NCBI GenBank assembly: GCA_033551855.1
Contig: JAWSUI010000001.1
Coordinates: 1 to 64,000, forward strand
Length of the DNA: 64,000 bases
Direction of reading: 5' to 3'
Source: Deferrisomatales bacterium
GTDB lineage: Bacteria; Desulfobacterota; Deferrisomatia; Deferrisomatales; JACRMM01
This document shows positions 1-64,000 of the stretch, piece by piece (position 1 is the first letter of the stretch; each line of letters opens with the position of its first letter). The position numbers and the translations under genes are program-made. The notes below the pieces were generated by a model that made no database searches, was not told the origin of the DNA, and saw only the letters and a program-made list of their open reading frames with translations.

Positions 1-2234
1 GAGCACGGTGAGGAGCTCGCTGGCCGTCCCCTCGCCCCCCCCCCGGTGAGGGAGGAGACGTCGGCGGCCCCGACCCGCGCGCAGGCCTCCCCCTCCGACA
101 ACCCGAGCTTGCCCACGAGGTCGGACAGGTAGCGCAACTGCCTGGCGGTCGGCTGGCGGCTCTCCCCCTGCCGCTCCCGCAGCGCATCGATGAGCTCGGA
201 GGCCTGCGCGGCGTACCGAAGCTCCTCCCAGCCCTCGAGGCCCCCGAGCGCCGCGGCCTCCTCGCGGCTCGCCCCAGTCTCTGCCAGCAGCCGCTCGATC
301 TCGGCCCGTTGCCTCTCCGAAGGGGCCGGGAGGACCCCCGCAGCCCGCAACCGTTCGATCCGGTCGTTGGTCTCTGCCCAGCTCAGGGACGACGCGTCTA
401 CCTCGTCCACGAGATCGAGGGGAGCGTTCGCGAGCAGGGCTTCCAGACGCGCGCGCTGCGCAGGGGTCTGCCCCCCGGCGCGGCGGGCTGCCTGGGCGCC
501 CTCGTGGGCCTGGCGCACGGCGTCGCGCAGGGTGAGCCAGACCGGAGGCGCCGGCTCGCTCCCCTCGGCGATCCCGTCGAGGCACTCTTCCAGGGCGGCG
601 GTGTACGCGACGTCGAACAGCGGCTCGCCGTCCGAGAGGGCGTAGAGGGGCGCCACGTCGAGCCACACCCGCCTGCCGTCCTCCGTCGGGACCAGCGCGC
701 CTCCCTCCTCCCGGACGTACTTCCGGTCGAGGAGCGTCTCCACGGTCGAGGCGTAGGTCGAGGGCCGGCCGATCCCCGAGTCCTTCATCGCCTTGACCAG
801 GGTGTGGGCGCGGTAGCGTGCCGGCGGCTGGGTCTCCCCCTCTCGGAGATGGGGGTTCGGGGGGTCGCCGCCCGGGAGGAGAGCCAGCCGCGACCCGACC
901 GCGATCTCGACCGGCTGCGAGCGCACGGGCTCCCGGTCGAGATCGGCGAACGCCAGCCGCCAACCGGGAGCCGCATACCACGAGGCCGACCCGGTCAGCG
1001 GGCGGTCGAGTCCGTCGGCGGCAGCGGTGACCTGGAGGCGGGACTGGCGCGCAGGGGCCATCAGGGACGCGAGCAGCTGGGCGCGGATCAAGGCATAGAG
1101 GCGCAGCGCGTCCTCGTCGATGCCTTCCCCCTCCGGTATCTCGACCGCGGCGCGGGTCGGGCGGATCGCCTCGTGGGCGTCCTGGATCCGCGCGGCGGTC
1201 TTCTTCCCGGCACTCGCCCCCGCCCCCAACTGCGCGGTCCCCCACAGGGCGGTGATGACGTCTCGTGCCTCGGCGACGGCCCCCTCCGAGAGGCGGGTGG
1301 AGTCGGTCCGCAGGTACGTGATGTGCCCGCCCTCGTAGAGCGTGCTCGCGAGCTTCATGGTCTTCTTCGGGGACCAGCCCCAGCTCCCGGCGGCCTGGAG
1401 GAGGGTGTCTGTGGTGAAGGCCGGCTTCGGGGGGATCACCCGTTCCCCGGGTTGGACCGAGGTCACGACGAGGGCTCCCGCTCTCTCGATCGCCCGGTGC
1501 GCCTGCTCGGCCAGGGACCGGTCGGACGTGCGGTCCCCCTGGAACTTGCCCTTCTCGTCGACCCAGCGCGCGGGGTCCGCCTTCTCGTGGAAGCGCACCC
1601 GGAGCTCCAGGTCGGGGACCCGCGCCGTGACCTCGAAGTAGCGCACCGGGACGTGGGCCTCCCGCTCGAGCTCCCGGTCCACGACGAACCCGAGCGCCGG
1701 CGTCTGGACCCGCCCCATCGAGGCCTTGCTCGCCGTCACGAACCCCCGGGCCAACTTGGAAGTGCGGTACCCGATGAGCCGGTCGAGGAACCGGCGCACC
1801 CGGGCGCTGTCCACGAGGGGCATGTCGATCTCGCGGGGGCGGGCCAGCGCCTCGGTCACCGCCTCCCGGGTGACCTCCTGGAAGGTGACCCGGGGGGTGG
1901 CCCCGTGCGATGCCAGGAGCTCGGAGAGCCGCCAGGCGATGAACTCCCCTTCCCGGTCCGGGTCCGTGGCGAGGTGGAAGACGGCCCGTGCGCCCCCGGC
2001 CGCCTCGAGGATCGCCCGGACCGCCTTCTCCCCGTTGTCCGTCCAGGCCCACGGCGGCGAGGGCAGCGCGTCCTGCGTCGACGCCCAGTAGGCCTTCTTG
2101 CCCTCCCTGGGGTCCTCCCTCCGGGTGGGGAGCTCCTGGACGTGCCCGCCGGTGGCGAGGACCACCCAGGGCTTCCCTAGGTACTTCTGGATGGTCTTCG
2201 CTTTCGCCCGGGACTCCACGATCAGCACGTTCAT
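1..2234 (-). CDS. topA: Type IA DNA topoisomerase (3' end runs off the window)
   Basis: Absent from the ORF track because no stop lies in the window. Manual translation from ATG 2234: MNVLIVESRAKAKTIQKYLG...LATGGHV (TOPRIM), ATDPDREGEFIAW, GRVQTPAL, GHITYLRTDS (catalytic Tyr), AQDAHEAIRPT, GIGRPSTYA. Confidence 0.93.
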   Translation of the reverse strand, partial: MNVLIVESRAKAKTIQKYLGKPWVVLATGGHVQELPTRREDPREGKKAYWASTQDALPSPPWAWTDNGEKAVRAILEAAGGARAVFHLATDPDREGEFIAWRLSELLASHGATPRVTFQEVTREAVTEALARPREIDMPLVDSARVRRFLDRLIGYRTSKLARGFVTASKASMGRVQTPALGFVVDRELEREAHVPVRYFEVTARVPDLELRVRFHEKADPARWVDEKGKFQGDRTSDRSLAEQAHRAIERAGALVVTSVQPGERVIPPKPAFTTDTLLQAAGSWGWSPKKTMKLASTLYEGGHITYLRTDSTRLSEGAVAEARDVITALWGTAQLGAGASAGKKTAARIQDAHEAIRPTRAAVEIPEGEGIDEDALRLYALIRAQLLASLMAPARQSRLQVTAAADGLDRPLTGSASWYAAPGWRLAFADLDREPVRSQPVEIAVGSRLALLPGGDPPNPHLREGETQPPARYRAHTLVKAMKDSGIGRPSTYASTVETLLDRKYVREEGGALVPTEDGRRVWLDVAPLYALSDGEPLFDVAYTAALEECLDGIAEGSEPAPPVWLTLRDAVRQAHEGAQAARRAGGQTPAQRARLEALLANAPLDLVDEVDASSLSWAETNDRIERLRAAGVLPAPSERQRAEIERLLAETGASREEAAALGGLEGWEELRYAAQASELIDALRERQGESRQPTARQLRYLSDLVGKLGLSEGEACARVGAADVSSLTGGGARGRPASSSPC

Positions 2235-2237
2235 GGG

Positions 2238-4616
2238 TCATTCTCCCGGCAAGGCGGCCGCGAGCGCGGCGGCCCAGGCCTCCAGGGGCTGCCCGTCCAC
2301 GGTGAGGGGGCCGCGACGGTGCGCCGCCTCCAGCCAGCGCCGGCTCTTGGCCACCAGGGGCTCCCAGGTCTGGCGCTCGCCGGCGAACCGCGCCTCGAGC
2401 ACCGCGAGCGCCACCGCCGTGGCCACCAGCGCGCGCGCCGCCTCGCGGTCCCCCGGCCCCAGGGCGTCCGCCGCCCGGGAGAGCTCCGTGAGGGAGACCC
2501 CCAGCCGTTTCGCCAGGCCGTCCTCCAGCCAGAAGCCCCCCGCGGGCCGCTGGGCGGCGAGCAGGTCGAAGAGGAGGTCGTCCGGCGAAGTCCGAGCGCC
2601 GGAGACCGCCCGCTTCCCCGGACGACCAAGGAGCGAACTGGAACTCGGGAGAATCCCGTTGGTGACCGAAAGTGGCTCGCGGGCGTCACAAAGCCCCAGT
2701 GAAGGCACGTCCGCCACGAGCCGGCAGGTCTCCATCGCCATCGCGTTCTCCATGCCGTGCCACCCGTGAGTGACGGGCACGGGCACGCGCCGCAGCACGG
2801 CCTCGCCGGTGGTGCGGTCGGTCTCCTCGCGCTCCTCGACCACCACGAAGCTCGTCTCCCGGCAGACGACCCCGTAGCGCCGGGAGAGCTCGAGGAGCCG
2901 GCCCCGGAGCGCGTCGGCGCGCCGCTCGGCCTGGCGCGAGCCGCCGGAGCCCCCCTCCTCCAGGTCCCGGATGGCCTCGCGTGCCCAGAGCTGGGGCACC
3001 GCCGCCCGGGCCCCGTCCCAGGGCTGCACGGGCACGACCCACTCCCGTCGCTCCCCCCCGAGGGTCCCCGAGACGGTCACCTGCGCCGGGAGGGGCCCTG
3101 CCCCCGCGGGAAGCCGCCCGAAGAGGCTCACCGCCTGCCCGGGGAAGGCGCAGGCCTCCCGGGGCGCCGGGTCGAGGCCGGGGTGCTCGATGCGAAGCCC
3201 CGTGACGCCCTGGGCCAGGACCTTCCCGAAGAGCCCCAGGACCGCGGGCTCGATGCGCTCCCCGGGGGCGACGAGCACGGAAGCCCCCCCGGAGGCGCGC
3301 GCCGTCTGGCGCACGAGGTAGTCGTTGGGCCCGTGGCCGATCCCCACGGCAAACACCCGCACCCGCCCCGGCGCCGAGCGGGCGAGCGCGACGACCTCGG
3401 CCTCGTTGCCCACCTCGCCGTCGGTGAGGAGGAGCACGCTCCGGGGCCCCGGGCGCCCGGCCGGGGACTGGTAGATCGCCCGAAGCGGCGCGAGGATCTC
3501 CGTGCCGCCGAGGTCGGCGTCCACCCGGGCGAGGCGCGCGAGCGCCCGGCCCACGTGGGCGGGGTCCGCGGGGCGCTCGGCGGGCCAGAAGCTCTTGAAG
3601 GTGCTCCCGAAGCGGACGAGGTTGAAGGAGGCCTCGGGCGGGAGGGCCCGCAGGAGGATCTCCAGGGCCCGCTTGGCCTGGGCAATGGAGGAGCCGCCCA
3701 TGGACCCCGAGCAGTCGAGGAGGAAGACGACCTCCCCGGCCGGCGCGGCGGCGGGGCCCTTCCCGAGGTCGGGGGGCAGGGCGAAGTCCACCTGGACGAA
3801 CCCCTCCGCCTCCCCCGTCCCTTCCGCCGTCCCGTCACCCGCTTCGTCCCCCCTTCCGTCCCCCTTCTCGACGGGACCGGCGGTGCCCGCCCAGGCGCGG
3901 TGGCCCGCCGCCTCGCGGGGCCGGACCAGGAGCACGAAGTCCCGGTCCATCCGGGTCGAGTCCGCCGAGAGCTCGACCTCCACGGGGTCTTCGCCGAGCG
4001 CGCAGCGCACCGGGTGGGTCGGGGACTCCACCGCGGCCACGGCGTCTCGCCCGTGCACCCGCACCCGCAGGCGAAGCCCGTAGGGGACCTCGCCGGCGTA
4101 TGGGGGGTGGAGTCGGTCGGCGGCCGGGACGCCCCCCTCGTCCGGGGCGTCGGCAGGGACGTAGCGCGGGGAGATGGTGGTGGGGAACCGGAAGCGCACC
4201 GCGCCGTCGACCTCCTCCAGGGCCTCCACGTAGGTGAGGGTGAGCTCGGCCCGGGCGCCGGGGTTCAGGTTCCCGACGGAGAGCGTGAAGATGTTGGGGC
4301 GCTCCTCGTCCAGGAGATAGGCGCCGTGGCCCTTCTCCAGAGCCTCGTCGTAGCGGGCAAAGGCGCGGTCTCGCTCGTCCACCTCCCCCTCGAAGACCCG
4401 CTCCCCCACCCGGGCCCGAAAGCCCGTCAGCGCCGCCCCCTCGGGGAGCGGAAAACGGTAGACCGCCTCCACGGGCTGCTCCTCGCGGTTCTCGAAGCTC
4501 TGGGTGACCTCCACCCGGGCGCTCCGGCCCACGAGGTCCGCCTCCACGGCGACGCCCAAGAGGGGAATCTGCGCCTCCACCCGGCTGTTGAACAGACCTG
4601 CCGCCTCTGCGCTCAT
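2238..4616 (-). CDS. VIT (vault inter-alpha-trypsin) + vWA domain protein
   Basis: N-terminal VIT (QSFEN..EAVYRFPLPEGAA..GF; LLDEERPNIFTLSVGNL); vWA MIDAS DCSGSM, GGTEI, LLTDG. Confidence 0.88.
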   Translation of the reverse strand: MSAEAAGLFNSRVEAQIPLLGVAVEADLVGRSARVEVTQSFENREEQPVEAVYRFPLPEGAALTGFRARVGERVFEGEVDERDRAFARYDEALEKGHGAYLLDEERPNIFTLSVGNLNPGARAELTLTYVEALEEVDGAVRFRFPTTISPRYVPADAPDEGGVPAADRLHPPYAGEVPYGLRLRVRVHGRDAVAAVESPTHPVRCALGEDPVEVELSADSTRMDRDFVLLVRPREAAGHRAWAGTAGPVEKGDGRGDEAGDGTAEGTGEAEGFVQVDFALPPDLGKGPAAAPAGEVVFLLDCSGSMGGSSIAQAKRALEILLRALPPEASFNLVRFGSTFKSFWPAERPADPAHVGRALARLARVDADLGGTEILAPLRAIYQSPAGRPGPRSVLLLTDGEVGNEAEVVALARSAPGRVRVFAVGIGHGPNDYLVRQTARASGGASVLVAPGERIEPAVLGLFGKVLAQGVTGLRIEHPGLDPAPREACAFPGQAVSLFGRLPAGAGPLPAQVTVSGTLGGERREWVVPVQPWDGARAAVPQLWAREAIRDLEEGGSGGSRQAERRADALRGRLLELSRRYGVVCRETSFVVVEEREETDRTTGEAVLRRVPVPVTHGWHGMENAMAMETCRLVADVPSLGLCDAREPLSVTNGILPSSSSLLGRPGKRAVSGARTSPDDLLFDLLAAQRPAGGFWLEDGLAKRLGVSLTELSRAADALGPGDREAARALVATAVALAVLEARFAGERQTWEPLVAKSRRWLEAAHRRGPLTVDGQPLEAWAAALAAALPGE

Positions 4617-5077
4617 CGCGAACCTCCCTGTGCAGTGAGGGCGCGCGCCAGGCGAAGGATCTCGCGCACCGCGGCCCCCAGGTCCTCCTCGACGTCCCGG
4701 CGTACGTGGAGCTCGAGGCCGGGGACCACCGTCACCCGCGCCCAGGCCTCCCGGGAGCCGGCCTCGGGCCCCTGCCCCAACGGCGGGGCACCCGGGGCCT
4801 CGGGTGGCCGGGGTGCCGTCTGGCCCTCCACGACTCGCGGATCTTCCCGAGCTTCCTGGCCGGCCAGGTGCTCCCGGATGGTCGCGAGCCGCAGCCCCCG
4901 GTCCTGGAGCTCCCGAATCCGGCGCAGCCGCTCCACGTGACTGTCATAATAAAACCCCCCGCGGCCGCGCCCGGCCGGCGGGTCCAGGAGGCCCTCCTGG
5001 ACGTAATAGCGGATGTTCCGGCGGCTCACGCCGGTGATCTCCACGAGCTCGTCGATGGTGTAGCGGGGCTCGGCCAT
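4613..5077 (-). CDS. MerR-family HTH transcriptional regulator
   Basis: YTIDEL...VSRRNIRYYVQEGLL..P.GRG..YY...HVERLRRIRELQ..GL.L..I; its stop overlaps the VIT start (ATGA). Confidence 0.85.
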   Translation of the reverse strand: MAEPRYTIDELVEITGVSRRNIRYYVQEGLLDPPAGRGRGGFYYDSHVERLRRIRELQDRGLRLATIREHLAGQEAREDPRVVEGQTAPRPPEAPGAPPLGQGPEAGSREAWARVTVVPGLELHVRRDVEEDLGAAVREILRLARALTAQGGSR

Positions 5078-5084
5078 GGGACGC

Positions 5085-5112
5085 ATTCTATCAGTTGACT
5101 GTCGTTTTGCAA
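5085..5112 (-). promoter_or_regulatory. sigma70-type promoter of merR, probably giving a leaderless mRNA
   Basis: TTGCAA-N16-TAGAAT followed by 7 nt and then the ATG at 5077; no SD sequence; a CAGT-NN-ACTG dyad lies in the spacer. Confidence 0.55.
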
Positions 5113-5648
5113 GGGGCAAACCGCAGCCCGCCACGGATTGCCACCGGGGTGCCCCGAAAGGGCGTCCCTGCGGGGCGATTCGAAGAGCACGGCGCCCGAG
5201 GTTTGCCCCCAGATGAGAAGTGACGGCTGACAGATTGTGTCGGTCCACGGGGGAGGGACGAGGAGCGGGACCCTCCCGCTGACATCTCAGCCCGTACGGC
5301 GCTGTCCGTCAGCGCACCGACGGACTGCACGCCGGCGGGGATCTCCCGGCGGATCCGCAGGATCCCCTGCACGCCACGGGGCTCCCCCTGGCAGCGGTCC
5401 GGCCGCGAGGCCCTCGGGCCGTCCCCTCCCGGGGCAAACGTTGCCGCAGGAATCCAGTCGGTATATCGGGTCCCCGTTCGCCGGAGCCCGGGCGAAACAC
5501 CGGAAACACGCGGATTTCGGCGTCTCGGCCGCAGAAACGGCGGACCCCGTGCCCCCCTTGGGTGCCTTGTGAAAACATACACTCGGCGCGCCCACCCTGC
5601 TCGAGGGGAGGCGGCCGGGGCCGGGCGAGGAAAAAACTTTCATCGTGA

Positions 5649-5716
5649 TATCATTGTGTTACAGGATTTCTCCTCCCGGCCTTGTCCTTTCCTTCACGGT
5701 TGGCACGCCTCCTGCT
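5649..5716 (+). promoter_or_regulatory. sigma54 (-24/-12) promoter with upstream IHF-like site
   Basis: TGGCACG-CCTC-CTGCT at 5701-5716 (GG-N10-GC); TATCATTGTGTTA at 5649-5661 resembles WATCAANNNNTTR. Confidence 0.7.
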
Positions 5717-5790
5717 CTCTACAGAGGGCGAGAGCGCACCACACAGCCCAACCGACACCGGACCCCGGTGCAGATCAGAAGGAGAACGCC

Positions 5791-6036
5791 ATGAAGACCA
5801 CGACCAGAGCCGCCGCCATCGCAACGATCGCCACCATCGCCAACGCCGCCACCGCCCTGGCCGCCACCGGCACCCGGGTCGATCACAGCGGGATCTTCGT
5901 GTGGGCGTTCCTCGGCTTCTGCGCCCTGATCGTCGCCGCCCAGGTGGTGCCCGCTATCCTGATGGCCGTGGGCGCGGTGAAGGGTGCCGCCGCAGGGATC
6001 CGCGAGCACCAGGCGACCCGCATCCCCGTGCGGTAA
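5791..6036 (+). CDS. Small membrane protein (81 aa), function unknown
   Basis: AGGAG SD; signal-like N-terminus followed by the hydrophobic SGIFVWAFLGFCALIVAAQVVPAILM; lies downstream of a sigma54 promoter. Confidence 0.7.
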   Translation: MKTTTRAAAIATIATIANAATALAATGTRVDHSGIFVWAFLGFCALIVAAQVVPAILMAVGAVKGAAAGIREHQATRIPVR

Positions 6037-6059
6037 TCCCAAGAACCGCCAGGAGGCCG

Positions 6060-6095
6060 ACGAGGGGCCCGGGTCGATCGACCCGGGCCCCTCGT
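6060..6095. terminator. Perfect 36-bp palindrome, probable terminator or stabilising hairpin
   Basis: ACGAGGGGCCCGGGTCGA|TCGACCCGGGCCCCTCGT, about 24 nt after the stop codon. Confidence 0.6.
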
Positions 6096-6134
6096 GCGTC
6101 ACCTTCCCCAAAACCCCGACCCGCAACAAAACAG

Positions 6135-6164
6135 GGTTCATCCGGCAAACGACCGGGTGGGTCC
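6135..6164. mobile_element. Solo terminal inverted repeat of the ISL3-like MITE
   Basis: GGTTCATCCGGCAAACGACCGGGTGGGTCC matches the MITE ends at 7879-8088, 56257-56441 and 61657-61865. Confidence 0.65.
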
Positions 6165-6175
6165 ACCAGCGCGGC

Positions 6176-6252
6176 GAGGGAGGAGACATCGGCGATCCCG
6201 TCGAGGCACTCCTCCAGGGAGGCCGTGTAGGCCACGTCGAAGAGCGGCCCGC
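6176..6252 (-). pseudogene. topA relic (internally deleted fragment)
   Basis: 6176-6194 matches 48-66 at 18/19; 6189-6252 matches 565-628 with 7 mismatches; reads GPLFDVAYTASLEECLDGIA-DVSSL. Confidence 0.75.
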
Positions 6253-6371
6253 TGCGGGCATTCCTCAGGTTTTCCGGAGCGGCCACAGGTCCCAAACCCC
6301 GCGTTGCCCGCGATTACCCCGCACCACCGAGTCCATTGTCCAGAACGCACGCAGAAATACCGCTTGACCCT

Positions 6372-6388
6372 CGGCACGCCCCGTGCTA
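6372..6388 (+). promoter_or_regulatory. Candidate sigma54 promoter for atoE
   Basis: CGGCACG-CCCC-GTGCTA (GG-N10-GC). Confidence 0.5.
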
Positions 6389-6505
6389 CCCACGTGCCGC
6401 CGGGGGGGGTTCGCGGTCGTGCCCAACCCCAGGGCCGCCCCAGCCCCGTCCGGACGGGGCCGGCGGACGATCCCTTCCTTTCCGGTGGAGTCGGAGGAAC
6501 GCACC

Positions 6506-7807
6506 ATGCAGAGCTTGACCCGCTTCTTCGTAGCCCTGGTCCAGAAGTACCTGCCCGACCCCTTCCTGTTCGCCGCGATCCTCACGTTCGTGGTCTACGT
6601 CGGGGGCCTCCTCCTGACCGACAACGGCCCCTACCAGATGGTCCAGCACTGGGGCAACGGGTTCTGGAACCTGCTGACCTTCTCCATGCAGATGGTGCTG
6701 GTGCTCGTCACCGGGCACGCCCTCGCAGAGAGCCCCCCGATCAAGAAGATCCTCCGGGCGATCGCCTCCCTCGTCACCTCGCCCGGCGGCGCCATCATGA
6801 TGACCTGCTTCGTCGCGGCGATCGCGAGCTGGATCAACTGGGGCTTCGGGCTGGTGGTGGGCGCCCTGCTGGGGCGCGAAATGGCCCGCAGGGTCAAGGG
6901 GCTCGACTACCGCCTCATCATCGCCTGCGCCTACATGGGGTTCCTCGTGTGGCACGCGGGCCTCGCCGGTTCCATCCCCCTCGCCCTCAACACGCCGACG
7001 GACTGGTCCTTCCAGATCACCAACGGCATTCCCGTCAGCCAGACGATCTTCGCGCCCTTCAACCTGATCACGGCCATCTTCCTGATCCTGACGCTGCCGA
7101 TCCTGGCCCGGCTGATGATGTCGAAGGACGCGGTCGAGGTGGACCCTGCCCTGCTCGCTGAGCCGGACACCGTCGTCCCGCCGGCGAAGACCCCCGCCGA
7201 GAAGATCGAGAACAGCCCGGTGGTCTCCGTCCTGCTGGCCGCGGGCGCCGCGGCCTTCCTGATCTTCCACTTCGGGAAGGGCGGCTCCCTGAACCTCAAC
7301 ATCGTCAATTTCCTCTTTCTCTTCTCCGGCATCCTCCTCCACGGCACCCCGCGGCGGTACATCACCGCCCTCTACTCGGCCGCGAAGGGCTCTGCGGGCA
7401 TCATCCTCCAGTTCCCCTTCTACGCCGGGATCATGGGGATGATGGTGTCCTCGGGCCTCGCCGTGATCATTTCCCAGTGGTTCGTGAACATCTCCACGCC
7501 CTTCACGTTCCCGTTCTTCGCCTTCCTCTCGGCCGGGGTCGTCAACGTGTTCGTCCCCTCGGGCGGCGGTCAGTGGGCCGTGCAGGGCCCCATCATCCTC
7601 CCGGCGAGCGCCGCCCTCGGGGTCGACACCGCCCGGGCTGCCATGGCCATCGCCTGGGGCGACGCCTGGACGAACATGATCCAACCGTTCTGGGCGCTGC
7701 CGGCCCTCGGCATCGCCGGCCTCAACGCCCGCGACATCATGGGGTACTGCCTGATGGCGCTGCTCTACTCGGGGATCATCATCACGATTGGGCTGCTCTT
7801 CCTGTAG
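6506..7807 (+). CDS. atoE: Short-chain fatty acid transporter
   Basis: KYLPDPFLFA, WGNGFWNLLTFSMQM, WHAGLAGSIPL, FVPSGGGQWAVQGP, WGDAWTNMIQPFWALP; GGAGG SD. Confidence 0.92.
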   Translation: MQSLTRFFVALVQKYLPDPFLFAAILTFVVYVGGLLLTDNGPYQMVQHWGNGFWNLLTFSMQMVLVLVTGHALAESPPIKKILRAIASLVTSPGGAIMMTCFVAAIASWINWGFGLVVGALLGREMARRVKGLDYRLIIACAYMGFLVWHAGLAGSIPLALNTPTDWSFQITNGIPVSQTIFAPFNLITAIFLILTLPILARLMMSKDAVEVDPALLAEPDTVVPPAKTPAEKIENSPVVSVLLAAGAAAFLIFHFGKGGSLNLNIVNFLFLFSGILLHGTPRRYITALYSAAKGSAGIILQFPFYAGIMGMMVSSGLAVIISQWFVNISTPFTFPFFAFLSAGVVNVFVPSGGGQWAVQGPIILPASAALGVDTARAAMAIAWGDAWTNMIQPFWALPALGIAGLNARDIMGYCLMALLYSGIIITIGLLFL

Positions 7808-7830
7808 CGGCCGGCCGTTCGCACGGCGGA

Positions 7831-7878
7831 GAACCCAAGGGAGGGGCGCGCCGCAAGGCGCGCCCCTCCCTTGGGTTC
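7831..7878 (+). terminator. Hairpin after atoE (22-bp stem, GCAA loop)
   Basis: GAACCCAAGGGAGGGGCGCGCC-GCAA-GGCGCGCCCCTCCCTTGGGTTC. Confidence 0.7.
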
Positions 7879-8088
7879 GGCTCATCAGGGGAGTGACCGG
7901 GTACTCGTCTCCAGGGACGATCGGGTGGGCCCGACCACGTAGGCGGACGGCCGCTCGACGGGAGCAGCTGCTTCGGGAGCCGAATTGTCGCGAGGATTCC
8001 GGATGCGACAGCGGGAGCGCTCCCACCGTGCAGCCCGGCATCCTCTGCCGGAGTGGGCGGGCCCACCCGGTCGTTTACCGGAGGAACC
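7879..8088 (+). mobile_element. MITE copy A (ISL3-like ends)
   Basis: Aligns end to end with 61657-61865; imperfect TIRs; flanks TTGGGTTC and TTCGTTTC match 6/8 (decayed TSD). Confidence 0.75.
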
Positions 8089-8219
8089 TTCGTTTCGGGG
8101 CTCCGGGCCCCCCGCGGTGGGCCGCTCTCCCTGAAACCCTTCGCCCCGAGCTTCATCCAAGGAGCCTCCGGACGCCCTCGCAGCTCCGGAAACCCCAAGG
8201 CGACCCGAAGGAGGAAGAG

Positions 8220-8814
8220 ATGGCTCGAAGGATCCCCGTCCGGCCCTACCGCTATTGGTTGGGCGGGCTCGTCCCCGCCGTGCTGGCGGCGGGCTTCGTG
8301 GTGCCGGTGGTGATGCTCGCGGCCCTGGGGACCGCGGCCCTCGGCGGCGGGCGCCGGTTCTGCGGCCGGTACTGCCCCCGGGGCTCGTTCCTCGAGGCGT
8401 GGCTGGGCCGCCTTCCGGGGGCCCCTTCGCTGGGCGGTCATGGTGGCTCTGCTGGCGTTCATGGTCTGGCGGCTGGCCGCGAACCCGGCCGACCCGGCTC
8501 ACTGGGGCCGGGTGTTCTGGGTGATGTGCCTGGCCACCACGGCCGTCGCCCTGGCGCTCGCCGCCGTGTACCGGCCCCGGGCGTGGTGCGTGGTGTGCCC
8601 GGTGGGGTCGATGTCGACCCTGCTGCGCTGGCCCCGTCACCGCATCGACGTGCCCGAAGGGTGCCGTGGCTGCAAGCTCTGCGACAAGGCCTGCTCCGTC
8701 GGTCTCGCCCCCTCCCGGGGCATCCGGGGCACCGCGGCGGCCGACTGCCTCCAGTGCGCCGCATGCACCGAGGCCTGCCCCCTCCTTCCCGAAGGCGGTC
8801 GACTGGCAGCCTGA
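8220..8814 (+). pseudogene. Frameshifted membrane polyferredoxin (NapH/MauN-like 4Fe-4S binding protein)
   Basis: Frame 1 from ATG 8220 gives RRFCGRYCPRGSFLE. It shifts +1 near the G5C4 run (about 8417-8425) into LRWAVM...RAWCVVCPVGSM...CRGCKLCDKAC...DCLQCAACTEACP. Confidence 0.7.
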
Positions 8815-9228
8815 AACGGAGCCGTGGGCGGCCGGGGCGTGACGTGCCCGGCGGCCCCGCGGTGGTTAGGTTGAGGGTGACTGGGGGAGCGGGGAGGGCG
8901 CTCTCCGGCGGGTTCTTTGACCAGGTCGCCCCACAGCATCGTCCCGTTGCGCGCGCGGGCCTGGGATGGCCGCAGGGCACAGACCACGACGCGTAGGGAG
9001 TCCTTCCCGGCGGGAGAAGGCAGGCCCGCGAGGCCTACCGGGCGCCGCCACAGGAACCCATCTTGACGCCTGACGACCCCGGCTGGAAGGCTCGCGGCGC
9101 AGCGGGCTTGGCGATCGGCCCTTCGGGGCCGTCGTTGCGTATGCTCCCCGACGCCCACTCGCGGCCCCCCGCGGCCACGGGCCGGGGATGCCCGCGGGCC
9201 GGTGCACGGGGCAGACCTCGGGGGTGAC

Positions 9229-9390
9229 TCAGCGGGAGCTTCGGCGGTCGCGCAGCCAGGCCGCGATGTCGGCCTGGAGCTTACGCTCCATGGCCGCCGG
9301 CTGGGGCTCCTGGCTCTCGCGGCGGCGGATGACGGCAGGGCGGGGGGTAGGGGTCTGGGGGGTTCTCAGGTGGAACTCTCGTTTCTGCAT
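9229..9390 (-). CDS. Small hypothetical protein (53 aa)
   Basis: MQKREFHLRTP...MERKLQADIAAWLRDRRSSR with an AAGGAG about 15 nt upstream; no recognisable motif. Confidence 0.3.
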   Translation of the reverse strand: MQKREFHLRTPQTPTPRPAVIRRRESQEPQPAAMERKLQADIAAWLRDRRSSR

Positions 9391-9656
9391 GTGGTACGAA
9401 CAACTCCTTTCGGTGAAGGTGGTCACGCGTTCCCGGTGCGCGGCGGCCCGGTCTGCCTCGGGGGCCAGAAAGGGCTCGGCCCCGCGGGGTTCCGCGGGTG
9501 CGGCCCGGCCTTTCCCGGCGCGGCGCACCGAGGTGCGGCGACGGGGAGCTTCCGGCTTCCATAGGGACAGGGGGCGGTCGGCGCTGGAACCGGAACTATA
9601 CATCGTTTCGGCCGGCGGGGGGAAGCCCTTGAGTGCGGCCTGGCTGCCCCGGCCCG

Positions 9657-10661
9657 TTACCCCTGGGCCAGGACGGCCGCGATCCGGTCCCGGTAGGGCC
9701 GGCTCCCCTCGTCGGCGGCCACCAGCTCGAGGGCCGCCGGGCTTCCGGCCCCGAGACCCAGGGCCGCGGCCCGGGCGATCTGCCGCTGCTCGAAGACCCG
9801 GGTCCCCATGATGGCCGGGTTGCTCCCCAGGGACTTCAGGACCGCCACCCCGGCGGCGTCGGCGGCGACCCGGTCTGCCGAGGCGAGGAAGACGTTGCCC
9901 TTGGCGCGCTTGCCGGTCATGGGCCCGCCGTCCACGAAGACGTCCACCCCGTCGAGGACCACGAGGTCGGGTCGAAAGGGGACGTTGATCTCGGCGATCA
10001 GCTCCTGTTGGTAGGGGGAGCCGTGGAGCTCCCGCATGTACCCGAAACCGTGGCGAGTGGTGGGCACCACCCCTACGTGGAGCTTCAGCGCCATGGTGAA
10101 GACCCCGCCGTACTGGTGGGTCTTGAGGCAGGCGGTGGAGACCAGGCACTCCGCCTCCAGCACCGGCCGCGCGACCCGGAACCCGTCGCGCCAGTGGGTG
10201 TCCGGGGGGCGGACCTCCACCCAGTCCTTCCGCTCCAGCTCGTCGAAATCCACGATCCGGACGTCGAGCTTCGCCATCAGGGCGGGGACGCCCTTGGCCT
10301 CCAGGACCTCCCGGGTGAGGGGGTAGCTCCGCTCCCCGAGGGTCACGGACCGGGCCCCCATCCGCCACAGCTCCTCCACCAGGGCGACGAGGGTGTCATT
10401 GTGGGTCGAGCCGGGGGCCTCGTCCGCGGTGTTGAAGTTGGGCTTGAGGAGGACGTGCTTGCCCTTCGCCGGATTGAGCCCGAGGGCGGCCAGGCACGAG
10501 GACACACCGGCCCGGCGGTCCTCCGCCCGTGCGAGGGACACCCGGCTGGTCTCTACGGCCATGGCCCAACCTCCGGCGGGGCCCAGGAGGATCGCGCCCC
10601 CAGCGGCCCCGGAGCGTGCGAGAAACTCCCTGCGCGTGACTCCCCCTGACGGCCGGCTCAC
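9657..10661 (-). CDS. DUF362 Fe-S family protein with Tat signal
   Basis: TRREFL twin-arginine motif; VLLKPNFN, CLKTH..GVFTMALK, D.VAADA; GTG start overlaps the upstream stop. Confidence 0.85.
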   Translation of the reverse strand: MSRPSGGVTRREFLARSGAAGGAILLGPAGGWAMAVETSRVSLARAEDRRAGVSSCLAALGLNPAKGKHVLLKPNFNTADEAPGSTHNDTLVALVEELWRMGARSVTLGERSYPLTREVLEAKGVPALMAKLDVRIVDFDELERKDWVEVRPPDTHWRDGFRVARPVLEAECLVSTACLKTHQYGGVFTMALKLHVGVVPTTRHGFGYMRELHGSPYQQELIAEINVPFRPDLVVLDGVDVFVDGGPMTGKRAKGNVFLASADRVAADAAGVAVLKSLGSNPAIMGTRVFEQRQIARAAALGLGAGSPAALELVAADEGSRPYRDRIAAVLAQG

Positions 10662-10780
10662 TTTTTCTTTCCCTCGCCCTTCTTCCGGAACTCCACCGGC
10701 TTGTCGCAGGTGGGGCACTTCTTTGGCTTGCACCGGCCTTCCCTCTCGAAGCCGCATCCGGGGCACGTCCACGTGGCCAT
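10658..10780 (-). CDS. RCKP-type rubredoxin-like peptide (40 aa)
   Basis: Below the ORF-track cutoff: MATWTCPGCGFEREGRCKPKKCPTCDKPVEFRKKGEGKKK; two CxxC motifs plus RCKP; GGAGG SD. Confidence 0.85.
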   Translation of the reverse strand: MATWTCPGCGFEREGRCKPKKCPTCDKPVEFRKKGEGKKK

Positions 10781-10781
10781 G

Positions 10782-11312
10782 CTACGCCTCCCTCCGTTCG
10801 TGTGGCTCCTCCACCAGGTAGATCTCCCGAAGGTTCCGGTACTGCTCGTCGAGGTCCAGCCCGTACCCGACGAGGAAGCCGCCCTCCAGGCTGAGCCCCC
10901 GGTAGCGCACCGGCACCTCCACCTCGCGCCGGCCGGTCTTGTCCACCAGCGCGCACACCCTCACGCTCGCGGCGTCGGCCCCCTCGAGGTCCCGTAGGAG
11001 CCGGGAGAGGGTCCGCCCGGAATCCACGATCTCCTCCACCACGATCACGTGGCGTCCCGCCACCGAGTCGGCCAGGCCCATGAGCTCCCGCACGGCCCCC
11101 GAGGATGAGGTGCCGGGCCCGTAGGAGGAGAGGCGCACGAAGTCCACCGAGCAGGGCACCCGCAGGTGCCGCACCAGGTCGGCCAGGAAAATGAAGGACC
11201 CCTTGAGCACACCGATCAGGTGCACGTGCTGGCCGGCGAAGTCGAGGTTGATGGCCTCCGCCAGCCGCGCCACGGCATCGCGGATCTGCGCCTCCGAGTA
11301 GACGACCTTCAC
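10782..11312 (-). CDS. hpt: Hypoxanthine phosphoribosyltransferase
   Basis: IGVLKGSFIFLADL, LSSYG, VIVVEEIVDSGRTL, FLVGYGLD..E.YRNL; GGAGG before GTG. Confidence 0.92.
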   Translation of the reverse strand: MKVVYSEAQIRDAVARLAEAINLDFAGQHVHLIGVLKGSFIFLADLVRHLRVPCSVDFVRLSSYGPGTSSSGAVRELMGLADSVAGRHVIVVEEIVDSGRTLSRLLRDLEGADAASVRVCALVDKTGRREVEVPVRYRGLSLEGGFLVGYGLDLDEQYRNLREIYLVEEPHERREA

Positions 11313-11458
11313 GGTCTCCTCCCGGGTTGACAGCTCCCCTCGGGCAGCTAGTCTTGCTTCTCGGACTTGTAGCACACGTTCCGGGAGGACGCCAGGAAAC
11401 GGACTTTCCCGCGCCCTCCCCCTTGCGGTGACCGGGGGGCGGGGAGGGCACCTCGGCG

Positions 11459-11899
11459 ATGGCGGACCGCATCCTGGTGCCGGTGGACTTCTCTCCCATG
11501 TCGAAGAGGGCCCTGCGGGCCGCGTTGTCCATGGCCAAGCGCAGCCCGGTGGAGATCCACCTGCTCCACGTGATCCCGGAGTACGAGGTGTCGAGCGCCT
11601 TCCACATCGCCCTGCCGGAGCGCGCGGAGATCGAGACCCAGGCCGGGCGCTGGTCCGAGAAGGCCTTCGAGACCTACTTGCGGGGCGAGGACCTGGGGGG
11701 CACCGCCCCGGTGCAGGTGGTCCGATACGGAAACCCGGCCCGGGTGATCTGCGACTACGCCGACGAGATCGGGGCGGAGGTGATCCTGATCGCCAGCCAT
11801 GGGCGGTCGGGCTTCGAGCGCGCGGTCTTCGGCAGCGTGGCGGAGAAGGTGCTGCGCACCTGCCGCCAGCCCGTGATGGTGGTCAAGGGAGAAGTGTGA
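11459..11899 (+). CDS. Universal stress protein (UspA family)
   Basis: ILVPVDFS...IASHGRSGFERAVFGSVAEKVLR. Confidence 0.9.
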   Translation: MADRILVPVDFSPMSKRALRAALSMAKRSPVEIHLLHVIPEYEVSSAFHIALPERAEIETQAGRWSEKAFETYLRGEDLGGTAPVQVVRYGNPARVICDYADEIGAEVILIASHGRSGFERAVFGSVAEKVLRTCRQPVMVVKGEV

Positions 11900-11918
11900 G
11901 CCGAGAAAGGGGAGTCCG

Positions 11919-12386
11919 ATGGAGGTGACGATCCGAAACATTCTCGTTCCGGTGGACCTTGGGGCGGCCAGCGACCGGGTCGTCGCCTACGCGGCCGCCA
12001 TGGCCCGGTCCTTTGGCGCCCGCGTCACCGCCCTCGTGGTGGTCGATCAGGCGGAGGGGCTCAAAGGGCTGAACCTGCCCCTGGTGAGCTACGACGACCT
12101 CTTGCCCCAGCTCGAAGAGCGGGCGCGCAAGAGCCTCGAGGCGTTCGGGCGCAATCACTTGGCGTCGGTGAAGGACCTGGAGCTGCGGGTGGCCCGCGGG
12201 CAGCCCTGGGAGCGAATCCTGGAGGCGGTACGAGAGACGTCGGCGGATCTCGTCGTCATGGGGACCCACGGCCGCCGGGGGCTGGACCGGGCTATCTTCG
12301 GCAGCACCGCGGAACGGGTGCTGCGCCGGGCCCCGGTGCCGGTGGTGGCCGTGCCCCTCTCGGAGTCGGGTGCGCCGGAGGGGTGA
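11919..12386 (+). CDS. Universal stress protein (UspA family)
   Basis: ILVPVDL...VMGTHGRRGLDRAIFGSTAERVLR. Confidence 0.9.
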   Translation: MEVTIRNILVPVDLGAASDRVVAYAAAMARSFGARVTALVVVDQAEGLKGLNLPLVSYDDLLPQLEERARKSLEAFGRNHLASVKDLELRVARGQPWERILEAVRETSADLVVMGTHGRRGLDRAIFGSTAERVLRRAPVPVVAVPLSESGAPEG

Positions 12387-12393
12387 CGAACCC

Positions 12394-13272
12394 TCAGCCC
12401 AGCCGGGCGAGGGCCTTCAGCCGCTCCCAGTCGTGGTCGACCTGCTCCTGGATGAGGTCGAGGTCCTCCCGGCCGAGGTGTTTGAACCGCCCCTGCCCCT
12501 GGTAGTACTCGTCCACCAGGTACCCCACCGGCTCCAGATTGATGGTGTACACCTCGCCCCCCTCGACCTCGTACAGGGGAAAGATCCGCGTCTGGACGGC
12601 CAGGCGCGCCAGCCGGACGCTGACCTCGCTGGGAACCTTCCAGCCGGTGGGGCACGTGGCGTACACGTGCAGGAACCGGGTGCCCCGGATCCGGCAGGCC
12701 TTCTGGACCTTCCGCACGAGATCCTCGGGGTAGGCGATGGAGGCGGTGGCGGCGTAAGGGATCCGGTGCGCCGCCATGATCTGCATGATGTCCTTCTTCC
12801 GGGTGCGTTTGGGGCTGCCGGTAGGGGTCGTGGTGGTCCAGGCCCCGGCGGGGGTCGCGCCGGACCCCTGCACCCCGGTGTTCATGTACGCCTCGTTGTC
12901 GTAGCAGACGTAGAGGATGTCCTCGTTGCGCTCCGCGGCCCCGGAGAGTGCCTGGAGCCCGATGTCGAAGGTGCCCCCGTCGCCGGCCCAGGTCACCACC
13001 TGGGTGTCGGTGTCGCCCTGGACGTCCAGGCCCGCCCGGATGCCGCTGGCCACGGCGGCCCCGGTCTCGAAGGCCGTGTGGAGGATCGGGACCTTCAGGG
13101 CGGAGAAGGGGAACGGCCCCGCGATGATCGACCAACAGCACGCCGGGATCGTCAGGATGGCCCGCTCTCCGAGCCCCTTGAGCAGGAACCGCATGGCGAT
13201 GGCCGCCCCGCACCCGGGGCACGCTAGGTGGCCGGAAACCATTCGCTCGCTGACCGGCAGGTCGATGGGCAC
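12394..13272 (-). CDS. porB: 2-oxoacid:ferredoxin oxidoreductase beta (TPP) subunit
   Basis: GHLACPGCG, AGDGGTFDIGLQALSGA.ER, YDNEAYMNTG.Q, CPTGW; substrate not assignable. Confidence 0.88.
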   Translation of the reverse strand: MPIDLPVSERMVSGHLACPGCGAAIAMRFLLKGLGERAILTIPACCWSIIAGPFPFSALKVPILHTAFETGAAVASGIRAGLDVQGDTDTQVVTWAGDGGTFDIGLQALSGAAERNEDILYVCYDNEAYMNTGVQGSGATPAGAWTTTTPTGSPKRTRKKDIMQIMAAHRIPYAATASIAYPEDLVRKVQKACRIRGTRFLHVYATCPTGWKVPSEVSVRLARLAVQTRIFPLYEVEGGEVYTINLEPVGYLVDEYYQGQGRFKHLGREDLDLIQEQVDHDWERLKALARLG

Positions 13273-13289
13273 GGCGGCCGCCTCCTCTG

Positions 13290-14459
13290 CTACTCCCTCA
13301 CGTCCACCCAGAGGATGTCCCCCGGGGGTCCCCCGCCGCCCGCGCGCTCTACGACGGCCGCGATCGTCGCGGGGGTGATGTCCCGGCCCCCGAGCCCCGC
13401 AACGAACGGGTACACCGCCGGGGCGCGGCCCCCCTTGCCCCCGGCGGCCAGGGCCGATCGGATCTCCTGGGCAAAGATCCCCCCGTACCCGAAGGAGAGG
13501 TTGCGGTCGAGGATCGCCACCCTCTCGTAGGGGACCAGGGCCCGGCGCACCTCGTCCTGGGGGAAGGGACGGAACAGGCGCAGCTTCACGAGGTCGAAGG
13601 AGACCCCCCTTTCCCGCAGCTCCTGCTGGGCGACCCGGGCCGTGCCCGTCACCGAGCCCGTCGTGACCAGCGCCAGGGGGGCCCGCTCGCCCTCCCGGGC
13701 GGGCAGGACCTCGAGCATGGGGTAGGACCGCCCGAAGAGCGCGCGGTACTCGTCGTCCACGACCGGGTACAGGCGCAGGGCCTCCTCCATGGCCTGCTGC
13801 ATCTTGTACCGGAACTCCATGTAGTAGTCGGGGCCCGCCAGTTGGTTGAAGGCCTTGGGGTTCGCCGGGTCCAGGACTTCGGGGGGGTTCCACGGGGGCA
13901 GGAAGGTGTCCACGGCGTCCTGGCTCGGCACATCCACCGGCTCGTAGGTGTGGGAGAGGAAGAAGGCGTCGAGGACGACCATCATCGGCAGGCTCACGCT
14001 CTCCGCAAGCCGGTAGGCGATGAGGATGGAGTCCAGGACCTCCTGCACGTCTTCGCAGTAGACCTGCATCCAGCCGGTGTCCCGCTGGGAGAGGCTGTCC
14101 GTCTGGTCGGCCCAGATGTTCCACCCCGGACCCAGGGCGCGGTTGACCTCGGCCATGACGATCGGGAGGCGGGCCCCGGCGGCCCAGTGCAGCATCTCGT
14201 GCATCAGGGCCAGGCCGTGGCTGGAGCTGGCCGTGAAGGTGCGCGCCCCCGCGGAGGCCGCCCCGATCACCGCCGCCATGGCGGAGTGCTCGCTCTCGAC
14301 CCGCACGTACCGGGCGTCGAGCACCCCGTCGGCGACGAGCTCCGCCAGGAGCTCTACGATGTGGGTCTGGGGGGTGATGGGGTAGGCGCTGATGACCTGG
14401 ACCCGGGCCAGGTCCACCGCGTGGCTCACGGCGTGGCTGCCCTCGAGGACGCGCCTCAT
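13290..14459 (-). CDS. porA: 2-oxoacid:ferredoxin oxidoreductase alpha subunit
   Basis: AYPITPQT, VESEHSAM, TASSSHGLALMHE, RLFRPFP, GLGGRD. Confidence 0.9.
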   Translation of the reverse strand: MRRVLEGSHAVSHAVDLARVQVISAYPITPQTHIVELLAELVADGVLDARYVRVESEHSAMAAVIGAASAGARTFTASSSHGLALMHEMLHWAAGARLPIVMAEVNRALGPGWNIWADQTDSLSQRDTGWMQVYCEDVQEVLDSILIAYRLAESVSLPMMVVLDAFFLSHTYEPVDVPSQDAVDTFLPPWNPPEVLDPANPKAFNQLAGPDYYMEFRYKMQQAMEEALRLYPVVDDEYRALFGRSYPMLEVLPAREGERAPLALVTTGSVTGTARVAQQELRERGVSFDLVKLRLFRPFPQDEVRRALVPYERVAILDRNLSFGYGGIFAQEIRSALAAGGKGGRAPAVYPFVAGLGGRDITPATIAAVVERAGGGGPPGDILWVDVRE

Positions 14460-16219
14460 CGGGGCTCCTCCTCGAGGACCATGGCGTTGCGGGGGCACTC
14501 CACCACGCAGACGCCGCACCCCTTGCAGTAGCCGTAATCGATCTCCCGACTCCCGGCTCGCAGGTCGCGGAGCACCGAGACGTCGGGGCAGAAGAGGTAG
14601 CAGTTGTCGCAGTGGTCGCACAGCCCGCAGTGGAAGCAGCGCTCGGCCTCCTTCAGGGCCATGGAGGCCGCGATGCGCATCCGGACCTGGTCGAACCCCG
14701 TGCGCCGCTCCTCGAGGGTGATGCGGGGCCGCTCCCGCCGCTCCAGGTACTGGAAGTACGTGGTGTTGAGCTCTTCGTACCGGACCACGTGGTCCTGTCG
14801 CAGGGTGCGGTCGCCGCCCGAGAAGCGGTTCAGGGAGACCGCCCCCTTCCTTCCCACTCGGATCGCCGGCCAGGCCTCGGCCGAGTCGCGGCCCCGGAGC
14901 AGGGAATCGATCGCGATCGCCGCTTCCTTGCCCGAGGCGATGGCCGTCACCACGGCCTTCCGGTCGTTGACCAGGTCGCCCCCCACAAAGACCGGGGGCC
15001 GGGAGGCCCACTCGCCCCGGGGCATGACCTTCCGCAGGTGGACCCCCACCGGCGACCACCCGCCCAGGTCGGATGCCCCGGCGGGCAGGCCGGGGGACGG
15101 GCGGGCGCCGATGGCCGCATAGACCGCCTCCACGTCGGCCAGGACGTCCGGGTGGCCCGAGGGCACCACCCGGGGGCGGCCGCCCTCTTCCCCCTCGAGG
15201 ACCGCCATCGTGGACAGGGCGAGGCGCAGCCCTCCCCCCTTCCTGGCCGCGATGCCCCTCGGGGCCAGGAGCGTGCGGATCGGGATTCCCTCCTCCCGAA
15301 GCTCCTCCTTCTCGTCCGGGAGGGCCGGCATGTCCTCGAGCCGGCGCCGGTAGTACACCGTGGGCTCCGCCCCGAGGCGCAGGAGGGTCCTGGCCACGTC
15401 CAGAGCGGTGTTGCCCCCCCCCACGACCGCCACGGGCCCCCGCACCGCGGGCGTGTTCCCCCGCCGCACGGCCTCGAGCAGCGCCAGCCCGTCCCGGGCC
15501 AGGTCCTCCCCTTCCACCCCCAGGGGCGCCGGAGTCCAGTGGCCCAGGGCGAGGAACACGGCGTCGTGCCCGGCCAGGTCGTCCCAGGCCAGGTCCTCCC
15601 CCAGGGTGCGGCCGGGGTGGAAGCGGACCCCGTCGGCAAGCACCATCGCAGTCTCCCACCCCAGGACGTCCGTGGGCAGCCGGTACTCGGGGATGGCGTA
15701 GCGCAGCAGCCCCCCGGGCTCCTCCCGGGCATCGAACAGCTCCACCTCGTGCCCCCAGCGCCGCAGGAACCAGGCGGCCGTCAGCCCGGCCGGACCCGCC
15801 CCCACCACCGCCACCCGCCTGCCGGTGGACGGCGCCTCCAGGGGCGGCGGGGCGGCGCCCCTGCGCCGGGCGTGATCGGCCAGGAACCTCTCCAGGGAGC
15901 TCACGGAGACCGGTGCGTCGTACTCGCCCCGGTTGCAGGAGCCCTCGCAGGGGTGGTAGCAGACCCGGCCGCATACGCCGGGAAAGGGGTTCTCCTCGCG
16001 GATCCGGACCCAGGCCTCCTCGAAGGCGCCCTGGCCCGCCAGGAGCTGGACCCGGGCCACGTCCTCACCGGCGGGGCAGGCCTCGGAACAGGGCGCCGTC
16101 TTGTCCTGGTACCGGGGCCGCAGGAACCGCCAGGACCCGGTCCGGTTCCACAACATGGTGTCGGCGGACCGGGAGCACAGGGGGAGCTCCGAGGCACCGC
16201 GAAGGGAGACGGGGCTCAT
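14456..16219 (-). CDS. PorD-like ferredoxin subunit with an inserted GltD-like FAD/NAD(P)H domain
   Basis: N-terminal NRTGSWRFLRP; CSEACPAG, ENPFPGVCGRVCYHPCE, GAGPAGL, GGGNTALD; C-terminal CDHCDNCYLFCPD..IDYGYCKGCGVCVVECP. Confidence 0.82.
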   Translation of the reverse strand: MSPVSLRGASELPLCSRSADTMLWNRTGSWRFLRPRYQDKTAPCSEACPAGEDVARVQLLAGQGAFEEAWVRIREENPFPGVCGRVCYHPCEGSCNRGEYDAPVSVSSLERFLADHARRRGAAPPPLEAPSTGRRVAVVGAGPAGLTAAWFLRRWGHEVELFDAREEPGGLLRYAIPEYRLPTDVLGWETAMVLADGVRFHPGRTLGEDLAWDDLAGHDAVFLALGHWTPAPLGVEGEDLARDGLALLEAVRRGNTPAVRGPVAVVGGGNTALDVARTLLRLGAEPTVYYRRRLEDMPALPDEKEELREEGIPIRTLLAPRGIAARKGGGLRLALSTMAVLEGEEGGRPRVVPSGHPDVLADVEAVYAAIGARPSPGLPAGASDLGGWSPVGVHLRKVMPRGEWASRPPVFVGGDLVNDRKAVVTAIASGKEAAIAIDSLLRGRDSAEAWPAIRVGRKGAVSLNRFSGGDRTLRQDHVVRYEELNTTYFQYLERRERPRITLEERRTGFDQVRMRIAASMALKEAERCFHCGLCDHCDNCYLFCPDVSVLRDLRAGSREIDYGYCKGCGVCVVECPRNAMVLEEEPR

Positions 16220-16791
16220 GGGCCCACCCTCTCGGCCGCCGACTCGAGGATGAGGCTCTCGTAGGCCTCGACGGCCGCCTCCACGTTGGCGCCGTGGTGG
16301 GAGGGGACCTCCTCCCGGATCGCCTGGCACACGGCCTCGAGGGAGACGAGGCCGGTGGCCCGGGCGAAGGCCCCCAGGATCGCCGTGTTCACGATCGGGT
16401 GGGTCCGCGAGCCCAGCCCGTGGCGCAGGGCGATGGGGCTCGCGTCCACGGTGGCTACCCGGAAGGCCGCGAAGTCGGGAAAGTCGCGGGGGCTGTGGTC
16501 CGTGTTGAGGAGGAGGACGCCGCCGGGCTTCAGACCCCGGCTCACGCTGACCGCCTCGATGAGGGTCGGGTCCAGGACCACCACGTGGTCCGGCGTGTAC
16601 ACGTTGGTGCGCAGGTGGATCTTGCGGCCGTCGACCCGGAGGTACGCCTCCACCGGCGCCCCGCGCCGCTCCACGCCGAAGGCGGGAAAGGCCTGGACGT
16701 GCTTCCCCTCCAGGAAGCAGGCCACCGCCAGGATGTTGGACGCCACCACCGCGCCCTGGCCGCCCCGCCCGTGAAAGCGGATCTCGATCAC
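16216..16791 (-). CDS. 2-oxoacid:ferredoxin oxidoreductase gamma subunit
   Basis: [36 protein letters not shown]. Confidence 0.9.
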
Positions 16792-16795
16792 CCCC

Positions 16796-17398
16796 TCACC
16801 CCTTCTCCCCCGTGAACACCACCACCAGGGCCTGGGCGGGCTCGGCCCCCAGCCCCCGGAAGGCGTGAGCGACCTCCGACTCGAAGTACAGGCAGTCGCC
16901 GGGCTTGAGGGTGCGCAGCTCGTCGGGGGTCCGGAACTCGATCTCACCCCCCAGCACGTACACGCACTCCTCGCCCTCGTGGGAGTAGAAGACCATGTCC
17001 TTCTTGTCCATCGCTTCGAAGGTGACGAGGAGGGGCTGCATGTGCTTGCGGCTCTTGTGCAGCTCGAGGGACTCGTAGAGGTATCCCACCTCGCTCGCGT
17101 CCTGGTGGGCCCGGCGGGTCAGTCGCCTTCGTTCCGAGGCACGGGTGACCGCGATCTTCTCCTCCTTCTCCTCTTCCTGGAAGAAGTGGGAGATGTTCAC
17201 GTCGAGGGCCCGGGAGATGCGCAGCAGGGTGGCGACGGGGGGCATGACGTGCCCGTTCTCCACCTGGGAGAGCAGGGGCTTCGACAGACCCGTCTTGGCG
17301 GAAAGGTCCTGCAGGGTGTAGCGGCGCCTCTGGCGCAGCTCACGGATCTTCGCGCCGATCCCCAGGTCTTCGACGGCGGGGTCGATCTTCTTCGTCAT
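16796..17398 (-). CDS. XRE HTH + cupin transcriptional regulator
   Basis: IRELRQRRRYTLQDLSAKTGLSKPLLSQVENG..PPVATL; SHEGEECVYVL.G cupin. Confidence 0.9.
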   Translation of the reverse strand: MTKKIDPAVEDLGIGAKIRELRQRRRYTLQDLSAKTGLSKPLLSQVENGHVMPPVATLLRISRALDVNISHFFQEEEKEEKIAVTRASERRRLTRRAHQDASEVGYLYESLELHKSRKHMQPLLVTFEAMDKKDMVFYSHEGEECVYVLGGEIEFRTPDELRTLKPGDCLYFESEVAHAFRGLGAEPAQALVVVFTGEKG

Positions 17399-17441
17399 GG
17401 TCGCGCTTCGCTCCTCTCCCCGGGAGAGTACCCCACGGCGT

Positions 17442-17478
17442 GTTTGATTTCCAGAAATACCGTTTCATGAAAAGAAAT
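17442..17478. promoter_or_regulatory. Two tandem 17-bp dyads, candidate XRE-cupin operator
   Basis: GTTTGATTTCCAGAAAT (17442) and GTTTCATGAAAAGAAAT (17462), 20 bp apart, downstream of a minus-strand TTGACG-N16-CAAGAT. Confidence 0.5.
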
Positions 17479-17751
17479 AGCCTTCCCCCCATCTTGCCCC
17501 TGGGGCGGATTTCGTCAAGCTCCCTCCATCCGCCATCCGCCGCCGGTCGAACCGCCGCGGACATCGCGGCGAAACACAAGGCCTCCCCGATCCCTCTCTC
17601 CTCCGAGGGCGGGGATCCAGACGGCTGCCCCGTTCTTTTGGACCCGCCGCAATCGTGGTATCTTTCCCCCCGCTCCGCGTGGTTCGGACATTCGGCCGAG
17701 GGCCCTCGCGCGGCGAGGTGACCACCGCTGACAGCTTCGGGAGGGCAGCCC

Positions 17752-19218
17752 ATGGATCTCACCAAAGAGGACACCTACTTCCGGCTCTGGAACGACTCCG
17801 AGGCCATCACCGTCCGGATGCTCTCCGTGCTCAACCGCCTTCGGGTGGACCGGGGCGTGCTCGTGCACGTGTATGGGCGCTCGATCGCCAAGGTGAGCTC
17901 GGTCGAGATCCTCAAGGTGCACCGCCACGCGCGCCTGATCCTGGGGCAGGACCTCACGGTGCAGGACACCTTCCCGGTGCTGGAAGCCATCGGCCGGCTG
18001 GACCTCGGCCCCTGCCGCATCGACTTGGGGAAGCTCACGGTCAAGTACCAGGCGTGCGGCGGCGCCTGCGGCTCACTGGACGCGTTCGTGGCCCAGGAAC
18101 TGGCGTCGGTGAGCACCGGGCTCAAGCCGGTCCTGGGAAGGCCCCAGGACGTGGTGCTCTACGGCTTCGGGCGGATCGGTCGGCTCCTGGCGCGCATCCT
18201 GGTGGACAAGACCGGCCGGGGGGACAAGATCCGGGTGCGCGCCACCGTGGTGCGCAAGGTGATGGAGGGCGACCTGAAGAAGCGCGCGGCGCTGTTCCGC
18301 ATGGACTCGGTCCACGGGCCCTTTGCCGGAACGACCCAGATCGACGAGGACGAGAACGGGATCGTGGCCAACGGCAACATGATCCGGGTGCTCTACTCGG
18401 AGGGCCCGGACCAGATCGACTACACCGCCTTCGGCATCGAGGACGCCATCGTCATCGACAACACCGGCAAGTGGCGGGACCGCAAGGGGCTCGGCCGGCA
18501 CCTGCAGACCCGGGGGACGAAGAGCGTGCTGCTCACCGCCCCGGGCAAGGGGGACATCCCCAACATCGTGTACGGCATCAACCACGAGGGCCTGGACCCG
18601 GGGGAGCGGATCGTCTCGGCCGCCTCCTGCACCACCAACGCCATCGCGCCGGTGATCAAGGTCGTCCAGGACCGCTTCGGCATCGTCTCGGGCCACGTGG
18701 AGACCGTGCACGCCTACACCAACGACCAGAACCTCATCGACAACTTCCACAAGAAGGCGCGCCGGGGCCGGTCGGCCCCCCTGAACATGGTCATCACCGA
18801 GACCGGCGCCGCGAGCGCCGTGACGAAGGTGCTGCCGGAGATGGCCGGGAAGCTCACCGGCAACGCCATCCGCGTCCCCACCCCCGACGTCTCCCTGGCC
18901 ATTCTGCAGCTGCGGCTCGACCGCCCGACCTCCAAGGAGGCGCTCAACGACTACCTGATGGGGATCTCGGTGAACAGCCCCCTGCAGAACCAGATCGACT
19001 TCACCACCTCCCCGGACATCGTCAGCTCCGACATCATCGGCTCGCGCCACGCCGGCGTGGTGGACGGGGAAGCCACCCTCGTCAACGGTACCGACGGGCG
19101 CAACGTGGTGCTCTACGTCTGGTACGACAACGAGTTCGGGTACGCGTGCCAGGTGATGCGGCTGCTCCAGCGGATGGCCGGCATCCACCTGCCGGAGCTG
19201 CCCCCGGACGAGGGGTGA
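17752..19218 (+). CDS. gap: Glyceraldehyde-3-phosphate dehydrogenase (long form)
   Basis: YGFGRIGR, SAASCTTN active site, WYDNEFGY; N-terminal extension of about 130 aa. Confidence 0.93.
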   Translation: MDLTKEDTYFRLWNDSEAITVRMLSVLNRLRVDRGVLVHVYGRSIAKVSSVEILKVHRHARLILGQDLTVQDTFPVLEAIGRLDLGPCRIDLGKLTVKYQACGGACGSLDAFVAQELASVSTGLKPVLGRPQDVVLYGFGRIGRLLARILVDKTGRGDKIRVRATVVRKVMEGDLKKRAALFRMDSVHGPFAGTTQIDEDENGIVANGNMIRVLYSEGPDQIDYTAFGIEDAIVIDNTGKWRDRKGLGRHLQTRGTKSVLLTAPGKGDIPNIVYGINHEGLDPGERIVSAASCTTNAIAPVIKVVQDRFGIVSGHVETVHAYTNDQNLIDNFHKKARRGRSAPLNMVITETGAASAVTKVLPEMAGKLTGNAIRVPTPDVSLAILQLRLDRPTSKEALNDYLMGISVNSPLQNQIDFTTSPDIVSSDIIGSRHAGVVDGEATLVNGTDGRNVVLYVWYDNEFGYACQVMRLLQRMAGIHLPELPPDEG

Positions 19219-19236
19219 GGCCGCGCCGGGGGAACG

Positions 19237-20604
19237 TCACCCCCGCCGGCGCCCCTTGAGCTTGTAGCGCAGCATCCTCTCGCTCAGGCCCAGAGCCCGG
19301 GCGGCCCGCGACTGGTTCCCCCCTGCTTCCAGCAGGGCCGCGTCGATCATGCGGCGCTCCAGGGCGCCCAGGGCCTCCCGCAGCGTCCCGCCCGGCGGCA
19401 GGCCCTCGCTCCCTCCCGCCCCCGCCCCGCCGGTGTTGCCGAAGGGCAGGTCCTCGGTGGAGATCCACGGGCCGCGGCTCACCACCGCGGCCCGCTCGAG
19501 GATGTTCGCGAGCTCCCGCACGTTGCCCGGGTAGTCGTACTTCAGGAGGAGGTCCCGGGCCTCCCGGCTCAGCCCCTCGAGGTGCCGGCCGTTTTCCCGG
19601 GCGAAGCGCTCGGCGAAGTGGTCGATCAGGACGGGCAGGTCCTCCCGCCGCTCCCGGAGGGGGGGGATGTGGAGGGTGACCACGTTGAGCCGGTAGTAGA
19701 GGTCCTCGCGGAAGGCGCCTTCCCGCACCCTCGCCTCGAGGTCCCGGTGGGTCGCACCGATCACCCGCACGTCGGCCCGGAGGACCCGGTTTCCACCCAC
19801 CCGCTGGATCTCCCCCTCCTGGAGGAACCGCAGCAGCTTCACCTGGACCGACGGGCTGAGCTCCCCGACCTCGTCCAGGAACAGGGTGCTCCCGTCGGCC
19901 TCCTCCAGCCGTCCCCGGCGCTGCTGGACCGCACCGGTGAACGCCCCTCTCTCGTGGCCGAAGAGCTCGCTCTCGAGCAGGCCCTCCGGCAGGGCCGCGC
20001 AGTGGAGCGTGACCAGGGGGTGCGCCCGGCGGGGGCTCAGATCGTGGATCAGGTGGGCGAAGAGCTCCTTGCCGGTGCCGCTCTCCCCCCGGAGGAGGAT
20101 CGTGGCCCGGCTGGGCGCCACCCGCCCGGCCAGATTCACCTGCTCGGCCATCCGGGAGCTCCGGTACAGGAGGCGGCCGGCTACCCCGGCCCCGGTGCCC
20201 AGCTCGCGCCGCAGCACCTCGTTCTCGCGCACGAGCCTCCGGCGCTCGCCGAGGCGCTCCAGCAGGAGGAGGAGCTCGTCGAGGTCCACGGGCTTGGTCA
20301 CGTAGTCGGAGGCCCCCGCCTTCATGGCCGCGACGGCGTTCTCGACGCTCCCGTAGGCCGTGAGCATCACCGCGTCCACCTCGGGCTGGGCGGACCTCGC
20401 CCGGCGCAGGACCTCGAGCCCGTCCATCCCGGGCATCCGCTGGTCCAGGAGCAGGACGTCGACGGCCGAGGTCTGGAGCAGCCTCAGGGCCTCCTCGCCG
20501 CCGCCTGCGGCCTCCGCCCGGTGGCCCTCTCGCCGCAGGGCGTCCCGAAGCATCTCCCGCTGGGTCGGCTCGTCCTCTACGATCAGCACGTCCAGTGTCG
20601 GCAT
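19237..20604 (-). CDS. sigma54-dependent response regulator (ZraR/AtoC type)
   Basis: REC domain; GESGTGKE; ESELFGHERGAFTGA; YPGNVREL; Fis-type HTH. Confidence 0.92.
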   Translation of the reverse strand: MPTLDVLIVEDEPTQREMLRDALRREGHRAEAAGGGEEALRLLQTSAVDVLLLDQRMPGMDGLEVLRRARSAQPEVDAVMLTAYGSVENAVAAMKAGASDYVTKPVDLDELLLLLERLGERRRLVRENEVLRRELGTGAGVAGRLLYRSSRMAEQVNLAGRVAPSRATILLRGESGTGKELFAHLIHDLSPRRAHPLVTLHCAALPEGLLESELFGHERGAFTGAVQQRRGRLEEADGSTLFLDEVGELSPSVQVKLLRFLQEGEIQRVGGNRVLRADVRVIGATHRDLEARVREGAFREDLYYRLNVVTLHIPPLRERREDLPVLIDHFAERFARENGRHLEGLSREARDLLLKYDYPGNVRELANILERAAVVSRGPWISTEDLPFGNTGGAGAGGSEGLPPGGTLREALGALERRMIDAALLEAGGNQSRAARALGLSERMLRYKLKGRRRG

Positions 20605-20649
20605 CGACTTATCTCCCTGGGCACCGGTCCGGCGGGAGCCCCTGCGGCC

Positions 20650-22299
20650 CTACCCCGCCAGGGGCAGCCAGACGTCGACGGCGGTCCCCCCGCCGACCCG
20701 GCTCGCCACGCGAAGCTCTCCCCCGTGGGCGTTCACGATCTCGTGGGCGACGGCCAGCCCGAGCCCCAGCCCCTTCTCCTTCGTGGTGAAGGCGGGGTCG
20801 AAGATGCGCTCCCTGTCCTCCCGCGGGATGCCCGCCCCGGAGTCCTGGACCCGGATCCGGACCCTTCGCGCCTCGGGCACGTCGACGACCACCCGCACCT
20901 CCCCCTCCCCGGGAATCGCCTCCAGGGCGTTGCGCAGCAGGTTCAGCAGCGCCTGGCGGAGCTTGTCGCCGTCCCCGAGGACCCGCAGGGCGGCCTCGGG
21001 AATCCGCGCCTCCACCCGGACCCCACGGGCCCGGGCCTCCTCCTCCAGGAGCGCGAGGGTCTGCCGAACGACCTCGGCCACCGGGAAGAGGACGGGGGCC
21101 CCCCGGGTCTCGGGCGAGGCGGCCAGGAACTCCCCCACGAGGGCGTCCAAGCGCCGGACCTCGTCCCGCATGAGGGCCGTGAGACGCCCGACGGCCTCCC
21201 GGGGCTCCCCCTCGGGGGGCAGGAGCTCCCTCTGGATCCGCTGGAGGCCGAGGCCCAGGGCATTGAGCGGGTTTCGGATCTCGTGGGCCAGCGCCGCCCC
21301 GAGCCTGCCCAGGGCCGAGAGCCGGCGGGCCCGGGCCAGGCGTTCCTGGAGCTCGCCCAGAGCCCGGTGGTGCCGGACCTGCACCCGGTACAGGAGCCCG
21401 ATGGCGAAGAGGCCGACGGCGGCGAGCAGGGAGGTGGTCATCCAGAGGCGCAGTTGGTGCCGGGAGAGGACCCCCTGGACGGCTTCCGGCCGCAGTCCCA
21501 CCCGAACCCATCCGGCGTGCTCGCCGGGCAGCCGCAAGACCGCGGCGACCTCGAGGAGCTCGACCCCATCGGCCCCCGCGCGCGTCGGGGGTTCGCGGCC
21601 GGGAAGCCCCCCAGGTGGGGTCTCCTCCCCCCCCCAACCCAGGAGCCGGCCCTCCGCGTCGATCACCTCCACGTAGACCACGTCCGCCGGTCCCGCCGCC
21701 GCCTCGGCGGCCGCCTGTGCGGCGGCCTCCAGGGCCCGGCGGCGAAAGTCCTCCTCCCCGACCAGGAGCACCACCACGGGACCCCCGCCGGCAAGGGCGA
21801 GGGCCGCGAAGCGGGGGGCCTTGGACGCGTGTCCGCCGCCGAAGAGGTCCAGGACCACCTCCGACCGCCCCTCGAGGAGGGGTCGCAGGCGCTCCCGAAC
21901 CTCGGCGGGGAGGTCCGGGGCTTCGGCAGGAGCCCCATCCTGCCCCAGGAGGACGACCTGCCCCGTGCCCGGGCCATCCGAGGCCAGGTGCGGGTCCGAG
22001 GCCAGCGCCCGAAGCGTCTCCAGGAGCTCCCCCGCGATCACGTCGAACAGGGTGGTCCCGCCTCCCAAGCCGTCCGAGGAGAGGACCACGTCGTCCCCCG
22101 CCAGGGCTCTCTCCACCAGGTCTTCCACCGTGGCTCCCAGCCCGGCGGCCAGGGCGTCGGCCCGAGCCTCGACCAGGTCCAGCAAGGCCTCCTCGGTGCG
22201 TCGCAGGTCGAGGACGCCCGTGGCGAGAAAGAGCAGGCCCACCACAAGGAAGACCAGCCCGAGGGCCAGGCCGGGCCGCACGCCCGCCGAGCCGGTCAC
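20650..22299 (-). CDS. Membrane sensor histidine kinase (ZraS-like)
   Basis: Two TM segments; LAHEIRNPL, NLLRNALEA, DSGAGI, FTTK..GLGLGL. Confidence 0.88.
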   Translation of the reverse strand: MTGSAGVRPGLALGLVFLVVGLLFLATGVLDLRRTEEALLDLVEARADALAAGLGATVEDLVERALAGDDVVLSSDGLGGGTTLFDVIAGELLETLRALASDPHLASDGPGTGQVVLLGQDGAPAEAPDLPAEVRERLRPLLEGRSEVVLDLFGGGHASKAPRFAALALAGGGPVVVLLVGEEDFRRRALEAAAQAAAEAAAGPADVVYVEVIDAEGRLLGWGGEETPPGGLPGREPPTRAGADGVELLEVAAVLRLPGEHAGWVRVGLRPEAVQGVLSRHQLRLWMTTSLLAAVGLFAIGLLYRVQVRHHRALGELQERLARARRLSALGRLGAALAHEIRNPLNALGLGLQRIQRELLPPEGEPREAVGRLTALMRDEVRRLDALVGEFLAASPETRGAPVLFPVAEVVRQTLALLEEEARARGVRVEARIPEAALRVLGDGDKLRQALLNLLRNALEAIPGEGEVRVVVDVPEARRVRIRVQDSGAGIPREDRERIFDPAFTTKEKGLGLGLAVAHEIVNAHGGELRVASRVGGGTAVDVWLPLAG

Positions 22300-22733
22300 C
22301 TCTCGCGCCACAGGCCGGGCCCTCCTCTCCCCCTGCCGGGAGCCGAAGCGCACCACCGCCGCACCTGCTCCGGCTCCAGGAAGGCCCGCACCTCGAGGAC
22401 GTGCTCCAGGAGGGTCTCCTCAAGCCTCCGGCGGAGGTCCGAGACCTCCGCCGCCTTGGCGCGGATCTCGCCCCGCCCCGCCTCCGGGTCGCGCAACAGG
22501 GCCTCCAGCTCCATCCGGCGGGCCATGAGCTGATTACGCAAGGCGTCGAAGGCCGGCCGAAAGCGAACTTCCGCCTCCCGCACCGCGGTGCCCTGGCCCT
22601 CGGAGAGCCGGAGCGCCTCCAGCTCCACGCAGCCCCCCCGCCCCACGCGGGGGCTCGGCCCCTCGGCGTGTACCGCCGGGAGGGCAGCCGCCGCGACCCC
22701 GAGGACACACAGGACTGCGCTCCAGCGGACCAT
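22296..22733 (-). CDS. Spy/CpxP/ZraP-family periplasmic protein
   Basis: Signal peptide; L.LSEGQ and LEPEQ (LTxxQ-like) motifs around a coiled coil. Confidence 0.75.
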   Translation of the reverse strand: MVRWSAVLCVLGVAAAALPAVHAEGPSPRVGRGGCVELEALRLSEGQGTAVREAEVRFRPAFDALRNQLMARRMELEALLRDPEAGRGEIRAKAAEVSDLRRRLEETLLEHVLEVRAFLEPEQVRRWCASAPGRGRGGPGLWRER

Positions 22734-22956
22734 GGGCGCCTCCTTGGATTTCGGGACGTTCCTTCCGCCGCCACCGTAACAGCCTTCGACACATCTGTCG
22801 ATGCCCGGCAGGAACCGTCCCTGGCGGTAAGCTCCCGTGAGCACCCGGTTTTCTCCTGACACCGGCCGCACGCCTCGACACTTCGTGCCGCCCCCCGGCA
22901 CCCTCCCCCGGCGCCGAACCCGCGTCCGAAGGGGAAACACCCGCGACCCGGCCGGC

Positions 22957-22972
22957 CGGCACGGGGGATGCA
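22957..22972 (+). promoter_or_regulatory. sigma54 promoter of the ZraP-like gene
   Basis: CGGCACG-GGGG-ATGCA (GG-N10-GC); candidate UAS dyads TCGACACATCTGTCGA (22786) and TCGACACTTCGTGCCG (22875). Confidence 0.6.
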
Positions 22973-23073
22973 AAGGTATGGGGCAAGGCGCCGGTCCCGC
23001 GGCCGGGCCGAACCCGGGCACCGCCCCACCGGGGCGGAGCCCGACCACCCTCTGCGAGGAAGGAGACAGAACC

Positions 23074-23553
23074 ATGGGAACGAGACACCTCTTCTTGACG
23101 ACGGCCGCCGTCCTCGTCGCGGCCTCGGTCGCGGCTGCCGGCCCGTGGGGCCAGGGTCCCGGAAACAGGGGGGGCAAAGGCCCCGGCAAGGGCCCCATGG
23201 GCCTCGGCCCCCGTGCCGCGGAGGCCCTCGGCCTGACAGAGGACCAGCAGGAACGGCTCCGGGCCCTGGGCAAGTCCCACCGGGAAGAGACCGCCCCCCT
23301 GCGCAACGAGCTCCTGGCCAAGCGCGAAGAGCTGCGCCGCCTGTGGACCGACCCGGACGCCGGCGCCGAATCCCTACGGTCGAAGCAGGCCGAGCTGCAA
23401 GAGCTCCGGGGCCGGATGGCAGACGCCGGGCTGGAGCACCACCTCGAGCGGCGGGAGGTCCTGTCCGCGGAGCAACTGGAGAAGCTCGCCTCCCTGGAGG
23501 TCGGCCCCGGCAAGCGGGACCGCGGCAGGGGGGAGAGGGGAGGCTGCTGGTAG
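23074..23553 (+). CDS. Spy/CpxP/ZraP-family periplasmic protein
   Basis: Signal peptide, G-rich linker, LGLTEDQ...LSAEQ, C-terminal GGCW; AGGAG SD. Confidence 0.82.
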   Translation: MGTRHLFLTTAAVLVAASVAAAGPWGQGPGNRGGKGPGKGPMGLGPRAAEALGLTEDQQERLRALGKSHREETAPLRNELLAKREELRRLWTDPDAGAESLRSKQAELQELRGRMADAGLEHHLERREVLSAEQLEKLASLEVGPGKRDRGRGERGGCW

Positions 23554-23593
23554 GAGGGCGGCACCGGGGTGCGGCGGTCGGCGGGGAACCTGG

Positions 23594-24730
23594 TCAAGGA
23601 CCCCACCGGCCGCCCGTCGCCTGCCGCAGGGCCTCGACGGAGGCCCGGGCATAGGCCCAGGCGGCGTCCGCCCAACCCGGGGGAACGACGATTCCCCCTT
23701 CGTCGTGCAGGCGCCCCAGCCCGTACCGGTCGGCGTACTCCGCCGGCAGACGGTCGGGGAAGCTCCGACCAGTCATCACGCCGTAGGCCAGAGCCCAGGC
23801 CCGGGGCACGAGCTCCACGCGGTACCCGCCGCCTCCCAGAGCCAGCCAGCCCCGGGTCGCCCGGCCCAGGTCGCCCAGCTCTTCCACCACCCGGGCGTAG
23901 CCCCGGGTGGTGAGGAGCAGCTGGGCCAGGGGGTCGGAGTAGTGGGTGTCCACCCCGAGCTGGGTCACCAGGACGTCGGGCGCGAACCGCCCCACCGCCG
24001 GGGGCACCACCTCCCCGAAGGCCCAGAGGTAGACCTCGTCGGTGGTCCCCGGCGCCAGGGGCACGTTGAGGCTGAAGCCGCGCCCCTCCCCTTCCCCCAC
24101 CTCGTCGGCGAACCCCGTTCCAGGGAAGCGGGTGAGAGGGGTCTCGTGGAGGGAGATCGTGAGGACCTGGTCCATGCGGTAGAAGGCGGCCTGCACCCCG
24201 TCGCCGTGGTGCACGTCCACGTCCACGTAGGCCACCCGCAGCCCCCTCTCGACCAGCCACCGGATGGCGACCGCCGCGTCGTTGAAGACGCAGAAGCCGC
24301 TCGCGCGGGCAGGCCGAGCGTGGTGGAACCCCCCCGCGAAGCTGAACGCCGTGCCGGCCCGTCCTGCGAGGAGGAGGCGCGCGCCCGCCAGGGCTCCCCC
24401 CGCCTTCAGGGCCTCGGTCTCGTACATGCCCGGGAAGACCGGGTTGTCCCCGGGGCCGAAGTTGTACCGCCCCGCCTCCGCGACCCTCTCTCCCCGGCTC
24501 AGGGCGGCCACCGCCTCCAGGTACTCCGGGGCGTGGAACAGGGCGAGCTCCTCCCGGGTCGCCGGCGGCGGCGCCACCACGGCGGAGCCCGGACCGTCGA
24601 AGGCGCGGTACGCGCTGAGGAGCTCGAAGGTGCGCCGCAGCCGCTCGGGCTTCAGGGGGTGGCCCTCCCCGTGTCCGCAGGCCCACATGCCCTCCGCACA
24701 CAGGACCACCGCCCCCTTGTCGCTGCTCAT
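23594..24730 (-). CDS. acuC: Histone-deacetylase-family protein (AcuC-like)
   Basis: HPLKPER, GGFHHA...ASGFCVFND, DVDVHHGDG, GVDTH..DPL, LGGGGY. Confidence 0.88.
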   Translation of the reverse strand: MSSDKGAVVLCAEGMWACGHGEGHPLKPERLRRTFELLSAYRAFDGPGSAVVAPPPATREELALFHAPEYLEAVAALSRGERVAEAGRYNFGPGDNPVFPGMYETEALKAGGALAGARLLLAGRAGTAFSFAGGFHHARPARASGFCVFNDAAVAIRWLVERGLRVAYVDVDVHHGDGVQAAFYRMDQVLTISLHETPLTRFPGTGFADEVGEGEGRGFSLNVPLAPGTTDEVYLWAFGEVVPPAVGRFAPDVLVTQLGVDTHYSDPLAQLLLTTRGYARVVEELGDLGRATRGWLALGGGGYRVELVPRAWALAYGVMTGRSFPDRLPAEYADRYGLGRLHDEGGIVVPPGWADAAWAYARASVEALRQATGGRWGP

Positions 24731-24807
24731 CCGCCCTCCCGCACTCGGCCGATCGACGCCGCGGCAGCCCCGGCGCGGGACCCCGTCACGGCCGCCTCAC
24801 CCGCCCC

Positions 24808-25128
24808 TCACGGAAGGAGGATGACCGGCTTGCCGGCCGCCCGGTACAACAGCACCGTGCGTCCCAGGATCTGGGCGACCCGCGCTCCGGAGCGCGCGGC
24901 GAGGTCCCCCGCCACATCACGGCGGTCCCGGGCACACCCCGGCCCGATACGCACCTTCACGAGCTCGTGGGCCGAGAGATTCGCGTCCAGGGAGGCGGCC
25001 ACCGCGTCGGTCACCCCCTCCTTGCCCACGGTCACCCGCGGCTCCAGGCCGTGGCCGAGGCCCCTCAGGAACCGAGCCTGTCTGCCGGTGAGGGGGGCGA
25101 ACTCCCCCGTGGCCACTGCGTCGGTCAT
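24808..25128 (-). CDS. yhbY: Ribosome assembly RNA-binding protein
   Basis: LTGRQARFLRGLGH.LEP.V.VGKEG, HELVKV, QILGRTVLLYR. Confidence 0.9.
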   Translation of the reverse strand: MTDAVATGEFAPLTGRQARFLRGLGHGLEPRVTVGKEGVTDAVAASLDANLSAHELVKVRIGPGCARDRRDVAGDLAARSGARVAQILGRTVLLYRAAGKPVILLP

Positions 25129-25168
25129 GGAACCCTCCCAACGGTGAACGGCCCGGGCCGGGGCCCGG

Positions 25169-25822
25169 TCAGCCCTGCTGGGGCTCGATCCGGATCTCGA
25201 CCCGCCGGTTGAGCTGGCGCCCCTCGGGGGTGGCGTTGTCGGCGATCGGCCGCGACGGGCCGTACCCCACCGTGGTGACCCGCCCCGGGGCGACCCCGTG
25301 GCCGACGAGGGCGTTCTTCACCGAGTCCGCGCGCCTCTCCGAGAGCCGCTGGTTGTACTCCTCGGCCCCGGTGCTGTCGGTGTGGCCCGCCACCAGCAGG
25401 GTCGTCTGGAGGTACTGGTTGAGCACCCGGGCGACCCGGGCCACCTCGTCCTGGGCGCCGGGCTTGAGGGCGGCGGAGTTGACGTCGAAGCTCACGTCCC
25501 CCTTGAAGGTCACGGAGAGGACGTCCAGCTCCCGCCGGACGCTCGCCGCCTCGGACTCGGCCAGTGCCTGGCGCATGGCCTCCTCCTGGCGGTCCATGTA
25601 GCTGCCCACCGCGGCGCCGGTCAGGCCGCCCGCCGCCGCGCCGATCGCAGCCCCGATGAGGGTGGACTTGGTGTCCCTCCCGATGGCCTGGCCCAACCCG
25701 GCCCCGACTGCCGCCCCGGCCGCCGTGCCCACCGCGGCGCCCTGCCCCGTCTTGGTCTCCATGCCGGCGCAGCCGGATAGCCCGAGCAGGATTGCCGCCG
25801 CTGCACACGCGATCCTCTTCAT
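25169..25822 (-). CDS. OmpA-family lipoprotein with glycine zipper (YiaD-like)
   Basis: Lipobox LSGC; glycine zipper; GHTDSTG...NQRLSERRA; NRRVEI. Confidence 0.9.
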   Translation of the reverse strand: MKRIACAAAAILLGLSGCAGMETKTGQGAAVGTAAGAAVGAGLGQAIGRDTKSTLIGAAIGAAAGGLTGAAVGSYMDRQEEAMRQALAESEAASVRRELDVLSVTFKGDVSFDVNSAALKPGAQDEVARVARVLNQYLQTTLLVAGHTDSTGAEEYNQRLSERRADSVKNALVGHGVAPGRVTTVGYGPSRPIADNATPEGRQLNRRVEIRIEPQQG

Positions 25823-25893
25823 CCCTTCTCTCCCGTCCCCTCCCCGATGCGTCTTGTCCTGGGCGGAGCGCCCCTGCGGCCTCTCCCGACCCG

Positions 25894-26493
25894 TCATCCC
25901 CCCGGGGCAGCCCCCGCCCCCCGCCGGCCCCCCCGGAAGGCCCTTCCCAGGCTCCACGCCGTGCCCAGCTTCTCGCCGACCCTCCAGTAGGTGTTGTCGT
26001 GCATGGAGAAGACGATGGGGTCGAGCTTGGCAAGGTCCGGGAGGCCCTCGGTCAGGATCCCCGGGTCCGCATACACCTCGGCGATCTCCCCGATGAAGAC
26101 CTCGTTCATCCCCCCCAGGTCCAGGGTCCGGACGACGCGGCACTCCAGGTTGAGGGGGCACTCCCGGATCATGGGCGCCGTGCCGAGGACACCGTAGACG
26201 TTCTCGAACACCCCCGACTTGTCCACCGCCGCGCCGGAGTGGAGGCCGACCCAGTCGGTCACCTCCGCCAGCCGGGCGGGCGGGATGTTGACGCTGAACG
26301 TTCCGTGCTCCCGGATCCCGACGTTCGTGTAGTGGCCCCGCCCCAGGGTGACGGCCACCATGGGCGGCTTGTGCTGGACGATCCCGCAGTAGGCCACCGT
26401 CAGGTAGTTGGCCTTTCCCCCGACCAGGGCCCCCACCAGGACCGTCGGCATGGGGTAGAGACACGTCTTCGGCCCGAGCTTCACCTTGTCCAC
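25894..26493 (-). CDS. Flavin reductase family protein (flavoredoxin-like)
   Basis: LYPMPTVLVGA, FSVNIP, APMIRECPLNLECRV, FIGEI. Confidence 0.85.
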   Translation of the reverse strand: MDKVKLGPKTCLYPMPTVLVGALVGGKANYLTVAYCGIVQHKPPMVAVTLGRGHYTNVGIREHGTFSVNIPPARLAEVTDWVGLHSGAAVDKSGVFENVYGVLGTAPMIRECPLNLECRVVRTLDLGGMNEVFIGEIAEVYADPGILTEGLPDLAKLDPIVFSMHDNTYWRVGEKLGTAWSLGRAFRGGRRGAGAAPGG

Positions 26494-26582
26494 GTCCGCC
26501 TCCCGCCGCGACCGGCGTCGATTCCGACAGGGATCTCGGCCCAGATGCCGCCGTCGATCCCGAGTTGGTGGCCTCGGGCACG

Positions 26583-28235
26583 TCAGAACCCCGGCACGGT
26601 CTCCCCTTCCGGGTAGGTCACGGCGTAGCCGAAGCGGATGGTGACCTCCTCCCCCGGCTGGTAGGTCCGGCGCCAGGCGACCACGCCTCGCACCCCTTCC
26701 GCGTCCCGCTCCGTGGGCGGCGTAGAGCCTTCGAGGAGCTCCACGTGGATCCGCTCGTCCCGGGGGACCGGGAGCTGGTCGAGGACGGTGACCTCCAGGG
26801 GCCGCCCGTGGTGGTTGCCGACCGCCATCCGGTACCGCCGCTCTTCGCGGCGGCGCTTCTCGAAGATCCCCCTGCGGGAGCGCTCCCCCGTTTCGAAGGC
26901 GTGGACGACGCGAACCCGGTCATCGGCCCCGAAGGACAGCTCCAGCTCTTCCCCCGGGCGGACGAGGGGCAGACTCACCCTGCCCACGTGGGTGTCGCCC
27001 CGGAACAGGGCTACCGGGCCCGGCAGGAGCGGCGCCGGCCCCTGGAGGACGGCGCGGGCAAGCAGGTAGCCCACCGGCTCCCGCTTCGGGACGGCCCGCA
27101 CGGAGAGGCGGGGCTCGAGGGTCTGGCCCCCGACGGCGAACTGATGGGGCTGGCGGTCCGACGGTACGGTGACGGTCCCCGGGATGCGGTACTCGGCCGC
27201 GAACTCACCGGCGACCACCTCCGCCTCTTGGCGGGCAGCCGCCAGGGCCCCCGCGTCGGGGGCTGCCGCGGTCTCCAGGCGCAGCGCCACGTCCTCGGCC
27301 GCCGGCCCTTTCGCCCGGGGCAGGGGCGCGACGCGCAGGAAGTCGATGAACCAGGGGTCCAGGCCCGGGGGCTCGGCCCCCACCCCCGGCCGAGCGGTGG
27401 ACAGGGTCAGCGTCACCTCGTTCCAGTCCTCGCCGGTGCTCTGGCGCACCCGGGCGAGTTGGTCCAGGTACAGGGAGCCCTCCTCGGGAGACAGCCTCGC
27501 GTCGTACGCAGGCGACCACTCGGCCCCCCCCACGTGGTAGGAGAGGAGCAGGGTCGCCCGTCCCGCCTCCACCGCGGCCACCCGGAGCCGCACCTGGACC
27601 TCCTCGCGCCGGCCCGTGGCGACCTGAGCGAGCTCCTGCTGGACCCGGCGGATCTTCTCCCCGATGGCCCGCCGGGCCACCTCGGTCGCCTGGATGGCCG
27701 CGTAGGTCTCTGCTGCCCCGGCGCCGACCGCGGTCCACGCTTCCCTCCAGAGCCCTGGCTCCGTTGCCCCCCGGGCGAGCTCGGCGTCGAGGCGCTCCGG
27801 GAGCTTCTTGCCCAAGGCCTCGATGAAGGCCAGCTGTGTCTGCAGGGCCCGGGCGTGGTCGGCCGAGGCCCGCTCCTCGTCCCGGAGCCCCTGCAGCTCC
27901 TCGGTCAGGCGCCGCTCCCTGTCCCGCACCAGCTCCTCCGAGAAGACCGGGCGGCTCTCCAGGGGCCCCAGCACCAGTCCCATGGGGGCCCGACCCTCGA
28001 CCCGGAGGGAATCCTCGATGAGGCCCGCGGGCAGGCCCCCGACGACCACCGTGGCCTCGCCCCGGGGGAGGTCCACCTCCGCAGCGCGCGTCACCACGGC
28101 GCGGTCGGCGAAGACCGTGACCGCCGAGGTCCTGGACTCCGCCGCGAGCTCCGCGCCGATCGCCCCTGCGGGGACGAGGACGCCCCCCGCCAGCAGCGCC
28201 AGCCCAATCGCGGCCGTCCGCAGGATCCTCTCCAT
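26583..28235 (-). CDS. DUF4140/DUF4139 (MuiA-like) exported protein
   Basis: Signal peptide; AVTVFADRAVVTR, W.PAYDARL, QSTGEDW..V.LTLSTA.P, FGADD. Confidence 0.85.
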   Translation of the reverse strand: MERILRTAAIGLALLAGGVLVPAGAIGAELAAESRTSAVTVFADRAVVTRAAEVDLPRGEATVVVGGLPAGLIEDSLRVEGRAPMGLVLGPLESRPVFSEELVRDRERRLTEELQGLRDEERASADHARALQTQLAFIEALGKKLPERLDAELARGATEPGLWREAWTAVGAGAAETYAAIQATEVARRAIGEKIRRVQQELAQVATGRREEVQVRLRVAAVEAGRATLLLSYHVGGAEWSPAYDARLSPEEGSLYLDQLARVRQSTGEDWNEVTLTLSTARPGVGAEPPGLDPWFIDFLRVAPLPRAKGPAAEDVALRLETAAAPDAGALAAARQEAEVVAGEFAAEYRIPGTVTVPSDRQPHQFAVGGQTLEPRLSVRAVPKREPVGYLLARAVLQGPAPLLPGPVALFRGDTHVGRVSLPLVRPGEELELSFGADDRVRVVHAFETGERSRRGIFEKRRREERRYRMAVGNHHGRPLEVTVLDQLPVPRDERIHVELLEGSTPPTERDAEGVRGVVAWRRTYQPGEEVTIRFGYAVTYPEGETVPGF

Positions 28236-28297
28236 GGGTGCCGTCCTCCCTCCTGCCCTCGACTGTTCCCCCGGGTCGTCGCCGGGGGCGACCCCCC

Positions 28298-31200
28298 TCA
28301 CCGCTCCTCCGCGCGGACCGACACCTCCCACTCCCGGCCCTCCCGCAGAAACCGAACCCGCACGTCGTCGCCGGGGGCCAGGGCCCTGAGGGCGCGGGCG
28401 TAATCGGACAGGGTCTCCACCCGCACCCCCCCCAGGCCCAGAACCACGTCACCCGGGAGTAGACCCGCCCGCTCCACCGGGGAGCCGGGGGACACGCCGG
28501 AGAGGCGCAGACCCGGTCCCTCGTGGGCGGGATCCGGCACGGTGCCGAGGTACACCTTTCGCCGGCCTGCGCCCTCCCCCAGGCGGCTCCCCGCGCCCGA
28601 GGCATCCGGCAGCGTACTCGTCAAGGGGTCCGGGCTCCCGGTCAAGTATTCCAGCATCTCCTGGACCACCGAGGCAACCCGGACGAGCCCCTGCCCATCG
28701 ACCCGATCGGCGGTGCCGGTCGCCCGGCGCACGTCGGGGCGGGGCCCGGTGAAGACCTGCACCGCCGGCACCCCGATCTCGTGGAAGCTCACCGGGTCGC
28801 TTCCCCCCGGGTCCCGGGCCGCGACCTCCACCGGGACCCCCGTCACCACGCCAGCCCCCTGGAAGAGCTGATTCCACTCCCGGGCCGTGCCACCTCCCAG
28901 CACCCGGAGCGGGCCGGAACCCGGGCGCCCCGCGGTGTCGAGGCTGAGCATGGCCACGGCCCGCGACGCAGGGTGGGGCCCGCCCGCCGCAGCGTAGTGG
29001 CGAGATCCCAGGCGCCCCGCCTCTTCCCCCGCGAAGGCGGCAAAGACCAGGGTCCGGGCGGGGCGCCACGTCCGGCTCCGACCGGGGCCCAGGGTCCGGG
29101 CGAGCCCCAGGAGCACCGCCACACCGCCGGCATCCTCCTCCGCCCCGCGATCGGCGTGACCCCGGTCCTCGGCGCGACCCGGGGCTCGGCCCGGGTGGTG
29201 GTAGCGGGCCCCCACCACGACGCTCTGGCCCGCCCAGTCCTGCCGGTGGCCCGGCAGCACCCCGATGACATTTCGCAGGGCAGGCTCCCCCTCGGGAGCC
29301 CCTTCCCGGGCAGCGAAGGTCTGAAAGTAGGAGCCCCCGTCCCCGCCAGGGACGAGCCCCGCGGCCCGAAACCCCTCCGCGATGCGCTCGGCAGCCGCGT
29401 CCGGCCCCGGGGTGCCCGAATCCCGCCCTTCGAGACCCGGGGAGGACAGCGCCCGCACCGTGTCGGCCATGCCCTCGGCCGAAAAGGCCGGTGGGGGTCG
29501 TGCCAGGGGCTCCCGGTGAGGAAGCACCCCCGGAGGCGGGAGGGGCCCGCCGGAGGGGGCCGCGCTCAGGGGGGAGTCCACCACGGGCCAACGGCCCTTG
29601 GCCGTGTTGTGGGGCTCGTCCCCCTCGAAGGCGAGGTAGCTGTACTTGTGGTAGTGGGGGAGCCTCCGCCCCAGGCCGGGAAGGGCCGCCGGGTTGCCCG
29701 TGGCCACCAGGCTCAGGGTCAGACCGGGGTCCGCGGGGTGGCGACCGACGAGGACGGCCGCGCTGGTACCCGCAGGCACCTCGACGCCGTCCCACCTCGC
29801 CCCCCCGCGACCGAGGGTGGCACCGTAGGGGCGCAGGCTTTGCTCCAGGGCGGAGAGAAACCGGTTATCCCATCCCAGGAGCCACACCGCCCGGTCCGCC
29901 GGGAGTGCGGCCACCTCCCGATCCTCGACCACCTCCCACCGCCCGGGCTGGGAGCGGGCCCAACCCCGGGCGACCTCCCGGTAGGCGGCCAGCAGCTCCG
30001 GCGGGGCCCCGGAAGGCAAGAGGACGAGCACGGCCTCGGCCCCGAACCCCCCGCTCAGGGCGGGGGGGAGCTCCGCCGGGTCGAGGCGCCGGAAGAGGTC
30101 GAGCTCCGGATCCACGTCGACGCGCACGGGGCGTCCGGGGACCTGGAGCCGGAAGGTCGTGGACCGGGCGCCGATCTCCAGCACCGCCCGGTGAGCCTCC
30201 TGCCGGCCCTCCAAGGTGACCGCCACCGGAACCCGGAGGCGGTACGGGATGCCTTGCTGCACCTGGTCGATCCGCAGCGCCAGCACCCACTCGTCCCCCT
30301 GGGGGGCCGGCGCGGCGGAGACCCCGGACAAGACGAGGGCCGGGGCCCCGGTCCGCTCCACCCACTGATCGAACTCCCCCCGCAGGTCCTGACCCGACGC
30401 CACCTCCAGCGCCAGGCGCAGGTCGTCGAAGGTGGCGGCCCGGAACTTGTTGGCCTTGTAGAACCCCCTCAAGCCCCGGAGAAAGACCTCGTCGCCCAGC
30501 TGCAACCGGAGCATGTGGAAGAACAGGAGGCTCTTGCCGTACCCGACGGCCTCGGTCGCGGAGCTGTGGCGGGCGCGGAACTCCCGCAGGGGGAAGTCTC
30601 GCTGCCGGGAGGCGTAGTCGACGTACTTCTGGAGGGTGGCCTGCCGATACTCGGCCCCGCCGCCCTGGGTTTCCTGGAGCAGGTGGTCCGCCAGGTAGGC
30701 GGTGAGGCCCTCGCCCCAGTTGCCGGACCCGTAGTCCACGTACACCCCGTTTCCCCACCAGTTGTGGAGGATCTCGTGGGGATAGGAGCTGTGCAGGATG
30801 AAGGGGAGGCGCAGGACCCGGGGGCCCAGCAGGGCGAAGGAGGGCATGCCGTACCCCGTCTCCCAGAAATTCTCCACCAGCGCGAACTTCTCATAGGGGT
30901 AGGGGCCCAGCAGCCGGGAGTACATCTCCAGATACCGCCCCCCGGCTTCCAGGTACCGCCCCGCCAGTTCCGGGTCGGGCTGTCGCAGAAACACCTGGAC
31001 CTCCCAGGGCCCGTGTTGCCGGGAGAGCTCGGTGAGGGGCCCGGCGACCAGGTAGATCCCCTCCTGGGGGGAGGACTCCTCCCACCGGGCCCGGGTGCCG
31101 GCCTCACCCCGTTCGTGGGCCGTTCGCCGGCCCTGGCTCACGGCGTCCCACCCGCGGGGAAGCCGAACATCCAAGGAGAAGGTTACGAGCTCCCGCCCCA

Positions 31201-31678
31201 GCTGCGGCACCCAGAGGGAGGCCCCGGACAGGAACGCCCCTTCCTCTCCCACCAGCCCCGAGGTCCGGCGGAACCCCCGGGAGTACTCCTGCTCCGCCGA
31301 GAGGGGATCGTGCAAGACCCCGGAGTAACGCACGGTGAAGGCCCGCTCCCCGGGGGGCAGGTGGACCCGGTAGGCGGCGCTTCCCGCGGGAAAGTCGACG
31401 GAACCCGGCGACTCGGCGATCCGCCGGAGGGCCGCGCCTGGGGAAACCGCGGCGACGGAGAGATTCTCGTGGAGGAGGAAGACCGCCTGCCCGGAGGCGG
31501 CGCGGGCTTCCGGCAGGGTGAGGGTAGCCGTCACCTCGATGCGGCGCCGGGCCGGGTCGAGCTCGACGGAGAGATCGTGGTGCACCAGCGAGCCGGCCAA
31601 GGCGGCGGTCCCCGACCAGGAGGCGCTCCCCGAGGCGAGCAGCAGGGCAACCGCAGCCACGGCTCTGCGGGGCCTCAC
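28298..31678 (-). CDS. Exported M1 aminopeptidase + M28-like + PDZ multidomain protein
   Basis: GYGMPS; HEILHNWWGN..WGEGLTAY (HExxH-x18-E); GYGK; M28-like fold FAGEE.G.LGS; PDZ YLGTVP..SP.ERAGL..GD. Confidence 0.85.
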   Translation of the reverse strand: MRPRRAVAAVALLLASGSASWSGTAALAGSLVHHDLSVELDPARRRIEVTATLTLPEARAASGQAVFLLHENLSVAAVSPGAALRRIAESPGSVDFPAGSAAYRVHLPPGERAFTVRYSGVLHDPLSAEQEYSRGFRRTSGLVGEEGAFLSGASLWVPQLGRELVTFSLDVRLPRGWDAVSQGRRTAHERGEAGTRARWEESSPQEGIYLVAGPLTELSRQHGPWEVQVFLRQPDPELAGRYLEAGGRYLEMYSRLLGPYPYEKFALVENFWETGYGMPSFALLGPRVLRLPFILHSSYPHEILHNWWGNGVYVDYGSGNWGEGLTAYLADHLLQETQGGGAEYRQATLQKYVDYASRQRDFPLREFRARHSSATEAVGYGKSLLFFHMLRLQLGDEVFLRGLRGFYKANKFRAATFDDLRLALEVASGQDLRGEFDQWVERTGAPALVLSGVSAAPAPQGDEWVLALRIDQVQQGIPYRLRVPVAVTLEGRQEAHRAVLEIGARSTTFRLQVPGRPVRVDVDPELDLFRRLDPAELPPALSGGFGAEAVLVLLPSGAPPELLAAYREVARGWARSQPGRWEVVEDREVAALPADRAVWLLGWDNRFLSALEQSLRPYGATLGRGGARWDGVEVPAGTSAAVLVGRHPADPGLTLSLVATGNPAALPGLGRRLPHYHKYSYLAFEGDEPHNTAKGRWPVVDSPLSAAPSGGPLPPPGVLPHREPLARPPPAFSAEGMADTVRALSSPGLEGRDSGTPGPDAAAERIAEGFRAAGLVPGGDGGSYFQTFAAREGAPEGEPALRNVIGVLPGHRQDWAGQSVVVGARYHHPGRAPGRAEDRGHADRGAEEDAGGVAVLLGLARTLGPGRSRTWRPARTLVFAAFAGEEAGRLGSRHYAAAGGPHPASRAVAMLSLDTAGRPGSGPLRVLGGGTAREWNQLFQGAGVVTGVPVEVAARDPGGSDPVSFHEIGVPAVQVFTGPRPDVRRATGTADRVDGQGLVRVASVVQEMLEYLTGSPDPLTSTLPDASGAGSRLGEGAGRRKVYLGTVPDPAHEGPGLRLSGVSPGSPVERAGLLPGDVVLGLGGVRVETLSDYARALRALAPGDDVRVRFLREGREWEVSVRAEER

Positions 31679-33975
31679 GGGTGGCCCCGCAGAGCCGTGG
31701 CGACGCCGGCCAAGAGCTGTTCCCCGTCGAAGGGTTTTCGGACGAACGGGCAGTCGGGGGTCAGGGTCCCGGCCAGATCCTCCCGCCCGGAAATCACGAG
31801 CACCGGGACCTCGGGGGCGAGGCCCCGCAGGACGCGGTACACCTGGTCCCCCCCCAGCTCCGGCAGGATCAGGTCCAGGACGACGAGCCCGAACCGCTGG
31901 GGATCCTTCTGGAGACGCTCCATGGCCTCGAGGCCCGTCCGGGCCCACGCCACGCGGTATCCGTGGTCTTCCAGAACCGCCACGAGGAGGCGCTGCACGT
32001 CCTCCTCGTCCTCGACCAGGAGCACCGCCCGGGGCGTGAGTGGGTGTCCCGGCCGGGTTCCCGGGCGGGCCCGGGCGGAACGGCGCCGCCGCGCCGGCGC
32101 CGCGGGCAGCCGAACGGTGAAGGTGCTGCCCTCGCCGGGTGCAGAGTCTACGAGGAGCTTCCCTCCCCAGCGCTGCACCGAGGCCTGCGCCGTGGACAGG
32201 CCGAGCCCCACGCCCAGCTCCGCCGACTTCGTGCTGAAGAACGGGTCGAAGATCCTTTCCCGGAGGGCCTCGCTGATGCCGTGCCCGGTGTCGGCCACCT
32301 CCAGATCGACCCACTCCTCCCCCGTGGTTTCCCGGCTCCGGCCCGCCCGGATCCGCAGCGTGCCGCCCCCGGACATCGCGTCGCGGCCGTTGAGTGCCAG
32401 GTTGAGGAGCGCCGCCGTGAGCAGGGACCGGTCGGCCCGCACCGGCGGAAGCCCCTCATCGACCGACGTCTCCACGAGGATGTTCCGGGGGAGGGTGCGC
32501 TCCAGGATCTGCCGCACCTCGTCCACGGAGGGTCCCACCTGGAGGAGCTCCTCGCGCCCGGGACGGCGGCGGGCCACGGAGAGGAGGTGGCGTGTCAGCT
32601 CCCCCCCCCGCTGGCACAGGGCCTGGATTCGGTCCAACTCCGCCGCCCCGCGGGCCGAGCTTCTCAGGGCGAGCCTGGCGACGTACACGCAGCCGAGGAT
32701 GCTTCCGAGCAGATTGTTGAAGTCGTGGGCCACTCCCCCGGCGAGGCGGCCCACCGCCTCCAGGGTCTGGCTGCGCCGGAGCTCCCGCTCCACGGCGGCC
32801 CGCTCCCGCTCGGCCGCCCGCCGCCCGGAGACGTCCCGGAGGATCGCCCCCACGCTGTCCGCCCCGTCCTCCGTCCGGAAGCGGAAGCTGCTCACCTCCA
32901 CCTCCAGGGAGCCCCCGTCGGCCATGAGCAGGCGCAGCTCCAAGGGCCCGACGGTCTCTCCCCGGGCGATGGCGTCCCGCTCCCCCCGGGAGCGGTCGCG
33001 GTCTTCGGGGTGGATCAGGAACTCCACCGGCCGGCCCAGGAGGGCTCCCGGCTTGTACCCCAGGAGATGCTCCGTGGCCGCGTTGACAAACCGGATGCGG
33101 CCCCTCCCGTCCACCAGGTGGATCATGTCGCTGGTGGCGTCGGCGATCTTGCGAAACCGCTCCTCGCTCGCTCGGAGGGCCTCCTCGGCGCTCTTCCGCT
33201 CGGTGATGTCCTGGATCTGGCTCACCGTGTGACGGGGCGCCCCCTCCCCGTCCCGGACGAGGGTCACGTCCAGTGATACCCAGCGGGGCTCGCCGCCGCG
33301 GGTCAGGTAGCGCTTCTCCAGGTGATACCCGGGGATCTCCCCGGTCAGGAGGCGGTGCATGAGGGCGCAGCTCCCCTCCCGATCCTCCGGGTGGGTCACG
33401 TCGAGGAACGACCGGCCCACGAGCTCCCGTTCCGGGATGCCGAGCAGATCGCACAGAGCGCGATTCACCTGGAGAAACCGCCCCTCGGGAGAACAAAGGG
33501 CCATGCCCAGCCCGGCCCCGTGGAAGGCGTTCTGGTAGCGCTCCTCGCTCTGGCGCAGCACCTCGTCCACGCGCTTGCGGTCCGAGATGTCTCGCACGCA
33601 GGCGAGCACCCGGTCTTGGCCGGCGACGACCGCCCGCCGCAGGCTCACCTCGGTCCAGAACAACCGCCCGCTGCGGTCCCGGTACAGCCACTCGAAGCGC
33701 TGGGGGCCCTTGCGCGTGGCGAGGGACACCCACCGCCGGGCGTCCGCCTGGGTGAAGGGGGGCTCGCCACTGCTGATGTCCCCGGCCGTCCTGCCCCGGA
33801 GCTCGTCGGGTGTCCACCCGAAGAGCTGGCAGGCGGCGGGGTTCACCTCCACGATCCCGCCGGTGAGCGTGTCGTGGACGAAGATGGCGTCGTCGAGGGC
33901 GTCGAAGACGGCCCGCCACGGCTCTCCCGCGGAATCACCCGGCGGGGCGCGCACAGGGGAGCTGGTGGGGGTCAC
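31675..33975 (-). CDS. Hybrid histidine kinase (3 PAS-HisKA-HATPase-REC)
   Basis: Three PAS/PAC repeats; AGGVAHDFNNLL; FDPFFSTK; C-terminal receiver domain. Confidence 0.9.
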   Translation of the reverse strand: MTPTSSPVRAPPGDSAGEPWRAVFDALDDAIFVHDTLTGGIVEVNPAACQLFGWTPDELRGRTAGDISSGEPPFTQADARRWVSLATRKGPQRFEWLYRDRSGRLFWTEVSLRRAVVAGQDRVLACVRDISDRKRVDEVLRQSEERYQNAFHGAGLGMALCSPEGRFLQVNRALCDLLGIPERELVGRSFLDVTHPEDREGSCALMHRLLTGEIPGYHLEKRYLTRGGEPRWVSLDVTLVRDGEGAPRHTVSQIQDITERKSAEEALRASEERFRKIADATSDMIHLVDGRGRIRFVNAATEHLLGYKPGALLGRPVEFLIHPEDRDRSRGERDAIARGETVGPLELRLLMADGGSLEVEVSSFRFRTEDGADSVGAILRDVSGRRAAERERAAVERELRRSQTLEAVGRLAGGVAHDFNNLLGSILGCVYVARLALRSSARGAAELDRIQALCQRGGELTRHLLSVARRRPGREELLQVGPSVDEVRQILERTLPRNILVETSVDEGLPPVRADRSLLTAALLNLALNGRDAMSGGGTLRIRAGRSRETTGEEWVDLEVADTGHGISEALRERIFDPFFSTKSAELGVGLGLSTAQASVQRWGGKLLVDSAPGEGSTFTVRLPAAPARRRRSARARPGTRPGHPLTPRAVLLVEDEEDVQRLLVAVLEDHGYRVAWARTGLEAMERLQKDPQRFGLVVLDLILPELGGDQVYRVLRGLAPEVPVLVISGREDLAGTLTPDCPFVRKPFDGEQLLAGVATALRGHP

Positions 33976-34017
33976 GGTCCCTCCGCTGAGGCGGGGCGCC
34001 TCTTCGGTCGTCCTAGC

Positions 34018-34048
34018 GCAGAAGGCCCGGGTGCGCCGGGCCTTCTGC
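34018..34048 (-). terminator. Hairpin after the ferritin gene
   Basis: GCAGAAGGCCCGG-GTGCG-CCGGGCCTTCTGC. Confidence 0.55.
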
Positions 34049-34068
34049 CCAAAGGAGGCGCTCGGTCC

Positions 34069-34578
34069 TCACGTTCCCGGCGGGGGGGTGAAGACGCGCT
34101 GGCCGGCCTCCTGGTCGAGGAGCAGAACCCCCCGGCCGTCCCCTTTGACCATCTTGAGCTTGCGCACGTAGGCCGTTACGCTCGCCTCCTCCTCCACCTG
34201 CTCGGTGACGAACCACTGGAGGAAGATTTGGGCGGCGTGGTTGCTCTCCTTGCGGGCCAGGTCCATCAGGTCGTTGATCCGCGAGGTCACGAACTGCTCG
34301 TGCTTCAGGGCGGTCTCGAAGGCCTCCAGGGGGGTCCGGTACGCGGAACGGACGGCGTCCATCCCGCGCAGATCCGCCTGGCCCCCCGCCTCGAGGACGA
34401 AGCCGAAGAACTTCTCCCCGTGGGTGAGCTCCTCCAGAGCCTGCACGCGGAACCAGTTTCCGAACCCCTTCAGCTCCTCCCCTTCGAAGTATGCCTGCAT
34501 CCCCTTGTAGATGTAGGCGGAGTAGAACTCGTTCTTCATCTGCTCGTTCAGGGCGTCCTGCAGTTTCTTGCTGAGCAT
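34069..34578 (-). CDS. ftnA: Non-haem ferritin
   Basis: LNEQMKNEFYSAYIY, EELTHG.KF, HEQFVT..IN.L, FLQWFVTEQVEEE. Confidence 0.92.
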   Translation of the reverse strand: MLSKKLQDALNEQMKNEFYSAYIYKGMQAYFEGEELKGFGNWFRVQALEELTHGEKFFGFVLEAGGQADLRGMDAVRSAYRTPLEAFETALKHEQFVTSRINDLMDLARKESNHAAQIFLQWFVTEQVEEEASVTAYVRKLKMVKGDGRGVLLLDQEAGQRVFTPPPGT

Positions 34579-34715
34579 GGGCACCTCCTCTGAGTTCCAT
34601 GGGCGGCCCCGGCCCGCCGTCCCCCGGCAGGGTACCATCGATCCTCCAGCCTTCCAGGCCCCCTCGCCCGGCCCGCGGCCCCTCCGGCGCAACGCCCGCC
34701 GGCCCCGCGCTACTC

Positions 34716-34907
34716 CTACCGGAGCTGCGCGGCGAAGGCCTTCATGGAGCGGTCGTAGGTGCGCTCCGCTTCCGGGGTGAAGTAGCACCCCACCATCTCG
34801 TTCCTCTCGCGGTGGTAGGCGATGCACCGGCAGCAGGCCCCCCGCTTGTCGCAGGAGGTGTACGTGCAGGAGCACAGGGATGCGTTGGCTTTCTGGGTGC
34901 AGTCCAT
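34716..34907 (-). CDS. Small Cys-rich protein (DUF6485-like)
   Basis: CSCTYTSCDKRGACCRCIAYH...GCYF..EAERTYDRS; GGAGG SD. Confidence 0.75.
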   Translation of the reverse strand: MDCTQKANASLCSCTYTSCDKRGACCRCIAYHRERNEMVGCYFTPEAERTYDRSMKAFAAQLR

Positions 34908-35112
34908 CGGCGGCCTCCTCCCCGGGGTTTCGAGAAAGCATACGAAAGATCGGGGAGCGCGGGCAAGGACCGCAGGCGCCCGGACCCACCGCCCGACACG
35001 TGCTCATGGCCGGGGAGCCCCTCCGAGACCCGTCGCAACCCGGGGGGGCGCGGCGGCGCTGGCCGGTGCGGGCGGCCTCGGCCGTCCTTGGCGGGCCGCC
35101 GGAGGAGGAACC

Positions 35113-35793
35113 TCAGAACAAGCGGCGCAATCCCGCGCCCCAGAAGTCGGAGCCCCCGTGCACCCCGTCGTGGAGGCCGAAGACCCCGGAGCGGTGGTGC
35201 TGGCGGAGGGAGAGGCTCCAGCGCTGTTCCCCAGGAAGAGCCAGGGTGATCTCGAAGAGGAGGTAGTTCAGGAGCCGCGTCGAGCGCCCGTGCCGCCGGA
35301 TCTCCACCTCGGGCACCCGGGTGGCGTAAGAGAGACCGTCGCCCACTGCGACGGAGGTGGGCAGGTAAGCGTTCCACGGGAAGGCGAGCCACCGCAGGAT
35401 CACGAGGCCGTTCGCCTCGCCGTGGGTCTGGAGCCCCATGTGCTTGACCGCCTGTACCTCCGCCTCCCAGCGGGCCCAGTGGCCGTGCCGTCCCACCGTC
35501 TGGGCAAGTCCCAGGGCCAGGAGATAGGAGTCGAAGGTGCCCGCCCGGAAGGCCGTGGTCTTCCCCACGGACTCGTTCGAGGCCAGCCCTGCGAAGACCG
35601 TGGCGAAGCGCTCCCCGGCCCCGGCCGGCGAGGCAAACCCGGCAGCGGCAAGGAACCAGACCAGGGCCGGGAGGACCCGCCACCGCCCCGGCCGCGCCGG
35701 GGCAGGCTGCCCCTCGTCCCGGCCGGAGCGGGGGCTTCCGGGCCCCCCCGAGGGGGAGCGTCTCCTTCCGTGCTGCGAGCGCTCGCTGTTCAC
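35113..35793 (-). CDS. Putative small outer-membrane beta-barrel (PagL/acyloxyacyl hydrolase-like); start uncertain
   Basis: Signal-like VLPALVWFLAAAGFA; alternating beta strands; HHRSG..G motif; C-terminal Phe. Confidence 0.55.
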   Translation of the reverse strand: MNSERSQHGRRRSPSGGPGSPRSGRDEGQPAPARPGRWRVLPALVWFLAAAGFASPAGAGERFATVFAGLASNESVGKTTAFRAGTFDSYLLALGLAQTVGRHGHWARWEAEVQAVKHMGLQTHGEANGLVILRWLAFPWNAYLPTSVAVGDGLSYATRVPEVEIRRHGRSTRLLNYLLFEITLALPGEQRWSLSLRQHHRSGVFGLHDGVHGGSDFWGAGLRRLF

Positions 35794-35968
35794 CGAGATA
35801 CCCTGCCCTCCCTCGCCGCCCGCGCTCCGGGGACCTTCTCCCGGGCGGACCGCATCCTGCCACAGGAGGTGGCCCTGGGGCCAGCCCGGCCCGACAGCCC
35901 CGGAGCGGGTTGGGCCACCCGCCCGGTTCCCGGGCACCGCCGCAGGCCGGGCGCCGAATAGAACACAG

Positions 35969-35996
35969 TTGCACGTACCGCCCTCGATGGTATGAT
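35969..35996 (+). promoter_or_regulatory. sigma70 promoter of the two-component pair
   Basis: TTGCAC-N16-TATGAT with a TGn extended -10. Confidence 0.5.
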
Positions 35997-36131
35997 CGGG
36001 GGCGAACCAGGGGCGCCCAAGCCCTGGGCGCTTGCGTCGCATCTGTGCGCCAGTGCGCTGAACACCCCCTGCGCGCGAGGGTCTTGCCAGAACGACGTAT
36101 CGGATCTTCTCAACCCGGCGCACGAGATTCG

Positions 36132-37634
36132 ATGGCCGTATCCAACCGGGAAGACAGCCGCCTCAAGCTCCTCGCCGACCTGGTGGAGGAGAGCGAGGAC
36201 CCGGCCGTGGCATTTCGCCCCGCGAGGGGCAAGATCGCCTACGCCAACCGGGCCTTTCGTGAGCTGACCGGGAGCTCCCCGGAGGACGTTCTCCGGAGGG
36301 GCCTCTACTTCTGTCTCGGCGACCGGGCCGGCAGCCAGACCCGAGAGGCGGTCCGCCCGCTCCTGGAGGGAACGGCCGGCCGGGTATCGATCGAGCTCAC
36401 CCTGGAACGGCCCCTCTGCCCCCCCCGAGTCCTGGACGCCACCTTCAGCCTGGTGCGACCCAGCCCGCAGCGGCCCGTGGTGGCGGCACGGCTGCACGAC
36501 ACCACGGCCCGGTCCGAGCGAGAGCGGGCACAGGCCTCCCGGCTGCGTTTCCTCTCCAGCATCATCGAGGGTTCCCTGCAGTGCATCATCGTCACCGACA
36601 TGCGGGGCAGGATCGAGGTGTTCAACCGGGGAGCCCAGAAGCTGCTCGGGTATCACGCCGGAGAGGTGGTGCGGCGCAAGTACGTCCAGGACCTGTACGA
36701 CGGGGAGGCGGGCCGTGACGTGCTGGCCCGCGTGCGGGAGCCGACCCACGACGGCCCCGGGGTGCTCGACCGGTACCAGGCGATCCTGATCGGGAAGAAC
36801 CGCAGCCGGATCCCGGTGTGGATGACGGTGCACCTGCTGTACGACGAGGCCAGCCGGGAGGCGGGGACCGTCTCGTACATCCAGGACACCCGAGACATCG
36901 TGGAGATGGAGCGGAAGCTCGAGGAGGTGCAGCTGCAGCTGATCCACGCCGACAAGATGGCGTCCTTGGGGAAGCTCGCCGCCGGCGTGGCCCACGAAAT
37001 CAACAACCCCCTGGGGGGAATCCTCCTCTTCGGGGGGCTCCTGCTGGAGGACATGGACTTCTCCAACCCCTTCCGGGAGGACATGGACCGCATCGTCCAA
37101 GAGGCCCGGCGCTGCCGCGAAATCGTCAACTCCCTCCTGGACTTCGCCCACCAGAAGAAGCGCTACCACGAGCCCGTGGACCTCAACGCGGCGGTGGAGC
37201 AGTGCCTCTCTCTCCTCGGGAACAAGGCGCTGTTCCACAACATCCGGGTGGAATCGCACCTCGCCGAGGGGCTGCCCCCGGCCACGGGAAACCCCAGCCA
37301 GATCAAGCAGGTGTTCACCAACATCGTGACCAACGCGGTGGACGCCATGGAGGGGGAGGGCCTGCTCACCCTCTCTTCGCGTTTCGAGCCGGAGGCCGGC
37401 GTGGTGTCGGTGTCGTTCACCGACACGGGGCCCGGCATCCCGGCGGAGATCCGAAACCGGATCTTCGACCCGTTCTTCACCACCAAGGAGCCCGGCAAGG
37501 GTACCGGCCTGGGCCTGAGCCTCTGTTACAACATCATCCGCATGCACCGGGGAGACATCCGCTTGACCTGCGGGCCGGGGGGCGGCACCACCTTCACGGT
37601 CGTCCTGCCGGTCTCGGAAGAGGAGGGACCGTGA
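36132..37634 (+). CDS. Cytoplasmic PAS-PAS histidine kinase
   Basis: No TM segment; two PAS-like regions; [27 protein letters not shown]. Confidence 0.9.
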
Positions 37635-38962
37635 GAGCCCTCATCGTCGACGACGAGCGCTCCATCCGCGAGGGCCTGGCAAAGACCCTCAAGCGCATGG
37701 GTCACGACTCGGTGGCGGTGGACAACGGCTCCGAGGCCGTGGAGGCGTTCACCCGGGGGGGGTGCGACCTCGTCTTCCTCGACCTGAAGATGCCGGGGAT
37801 CGACGGCATGGAGACCCTGGCCCGCCTCAAGGAAGCCGATCCCGAGGTGATCATCGTCATGATCACCGGCTACCCTTCGGTGGAGAACGTCCTCAAGGCC
37901 TTTCGGCTGGGGGCCTACGACTACATGCCCAAGCCCTTTTCCCCCCAGGAGGTCCGGATCATCACGGCCCGGGCCGAGGAGAGGCGGCGCCTGCGGTTCG
38001 CCAACGAGCAGCTGCGCCGGCAGCTCAAGGCCGCCAAAGGCGACGCCTTCGTCATCAGCCGCAGCTCGGCGATGCGCGAGGTCAACGCCTTGATCGACAA
38101 GGTGGCCCGCACCGACGGCAACGTGCTCCTGACCGGAGAGAGCGGTACGGGAAAGGAGGTCATCGCCCGGACCATCTACGAGCTCTCGCCCCGCAAAGAC
38201 CAGGAGTTCGTGGCCGTGGACTGCTCGATGCTGGCCGAGCCGCTTCTGGAGAGCGAGCTCTTCGGGCACGTGAAGGGGGCATTCACCGGGGCCGAGGCCC
38301 CGAAGCGGGGACTCTTCGAGCTCGCCGACGGGGGCACGTTCTTCCTGGACGAGGTGGGCAACCTCTCCCCCGGCATCCAGTCCAAGCTCCTGCGGGTGGT
38401 CCAGGAGCGGCAGATCAAACCCGTGGGCGGAACCGCCGTGAAGACCGTGGACGTGCGCCTGATCGCGGCCACCAACGCCGACCTCCACGAAGCCATCCGC
38501 CAGGGCCGTTTTCGGGAAGACCTGTACTACCGCCTGGCCGTCTTCCCGATCCACCTGCCCCCCCTGAAGGAGCGGGCCGAGGACATCCCGGAGCTGGTCG
38601 CCTTCTTCGTGGCCAAGTACGGGGCCAAGGCGCGCAAGCGGTTCCGGGAGGTCTCCCCGTCCTTTCTGGCCGTGCTGTCTTCCTACGACTTCCCCGGGAA
38701 CATCCGGGAGCTCGAGAACATCGTCCAGCGGGCCGTGGTCATCGAGGACTCCGAGGTGCTTCGCCCCTCGAGTCTCCCCGCCTACCTCCTGAAGAACCAG
38801 CCGGGGGAGCAAAAGCGCTTCCCGACCCTGGCCGAGCTCGAGCGGGACCATGTGTCCCTGGTGCTGCGGGCCTGCGGCGACCGCCGGGCCCAGGCGGCCC
38901 AGGTGCTGGGGATCGACCGCAAGACGCTCTACCGAAAGCTCAAGGAGTACGGGCTGGGCTGA
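37631..38962 (+). CDS. sigma54-dependent response regulator (NtrC family)
   Basis: REC domain; GESGTGKE; ESELFGHVKGAFTGA; FPGNIREL; LGIDRKTLYRK HTH. Confidence 0.93.
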   Translation: MRALIVDDERSIREGLAKTLKRMGHDSVAVDNGSEAVEAFTRGGCDLVFLDLKMPGIDGMETLARLKEADPEVIIVMITGYPSVENVLKAFRLGAYDYMPKPFSPQEVRIITARAEERRRLRFANEQLRRQLKAAKGDAFVISRSSAMREVNALIDKVARTDGNVLLTGESGTGKEVIARTIYELSPRKDQEFVAVDCSMLAEPLLESELFGHVKGAFTGAEAPKRGLFELADGGTFFLDEVGNLSPGIQSKLLRVVQERQIKPVGGTAVKTVDVRLIAATNADLHEAIRQGRFREDLYYRLAVFPIHLPPLKERAEDIPELVAFFVAKYGAKARKRFREVSPSFLAVLSSYDFPGNIRELENIVQRAVVIEDSEVLRPSSLPAYLLKNQPGEQKRFPTLAELERDHVSLVLRACGDRRAQAAQVLGIDRKTLYRKLKEYGLG

Positions 38963-38967
38963 GGCCG

Positions 38968-39071
38968 GGGGCGAAGTGCCCCACCCGAGAACCCGCATCC
39001 GGCGCCGTTTTGCCCTGGGGAGCCGGGACCCGACCCCGGGGGACGCCCAACTTTTGGGGCAGGATGCCCCA
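38968..39071. promoter_or_regulatory. Pair of candidate enhancer (UAS) palindromes
   Basis: GGGGCGAAGTGCCCC (38968-38982) and TGGGGCAGGATGCCCCA (39055-39071), centres 88 bp apart, upstream of the sigma54 site. Confidence 0.55.
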
Positions 39072-39143
39072 GATCCAGGGGCCCCAAACGCGGCGGCCCC
39101 TTCGCCGAGAAAAAACACGAGTAATTCCAATTGGTTACACGCA

Positions 39144-39160
39144 TGGCACGGTCGTTGCTA
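39144..39160 (+). promoter_or_regulatory. sigma54 promoter of the hdr-metVF operon
   Basis: Consensus TGGCACG-GTCG-TTGCTA, preceded by an AT-rich IHF-like stretch. Confidence 0.85.
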
Positions 39161-39222
39161 TCCCACAAGGGCAACGGCGGGGATTTTCCGGGCCCTCGCG
39201 GCCCCCGACAAAGGAGGATGCC

Positions 39223-39702
39223 ATGCAGACCAGACCCGACGTCATGATCCTCGACACCGACCGCAGCCGCAGCAAGTCCCTCCGGAGAATCCTTCAAGAC
39301 GGGCGGCAGGACGTGAGGGTGGAAGAGGTCGCCGAGGTCGCGAGCGCCCGCGGGGCCATCCTCTCCCGGCGACCCGCCCTGGTGCTGCTCCACTCCACCT
39401 TCCCGTATCTCGAGGGGGACGGCACGGGGCTTCTCGAGCTCATCCAGGACGACTTCCGCAACAGCAACATCGGCGTGATGCTGGTGCTGCCCATCTCGGG
39501 TTCCCTGCTGTACCGGTCCGGGTACCAGGAGGGCATGGAGATGCTCGAGATGGCCGACGACCTGATCACCACCGACTACACGAGCGACATGATCCAGTCC
39601 GTGGTCTGCGACTACCTGGGTCGGCGCGCCGCCGCCACGGAGAGCGTGGTGGAGGCCGCAGGCACCCCCGAGTACGCCTTCGTGCCCACGAAGCGCGTTT
39701 GA
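39223..39702 (+). CDS. Receiver-like (pseudo-REC) single-domain protein
   Basis: AAGGAGG SD; REC-like pattern VMILDTD..RPALVLLH..ADDLITT lacks the phospho-Asp and the conserved Lys. Confidence 0.65.
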   Translation: MQTRPDVMILDTDRSRSKSLRRILQDGRQDVRVEEVAEVASARGAILSRRPALVLLHSTFPYLEGDGTGLLELIQDDFRNSNIGVMLVLPISGSLLYRSGYQEGMEMLEMADDLITTDYTSDMIQSVVCDYLGRRAAATESVVEAAGTPEYAFVPTKRV

Positions 39703-39793
39703 GAGGTCCGTTCGCGGATACGGTGACGCACCGGGAGCGTCCGCGGGGACGCGCAGGCCCTGGGGGGGGCGCGGGATAGCGGGAGAAGAATCG

Positions 39794-42700
39794 ATGGCGA
39801 GCGGCAAGAGCCCCACGGGGGCGGTGCTGGTGGTGGGAGGGGGCATCGCCGGGATCCAGGCGAGCCTGGACCTGGCGGAGAGCGGCTACAAGGTCTACCT
39901 GGCGGAGAGCCGCTCCGCCATCGGGGGCCACATGGCCCAGTTGGACAAGACCTTCCCCACCAACGACTGCGCCATGTGCACCATCAGCCCCAAGCTGGTG
40001 GACGCGGGCCGCCACCTGAACATCGAGATCCTGACCGGCGCGGAGGTCCTCGCCCTCGAAGGCGAGGCAGGGGACTTCCGGGCCAGGCTCCGCCGCCACC
40101 CCCGCTACATCGACCCCGCCAAGTGCACGGCCTGCGGCGACTGCGAGAAGGTGTGCCCGGTGGAGATCCCGGGCCGCTTCGACGAAGGCCTCGTGCGCCA
40201 GCGGGCTGCCCACAAGCTGTACCCCCAGGCCGTCCCGAACGCTTACGCCATCGAGAAGATCGGGGTCAGCCCCTGCCGCGACGCGTGCCCCGCGGGCCAG
40301 CGGGCCCAGGGGTACATCGCCCACATTCGCAACGGGGACTACGAGGCGGCGTTCCGGACGATCAAGCTCGACAACCCCTTCCCCGCCATCTGCGGGCGCA
40401 TCTGCAACCACCGGTGCGAAGACGCGTGCAACCGGGCCAAGCTCGACCAGGCCCTGGACATCCGTGCGCTGAAGCGCTTCGTCACCGACCACGAGTATGC
40501 CAAGCCCTACCAGCCGCCGGAGCCGGCGGCTCGGCGCTACGAGGAACGGGTCGCGATCATCGGCGCGGGCCCGTGCGGGCTCTCGGCAGCCAAGGACCTG
40601 TGCCTGGAGGGGTACGGGGTCACCGTGTACGAGGCGCTGCCCGTGGCCGGAGGGATGCTTCGGGTGGGCGTGCCCCAGTACCGGCTGCCCACCGAAGTGA
40701 TCGACAGGGAGGTCCAGGAGATTGTCGACTACGGCGTGGACTTGCGGCTGGAGTCCCCCGTGACGAACGTGGAGGAGCTCTTCGCCCAAGGCTACGCGGC
40801 GGTCCTCATCGCGGTGGGGGCCCACGAGGGCATCCGGCTGCCCATCGAGGGGGCCGACCTTCCCGGGGTGCTCACCAACACCTCGTTCCTGCGCGACGTG
40901 CGGCTCGGGTCCCCCCCGGAGCTGGGGGAGAGGGTAGTCGTCATCGGGGCCGGCGACGTGGCCATGGACTGCGCCCGCACCTCCGTGCGCCTCGGCCGTC
41001 AGGTGGCGGTGCACTACCGCCGAAGCCGGGAGGAAGCCCCCGCCGACCCCCTGGAGATCGCGCACGCCCTGGAGGAGGGGGTGGACTTCCACTGGCTCTC
41101 CAACCCCGTGGCGGTGCTCGCCGGACCGGACGGCCGGGTGCGGGGGCTCCGCCTCCAGCGCATGGCCCTCGGCGCCCCGGACGAGAAGGGGCGGCGGCGC
41201 CCGGCCCCCGTCGAGGGCTCCGAGTACGAGGTCCCGTGCGACAACGTGATCTTCTCCGTGGGGCAGAGGGCCGGTCTCGCGTTCCTGCCCCCCGACACGG
41301 GGGTGGCAATCGGGGGGGACAACACGGTCACCGTGGACCCCGAGACCTTCGCCACCTCGCGGCCGGGGCTGTTCGCGGCGGGGGACAGCACCACAGGGAC
41401 GGCCTTCCTGATCGACGCCGTGGCTTCCGGCCACCGGGCGGCCCGGGGCATCCACGCGCACTTGAGGGGCGAGCCGCTGCGGCGCACCGCGAAGGAGCGC
41501 CTGCCCGTGGCAGATATCCCGCGTGAGGCCCTGGTGGCCGGCGCCGACCGGGGGGAGCTCCGCCGGGAGGGACGTCTCCACGTGCGCAACCTAGACGCCT
41601 CCGAGCGCCGCCGCAGCTTCGACGAGGTGGCCTTGGGGTACACCGAGGCGGAGGCCCGTCACGAGGCGGAACGCTGCCTCTCCTGCGGTGTCTGCTCCGA
41701 GTGCTACGCCTGCGTGGAGGCCTGCAAGGCCGGCGCGGTGGTCCACGAGGAGCTGGAGCAGGAGGAGTGGCTCCAGGTCGGCGCCGTCGTCCTGGCGCCG
41801 GGGTACGAGCTCTACGACGCCCGCCTGAGCCAGGAGTTCGGCCTCGGCCGCTACCCCAACGTGGTAACGGCCATGCAGTTCGAGCGCATGCTCTCGGCCT
41901 CCGGCCCAACCCACGGCCACGTGAGGCGTCCCGGTGACGGGACCGTCCCGAAGCGGATCGCGTTCCTCCAGTGCGTCGGGAGCCGGGACCAGAACCACGA
42001 CTACTGCTCGAGCGTGTGCTGCATGTACGCGGCCAAGGAAGCCATCATGGCCGTGGAGCACGAGCCCGGAACCGAGGTGACCGTGTTCTTCATGGACACC
42101 CGGTCCTTCTCCAAGGGCTATGACGAGTACTACCGCCGCGCCCGCGAGCGTTACGGGATCCGCTACGAGCGGTGCCGGGTCTCGCGCCTGACCGAGGACC
42201 CTGCGAGCGGCGCGCTCACCGTACGGTACGTACGGGACGGCGCCCTGCGCCAAGAGCCCTTCGACCTGGTGGTCCTCTCGGTGGGGATGGAGGTCTCCCC
42301 GTCCGTGAGGGAGCTGGGCGGCCGGTTGGGGGTGGAGCTCGACGAGTACGGCTTCTGCCACACCACCCTCTTCAACCCCCTGGAGTCGAGCCGGCCCGGG
42401 GTCTTCGTGGCCGGCCCCTTCCGGGAGCCCAAGGACATCCCGGAGACCGTAGTGGAGGCGAGCGGCGCGGCCTCCCGGGCGGGTACCCTCCTGTCGTCCG
42501 CCCGGGGCACCCTGACCCGGCTGCCGGAGTACCCGCCCGAGCGCGACGTGGAGGGAGAGGAGCCTCGTGTGGGGGTCTTCGTCTGCCACTGCGGGTCGAA
42601 CATCGGGGGCTACCTGGACGTGCCGTCGGTGGCCGACTACGCCGGCGGCCTGCCCGGGGTCTCCCACGCCGAGGCGAACCTCTACACCTGCTCCCAGGAC

Positions 42701-44329
42701 ACGGTGGCCCACATCAGCGAGATCGTGCGGGAGGAGGGCCTGAACCGGGTGGTGGTGGCGTCCTGCAGTCCCCGCACCCACGAGCCCCTCTTCCAGGACG
42801 CTGTCCGGGCCGCCGGACTCAACCCGGCCCTCTTCGAGATGGCCAACATCCGGAACCAGTGCTCGTGGGTGCACGCCGGGGCCTGGGACCGGGCCACCGA
42901 GAAGGCGATGGACCTCGTGCGGGGAGCCGTGGCCCGGGCCGGGCGCCTGGAGCCGGTGCACTCCCTGGAATTCCCGGTGCGGAAGTCCGCCTTGGTGCTG
43001 GGGGGGGGCGCCGCCGGCATGACGGCGGCCCTCGAGCTCGCAGACCAGGGGTTCCCCGTCCACCTGGTGGAGAAGGCCGCGGAGCTCGGCGGGAACCTGA
43101 GACAACTGCGCTTTCTGGAGGACGGGAAGAGCCCCGCGGAGTGGCTCGGGGATCTGGCGGGGCGCACCGCCGCCCACCCGAACATCGACGTGCACCTGGG
43201 CACCACCCTGCAGGAGATCGGCGGCTTCCGGGGCAACTTCTCATCGACCCTGGCGGGCTCGGGCGGCGAGACGGTGCGAGTGGAGCACGGGGTGGCAGTG
43301 GTGGCCACCGGCGCCCGGGAGTACCGGGGACCGGAGTACGGGCTCGGCAGCCACCCCGACATCGTCACGGCCTTGGACTTCGAGGAGCTGCTCTACCGCA
43401 AGGCGGGGGGCAACGGCCACGACGCCGCAGCACACCTCACGGCTCGGCCGCTGCCCGACAGCGTCGCCATGATCCTGTGCGTGGGCCCTGCGGAGCGCTT
43501 CTGCGCCCGCACCTGCTGCACCACGGCCATCAAGAACGCCTTGGTGCTCAAGGAGCTCAAGCCCGACGCCGAGGTGACGGTGCTGTACAAGGACGTGCGC
43601 ACCTACGGCTTCAAGGAGCGCCTGTACACGGAGGCCCGGCGCCGAGGGGTGCGCTTCCGGCGCTACGACGAGGCCGAAAAGCCCCGGGCCTCGGTGGAAT
43701 GGAGCTCCGTGCGCTTGGATTACCGGGACGCGGGCTCGGGCCGGTCCGTGACGCTGCGCCCGCAGATGCTCGTCCTCGCCGAGCCCATGGTTCCCCACGC
43801 CGACGCCGGGGAGCTCGCCACCCGCCTCAAGGTGCCCCTGGACGGCGACGGGTTCTTCCTGGAGGCCCACGTGAAGCTCCGGCCCGTGGACTTCCAGTCC
43901 GACGGCCTATACCTGGCGGGCCTCGCCCACTACCCCAAGTTCCTGGCGGAGTCCATCGCCCAGGCACAGGCGGCCGCCGCCCGGGCGGCGACGGTGCTCT
44001 CCAAGGACGTGCTCCACGCCGAGGGGATCGTCGCCCACGTGGACCAGGAAAAGTGCGTGGGGTGCCTCACCTGCGTACGGGTGTGCCCCTACGAGGTGCC
44101 GCAGATGCAGGCCCAGGCCGGCGGGGTGGGCGGCATCGCCGGGGCCGCCTACGTGGAGCCCGCCACCTGCCACGGCTGCGGCGTGTGCGCGGGTGAGTGC
44201 CCGGCAAAGGCCATCCAACTGGCCCACTACACCGACGCCCAGGTGGGCGCGATGGTCGAGGGCCTGTTCGAGGGCAGGGCCCGGTATCACGGAAAGCCGT
44301 CCGAGGGGACCGCGCCGGGCGGGTGTTAG
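39794..44329 (+). CDS. hdrA: Large HdrA-like flavoprotein (HdrL type: two HdrA units plus a GltD-like insert)
   Basis: GGGIAG..LDKTFPTNDC; ferredoxin motifs; GltD-like CRDACPAG..ICGRICNHRCE, GAGPCG, GAGDVAMD; QCVGSRD..YCSSVCC; GVFVCHCG; second FAD site GGGAAG; C-terminal ferredoxin. Confidence 0.9.
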   Translation: MASGKSPTGAVLVVGGGIAGIQASLDLAESGYKVYLAESRSAIGGHMAQLDKTFPTNDCAMCTISPKLVDAGRHLNIEILTGAEVLALEGEAGDFRARLRRHPRYIDPAKCTACGDCEKVCPVEIPGRFDEGLVRQRAAHKLYPQAVPNAYAIEKIGVSPCRDACPAGQRAQGYIAHIRNGDYEAAFRTIKLDNPFPAICGRICNHRCEDACNRAKLDQALDIRALKRFVTDHEYAKPYQPPEPAARRYEERVAIIGAGPCGLSAAKDLCLEGYGVTVYEALPVAGGMLRVGVPQYRLPTEVIDREVQEIVDYGVDLRLESPVTNVEELFAQGYAAVLIAVGAHEGIRLPIEGADLPGVLTNTSFLRDVRLGSPPELGERVVVIGAGDVAMDCARTSVRLGRQVAVHYRRSREEAPADPLEIAHALEEGVDFHWLSNPVAVLAGPDGRVRGLRLQRMALGAPDEKGRRRPAPVEGSEYEVPCDNVIFSVGQRAGLAFLPPDTGVAIGGDNTVTVDPETFATSRPGLFAAGDSTTGTAFLIDAVASGHRAARGIHAHLRGEPLRRTAKERLPVADIPREALVAGADRGELRREGRLHVRNLDASERRRSFDEVALGYTEAEARHEAERCLSCGVCSECYACVEACKAGAVVHEELEQEEWLQVGAVVLAPGYELYDARLSQEFGLGRYPNVVTAMQFERMLSASGPTHGHVRRPGDGTVPKRIAFLQCVGSRDQNHDYCSSVCCMYAAKEAIMAVEHEPGTEVTVFFMDTRSFSKGYDEYYRRARERYGIRYERCRVSRLTEDPASGALTVRYVRDGALRQEPFDLVVLSVGMEVSPSVRELGGRLGVELDEYGFCHTTLFNPLESSRPGVFVAGPFREPKDIPETVVEASGAASRAGTLLSSARGTLTRLPEYPPERDVEGEEPRVGVFVCHCGSNIGGYLDVPSVADYAGGLPGVSHAEANLYTCSQDTVAHISEIVREEGLNRVVVASCSPRTHEPLFQDAVRAAGLNPALFEMANIRNQCSWVHAGAWDRATEKAMDLVRGAVARAGRLEPVHSLEFPVRKSALVLGGGAAGMTAALELADQGFPVHLVEKAAELGGNLRQLRFLEDGKSPAEWLGDLAGRTAAHPNIDVHLGTTLQEIGGFRGNFSSTLAGSGGETVRVEHGVAVVATGAREYRGPEYGLGSHPDIVTALDFEELLYRKAGGNGHDAAAHLTARPLPDSVAMILCVGPAERFCARTCCTTAIKNALVLKELKPDAEVTVLYKDVRTYGFKERLYTEARRRGVRFRRYDEAEKPRASVEWSSVRLDYRDAGSGRSVTLRPQMLVLAEPMVPHADAGELATRLKVPLDGDGFFLEAHVKLRPVDFQSDGLYLAGLAHYPKFLAESIAQAQAAAARAATVLSKDVLHAEGIVAHVDQEKCVGCLTCVRVCPYEVPQMQAQAGGVGGIAGAAYVEPATCHGCGVCAGECPAKAIQLAHYTDAQVGAMVEGLFEGRARYHGKPSEGTAPGGC

Positions 44330-44375
44330 GGGAAACGGGGGTAAGACGGGTTTTCCACCTCACGAGGAGGCCGAG

Positions 44376-44876
44376 ATGAGCGAGTTCAGCCCGGGCATTG
44401 TCGCCTTCTGCTGCCACCACTGCGCGTACGGGGCTGCGGACCTCGCAGGGGCCATGCGGCTAAGCTACCCCGACGCCGTGCGGGTGGTGCGCCTGCCCTG
44501 CACCGGCAAGCTCGACGTGGCCCACGTTCTCTCGGCCTTCGAGCACGGTGCCGACGGGGTGATGGTGGCCGGTTGACTGCCGGGCGACTGCCATTACCTG
44601 GAAGGTAATACGAACGCAAAGAGAAGAGTCCGCTACATCGCCCAGCTCCTGGAGGAGATCGGCGTGGGGGGGGAGAGGGTGCGCATGGTTCACCTCTCCT
44701 CGGCGGAAGGTGCCCGCTTTGCCGAGATCTGCACCGAAACGACCGAGGCCTTGAAAGCGCTGGGGCCGAGCCCGTTGGGAAGGAAACCGGACGGGGTGAC
44801 GGGATCGACGGGGGGGGAGAGCGGAACGCGGAAGGCCGCGGAGGAAGGCAACACGGAGGCGCCCGCAGCACCGTAG
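44376..44876 (+). CDS. mvhD: MvhD-like [2Fe-2S] subunit, selenocysteine-containing (UGA 44574-44576)
   Basis: AFCCHHCAY, VRLPCTGK, GADGVMVAG-U-LPGDCHYLEGN; the frame stays open to 44876 (LGPSPL); the paralog has Cys at this position. Confidence 0.88.
44577..44618 (+). promoter_or_regulatory. Candidate bacterial SECIS element
   Basis: Stem ATTACCT-GGA-AGGTAAT (44593-44609) begins 16 nt after the UGA; G-containing loop; locally AT-rich codon choice. Confidence 0.72.
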
Positions 44877-44916
44877 GCAGATCCGGGCGCAACCGGTTCA
44901 CCCCGTCATCCCGTCC
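44789..44916. repeat. ACRGGAT inverted-repeat element 1 (mvhD1/metV1 junction)
   Basis: Left arm GGACGGGGTGACGGGATCGACGG; right arm CCGGTTCACCCCGTCATCCCGTCC. Confidence 0.7.
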
Positions 44917-44934
44917 CAGGACAAGAGGGTTCCC

Positions 44935-45654
44935 ATGATCGTCGCCGAACAGAAGCCCCTCGACGAGATCCTCGCCATGACCGCCGACGCCTCGGATGTG
45001 CTCGTCCTGGGGTGCGGCACCTGCGTGACCGTGTGCTTCGCCGGCGGAGACAAGGAGGCCGAGATCCTCGCCGCCTCCCTGCGCATGAAGGCCCAGCTCG
45101 CGGGCTCCCCCCGGGAGGTGGCCCACGCCACCGTGCAGCGCCAGTGTGAGTGGGAGTACCTGGACGGGGTCGGCGAGGCCCTCCAGGCGGCGGGCGCCGT
45201 GGTGTCCCTCGCCTGTGGCGTCGGCGCCCAGGCCATCGTGGAGCGCTTTCCCGAGGCCAGGATGGTTCCAGGGCTCAACACCCGCTTCTACGGCCTCCCG
45301 ACCACCCACGGCGTCTGGGAGGAACGGTGTGCGGGGTGCGGCGACTGCGTGCTCGAATACACCGGTGGCATCTGCCCCGTGGCCCGCTGCTCGAAGAGTC
45401 TTCTCAACGGCCCCTGCGGCGGCACCAACAAGGGCAACTGCGAGGTGGACCCGAACACGCCGTGCGCCTGGCGCCTGATCGTCGAACGCATGGAGAAGCT
45501 CGGCCACCTGGGCCGCCTCGAGGAAGTCCACGCCCCCAAGAACTGGCGGGCGGGCCGGGACGGCGGCCCGGGGCGCATCCTCCGGGAGGACCTGGTGCGC
45601 GAGCGCGACCGCGAGGCCCTGGGGCTGAGGGAGGAGGCGCGCGCAGGGGGGTGA
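44935..45654 (+). CDS. metV: Methylene-THF reductase subunit MetV (copy 1)
   Basis: GCGTCVTVC.AGG, RQCEWEY, LACGVG, CAGCGDC...GGICPVARCSKSLLNGPCGG. Confidence 0.88.
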   Translation: MIVAEQKPLDEILAMTADASDVLVLGCGTCVTVCFAGGDKEAEILAASLRMKAQLAGSPREVAHATVQRQCEWEYLDGVGEALQAAGAVVSLACGVGAQAIVERFPEARMVPGLNTRFYGLPTTHGVWEERCAGCGDCVLEYTGGICPVARCSKSLLNGPCGGTNKGNCEVDPNTPCAWRLIVERMEKLGHLGRLEEVHAPKNWRAGRDGGPGRILREDLVRERDREALGLREEARAGG

Positions 45655-45720
45655 CCGGTAGGGGTAGGGGACTCGACCGGATGAGGGGATCGAAGGGAGG
45701 CCGAGGCAAGGGCAAGATCC

Positions 45721-45838
45721 TTGGGCAGGATGACGGGAGGAACGGGATGGCATGGCGGCAGGAACACGATGGAAGCGGACGCGAACCGGAGACCCGTGTG
45801 AAACGGCTTCATCCTGTCCATCCTGTGATCCCTTCCAA
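45721..45838. repeat. ACRGGAT inverted-repeat element 2 (metV1/metF1 junction)
   Basis: TTGGGCAGGATGACGGGAGGAACGGGATG-N60-CATCCTGTCCATCCTGTGATCCCTTCCAA; decayed outer arms at about 45673-45699 and 45844-45860. Confidence 0.78.
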
Positions 45839-45874
45839 GAACGTCTTCCTGTTCATCCCATGGGAGAAGGCGCG

Positions 45875-46867
45875 ATGAGCGAGGCAGCCAGCCAGAGCAA
45901 CCTGGAGAAGGTATTCGCGTCGGGGACGTTCGCAGTCACCGGCGAGCTCGGCCCGCCCAAGGGCGCGGACCCCGAGGTGATCCGCAGGAAGGCCCGCCTC
46001 CTGCGCGGCGCGGTGGACGCGGCGAACATCACCGACAACCAGACGGCGGTGGTGCGCATGTCGTCCATTGCGGCAGGCCTGCTGGCCCGGGACGAGGGCG
46101 TCGAGCCGGTGGCCCAGATGACCTGCCGCGACCGCAACCGCCTCGCCATCCAAGCCGACCTCCTGGGGGCCTGGGGCCTGGGGCTCCGCAACCTCCTGTG
46201 CCTCACGGGAGACCACCAGACCTTCGGGAATCACCCCTCGGCGAAGAACGTGTGGGACGTGGACTCGATCCAGCTCGTGAAGATGATGGCGGAGATGAGA
46301 GACCGAGGCGTCTTCGCCAACGGCGAGGAGATCGAGGAGGACCCGCCCCGCTTCTTCCTGGGCGCCGTCGAGAGCCCCTTCGCGGAGCCTTTCGCGTACC
46401 GCCCCTTCCGGGTGGCCAAGAAGGTGCGGGCGGGTGCCCGCTTCCTCCAGACCCAGTGCATCTACAACATGCCCCGCTTCAAGGAGTTCATGGCACGCCT
46501 CGGCGACATGGGGCTCCTGGACAAGGTGTACGTGATGGCCGGCCTCAGTCCCCTCAAGGGGCCGGCGATGGCTAAGTACATGGCGGCCAACGTACCGGGC
46601 ATCGACATGCCCGACGCGGTGGTGGAGCGGCTCACCCAGGCCGGGAAGGGCCTCGAGGACAAGGCGGAGAAGTCCAAGGCCTGGCGCGCCGAGGGCATCC
46701 GGCTGTGCATCGAGCAGATCCAGGAGGTCCGGGAGATCCCCGGCGTGGCAGGGGTGCACGTCATGGCCATCGAGTGGGAGGAGGCGGTACGCCCCATCGT
46801 GGAGGGTGCAGGGCTCCTCCCCCGCCCCCAGCCCCTGCCGGCCGAGAGCAGGGGACAGGGGGCGTAG
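45875..46867 (+). CDS. metF: Methylenetetrahydrofolate reductase (copy 1)
   Basis: GELGPPKG, NITDNQ, QMTCRDRN, LCLTGDH, FLQTQ, GVHVMA. Confidence 0.92.
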   Translation: MSEAASQSNLEKVFASGTFAVTGELGPPKGADPEVIRRKARLLRGAVDAANITDNQTAVVRMSSIAAGLLARDEGVEPVAQMTCRDRNRLAIQADLLGAWGLGLRNLLCLTGDHQTFGNHPSAKNVWDVDSIQLVKMMAEMRDRGVFANGEEIEEDPPRFFLGAVESPFAEPFAYRPFRVAKKVRAGARFLQTQCIYNMPRFKEFMARLGDMGLLDKVYVMAGLSPLKGPAMAKYMAANVPGIDMPDAVVERLTQAGKGLEDKAEKSKAWRAEGIRLCIEQIQEVREIPGVAGVHVMAIEWEEAVRPIVEGAGLLPRPQPLPAESRGQGA

Positions 46868-46985
46868 CGTCGTCGCGGGCAGAGCGGGGCGCACGGCGCG
46901 CCGAAGCGAGCGGCGCGGCGGGAGCGCGTGGGCAACCGGGCAATCCGGTCGCGCAGCAGATGGATTCACAGGCGCAGAGGTACCG

Positions 46986-48353
46986 ATGACCGCACAGACG
47001 AGCACCTCCCTGGCCGAAAGGGTCGAGCAGGCCACACACCAGAACGCCCATCTGTGCTACCAGTGCCTCCGGTGCTCCGCGGGGTGCCCTGTGGCCGAGG
47101 ACTTCGACCTGCTGCCGAGCGAGGTGATGCGGGCGGTCCAGGAAGGGGACGAGTCCGTGGCGGGGAGCCGGACGGTGTGGCTCTGCGCCTCCTGCCAGAC
47201 CTGCAACACCCGCTGCCCCCAGGGGCTCGACATCCCGGGCATCATCGACCACTTCCGCCAGCAGACCCTCGACCGGGCCTCGGTGCCGGAGACCGCCCGG
47301 TTCTTCAAGGCGTTCCTGCGGAACGCCCGGATCTTCGGCCGGGTCTACGAGGCCGGCCTGATGGGCGAGCTCAACCTCCGGGACGGGCACCCCTTCCGGG
47401 ACCTCGGGATGGGCCTGCGGATGATCCGTAAGGGCAAGATCCGCCTGCTGCCCGACTTCGCCAGACCCCCTCGCAAGGTGTCGGCCGTCTCGCCCGCACC
47501 CAACCGGGTGGCCTACTACCCGGGCTGCTCCCTCCACTCCACCGGCGCGGCCTTCGACCGGTCCTTCCGGGCCGTGGCGGGGGAGGTGGGCCTCGACGTG
47601 CTCGAGATGCCCGGGTGGACCTGCTGCGGCACCACGCCGGCCCACGGGGCGGACCCGGTGAAGGCGGTCGCCATGCCGCTCCAGAATTTGGCGATCGCCG
47701 AAAAGATGGGGCTCGACCGCGTGGTGGCTCCCTGCGCGGCGTGCTACGGCAGGTTCCAGGGGGCGCTGCGCCACTACCGGCAGGGAGGCGCCCTGGCCGA
47801 CCGGGTGGACGCCGCGCTGGGGAGCGAGTACGGGGACGGCGTGAAAGTGCTCAACGCGGTGGACCTGTTGGGCGAGGTGCCCGCCGAGTCCTGGGAGGAA
47901 AAGTGCAAGGCGCCCCTGCGGGGCCTCAAGGTGGCGTGCTACTACGGCTGCCTCCTCACCCGGCCGGCCGCCGACACCGGGGCCCCGGACCCGGAGGACC
48001 CCCAGGGGATGGAGCGCCTGGTGCGTGCCCTGGGCGGTGAACCCCTCCCCTGGTCGCGGAAGACCGACTGCTGCGGTGGGAGCCTGGCCATCTCCCACAC
48101 CGGTTTGGCGAAGCGGATGACCGCCGAGATCCTCAAGGAGGCCCAGGCCCGGGGCGCGGACCTGATTGCGGCCGCGTGCCCCCTGTGCCACGTGAACCTG
48201 GATGAGCGCCAGCCCGAGATGGCAGCCGACCTCGGGTTCACGATCCCGGTGGTGTACGTGACCCAGATCCTGGCCGTGGCCTTGGGCCTGCCCGCCGAGG
48301 CCCGGGCCCTGGACCAGTCCGCTGTGACGCCGGAACCCCTGATGAGGCTCTGA
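46986..48353 (+). CDS. HdrC-HdrB fusion (copy 1)
   Basis: CYQCLRCSAGCP and CASCQTCNTRCP (HdrC); YYPGC, WTCCG, YYGC, DCCGG, ACPLC (two CCG domains). Confidence 0.9.
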   Translation: MTAQTSTSLAERVEQATHQNAHLCYQCLRCSAGCPVAEDFDLLPSEVMRAVQEGDESVAGSRTVWLCASCQTCNTRCPQGLDIPGIIDHFRQQTLDRASVPETARFFKAFLRNARIFGRVYEAGLMGELNLRDGHPFRDLGMGLRMIRKGKIRLLPDFARPPRKVSAVSPAPNRVAYYPGCSLHSTGAAFDRSFRAVAGEVGLDVLEMPGWTCCGTTPAHGADPVKAVAMPLQNLAIAEKMGLDRVVAPCAACYGRFQGALRHYRQGGALADRVDAALGSEYGDGVKVLNAVDLLGEVPAESWEEKCKAPLRGLKVACYYGCLLTRPAADTGAPDPEDPQGMERLVRALGGEPLPWSRKTDCCGGSLAISHTGLAKRMTAEILKEAQARGADLIAAACPLCHVNLDERQPEMAADLGFTIPVVYVTQILAVALGLPAEARALDQSAVTPEPLMRL

Positions 48354-48427
48354 CGCGGCGGGGCGCCGCCCGCGGCCGGCCTCGGCAGGGCTGGCGCCCG
48401 GCCCGCGACCGCCCGAAGCGAGGTCCC

Positions 48428-51400
48428 ATGTCCCCGAACCGCAACGGCAATCCCAGGAAGGTGGGTTCGGTCCTCGTCGTGGGGGGCGGCGTGGCCGGGA
48501 TGCGGGCGGCCGCCGATCTGGCGGAGACCGGGCTCCAGGTGTACCTGGTGGAGGCCGCCCCGGGACTCGGCGGCCGGGTCTCCCAGCTCGGCTTCATGTT
48601 CCCCACCCACGACTGTGTGCTCTGTCGGGGCTCCCCGGACCACGGATACGGGTGCACGCGCCCCTCCATCTCCCCCGCCTTTCAGGACCACAACCTCCAC
48701 CCGAACATCGAGGTCATGACCCTGACCGAGGTGGTGGGTTTCGAAGGCCAGGTGGGGAGCTTCACCGTCACCCTGCGCCGCCATCCACGGCACGTGGACA
48801 CCGAGCGGTGCATCAACTGCCGCCTGTGTGCCGTGGTGTGCCCGGCATCCGTCCCGAGCGAGTTCCAGATGGGGATGTCCAACCGGAAGGCCGCGTACAA
48901 GACGGCGCCCCGGTCCATCCCGGACGCCTACGTCATCGAGAAGGGCCCCTGGTGTGAGGGCTGCGGCAAGTGCGAGCGCATCTGCCCCACGGGCGCCGTG
49001 GCCCTGGACGAGGAGCCGCAGACCGAGACCATTCGGGTCGGCGCCGCCATCCTGGCCCTCGGCTATCAGCTCTTCGACCCCTCCGCCCTCGAGGAGTTCG
49101 GGTACCGCCGCTATGCCAACGTCCTCACGTCGATGCAGTTCGAGCGTCTCGCGAGCCGGTCGGGCCCCACCGAGGGGATGGTGGCGCGGCTCTCGGACGG
49201 CCGGAAACCCGGGCGGATCGCCTGGCTCCAGTGCATCGGGTCCCGGGATCGCGAGCACCCCTACTGCTCCTCCATCTGCTGCATGATCGCGACCAAGCAG
49301 GCCATGCTCGCCAAGCAGCGCCTCGAGGACGTGGGCTGCCAGGTGTTCGTCATGGACGAGCGGGCGTTCAACAAGGAGTACACCAAGTACTACCACCGGG
49401 CCGTGGAGTCCCACGGGGTGATCTACACGCGCTGCCGCGTGAGCGCGATCCGGGAGGACCCCAAGACCCGCGACCTGCTGCTGCGGTTCCCCGACGAAGA
49501 GGGGAACCTGGTGGAGGAGCGCTTCGGCATGGTGGTGCTGGCGGTGGGCATGCAGCCCCCGGCCCGGTCCGCCGAGCTGGCCCGGATGATGGGGATCGAG
49601 CTCAACGCCCACGGCTTCTGCGAGACCGACAAGTTCCAGCCCCTCCAGACGAGCCAGCCGGGCGTCTACGTGGCCGGCGCGTTCCAGTCCCCGAAGGAGA
49701 TCGCCGAGACCGTCTTCGACGCCGCGGGCGCCGCGGGCGAGGTCATGCGCGTCTTCCACGACGTCCTGGGGGGCCTTCCCGCCCCCCGGGAGTACCCCTT
49801 CCTGGCGCGCACGGCGGGTTTCCCCGCCGAACGGGACGTGTCCGGGGAGAGCGCCCGCACCGGGGTCTTCCTCTGCGGGTGCGGACCGGTGGTGGCCCAG
49901 AGCCTGGACCTCGAGGGAATGGCCGAGTACGCCGGAGCGTTGCCCGGGGTGGCCCACACCACCATCGTGCCCCTGGCCTGCTTCCCCGAAGGCGTCGAGA
50001 CCATCCAGGAGACCGTGGAGGCCCACGGCCTCAACCGGGTCGTCGTGGCGGCCTGCAGCCCCCGCACCCACGAGGCCCTCTTCCAGAGGGCGGTGCGACA
50101 GGTTGGTCTCAACCCGTATCTCCTGGAGATGGTCAACCTCAGGGAGTACTGCGCCTGGGTGCACGACCGGCAGCCCGCCGAGGCCACCCGCAAGGCCAAG
50201 GAGCTGGTGCGCGCCGGTGTCCTTCGGGCCGCCCGCCTGCTCCCGGTGCACCGGACCCCGATCCAGCCCTACCGGCGGGCCCTGGTGCTGGGCGGGGGTG
50301 TGGCCGGCATCACCGCGGCGCTGACCGTGGCCGACAGCGGGTACGATGTGACCCTGCTGGAGCGCTCGGAGGCCCTCGGGGGCAACGTGCGGCACATCTA
50401 CTACCTCGCCGAGGGGCTGAACCCCCAGCGGCTTCTCCGGGACCTGATCAACCGGGTTCGAGGCCACCACCGGATCGACGTGCTGACCGAGGCGGAAGTG
50501 GAGAGCTCCAGCGGTTCGATCGGGAACTTCCGCACCCTGGTGCGGACCGCCGAGGGCCAAGTGGAGGTGGAGCACGGCGTGACCATCGTGGCCACCGGCG
50601 GCCGGGAGGGGACCGCCGAGGCCTACCTCCACGGAGAGGACGAGAGGGTGGTGACCCAACTGGAGCTGGAGGACTGGCTCGCCCACCAGCCGGAGCGCAT
50701 CGCCGGCATGAAGAGCGTGGTCATGATCCAGTGCGTGCAGCCCGCGGAGGCGGAGTCCTTCTACTGCTCCCGCACCTGCTGCACCAACACCATGAAGAAC
50801 GCGATCCGGGTGAAGATGCTCAGCCCGGAGTGCCAGGTCACGGTCCTCTACAAGGACATCATCACCTACGGCTTTCGGGAGCAGTTCTACACCGAGGCCC
50901 GCCGCCGGGGCGTGGTCTTCGTGCGGTACTCGGATGACCGCCGGCCCGAGGTGACCCCCTCGGCCGACTCGCTCCGCCTCCGGGTCCTCGACCCGTCCTT
51001 GGACCGCGTGTACACCCTGGAGCCGGACCTGGTCGCCCTGAGCATGTCCATCATCCCGGCCGACGGCACCCGGGAGCTGGCGCACGCCCTCCGGCTACCC
51101 CTGTCCAGCGAGGGCTTCTTCCTCGAGGCGGACCTCAAGATGCGCCCCATGGACTTTCAGGCCGAGGGGGTCTTCCTCTGCGGCATGGCGCACTACCCTC
51201 GGTTCCTCGAGGAGGCCATCTCCAGCGCCCAGGCCGCTGCGGGGCGCTCCCTCACGATCTTGAGCATGGACCCCTTCTACACCGGCGGGGTCGTGGCCGA
51301 GGTGGACCCGGACCGGTGCGTGGGCTGCCTCACCTGCGTGCGCACCTGCCCGTTCCACATCCCCGCGATGGAGTACGACCACCCCGGGGTAGGGGGTCTC

Positions 51401-51580
51401 GGGGGACACGCCCGGATCGACCCCGCCCTGTGCCAGGGGTGTGGTTCCTGCACGGGGGAGTGCCCGGCGGTGGCGATCCAACTGGCACACTACCGGGACG
51501 AACAGGTGATGACCGGGGGCCTTGGGGCCTGGGAGACCGGCGGCCCGGCGATCGGCACCACAGGAGCGCACAGCCCATGA
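48428..51580 (+). CDS. hdrA: HdrA-like flavoprotein (two HdrA units, no GltD insert; copy 2)
   Basis: GGGVAG..MFPTHDC; 2x[4Fe-4S]; QCIGSRD..YCSSICC; GVFLCGCG; second GGGVAG; C-terminal ferredoxin. Confidence 0.9.
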   Translation: MSPNRNGNPRKVGSVLVVGGGVAGMRAAADLAETGLQVYLVEAAPGLGGRVSQLGFMFPTHDCVLCRGSPDHGYGCTRPSISPAFQDHNLHPNIEVMTLTEVVGFEGQVGSFTVTLRRHPRHVDTERCINCRLCAVVCPASVPSEFQMGMSNRKAAYKTAPRSIPDAYVIEKGPWCEGCGKCERICPTGAVALDEEPQTETIRVGAAILALGYQLFDPSALEEFGYRRYANVLTSMQFERLASRSGPTEGMVARLSDGRKPGRIAWLQCIGSRDREHPYCSSICCMIATKQAMLAKQRLEDVGCQVFVMDERAFNKEYTKYYHRAVESHGVIYTRCRVSAIREDPKTRDLLLRFPDEEGNLVEERFGMVVLAVGMQPPARSAELARMMGIELNAHGFCETDKFQPLQTSQPGVYVAGAFQSPKEIAETVFDAAGAAGEVMRVFHDVLGGLPAPREYPFLARTAGFPAERDVSGESARTGVFLCGCGPVVAQSLDLEGMAEYAGALPGVAHTTIVPLACFPEGVETIQETVEAHGLNRVVVAACSPRTHEALFQRAVRQVGLNPYLLEMVNLREYCAWVHDRQPAEATRKAKELVRAGVLRAARLLPVHRTPIQPYRRALVLGGGVAGITAALTVADSGYDVTLLERSEALGGNVRHIYYLAEGLNPQRLLRDLINRVRGHHRIDVLTEAEVESSSGSIGNFRTLVRTAEGQVEVEHGVTIVATGGREGTAEAYLHGEDERVVTQLELEDWLAHQPERIAGMKSVVMIQCVQPAEAESFYCSRTCCTNTMKNAIRVKMLSPECQVTVLYKDIITYGFREQFYTEARRRGVVFVRYSDDRRPEVTPSADSLRLRVLDPSLDRVYTLEPDLVALSMSIIPADGTRELAHALRLPLSSEGFFLEADLKMRPMDFQAEGVFLCGMAHYPRFLEEAISSAQAAAGRSLTILSMDPFYTGGVVAEVDPDRCVGCLTCVRTCPFHIPAMEYDHPGVGGLGGHARIDPALCQGCGSCTGECPAVAIQLAHYRDEQVMTGGLGAWETGGPAIGTTGAHSP

Positions 51581-52047
51581 TCGAGAGCCGGCCCCCGGCG
51601 GCCCCCCCCTTCGAGCCCGAGCTGACGGCCTTCACCTGCGCATACTGCGCGTACATGTCGGGGGACACCGCCGGCGCGCTCCGCCTCCAGTACCCCGCCA
51701 GCGTCAAGGTGGTGCGGCTTCCCTGCACCGGGAAGACCGATGCGCGCTACCTGCTCCGGGCTTTCGAGGAGGGGGCCGACGGCGTGTACGTGCTCGCGTG
51801 CCCCATCGGCAACTGCCACCACGTACGGGGCAACGAGCGGGCCAGGGCCCGGGTGGCGCAGACACGGAAGCTCCTGGAGCAGGTGGGCCTGGAAGGGGGA
51901 CGGCTCGACATCTTCTTCCTCTCCGGGGGCATGGGTGAGGGCTTTGCGGTGGCGGCTCGGGAGATGACCGAGCGCATCCGCAAGCTGGGCCCGAACCCGC
52001 TGAGAAACGGACGAGGGTTGGACGGGATGACAGGATGCACAGGATGA
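51577..52047 (+). CDS. mvhD: MvhD-like [2Fe-2S] subunit, Cys form (copy 2)
   Basis: AFTCAYCAY, VRLPCTGK, GADGVYVLACPIGNCHH..GN, LGPNPL. Confidence 0.9.
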   Translation: MIESRPPAAPPFEPELTAFTCAYCAYMSGDTAGALRLQYPASVKVVRLPCTGKTDARYLLRAFEEGADGVYVLACPIGNCHHVRGNERARARVAQTRKLLEQVGLEGGRLDIFFLSGGMGEGFAVAAREMTERIRKLGPNPLRNGRGLDGMTGCTG

Positions 52048-52143
52048 CCAGGAAGGGGGGGCTGGACGGTTCCCGGGGTCCTGGCAGCCGAGCCACGCCC
52101 ACGAGAGGAGGCTTATCCTGTAGATCCTGCGAATCCTGTCCAA
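52018..52143. repeat. ACRGGAT inverted-repeat element 3 (mvhD2/metV2 junction)
   Basis: TTGGACGGGATGACAGGATGCACAGGATGA-N65-TTATCCTGTAGATCCTGCGAATCCTGTCCAA; the left arm supplies the mvhD2 stop codon. Confidence 0.82.
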
Positions 52144-52162
52144 CAGAACGCGAGGTGTTCTC

Positions 52163-52912
52163 ATGATCGTCGGCGAGCAGAAGCCACTGGCGGAGATCAA
52201 GGGGTTCCTGGACGGGGCGCAGAAGGTCCTTGTGGCAGGGTGCGGCACCTGCGTCACCGTGTGCCTGGCCGGGGGCGAGAAGGAGGCCCAGCTCCTGGCC
52301 TCCGCCCTGCGCATGGCGACGACGCTCGACGACGCCACCCGTCAGGTGAGCGACGTCACGGTGCAGCGCCAGTGCGAGTGGGAGTACCTGGACACCATCG
52401 GGGAGCGGGTGCGGGACGCAGATCTGGTGGTATCGCTCGCCTGCGGCATCGGGGTGCAGGCCATGGCGCGGCACTTCCCCGACCAGTGGGTCGTACCCGG
52501 CCTCAACACCACCTTCCTGGGACTCCCCGAGGAGCAGGGCGTCTGGACCGAGCAGTGCCAGGCCTGCGGCAACTGCATGCTCGGCCTGACCGGGGGGATC
52601 TGCCCCATCGCCCGATGCTCGAAGCAGGTGCAGAACGGGCCCTGCGGTGGCTCCGAGAACGGCCTGTGCGAGGTCAAACGCGTCAAACGGGAGAACGGCA
52701 TCCCGGTGATGAGAGCCGATGCGCGAGGCAGGCAGGCTCCCGTCACCGAGGATGTGGAGTGCGCGTGGCACCTGATCCACGAGCGCCTCAAATGCCTCGG
52801 GCGGCTCGACCTGATCCGAGGCGTCCAGGAGCCCAAGGACTGGTCCACCTCCCGGGACGGCGGCCCCCGCCGCATCGTCCGGGAAGACCTGCTCCTGCTG
52901 GACGAGGAATAG
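52163..52912 (+). CDS. metV: Methylene-THF reductase subunit MetV (copy 2)
   Basis: Same Cys motifs as 44935-45654, plus an insertion of about 23 aa after LCEV. Confidence 0.88.
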   Translation: MIVGEQKPLAEIKGFLDGAQKVLVAGCGTCVTVCLAGGEKEAQLLASALRMATTLDDATRQVSDVTVQRQCEWEYLDTIGERVRDADLVVSLACGIGVQAMARHFPDQWVVPGLNTTFLGLPEEQGVWTEQCQACGNCMLGLTGGICPIARCSKQVQNGPCGGSENGLCEVKRVKRENGIPVMRADARGRQAPVTEDVECAWHLIHERLKCLGRLDLIRGVQEPKDWSTSRDGGPRRIVREDLLLLDEE

Positions 52913-52924
52913 GAAAAGGCCGGT

Positions 52925-53037
52925 TTGGACAGGATAACAGGATGGACGGGATGAAGACGGCGGGCGAACCTGCGGGGCGGATTAACCGGCCAGGGCGTAA
53001 GCCGACCTGAACGTTCACATCCCGGTCATCCTGTCAA
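52925..53037. repeat. ACRGGAT inverted-repeat element 4 (metV2/metF2 junction)
   Basis: TTGGACAGGATAACAGGATGGACGGGATGA ... CATCCCGGTCATCCTGTCAA. Confidence 0.78.
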
Positions 53038-53064
53038 GGGACGTCCTACTCGTGGGGTTTTGAG

Positions 53065-54042
53065 ATGACGACGGACAACGGCTACAAGTCGGGCAGCAAC
53101 CTGGAGAAGGTCCTTCGGGCGGGCCATTTCGCCGTGACCGGGGAGCTCGGCCCCCCCCAGAGCTCGGACGGCGACCACATCCGCAAGAAGGCCGCGCACC
53201 TGAAGGGCGCGGTGGACGCGGTGAACGTCACGGACAACCAGACGGCCGTCGTCCGGATGTCGAGTCTGGGGGCCTCGATCATCGCCGTGCAGGAGGGCCT
53301 GGAGCCGGTCATGCAGATGACCTGCCGGGACCGCAACCGGCTGGCGATGCAGGCAGACTATCTGAGCGCCTACGCCCTGGGCATCCGCAACATGCTCGCC
53401 CTGACCGGCGACCACCAGTCCTTCGGAAACCACCCGACGGCCAAGAACGTCCACGACCTGGACTCCCTGCAGCAGCTCCGCATGATGAAGGACCTGCGGG
53501 ACGGGCGGAAGTTCCAATGCGGCGACCCGGTGAAGGGGTGCGAACCCCGGTTCTTCATCGGGGCGGCGGCGGCCCCCGAGGCCCACCCGGTGGAGTGGCG
53601 GCCCCAGCGCCTGGCGAAGAAGGCCGCCGCCGGGGCGGACTTCGTGCAGACCCAGCTCGTGTACAACGTGCCGGCCTTTCGGCGGTACATGGAGGAGGTG
53701 CGCAGGCTCCGGGTCCACGAGAGGCTAGCCATCCTGGTCGGGGTCGGGCCGCTGAAGGGACCGGCCATGGCGAAGTACATGCGGGACTTCGTCCCGGGGA
53801 TCACCGTGCCCGACTACGTGATCGAGCGGATCGAAACCGCCGCCCGGGGCATCCCCCCCGAGGAGAAGGAGGAGCGCCAGCGGGTATGGCGCGCCGAGGG
53901 GCTCAAGATGTGCATCGAGCTGATCCAGGAGCTCCGGGAGGTCGAAGGGGTGGCGGGAGCCCACGTCATGGCCATCGAGTGGGAGGAGGCGGTGCGGCCC
54001 ATCGTCGAGGGCGCCGGCCTCCTGCCGCGGCCCGTGGTGTGA
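53065..54042 (+). CDS. metF: Methylenetetrahydrofolate reductase (copy 2)
   Basis: GELGPP, NVTDNQ, QMTCRDRN, LTGDH, FVQTQ. Confidence 0.92.
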   Translation: MTTDNGYKSGSNLEKVLRAGHFAVTGELGPPQSSDGDHIRKKAAHLKGAVDAVNVTDNQTAVVRMSSLGASIIAVQEGLEPVMQMTCRDRNRLAMQADYLSAYALGIRNMLALTGDHQSFGNHPTAKNVHDLDSLQQLRMMKDLRDGRKFQCGDPVKGCEPRFFIGAAAAPEAHPVEWRPQRLAKKAAAGADFVQTQLVYNVPAFRRYMEEVRRLRVHERLAILVGVGPLKGPAMAKYMRDFVPGITVPDYVIERIETAARGIPPEEKEERQRVWRAEGLKMCIELIQELREVEGVAGAHVMAIEWEEAVRPIVEGAGLLPRPVV

Positions 54043-54058
54043 CACACCGGGCCCCCAA

Positions 54059-54087
54059 CATCCCGTCGATCCCGTTATCCCGTCGAA
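54059..54087. repeat. Solo right arm of the ACRGGAT element (metF2/hdrCB2 junction)
   Basis: CATCCCGTCGATCCCGTTATCCCGTCGAA directly before the SD. Confidence 0.65.
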
Positions 54088-54098
54088 AAGGGGTTTCG

Positions 54099-55508
54099 AT
54101 GGAACCAGTAACCACGACCAACCAGCTTCGCCCGGACCTGGCCCGCGAGATCGAGGCCCGCACCGGGCAGAACGCGTTCCTGTGCTACCAGTGTGTGCGG
54201 TGCACCAGCGGGTGCCCGATGACCGAGTTCTACGACTACACCCCCAACCAGGTGATGCGGCTCGTCCAGATCGGCGACGAGGAGGCCGCGCTGGGGGCCC
54301 GGACGCCCTGGCTGTGCGCCTCGTGCCAGACCTGCAGCACCCGGTGCCCCCAGGGTCTCGACATCGCCCGGGTCATGGAGACCCTGACCCAGGTGTCCCA
54401 CGAGCGGGGCATCGAGCCCGCGGTCCCCGACGTCGCCCTCTTCCACAAGATCTTCCTCAAGGACGCCAAGATCTTCGGCCGGGTGTACGAGCTGGGATTG
54501 ATGGGCGCGATGAACCTCCTGTCCGGGAACTGGTTCCAGGACATGGACCTGGGCGTGGCGATGTTCAAGAAGTCCAAGATCAGCCTGCTGCCGTCGGTGG
54601 CCCGGTCGCGACCCGACCGCCAGAAGGACCGACACCCCGCGGTCAACCAGGTGGGCTACTACCCGGGGTGCTCCCTCCACTCCCTGGCCAAGGAGTTCGA
54701 CACGTCCTTCCGCGCTTCGGCCCGCGCCCTCGGGTACCACCTGGTGGAGCCCAACGGGTGGACCTGCTGCGGGGCGAGCCCTGCCCACCACGTGGACCCC
54801 TACCTGGGAGTCAAGGCGCCGCTGGCAAACCTGTCCCTGGTGGAGGCCAGCGGCTTCGGCGAGGTCGTCGCCCCGTGCGCCGCGTGCTACAACCGGTTCA
54901 AGGCGGCCGACCACGACGTGCGTCGCGACCCGAAGCTCCGCGCACGAATCGACGCCGACCTGGGATACCGGTACCGGGGAGAGGTGGAGGTGCTGTCCAT
55001 TGCAGACTGGCTGGCCGGGCGCGTCGGCGTGGAGGCGATCCGGGGGAAGGTGGTCAAGCCTCTCGAGGGCCTCAAGGTGGTGTGCTACTACGGGTGCCTA
55101 CTCACCCGTCCGCCGGAGGTCACCGGCCACCCGCACCCCGAGTACCCGATGGAGCTCGACGAGGTGTGCCGGGCTCTCGGGGCCGAGAGCCTCGACTGGG
55201 ACGACAAGACCCTATGCTGCGGCGGCAGCCTGGCCGTGCCGGCCAAGGAGGTCATGCTCAAGCTCAGCCAGAACATCGTGGAGCACGCCCAAGAGGTCGG
55301 CGCCGACGTCATCGCCGTGGCGTGCCCGCTCTGCGACTCGAACCTCGACAGCCGCCAGCTCCAGATGCCGGGGCTCGCGAAGCGGACGCCGGTGCTCTAC
55401 GTGACCCAGCTCATGGCCCTGGCGTTCGGGCTGGGGGAAAAGGCGGCGGGTCTGGGCAAGAAGCTCGTCGACCCGCGGCCGGTGCTGCAGGAGAGAGGGC
55501 TTCTCTAG
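54099..55508 (+). CDS. HdrC-HdrB fusion (copy 2)
   Basis: CYQCVRCTSGCP, CASCQTCSTRCP, YYPGC, WTCCG, YYGC, LCCGG, ACPLC. Confidence 0.9.
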   Translation: MEPVTTTNQLRPDLAREIEARTGQNAFLCYQCVRCTSGCPMTEFYDYTPNQVMRLVQIGDEEAALGARTPWLCASCQTCSTRCPQGLDIARVMETLTQVSHERGIEPAVPDVALFHKIFLKDAKIFGRVYELGLMGAMNLLSGNWFQDMDLGVAMFKKSKISLLPSVARSRPDRQKDRHPAVNQVGYYPGCSLHSLAKEFDTSFRASARALGYHLVEPNGWTCCGASPAHHVDPYLGVKAPLANLSLVEASGFGEVVAPCAACYNRFKAADHDVRRDPKLRARIDADLGYRYRGEVEVLSIADWLAGRVGVEAIRGKVVKPLEGLKVVCYYGCLLTRPPEVTGHPHPEYPMELDEVCRALGAESLDWDDKTLCCGGSLAVPAKEVMLKLSQNIVEHAQEVGADVIAVACPLCDSNLDSRQLQMPGLAKRTPVLYVTQLMALAFGLGEKAAGLGKKLVDPRPVLQERGLL

Positions 55509-55551
55509 CAGGGCGCCGGTGTCCCGCACCGCCCACCCCGGAGGCTATCCC

Positions 55552-56190
55552 ATGCTCGTCAAGCACCTGATGACCCCAGACCCGGTCTCCATCGCCCCGG
55601 AGCAGTCCGTGGCCGAAGCGGGAGAGCTCATGACCGAGAAGGGCATCCGGCACCTCCCGGTGATGGAGGACGGCCGCCTGGTCGGACTGGTCACCCGTAC
55701 CTCCCTGGCCCAGGCCCTCCCGGGGCTCGGCACCGGACTGACGCGCTTCGAGTACAATTACCTCACCGCCAACACCAAGATCCGCGAGGTCATGATCCGG
55801 GACCCGGCCCTCGGCACCGAGGACATGGCGGCCGAGGAGGCCGCCCGGGTGATGAATGCCCAGAGGATCTCCAGCCTGGTGGTGGTGCGCGACGGCTTGC
55901 CCATCGGCATCATCACCGACACCAACATCTTCGAGGCCATGCTGGAGCTGCTCGGTGCCCGGCGGCAGGGGGTGCGCCTGACCGTCCACCTGGCCGCCAA
56001 GGCGGGGCAGCTCAGCCGAGTCTCCGGGGCCATCGCCGAGGCAGGCGGCAACATTTCCGCCGTGGGTGCCTGGCAGGTGGACGCCGGGACGTGGGGAGTG
56101 GTCATGAAGGTGGAGAACGTTCCCCCGGATCAGGCCGTCGGCGCGGTGCAGGGGATGCCCGGCGTCTCCCTGATCGACGTGCGAACCTAG
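55552..56190 (+). CDS. CBS-pair + ACT domain protein (AcuB-like)
   Basis: MTPDPVSI, IRHLPV, GIITDT; ACT-like G.LSRV...IAEAGGNI. Confidence 0.85.
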   Translation: MLVKHLMTPDPVSIAPEQSVAEAGELMTEKGIRHLPVMEDGRLVGLVTRTSLAQALPGLGTGLTRFEYNYLTANTKIREVMIRDPALGTEDMAAEEAARVMNAQRISSLVVVRDGLPIGIITDTNIFEAMLELLGARRQGVRLTVHLAAKAGQLSRVSGAIAEAGGNISAVGAWQVDAGTWGVVMKVENVPPDQAVGAVQGMPGVSLIDVRT

Positions 56191-56256
56191 CCCCCCCGGG
56201 GGCCTCGTGCCGGCAGCCCCGTGCTCCAGGGTCTTCCGGGGAAGGACGGGTTTTCG

Positions 56257-56441
56257 GGTTCTTCCGGTAAACCACCGGGTGGGCCCCCCCCCTCCGGCGG
56301 ACAATGCCGGACTATATGGTAGGTGGGCTCCCGCGCCGCATCCGGAATCCTCGCGGCATCGCGGCCCCCGATGTGGCTGCTCCCGTCGAGCGGCTGCCCG
56401 CCTGCGTGGCCGGGCCCACCCGGCCGTTTCTCGGAGGATCC
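56257..56441 (-). mobile_element. MITE copy B (inverted)
   Basis: Reverse complement aligns with copies A and C; TIR GGTTCTTCCGGTAAACCACCGGGTGGGCCC; extra TIR-like stub at 56229. Confidence 0.75.
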
Positions 56442-56945
56442 CTACTTCATCCCCCGGCTCACCAACAGCTCCAGGTCCTCCAGTAGGGACTGGAGGTCTT
56501 CCTCGTGTTCCACCTCCTGCTCCAGGATCGTCATGACCATGTTGTAGGTCACGATGTCCTTGCCTGCCACCGTCTTGAGGAGCGCGTCGTAGGTGCTGAT
56601 CGCGCACTGCTCGCCCTCGATGTTCTGCTGCAAAATCACCTTCACGTACTCGTCGTCCGGGGGCAGATACCCACAACCGGACCACTCGTACCAGAGCCGG
56701 GGCTCCGTCACGGGCTTGCCCCCGAGCTGGATGATGCGGTTGGCCACGAGGTCGGCGTGGGCGAGCTCCTCGGTGGCGTGCTGCAGCAGCTCGGCTGCGA
56801 CCGCGTCCTTCATGGGTCCCTTGACCACTTTCGCCCCCAGCCAGTACTGGTAATACGCAAACCACTCGTCCGAGAGCGCCTTGTTGAGGAGCTTCAAGAG
56901 CTCGTCGACGTCCAGGCCTACGATTTCCCTGCCGCGCGTTCCCAT
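56442..56945 (-). CDS. DPS-like (DPSL) ferritin-family protein
   Basis: ALSDEWFAYYQYW, EELAHA, RIIQLGG, CGY, GEQCAI, EVEHEED. Confidence 0.85.
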   Translation of the reverse strand: MGTRGREIVGLDVDELLKLLNKALSDEWFAYYQYWLGAKVVKGPMKDAVAAELLQHATEELAHADLVANRIIQLGGKPVTEPRLWYEWSGCGYLPPDDEYVKVILQQNIEGEQCAISTYDALLKTVAGKDIVTYNMVMTILEQEVEHEEDLQSLLEDLELLVSRGMK

Positions 56946-57206
56946 GGGTCCTCCTCCTGATGGGGCCTCGGGTGAGGCACGTCTACGTCGGGCTCCACGA
57001 TATCGCAGGCTCCGCGCCACGACTAGGCGGCCGAGGACGAACCGGGCCGGGGACGCTTCGGATCGGGGGGTTCTCGGACCGCCGTCGTCTGGTATGATGA
57101 GGGCTCCCCTTCCTGCCCCGCACCCGCGCCGGGGGCAGGAAGAGGCATGTACTCAGACGGGCGAAGCCCGGTTGGGGAGCCCTTCGGCGCGCTGGGGAGG
57201 CCGACC

Positions 57207-57401
57207 ATGGCCGAGGACGTGCGGAAAGAGGCGGCCCTCTACAACCTCGAAGGGGGCCAGCGGCACCTGGTCGTCCAGGGAGGTGTCGTCAAGGCGGTGG
57301 CGCCGGGGCTGCGGCTGGTGGAGGCCACGGAAGAGGAGAGGCAGCGGGTCGAGGGGACGGCCCCGGCCAAGGGGCCCCGGGAGTACGGTCTGCCGGTGTA
57401 G
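57207..57401 (+). CDS. Small hypothetical protein (64 aa)
   Basis: GGAGG SD, GC3-rich codons, followed by a hairpin. Confidence 0.6.
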   Translation: MAEDVRKEAALYNLEGGQRHLVVQGGVVKAVAPGLRLVEATEEERQRVEGTAPAKGPREYGLPV

Positions 57402-57427
57402 CCGGGGGGACTGCCGAAGCCGGAAAT

Positions 57428-57458
57428 GCGAAAGCCGGCCCTTAGGGCCGGCTTTCGC
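57428..57458. terminator. Bidirectional hairpin terminator
   Basis: GCGAAAGCCGGCCC-TTA-GGGCCGGCTTTCGC between convergent small ORFs. Confidence 0.7.
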
Positions 57459-57479
57459 TCTCGAAGACCGGTGACGCGG

Positions 57480-57680
57480 TCACTCCCACCACGGCCGGGC
57501 GCCCCGCATGGCCACCCGACGAACCCGGCGGGGCCGACGCTCCGGGCGCAGCGCCCGAAACAGGCCCGACACCAGCTTCGCGAAGGGCGACGGGGACGGC
57601 AGCCCCCGGCGCAGGACCACGGGGGAGGCGAGCAGGAGAATCGCTGTGGTGAGTTGGGCCAGGAGCAGTTGTTCCGTCAT
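57480..57680 (-). CDS. Small single-TM basic protein (66 aa)
   Basis: Hydrophobic N-terminus, Arg-rich tail; upstream TTGACG-N18-TACCTT promoter-like sequence. Confidence 0.45.
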   Translation of the reverse strand: MTEQLLLAQLTTAILLLASPVVLRRGLPSPSPFAKLVSGLFRALRPERRPRRVRRVAMRGARPWWE

Positions 57681-57922
57681 GGTGGTCGCCTTCTCGGAGC
57701 CTCGGTCGCTGCCTTGGACAATGACGCGTACAAGGTACTATTTGCTGCAATGCGGCGTCAAGAGGAAAAAGGTGGCGGCCGAAGCGGGCGTTGGGGCTCT
57801 CTGGGGGCCCGTCTACGCCGTCTTCCCCGGCCCCTCGTTCCGCAAGGCGGCAAATCGCGGCGCGCGCCGGGGTACCTGACAATGAATCCCGCAAGCTCGA
57901 AGCCTCATCCGGGGAACCCCCC

Positions 57923-58318
57923 GTGACCCCGCGGCCGGCCGGGCTGCCCGCCCTCTGGAGCCGTGCGGCCCACGCGGGCCTGGCGGCGCTCGGCTACCTC
58001 CTCTCCCCCCTGTCCTGGTGGAACGACGCCGTCGTGAACCTGCCGCTCGCCTATGCCTTCGGGGCAGCGGCGGAGCTGCTCTTCCCGGGGCGCTTCGCCG
58101 GGGCCGTGATCGTCGGCTACTGGCTCACGAACGTGGCCGGCCTGGTGATGCTCCACTCGGGCGCCGGCCGCGCCCTGTGCCGGACCCCCCCCTGCCGATA
58201 CACCCGTCGCATGCTCCTCCGGGACCTGGCCGTTTCCGTTCTCTACACGGTCGCGATCGCCGCCCTGGTCTGGGGCGGCGTCCTGAGACCGCCGGCAGAG
58301 CTTCTCGGGCGTGGTTGA
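57923..58318 (+). CDS. Hypothetical membrane protein
   Basis: Three to four hydrophobic segments; GYLLSPLSWWND..VNLPLAY, GYWLTNV.G. Confidence 0.7.
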   Translation: MTPRPAGLPALWSRAAHAGLAALGYLLSPLSWWNDAVVNLPLAYAFGAAAELLFPGRFAGAVIVGYWLTNVAGLVMLHSGAGRALCRTPPCRYTRRMLLRDLAVSVLYTVAIAALVWGGVLRPPAELLGRG

Positions 58319-58321
58319 GGG

Positions 58322-59155
58322 TCAGAGGCGGGCGAGGGTCTGGACCACCTCGTCGATGATCCAGGCCGGGGTCGATGCCCCCGCCGTCACCCCCACCCGG
58401 CTGAGGCCGCGCAGCGAGCCGAGGGGGAGCTCCGCCGCGGTCTCCACGTGGTACGAGGGGACCCCCAGGGCCTCCCCGATCTCGGCCAGCCTGCGCGTGT
58501 TGGCCGAATTCCTTCCGCCGATCACCACCAGGGCATCGACGCGCCCGGCCATTTCCCGCACCTCGGACTGCCGGCGGTGGGTCGATTGGCAGATGGTGGC
58601 CAGCGCCTTCGCCCTGGGGTAGCGGTCGAGCACGCGCTGCCGAATGGCGTGAAAGACCTCCTCGTCCTGGGTCGACTGGGCCACCAACAGGACCCGGTCC
58701 AACGGCGGGAGCTCATCGACCTCGTCGGGCCGCGACACTACCCGCGCAAACCCCGAGGCGTGGCCGAGCAGCCCCACCACCTCCGGGTGGTCGGCATCCC
58801 CGGCGATGATCACCGCGTAGCCGCGGCCGCTGAATTCCGCGATCTTCCGCTGGATCGTGGAGACCTTGGGGCAGGTGGCATCGACGACGCGACGCGACCC
58901 CTGCTCGAGCTGCTCCAGCTCAGCGGGAGGCACCCCGTGGGCCCGCACCACCACCGTACCCTCCGGGACGGGGCCGTCCGCGGGGAGCGGGATCACCCCC
59001 TTGTCCCGCAGGTCCTCCAGGGCCTGCGGGTTGTGGATGAGGGGGCCGTGGGTGAAGACCTCCCCCTCCTCCTCCTTGACGGCCTCCAGGGCCATCTCGA
59101 TGGCCCGGCGCACCCCCATGCAGAAGCCCGCCGAGCGGGCCAACACGATCTCCAC
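58322..59155 (-). CDS. ispH: 4-hydroxy-3-methylbut-2-enyl diphosphate reductase
   Basis: AGFCMGV.RA, IHN, RAHGV, DATCP.V, HPEV.G, TIC..T..RQ, S.NT, TAGASTP. Confidence 0.95.
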   Translation of the reverse strand: MEIVLARSAGFCMGVRRAIEMALEAVKEEEGEVFTHGPLIHNPQALEDLRDKGVIPLPADGPVPEGTVVVRAHGVPPAELEQLEQGSRRVVDATCPKVSTIQRKIAEFSGRGYAVIIAGDADHPEVVGLLGHASGFARVVSRPDEVDELPPLDRVLLVAQSTQDEEVFHAIRQRVLDRYPRAKALATICQSTHRRQSEVREMAGRVDALVVIGGRNSANTRRLAEIGEALGVPSYHVETAAELPLGSLRGLSRVGVTAGASTPAWIIDEVVQTLARL

Positions 59156-59325
59156 GGTTTCCCCTCCTATACGGAAACCCGCTGCCCCGCACGCCGCCTG
59201 GATCCTGCCGCCGTTCTCAAGGCACCCGGCCCCACCATTCCAACCCACTATACGTCGATCGAACGCACGATCTACTAGGACCGTCCATCTCCTTCCCGCC
59301 GTCTCCTTGCGCGCCGGTGATTATC

Positions 59326-59386
59326 AGGCTGCAACTGACTAGGCTGCAACTGACCCATTGACAAACGCGCGCGCCCGGAATAATCT
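59326..59386 (+). promoter_or_regulatory. Tandem 14-bp direct repeat abutting a sigma70 promoter
   Basis: AGGCTGCAACTGAC at 59326 and 59341; TTGACA(59358)-N17-TAATCT. Confidence 0.55.
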
Positions 59387-59528
59387 CCTTATGGGTTTTA
59401 CTAAACACTCCCTGATCTAATCGCCGCAGCTTGGCGGCGTTTGTTTCCCTCGCTGCCGTCACCCAAGAAAGCGGGCTGGTTTGCGCAACATCAGAGCTAC
59501 GTATCTCCAGAGGAAGGGAGGGAGTGCG

Positions 59529-59990
59529 ATGGTCTCTCGGATCAGCATTCTGGCGGTTACCTTAGTCGCCTCAATTACAGCTGGGTGCATGTCCGCTCAG
59601 CAGCACTACCAGCAGACCCACGGCGCCCATGAAAAGGAAATGACGGTCGGCATAGTCCAAAGAGAGATTAGAAAGGGAATGTCTGCTGCAGACGTAGCGG
59701 GCGTTCTGGGCTCCCCGAACATAGTTACCACGGACGAGAGCGGCCGAGAGGTCTGGATCTATGACAAAATATCTACAGATGTATCGTATTCGCAGAGCTC
59801 CGGAGGCGGAGGTCTTGCGCTGCTGATTGGTGCCGCAGCTGGAAATGTGGTCGGCGGAGGTCTGGGGTCAACGAGTTACTCGCAGTCGGCAGGGGCTCAG
59901 TCCAAAACGCAACGGACTCTGACGGTCATTATAAAATACGATGAAGACAAGCTCGTTCGGGATTTTGCCTACCACTCCAGCAAGTTTTAG
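59529..59990 (+). CDS. Lipoprotein with BamE/SmpA-like domain (low-GC islet)
   Basis: Lipobox TAGC; IRKGMS..DV...LGSP.......E.WIY; Gly-rich hydrophobic insert. Confidence 0.75.
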   Translation: MVSRISILAVTLVASITAGCMSAQQHYQQTHGAHEKEMTVGIVQREIRKGMSAADVAGVLGSPNIVTTDESGREVWIYDKISTDVSYSQSSGGGGLALLIGAAAGNVVGGGLGSTSYSQSAGAQSKTQRTLTVIIKYDEDKLVRDFAYHSSKF

Positions 59991-60004
59991 AGCGGAGCGC
60001 GGCG

Positions 60005-60541
60005 ATGAGAGGGCTGCATACGACTAGAGCCCTTATCGGCTCCATAGGGTTTCTTACCCTCGTTTCCTGCGCGCCCACTGTGCCAAGAGACGCTCTAACA
60101 CTAACGCCGGAGTCCTTGGCCGACCGCCAGGTACAAACGAGGACTTTCGACACGAGTGACGAAGCGAAGATTTTGGAGGCCAGCGCCGCGGTTCTGCAAG
60201 ATTTGGGCTATACGATCGACGCCTCTGAAGTTCCTTGCGGAGTCATCGTCTGTTCGCGCGACCGAGACGTGACCAATCCCGGAGAAGTTGTTGGAAAAGT
60301 GCTCCTTGCTGCGCTTGTGGGGACACCGGCAACTTGGAACAAGCGCCAAAAAGTAGTAGCGTCCCTGGTGACCCGCCCATTAGGAGAAAACAGGATCGCC
60401 GTGCGCATTACATTCCAGCACATGGTCTGGAACACACAAAATCAAATGACGAAGAACGAGACGATAAAGGAACCCGCTGTCTACCAAGAGTTTTTCGAGC
60501 GTCTCTCGAAGTCTGTATTCTTGGCGGCGCACGACCTCTAG
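60005..60541 (+). CDS. Hypothetical lipoprotein (low-GC islet)
   Basis: Lipobox LVSC; paralogous to 60552-60971. Confidence 0.75.
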   Translation: MRGLHTTRALIGSIGFLTLVSCAPTVPRDALTLTPESLADRQVQTRTFDTSDEAKILEASAAVLQDLGYTIDASEVPCGVIVCSRDRDVTNPGEVVGKVLLAALVGTPATWNKRQKVVASLVTRPLGENRIAVRITFQHMVWNTQNQMTKNETIKEPAVYQEFFERLSKSVFLAAHDL

Positions 60542-60551
60542 GAGGCCTGAA

Positions 60552-60971
60552 ATGCAATCAGCCAGAACGGCTCTTGCTGTCTTGGTCCTCCTTGTTCTGG
60601 CGGCCTGTGCCAGCCCGCAAAAGCAGATACTGGACACCAAAGAGTCTCAAGTAAAACTGCGCGCAATGCAAAGCCGCGCCTTCGATACTACAGACAAGAA
60701 CAAGATGCTTCGAGTAGCAATATCTACACTTCAGGACCTTGGATTCGTAGTTGATGGAGCAGATGCAGCACTTGGAACGGTCTCTGCAACAAAAAGGTCG
60801 GGATACGCCCTGAGAATGACCGTTTCTGTTCGATCCAGAGGGGAGTCTCAACTAGTGGTTAGGGCGAATGCCCAATACAATCTCCAGACAGTAGAAGATC
60901 CTGAGCCGTACCAGCAGTTTTTCTCCTCATTATCCAAGGGACTGTTTTTGGAAGCGCAACAAATTGAGTGA
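60552..60971 (+). CDS. Hypothetical lipoprotein (low-GC islet)
   Basis: Lipobox LAAC; QSRAFDT..LQDLGF and YQQFF..LSK..FL.A are shared with the previous gene; AGGAGG SD. Confidence 0.78.
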   Translation: MQSARTALAVLVLLVLAACASPQKQILDTKESQVKLRAMQSRAFDTTDKNKMLRVAISTLQDLGFVVDGADAALGTVSATKRSGYALRMTVSVRSRGESQLVVRANAQYNLQTVEDPEPYQQFFSSLSKGLFLEAQQIE

Positions 60972-61063
60972 GGCCAAGGCATAATAACACAAGCCCCAAT
61001 GTACGGGCCGGTCACTGCGAAGCAACCCGCGTGCACCCCAGGGAGGGGTAGCTTGGCGTCAGG

Positions 61064-61552
61064 TCAGAACGGCACGTCGTCGTTGGGGTCGAAGGCGGCG
61101 TCCTCCGGGCCGGGGAAGTCGTCGGGGCCGCCCCCGCCCGCGGCGGGGGCGGGCTTCGGGGCCGGGCGGCTGCTCGCGGCCCGGGGACCCTCGAACCCCC
61201 CGGCCTCCGCCCCCTGGCCCTTGGTCCGGCCCAGGAACTGGACGTCGTTCACGACGATCTCGGTCGTGTAGCGGTTGTTGCCTTCCTTGTCCTGCCACTT
61301 CCGGGTCTGGATACGGCCCTCGATGTAGACCGTCGACCCCTTCTGCAGGTATTGGTTGCACAGCTCCGCCTGCCGCGCCCAGGCGACGATGTTGTGCCAC
61401 TCGGTGTGGTCGACCCACTCCTCCCCCTGCTTGCGGCGCTCCGTCGTGGCCAGGCTGAAGGTGCACACCGCCGTCCCGCTCTGGGTGTAGCGGATCTCCG
61501 GGTCTTTGCCCAGATTCCCGATCAGGATCGCCTTGTTGACGCCTCTGGCCAT
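61064..61552 (-). CDS. ssb: Single-stranded DNA-binding protein
   Basis: VNKAILIGNLGKDPE, TEWHNIV, YIEGRIQTRKW, C-terminal DDVPF. Confidence 0.96.
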   Translation of the reverse strand: MARGVNKAILIGNLGKDPEIRYTQSGTAVCTFSLATTERRKQGEEWVDHTEWHNIVAWARQAELCNQYLQKGSTVYIEGRIQTRKWQDKEGNNRYTTEIVVNDVQFLGRTKGQGAEAGGFEGPRAASSRPAPKPAPAAGGGGPDDFPGPEDAAFDPNDDVPF

Positions 61553-61656
61553 GGTGCCTCCGCGGGTCTCGGGGGGAGTCGTGGGGGGCAGTTTAGCGGC
61601 CGGTCCCCGGAGGGGTCAAGGTCGGCAGGCCTTAAGAATCCACCGTCAGACTCTTG

Positions 61657-61865
61657 GGTTCATCCGGGAAATGACCGGGTACTCGTGTCCAGGGACGACC
61701 GGGTGGGCCCGGCCACGCAGGCGGACAGCCGCTCGACAGGAGCAGCCACTTCGGGAGCCGCGATGCCGCGCGGATTCCGGATGCGGCGCGGGAGCACACC
61801 TATTGTACAGCCCGGCATCATCTGCCGGAGGGGGCGGGCCCACCCGGTCGTTCACCGGAAGAACC
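61657..61865 (+). mobile_element. MITE copy C with a perfect 8-bp target-site duplication
   Basis: GACTCTTG (61649-61656) | GGTTCATCCGG ... CCGGAAGAACC | GACTCTTG (61866-61873). Confidence 0.85.
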
Positions 61866-62066
61866 GACTCTTGGGCGGTGTCGGGGAGCCGTGGAGCGCA
61901 GCCCCGCACCGCCTCGACCGATGGGCCCAAGCCCGCAGAAACCGGTGAGGCCGGGCGTACCCGCTTCCTCCCCAACGCCTCGTCCGGATACCGCAGATGG
62001 CGGGGCGGAGCGGAGGGGCTCCCCGAGCCCGGGCACTTGCCAGGCGGTGGATCCAGGGCCCAACGC

Positions 62067-62948
62067 TCACCAAGCCCAGGAGAGGCCGGCCCCCGTGACC
62101 CCCGGGCCCAGGACCAGACCCCACCGGGGCAGCGCCCCCTCCTCCCGGCTCCGGAAGAAGCGCCCCTCCTCCCGGCGGTTCCACTTGTGGGCAGCGTTGA
62201 CTGCGCTGGCGATGTTGCCCGAGTACCAGCCGAGCTCGAAGAACCCGAGCACGCCCGCCAGGGCCCACTGCTCCCGCCGCGCGGCCTCGTAGGTTCCCCA
62301 CAGGAAGGCGGCGTTCAGGAAGAAGGAGACCGCCGCGTCCCGGGGGCGGTCGGTATAGAGGTGCCCCGCCCCCGGCAGGACCGCCGCCAGGGTGCCGGCG
62401 GCCCGGGGGCTCTTTCGGGGGAGCTCGCGATACTGGTCGGCGAGGTCCGCCCGGGCGCCCTCCGACAGGCGCTCGGCACCCACCCGCAGGAGCGCCAGGG
62501 TGCCGAGGGTGGCCGACGCGGGGGGCGCCCCGGGGGTCAGGAGCACCCGGGCGGCGTCCGTGTAGCGCTCCCCCCGATAGAGGGCGGAACCCAGGAGCCA
62601 GCGCGCCTCCTCCCCGTCGGGGAGCCGCCCGAAGGCGGCCGCAGCCTCGTCCCACCGGCCGGCTTGGGCGTAGGCCCGCCCCAGGCCCTCCACCGCCCGG
62701 AGCACCTGGGGGTGCTCACCGAAGTGGTGGAGGAACCGAAGGTACTCGGTGGCCGCCCGGAAGCTCTCCCCCGCAGCGAGCAGCGCCTGGGCGAAGGACA
62801 GGATCCCCTCGGGGGTGGCCGGTGGGGCCGCCTCCTCCGCCCGGGTCGGCGCGGCGGCACTCAGGACGAGCAGGAGGAGGAGGGCACCCCAGACCCCCCC
62901 CCGGCGCCGCCCGGCCGCCCGGCGGCCCCCCGCCCGCTCAGGGCGCAA
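62067..62948 (-). CDS. Exported TPR protein with a C-terminal membrane segment
   Basis: Signal peptide, TPR-like helices, KSP..AG.LA..LPGAGHLY. Confidence 0.7.
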   Translation of the reverse strand: MRPERAGGRRAAGRRRGGVWGALLLLLVLSAAAPTRAEEAAPPATPEGILSFAQALLAAGESFRAATEYLRFLHHFGEHPQVLRAVEGLGRAYAQAGRWDEAAAAFGRLPDGEEARWLLGSALYRGERYTDAARVLLTPGAPPASATLGTLALLRVGAERLSEGARADLADQYRELPRKSPRAAGTLAAVLPGAGHLYTDRPRDAAVSFFLNAAFLWGTYEAARREQWALAGVLGFFELGWYSGNIASAVNAAHKWNRREEGRFFRSREEGALPRWGLVLGPGVTGAGLSWAW

Positions 62949-63351
62949 GCCGCCCCCGCAGGAACGCCAGGTCGTCCTCGACGGGGGAGTACACCTTCCA
63001 GCGCCCCCCGACGAAGATCCGGGGGGCGAAGGCCGCCTCGTCCGCCTCGGCCTGGAGCCTGCCGGCGGTGAGCACGGCGCCCAGGACCGGCCCGTGGGTG
63101 CGAACCGCCTCGAGGGCGTACGCGGAGCAGGTGGGGTGGGAGGGGCAGCGGTCCCCGTCCACCCGGCTCACGGTGGCCCGGTAGGCCTTCACGGCCCACT
63201 CGAGCGCCACAGCAGCCGGGTTCGTGGGACCGACGTCTGCGCCGTGGTCCGACGCAGGTCTCTGCACACGCCAGCCGGGCGGATCCCACCCCGCCCCCGC
63301 GAGGGACGGCGCCCCGAGCAGCCACAGGGCCAGGAGGAGGAGGCTCCTCAA
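62938..63351 (-). CDS. YidD-like (membrane protein insertion efficiency factor) domain protein
   Basis: Y...S.VDG.RCPSHPTCSAYALEAV..HG...G; N-terminal signal-like segment; TTG start overlaps the upstream stop. Confidence 0.72.
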   Translation of the reverse strand: MRSLLLLALWLLGAPSLAGAGWDPPGWRVQRPASDHGADVGPTNPAAVALEWAVKAYRATVSRVDGDRCPSHPTCSAYALEAVRTHGPVLGAVLTAGRLQAEADEAAFAPRIFVGGRWKVYSPVEDDLAFLRGRLAP

Positions 63352-63863
63352 AAGTAGTACCGCATGCCCAGGTTGACGAAGCTCTCCCCGCTGGTCCCGA
63401 AGGTGGTCCGGTCGCCCACGTCGGTCAGCCCGAGGCCCACTTCGCCGGTGAAACCCAGGTTGGGGAGGCCCTGGAAGAAGTACTCCACGCCGGCGAAGGC
63501 CTCCGCGGCGACCCCGTTGTCCGAGCTCCCGCTCCGCCGCTCCCGGAGCCACGCCAAGCCGCCGCCGCCGTAGGCGTGGAGGTTCTCCTCCTCGACGAAC
63601 TTGATCAGGAAGCGCCCGCCGAGGTTGTAGAAGCGCTCATCCGGCCCATCGTCCCGGTCCACTAGGCGGAACCCGCCCAGGAACTCCACCGCGAGCTGGC
63701 GGTCGATCCAGTACCGGACGGCCACGGACGAGAGCCCCGAGCCCTCCGGGGCAAACCCCTTGCTGAACCCCACACCCCACATGCCGGAGAGGTCCTTCGC
63801 GCCCGCGGGCAGGGCGAAGAGAAGCAGGGCCAGGCTCAGGGTCAAGGCGATGGTGCGTCTCAT
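63348..63863 (-). CDS. Small outer-membrane beta-barrel protein
   Basis: Signal peptide, amphipathic beta strands, C-terminal GMRYYF beta-signal. Confidence 0.75.
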   Translation of the reverse strand: MRRTIALTLSLALLLFALPAGAKDLSGMWGVGFSKGFAPEGSGLSSVAVRYWIDRQLAVEFLGGFRLVDRDDGPDERFYNLGGRFLIKFVEEENLHAYGGGGLAWLRERRSGSSDNGVAAEAFAGVEYFFQGLPNLGFTGEVGLGLTDVGDRTTFGTSGESFVNLGMRYYF

Positions 63864-63936
63864 GGTCTTCCTCCTCATGACGTGCTGCAGGTGACGGCCC
63901 GGCGGCCCCGTGCCGCGCTCCGGAGCGGGCCGCGGT

Positions 63937-63999
63937 TCACTCCTGGTTGTGGCGGTACACGAGCCGCGGAGCCTCGTGGGTGACCTTGGTCTGAGGGGG
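63937..63999 (-). CDS. 3' end of an upstream gene (truncated by the window)
   Basis: ...PPQTKVTHEAPRLVYRHNQE*; too short to assign. Confidence 0.35.
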   Translation of the reverse strand, partial: PPQTKVTHEAPRLVYRHNQE

Positions 64000-64000
64000 C

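Follow-up and report, generated by a model that had tools for sequence, protein, structure and literature searches.

In the 64-kb stretch of Deferrisomatales DNA analysed here (the window), ten genes with open frames, all on the + strand like every feature given below, occur in the order hdrA-mvhD-metV-metF-hdrCB twice over (39794-48353 and 48428-55508). Cassette 1 consists of hdrA1 (39794..44329, 1511 aa), mvhD1 (44376..44876, 166 aa), metV1 (44935..45654, 239 aa, PF12225), metF1 (45875..46867, ~330 aa with the start set by alignment to its paralog, PF02219), and an hdrCB1 fusion (46986..48353, ~455 aa). Cassette 2 consists of hdrA2 (48428..51580, 1050 aa), mvhD2, which overlaps it by 4 bp (51577..52047), metV2 (52163..52912, 249 aa, split PF12225 match), metF2 (53065..54042, 325 aa, PF02219), and an hdrCB2 fusion (54099..55508, ~469 aa). 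Each HdrCB has two Fe-S dicluster motifs and two complete CCG domains, and each MvhD a PF02662 match (in MvhD1 over residues 8-130, with the TGA read through). The catalytic motifs (Glu, Asp) are kept in both MetF proteins, with GELGPP and LTGD in MetF1, and the C-terminal insert of MetV2 is common to the MetV proteins of G043 and G044. A flavin-binding motif of MetF reportedly tells the MetVF type from the E. coli type (Bertsch 2015, cited in PMC6085437). Identity between the cassettes was 47% for the HdrA core, 50% for MvhD, 53% for MetV, 60% for MetF, and 50% for HdrCB. A first-pass annotation had proposed a five-gene cassette present twice in one order, with HdrC and HdrB fused in both, coding for a Moorella-type Hdr-linked methylene-THF reductase. 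This was supported: all ten genes were found intact, and both cassettes code for MetV, MetF, and HdrA and, with their cluster ligands, for HdrB, HdrC, and MvhD.

The last gene of the block (55552..56190; Pfam CBS, ACT), presumably AcuB-like, accompanies cassette 2: it comes after hdrCB2 throughout the order as well as in L131 and L132, and before hdrA2 in L141 and L142. The genome encodes the Wood-Ljungdahl pathway, with ACS, CODH, Fhs, and AcsC/D/E clustered on contig G000:C3, and no metVF was found in that ACS, CODH, Fhs cluster. ACS was present in 18 of the 21 Deferrisomatales genomes.

Upstream lie genes for a PAS-domain histidine kinase (35910..37634, start uncertain; Pfam PAS, HisKA, HATPase_c) and an NtrC-type sigma-54 activator (37631..38962; Pfam Response_reg, Sigma54_activat, HTH_8), the probable sensor for the operon and the probable activator of its promoter. 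The kinase gene is also found upstream in L032, L045, and L046, and activator orthologs (74-91% identical) in L031, L032, L034, L035, L044, L045, and L046. The sole strict sigma-54 -24/-12 match in the window, TGGCACGGTCGTTGCT (39144..39159), recurred at the equivalent site in 7/9 relatives' loci checked, and the 74-bp cassette junction (48353-48428) contained neither a sigma-70-type nor a terminator-like site. It is inferred that both cassettes are co-transcribed from this one promoter. The earlier proposal of a single sigma-54 promoter thus stands as regards the one strict upstream motif, with co-transcription read from the sequence. It had passed over a receiver-domain-like 159-aa ORF between the motif and hdrA1 (39223..39702), which had no Pfam or NCBIfam match and gave Atlas feature matches at 0.95-0.96, one cluster being 54% PF00072. 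Its orthologs (60-84% identical) precede cassette 1 in relatives.

HdrA1 and HdrA2 are each a single-chain fused HdrA dimer. Profile matches confirmed the reported presence of a GltD-like module in the former and its absence from the latter: PF14691, PF07992, and NF009410 matched HdrA1 at residues 157-657 (GltD/NfnB-like module ~155-650), and no GltD segment was found in HdrA2, whose residues 189-176 junction aligned across the HdrA1 insert. HdrA1, an HdrA-GltD fusion followed by mvhD, is of the HdrL type; HdrA2 is not. The GltD module is nested inside the inserted-ferredoxin domain and contains a YRR which, from what is known of GltD/NfnB, we take to be an NADPH-type motif. HdrA1 also has C59-x-x-C62, and both of its flavin domains carry the bifurcation residues E/K; E697 and the lysine that follows YCSSVCC read as the E356/K409 equivalents. 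HdrA2 likewise keeps E/K in both flavin domains, with E239/K290 aligned with the 5ODC E356/K409 equivalents and invariant in 32/32 aligned rows. The N-terminal pair (128, 176) of its four ferredoxin motifs is 48 residues apart, so that the inserted domain is intact; in HdrA1 the same pair is split by ~520 residues of GltD. We predict that the intact domain of HdrA2 is a ferredoxin port. A 13-residue insert specific to the HdrA2 clade follows C63-x-x-C66; C63, C66, H72, and C76 were invariant in 32/32 rows, and the pLDDT of the insert was under 50 in the predicted model.

The two MvhD proteins differ in selenium, as had been noted. The mvhD1 frame reads through an in-frame TGA at codon 67 (44574-44576), with a SECIS-like hairpin 19 nt further on (44593..44609) that was recovered in folds of 12/12 sequences, including one compensatory change (L059), and selA is present in the genome. 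MvhD2 has cysteine at the same site (C75, invariant in 30/30 rows). The idea that the copies are isoenzymes distinguished by selenium status fared less well, since across phyla Sec or Cys follows the HdrA type: the Cys form went with HdrA2 in every sampled phylum, and Cys variants of MvhD1 made up 3/32 non-Deferrisomatales rows. Because selenium status tracks HdrA type and both cassettes lie behind one promoter motif, selenium is probably not the reason for having two copies. A related proposal makes cassette 2 a back-up, either selenium-independent or simply redundant, that runs the chemistry of cassette 1. It appears very unlikely: MvhD1 needs Sec and MvhD2 does not, and relatives of family f4 live without cassette 2, but HdrA2 has no GltD nucleotide site and so could not replace HdrA1 like for like, a Cys variant of MvhD1 would be a cheaper back-up than a Cys form tied to HdrA2, and the promoter motif is common to both cassettes.

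The cassettes had been described as tandem paralogs. They are adjacent, diverged, and in the same order, but the trees place them in different lineages of one operon family. In unrooted trees, built on a sample gathered with HdrA2 as query, HdrA1 and HdrA2 formed two old clades, and MetF2, MetV2, and HdrCB2 grouped with a Chloroflexota operon (G043/G044; SH-aLRT 98-100). AU tests rejected a joint clade of both copies for MetF (p 3e-5) and for HdrCB (p 1e-8), and did not for MetV (p 0.155; 0.505 on a smaller set). Tandem gene duplication was rejected on the first two tests, though not on the third. The unrelated transfer origins that the first-pass annotation had named as counter-evidence were thus found in part, the lineages being different yet of one operon family. 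Cassette 2 probably came in from a Chloroflexota-type operon; its HdrL genes would then have been lost and the cassette placed under the resident sigma-54 promoter.

The layout is conserved: a genome search for the double cassette recovered the cassette-1-to-2 junction in 11/11 HdrA2-bearing Deferrisomatales genomes (this anaerobic bacterium and ten relatives), from three families, and none of the 11 had cassette 2 without cassette 1. These genomes with both cassettes are apparently assembled from metagenomes. Cassette 1 occurred without HdrA2 in 6/6 genomes of family f4, including a closed one-contig genome (G010). The HdrA2 type was present in 64/251 sampled genomes of one Chloroflexota class; MetV, counted by eye, was found in 63 of those 64 as against 97/251 overall. 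In the Anaerolineae genomes G082, G121, G060, and G103, hdrA2-mvhD2-metV-metF were directly joined and adjoined folD/fhs, and two queries found no HdrL in these draft assemblies; their HdrA2 was divergent (45-50% identity) and two of the four had no hdrCB at the locus. In G210 the two types lay on separate contigs, with a metVF beside each, and G069 had the cassette-2 type plus HdrL and a second metV elsewhere.

Thus each cassette type also occurs alone, which favours self-contained enzymes over the obligate asymmetric supercomplex of the first-pass annotation; both HdrA proteins being already fused dimers weakens the supercomplex further. The reading we prefer, with about even confidence, is that the block codes for two type IV (Hdr-type) methylene-THF reductases, each self-contained and each with an ancestry of its own. 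Their low-potential carriers would be NADP(H) in cassette 1 and ferredoxin in cassette 2. The proposal of isoenzymes with different electron carriers gains support from the stand-alone occurrences and from the GltD-occupied versus free ferredoxin domain, the carriers themselves being predicted.

The wiring proposed here follows from homology to solved Hdr-type complexes. MetF-MetV would dock on MvhD, and the mid-potential electrons of the methylene-/methyl-THF couple (-200 mV) would pass between it and the N-terminal flavin of HdrA. At high potential, electrons would leave by way of HdrC-HdrB, towards either a quinone-level carrier or a disulfide; at low potential, they would travel along the CxxC relay into the inserted ferredoxin domain, which bears GltD in HdrA1 and is free in HdrA2. 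Docking of MvhD2 on MetV2 was predicted with a weak score of 0.40 (best control 0.00), the runs agreeing on at least 90% of contacts with a partner pLDDT of at least 87; 0.40 was reached by 116/157 solved and 2/215 mismatched pairs, and among the pairs reaching it the score was 0.60 or under for 18 of the 157 and for both mismatches. With menaquinone as third partner, the calculated balance per 2 methylene-THF reduced was +1 to -9 kJ for cassette 1 and -18 to -24 kJ for cassette 2. Near equilibrium, cassette 1 would suit methyl-THF oxidation in a reverse Wood-Ljungdahl pathway, and cassette 2 would be pulled towards methylene-THF reduction. Opposite directions behind one promoter motif would need post-transcriptional control.

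A mixed complex seems unlikely to us. On a dimeric MetVF or HdrCB scaffold, for example, NAD(P)H electrons would enter HdrA1 and HdrA2 would pass low-potential electrons on to ferredoxin, and so provide the acceptor that the Moorella enzyme lacks. HdrL came directly after HdrA2-MvhD2 in 45/46 informative non-Deferrisomatales loci (at least 3.5 kb of downstream sequence), and one metVF followed HdrL in 24 of those 45, suggesting that the two modules usually share one MetVF-HdrCB. The 11/11 linkage in the order points the same way, as do the C. ljungdahlii MetVF, a dimer of heterodimers in the available text of PMC8760232, and the dimeric core of class II benzoyl-CoA reductase (BCRII) in that of 10.64898/2026.04.10.717634. 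However, besides the stand-alone cassettes and the fused HdrA dimers, each cassette retains its own MetVF and HdrCB under selection. According to the same partial BCRII source, a cryo-EM study of a fused HdrA dimer, electrons enter via an MvhD adaptor and leave at high potential via an HdrBC fusion to ETF and at low potential through the C59-C62 pair and the inserted ferredoxin domain; by this wiring the GltD module would sit on the low-potential exit and not the input.

Rather improbable, too, is that cassette 2 is a separate enzyme whose inserted ferredoxin domain docks a partner (formate dehydrogenase, CODH, a Flx/Ifo-type module, or a membrane complex) instead of soluble ferredoxin, with the Cys/His insert as part of the contact. 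The same domain docks BamC in the available BCRII description (10.64898/2026.04.10.717634), the Cys and His residues at the insert are invariant and the insert is of low pLDDT, many Chloroflexota loci have an Hdr-Flx-like block immediately upstream and one is also present on contig C26 of this genome, and orphan hdrA2 genes without mvhD exist (L145-L148). No partner gene, though, was conserved beside cassette 2 in the order, CBS-ACT alone accompanying it.

A broader and quite speculative reading, to which we give a low probability, is that HdrA2-MvhD2-MetVF-HdrCB is a widespread, undescribed ferredoxin-linked subtype co-expressed with an NADPH-linked one. Working in opposite directions or in a mixed complex, the pair might let methylene-/methyl-THF shuttle ferredoxin:NADP+ exchange and set the Wood-Ljungdahl direction, with HdrA-MvhD units as exchangeable ports for NADH, NADPH, or ferredoxin on one shared MetVF-HdrCB core. 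The wiring of type IV reductases and their third carrier, in question since 2014, determine the energy balance of numerous acetogens and acetate oxidisers, and two adjacent versions with a difference at a single structural port would be a natural test case. A sharp expectation follows from that difference. Ferredoxin should be ignored by the GltD form, in line with what is reported for Moorella, and used by the HdrA2 form, and each form should depend on a quinone-level partner at HdrCB. Given the 64 HdrA2-bearing Chloroflexota genomes, whatever is learned would extend to abundant sediment bacteria.

The separate parts and the single cassette are already known; neither the tandem double cassette nor this HdrA2 type was found described in the literature searched. 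The type IV HdrCBA-MvhD-MetVF of Moorella thermoacetica (Mock et al. 2014), as far as described in the available text of PMC9430772, PMC13040438, and PMC13391211, has the same six functions and a 162.8-kDa HdrA built like HdrA1, with two TrxR domains with E/K and a GltD module. It differs from the present locus in gene order, fused HdrCB, Sec-MvhD, and the second full cassette with a different HdrA, and it uses NADH, in contrast to the NADPH-type motif of HdrA1. In Moorella the missing carrier proved not to be ferredoxin, and confurcation of NADH and menaquinol was proposed (PMC13040438, PMC13391211, in part), which fits a GltD-occupied low-potential port. The Sporomusa ovata HdrA (~100 kDa; Kremp et al. 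2022, PMC9430772, in part) resembles HdrA2 in its two TrxR domains and lack of GltD. It is predicted to have five [4Fe-4S] clusters, to lack an inserted ferredoxin domain, and to keep E/K in a single domain, unlike HdrA2 with its intact inserted domain, E/K in both domains, and Cys/His insert.

The order hdrA-mvhD-metVF-hdrCB is also that of marine Anaerolineae (Sewell et al. 2017, PMC5736913) and Hakuba Actinobacteria (PMC7325909), and an hdrC-hdrB fusion and two non-identical metVF sets were reported for DscP3 (PMC5736913). The available text of these papers names neither two HdrA types nor tandem complete cassettes, though Fig. 2 of PMC5736913 may show two hdrA genes. In Desulfobacterium autotrophicum HRM2, HdrL is an HdrA-glutamate-synthase fusion followed by mvhD, as in cassette 1, and the tandem hdrL/hdrA locus is described, in the text available, with fdhB and hdrD and not metVF (Strittmatter et al. 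2009, PMC2702500). BamDEF of class II benzoyl-CoA reductase, in its partly available description, likewise combines a fused HdrA dimer, inserted ferredoxin domain, MvhD adaptor, HdrBC fusion, and C59-C62. It differs in its input and output enzymes, in a second flavin without the lysine that both HdrA proteins here retain, in Sec at adaptor residue 19 instead of 67, and in a degenerate distal non-cubane site where both CCG domains are complete here.

The tandem locus is real, conserved and intact, and consists of two related operons joined. All ten genes of the two hdrA-mvhD-metV-metF-hdrCB cassettes, both on the + strand, lie in the window as the first-pass annotation had described, and the paralogs (suffix 1 or 2 for the cassette of origin) are diverged, with 47–60% identity between cassettes. 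The assignment of a selenocysteine MvhD to cassette 1 also held, a full PF02662 domain being obtained only with read-through of the TGA at codon 67. A hairpin lies 19 nt 3' of this TGA and folds in 12/12 sequences examined, with one compensatory change, and selA was found in the host genome (G000). Decay of one copy, which had been considered, was not observed: frames and cofactor motifs are intact in both cassettes, and orthologs are 70–98% identical. Frameshifts in one relative (G007) were rejected as gene decay; they extend across both cassettes and appear to be assembly errors.

A single sigma-54 promoter had been proposed for the block. The motif at position 39144 is indeed the sole strict match in the window and was found again in 7/9 relatives' loci; the shared transcript is predicted from sequence. 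Consensus scans, which an internal promoter could escape, found neither a sigma-70-type site nor a terminator at the cassette 1/2 junction, and no sigma-54 motif there in 11 genomes, so that the internal promoter once raised as an objection was not seen. An NtrC-type activator and a PAS kinase are encoded upstream of the block, here and in relatives. Two genes of the block had been overlooked, a CBS-ACT gene at its end and a 159-aa ORF at its start (39223–39702, + strand). The latter has no Pfam match, is receiver-like by Atlas features, is the first gene past the sigma-54 motif in every relative inspected and may act on the complex as a single-domain regulator. By eye, two ferritin-family genes (56442–57020 and 34069–34600) lie on either side of the regulator-plus-operon block.

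Within the order Deferrisomatales, HdrA2 occurs in 11/21 genomes, and in all 11 hdrCB1 is followed directly by hdrA2, so the double cassette sought in relatives does recur. By family, HdrA2 was present in 7/7 members of the host's own family besides G000, and in 1/1, 2/6 and 0/6 genomes of families f2, f3 and f4. The f4 genomes, including the one-contig G010, carry the promoter motif, the ORF and cassette 1, with nothing of cassette 2. The GltD region of HdrA1 was detected in 16/21 genomes (E 1e-150), hdrA1 being interrupted by contig ends in G005 and G019. Among 401 sampled genomes of the phylum (7 candidates per genome scored), HdrA2 was found in 7, all from Deferrisomatales. Replacement of Rnf by cassette 2 was unsupported, rnfC being present in 6 of the 11 HdrA2-bearing genomes and absent in 5. 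Elsewhere in the phylum, one 30-kb region (L036-L037, G039:C45) holds three metV and several hdrA-mvhD pairs from other clades.

Outside the order, a search of species-representative genomes with HdrA2 returned 197 relatives. The best 80 of these were analysed: 9 from Deferrisomatales and 71 others, mostly Chloroflexota, with two Acidobacteriota. In this set the usual layout outside the order is hdrA2-mvhD2-hdrL-mvhD-metV-metF-hdrCB inside a Wood-Ljungdahl cluster, and in 45 of the 46 loci that extend 3.5 kb or more downstream, HdrL comes next after hdrA2-mvhD2; a further 25 loci were too short for the count. Every row of the MvhD encoded after HdrA2 is of the Cys form; of the MvhDs that follow HdrL, 29/32 from outside the order show a stop at the Sec position, confirmed as TGA in four. 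Among 251 genomes of the class of G043 (Chloroflexota), HdrA2 was found in 64, of which 63 have MetV (97/251 overall). Gene spacing in this set revealed exceptions in which hdrA2-mvhD2-metV-metF are joined directly, as in cassette 2 (G082, G121, G060, G103, G210 and G069). With two queries HdrL was not found in the first four, all draft assemblies, apart from one partial match in G082 within a 1,051-codon frame; G210 also carries hdrL-mvhD-metV-metF on a separate contig. The HdrL screen of the 251 genomes, with 6 candidates per genome scored and a cut-off that overlooked HdrLs later found in G055, G135, G158, G166, G193 and G218, was not used as proof of absence. An orphan hdrA2, without mvhD, occurs in four small genomes (L145:7638-12885 and L146-L148), with HdrL-metV elsewhere in those checked. 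At L145 it is followed by a 742-aa protein resembling, by eye, a molybdenum hydroxylase large subunit, possibly a different partner for the orphan HdrA2.

The two cassettes differ in ancestry. A FastTree phylogeny built from 131 rows of the common HdrA core separates HdrA1 from HdrA2, and sequences from both Chloroflexota and Deferrisomatales occur in each of the two clades. For all cassette-2 genes the nearest relatives are in G043 and G044, with identities of 72% (HdrA2), 71% (MvhD2), 77–79% (MetV2), 79–80% (MetF2), 68% (HdrCB2) and 59% (CBS). Their operon reads hdrA2-mvhD2-hdrL-mvhD-regulators-hdrL-mvhD-metV-metF-hdrCB-cbs, and cassette 2 is this operon minus its HdrL modules. MetF1 clusters with other Chloroflexota (support 98). 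The trees, which the first-pass annotation had called for, bore out separate ancestry in part: AU tests rejected a single clade for both copies of MetF (3e-5) and HdrCB (1e-8; 0.017 on a smaller set), but not of MetV (0.155; 0.505 on the smaller set). These tests used LG+G4, a model with some false rejections; a mixture-model MetF tree gave the same groupings. Long-branch rows (other metF, metV and hdrCB paralogs), duplicate contigs and the frameshifted G007 were left out. The MetF and HdrCB trees reject a recent tandem duplication. Because the HdrA2 found among the sampled genomes of the phylum comes from one order, transfer of cassette 2 from Chloroflexota would be the simpler reading of these trees, which are unrooted and tilted in sampling to Chloroflexota.

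HdrA1 and HdrA2 are both permuted fusions of two HdrA units, in the order TrxR1 with an inserted ferredoxin domain, N-terminal-type domain, TrxR2 and C-terminal ferredoxin domain, with E/K residues kept at all four flavin sites. The cluster motifs of the inserted domain lie at 111 and 634 in HdrA1, on either side of the GltD module, and are adjacent in HdrA2 (128 and 176). In HdrA1 of G004 (L032:11624-16267), the nucleotide-binding subdomain is only 43% identical, vs about 80% in the flanking domains, and has an acidic LE motif where others have RR. In GltD/NfnB enzymes, RR is the NADPH-type and LE the NADH-type motif, suggesting a recombinational change of preference from NADPH to NADH. This swap, together with the direct hdrA2-mvhD2-metVF layout, which occupies four distinct positions of the MetF tree, indicates that ports, the sites for electron carriers, are exchanged as modules. 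The high-potential exit also appears exchangeable, since a divergent Fe-S/CCG protein (23–27% identity) follows metF in place of hdrCB at L068, L075, L088, L090 and L100. HdrA2 has a clade-specific insert after the CxxC relay (residues 63-76, window 48614-48655), with an invariant His and a third Cys; it lacks defined structure in the AlphaFold model of HdrA2 (pLDDT 81, pTM 0.81 for the model) and is a possible extra metal or disulfide site. Among solved structures, sequence and fold searches turned up neither a MetVF-type MetF nor a fused HdrA.

How electrons might flow is suggested by the class II benzoyl-CoA reductase. According to a preprint (10.64898/2026.04.10.717634), its fused HdrA dimer receives electrons on the side of the MvhD adaptor. 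The high-potential electron exits by way of an HdrBC fusion to ETF and from there to menaquinone; its low-potential counterpart crosses the C59-C62 pair into the inserted ferredoxin domain. By analogy, the low-potential port would be taken up by GltD in HdrA1 and free for ferredoxin in HdrA2. The former agrees with a 2026 proposal for the Moorella enzyme (PMC13040438, PMC13391211) that NADH and menaquinol are confurcated onto methylene-THF, reversed on methanol, and with the statement in these sources that ferredoxin is not its missing carrier. Such wiring would require MetV docked at MvhD. The MvhD2-MetV2 prediction gave weak support, with a score of 0.40 (best control 0.00), contacts agreeing at ≥90% and partner pLDDT ≥87; the docking mark was reached by 116/157 solved and 2/215 mismatched pairs, but with a score of ≤0.60 it was reached by 18 of these solved pairs and by both mismatched ones. 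This docking is compatible with Sporomusa pull-downs, in which, in the part of PMC9430772 available, MvhD came with MetF, and MetV with HdrA, not HdrB. With the potentials given in these papers (folate couple −200 mV, menaquinone −74 mV) and an assumed −420 to −450 mV for ferredoxin, the computed cost of reducing 2 methylene-THF is +1.2 kJ if NADH or NADPH is at its standard potential, −8.5 kJ for NADPH at −370 mV and −18 to −24 kJ for ferredoxin.

By gene content, each cassette is a type IV (Hdr-type) methylene-THF reductase. Since the Wood-Ljungdahl cluster of G000 lacks metVF, both are likely methyl-branch reductases. A third metV lies on contig C31, and G000:C41:10514-12070 encodes a 519-aa MetF with a fused MetV-like C-terminal domain, a fusion found across the order, including G009, G013 and G015, where ACS is present and both cassettes are absent. 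G000 has at least four further HdrA loci (C1:176000-186000; C16:16000-23000; C26:22000-38600; C43), among them a third HdrL-MvhD-HdrCB block, a double Hdr-Flx-like block and an HdrA-MvhD adjoining NADH-dehydrogenase-like genes.

We put at about even the chance that the cassettes are two self-contained reductases, with NADP(H) and ferredoxin as predicted carriers of cassettes 1 and 2, respectively. That HdrA1 and HdrA2 share one mixed complex seems unlikely to us, yet it keeps some weight, and the first reading is held no higher, because both HdrA types usually co-occur around one MetVF, the cassettes are strictly linked within the order, one promoter motif serves two enzymes predicted to be biased in opposite directions, and the HdrL-free genomes are drafts. 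An obligate HdrA1-HdrA2 pair was dropped once stand-alone cassettes turned up.

A published account of the tandem arrangement was sought and, as the first-pass annotation had anticipated, none was found: a literature search within openly accessible texts returned neither two complete cassettes in tandem nor any MetVF cluster whose HdrA keeps its inserted ferredoxin domain intact. The locus is a known enzyme system in a new form, two related operons joined; its value lies in a testable port hypothesis, not in a new class of machine. As far as the accessible texts go, the same gene order is published for marine Anaerolineae, with the hdrCB fusion (PMC5736913), and for Hakuba Actinobacteria (PMC7325909), and single clusters are described in PMC6085437, PMC11996240 and PMC9586279. 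HdrA1 is an HdrL (PMC2702500) of the Moorella build, whereas HdrA2 differs from HdrL and from the Sporomusa type as described in the available part of PMC9430772.
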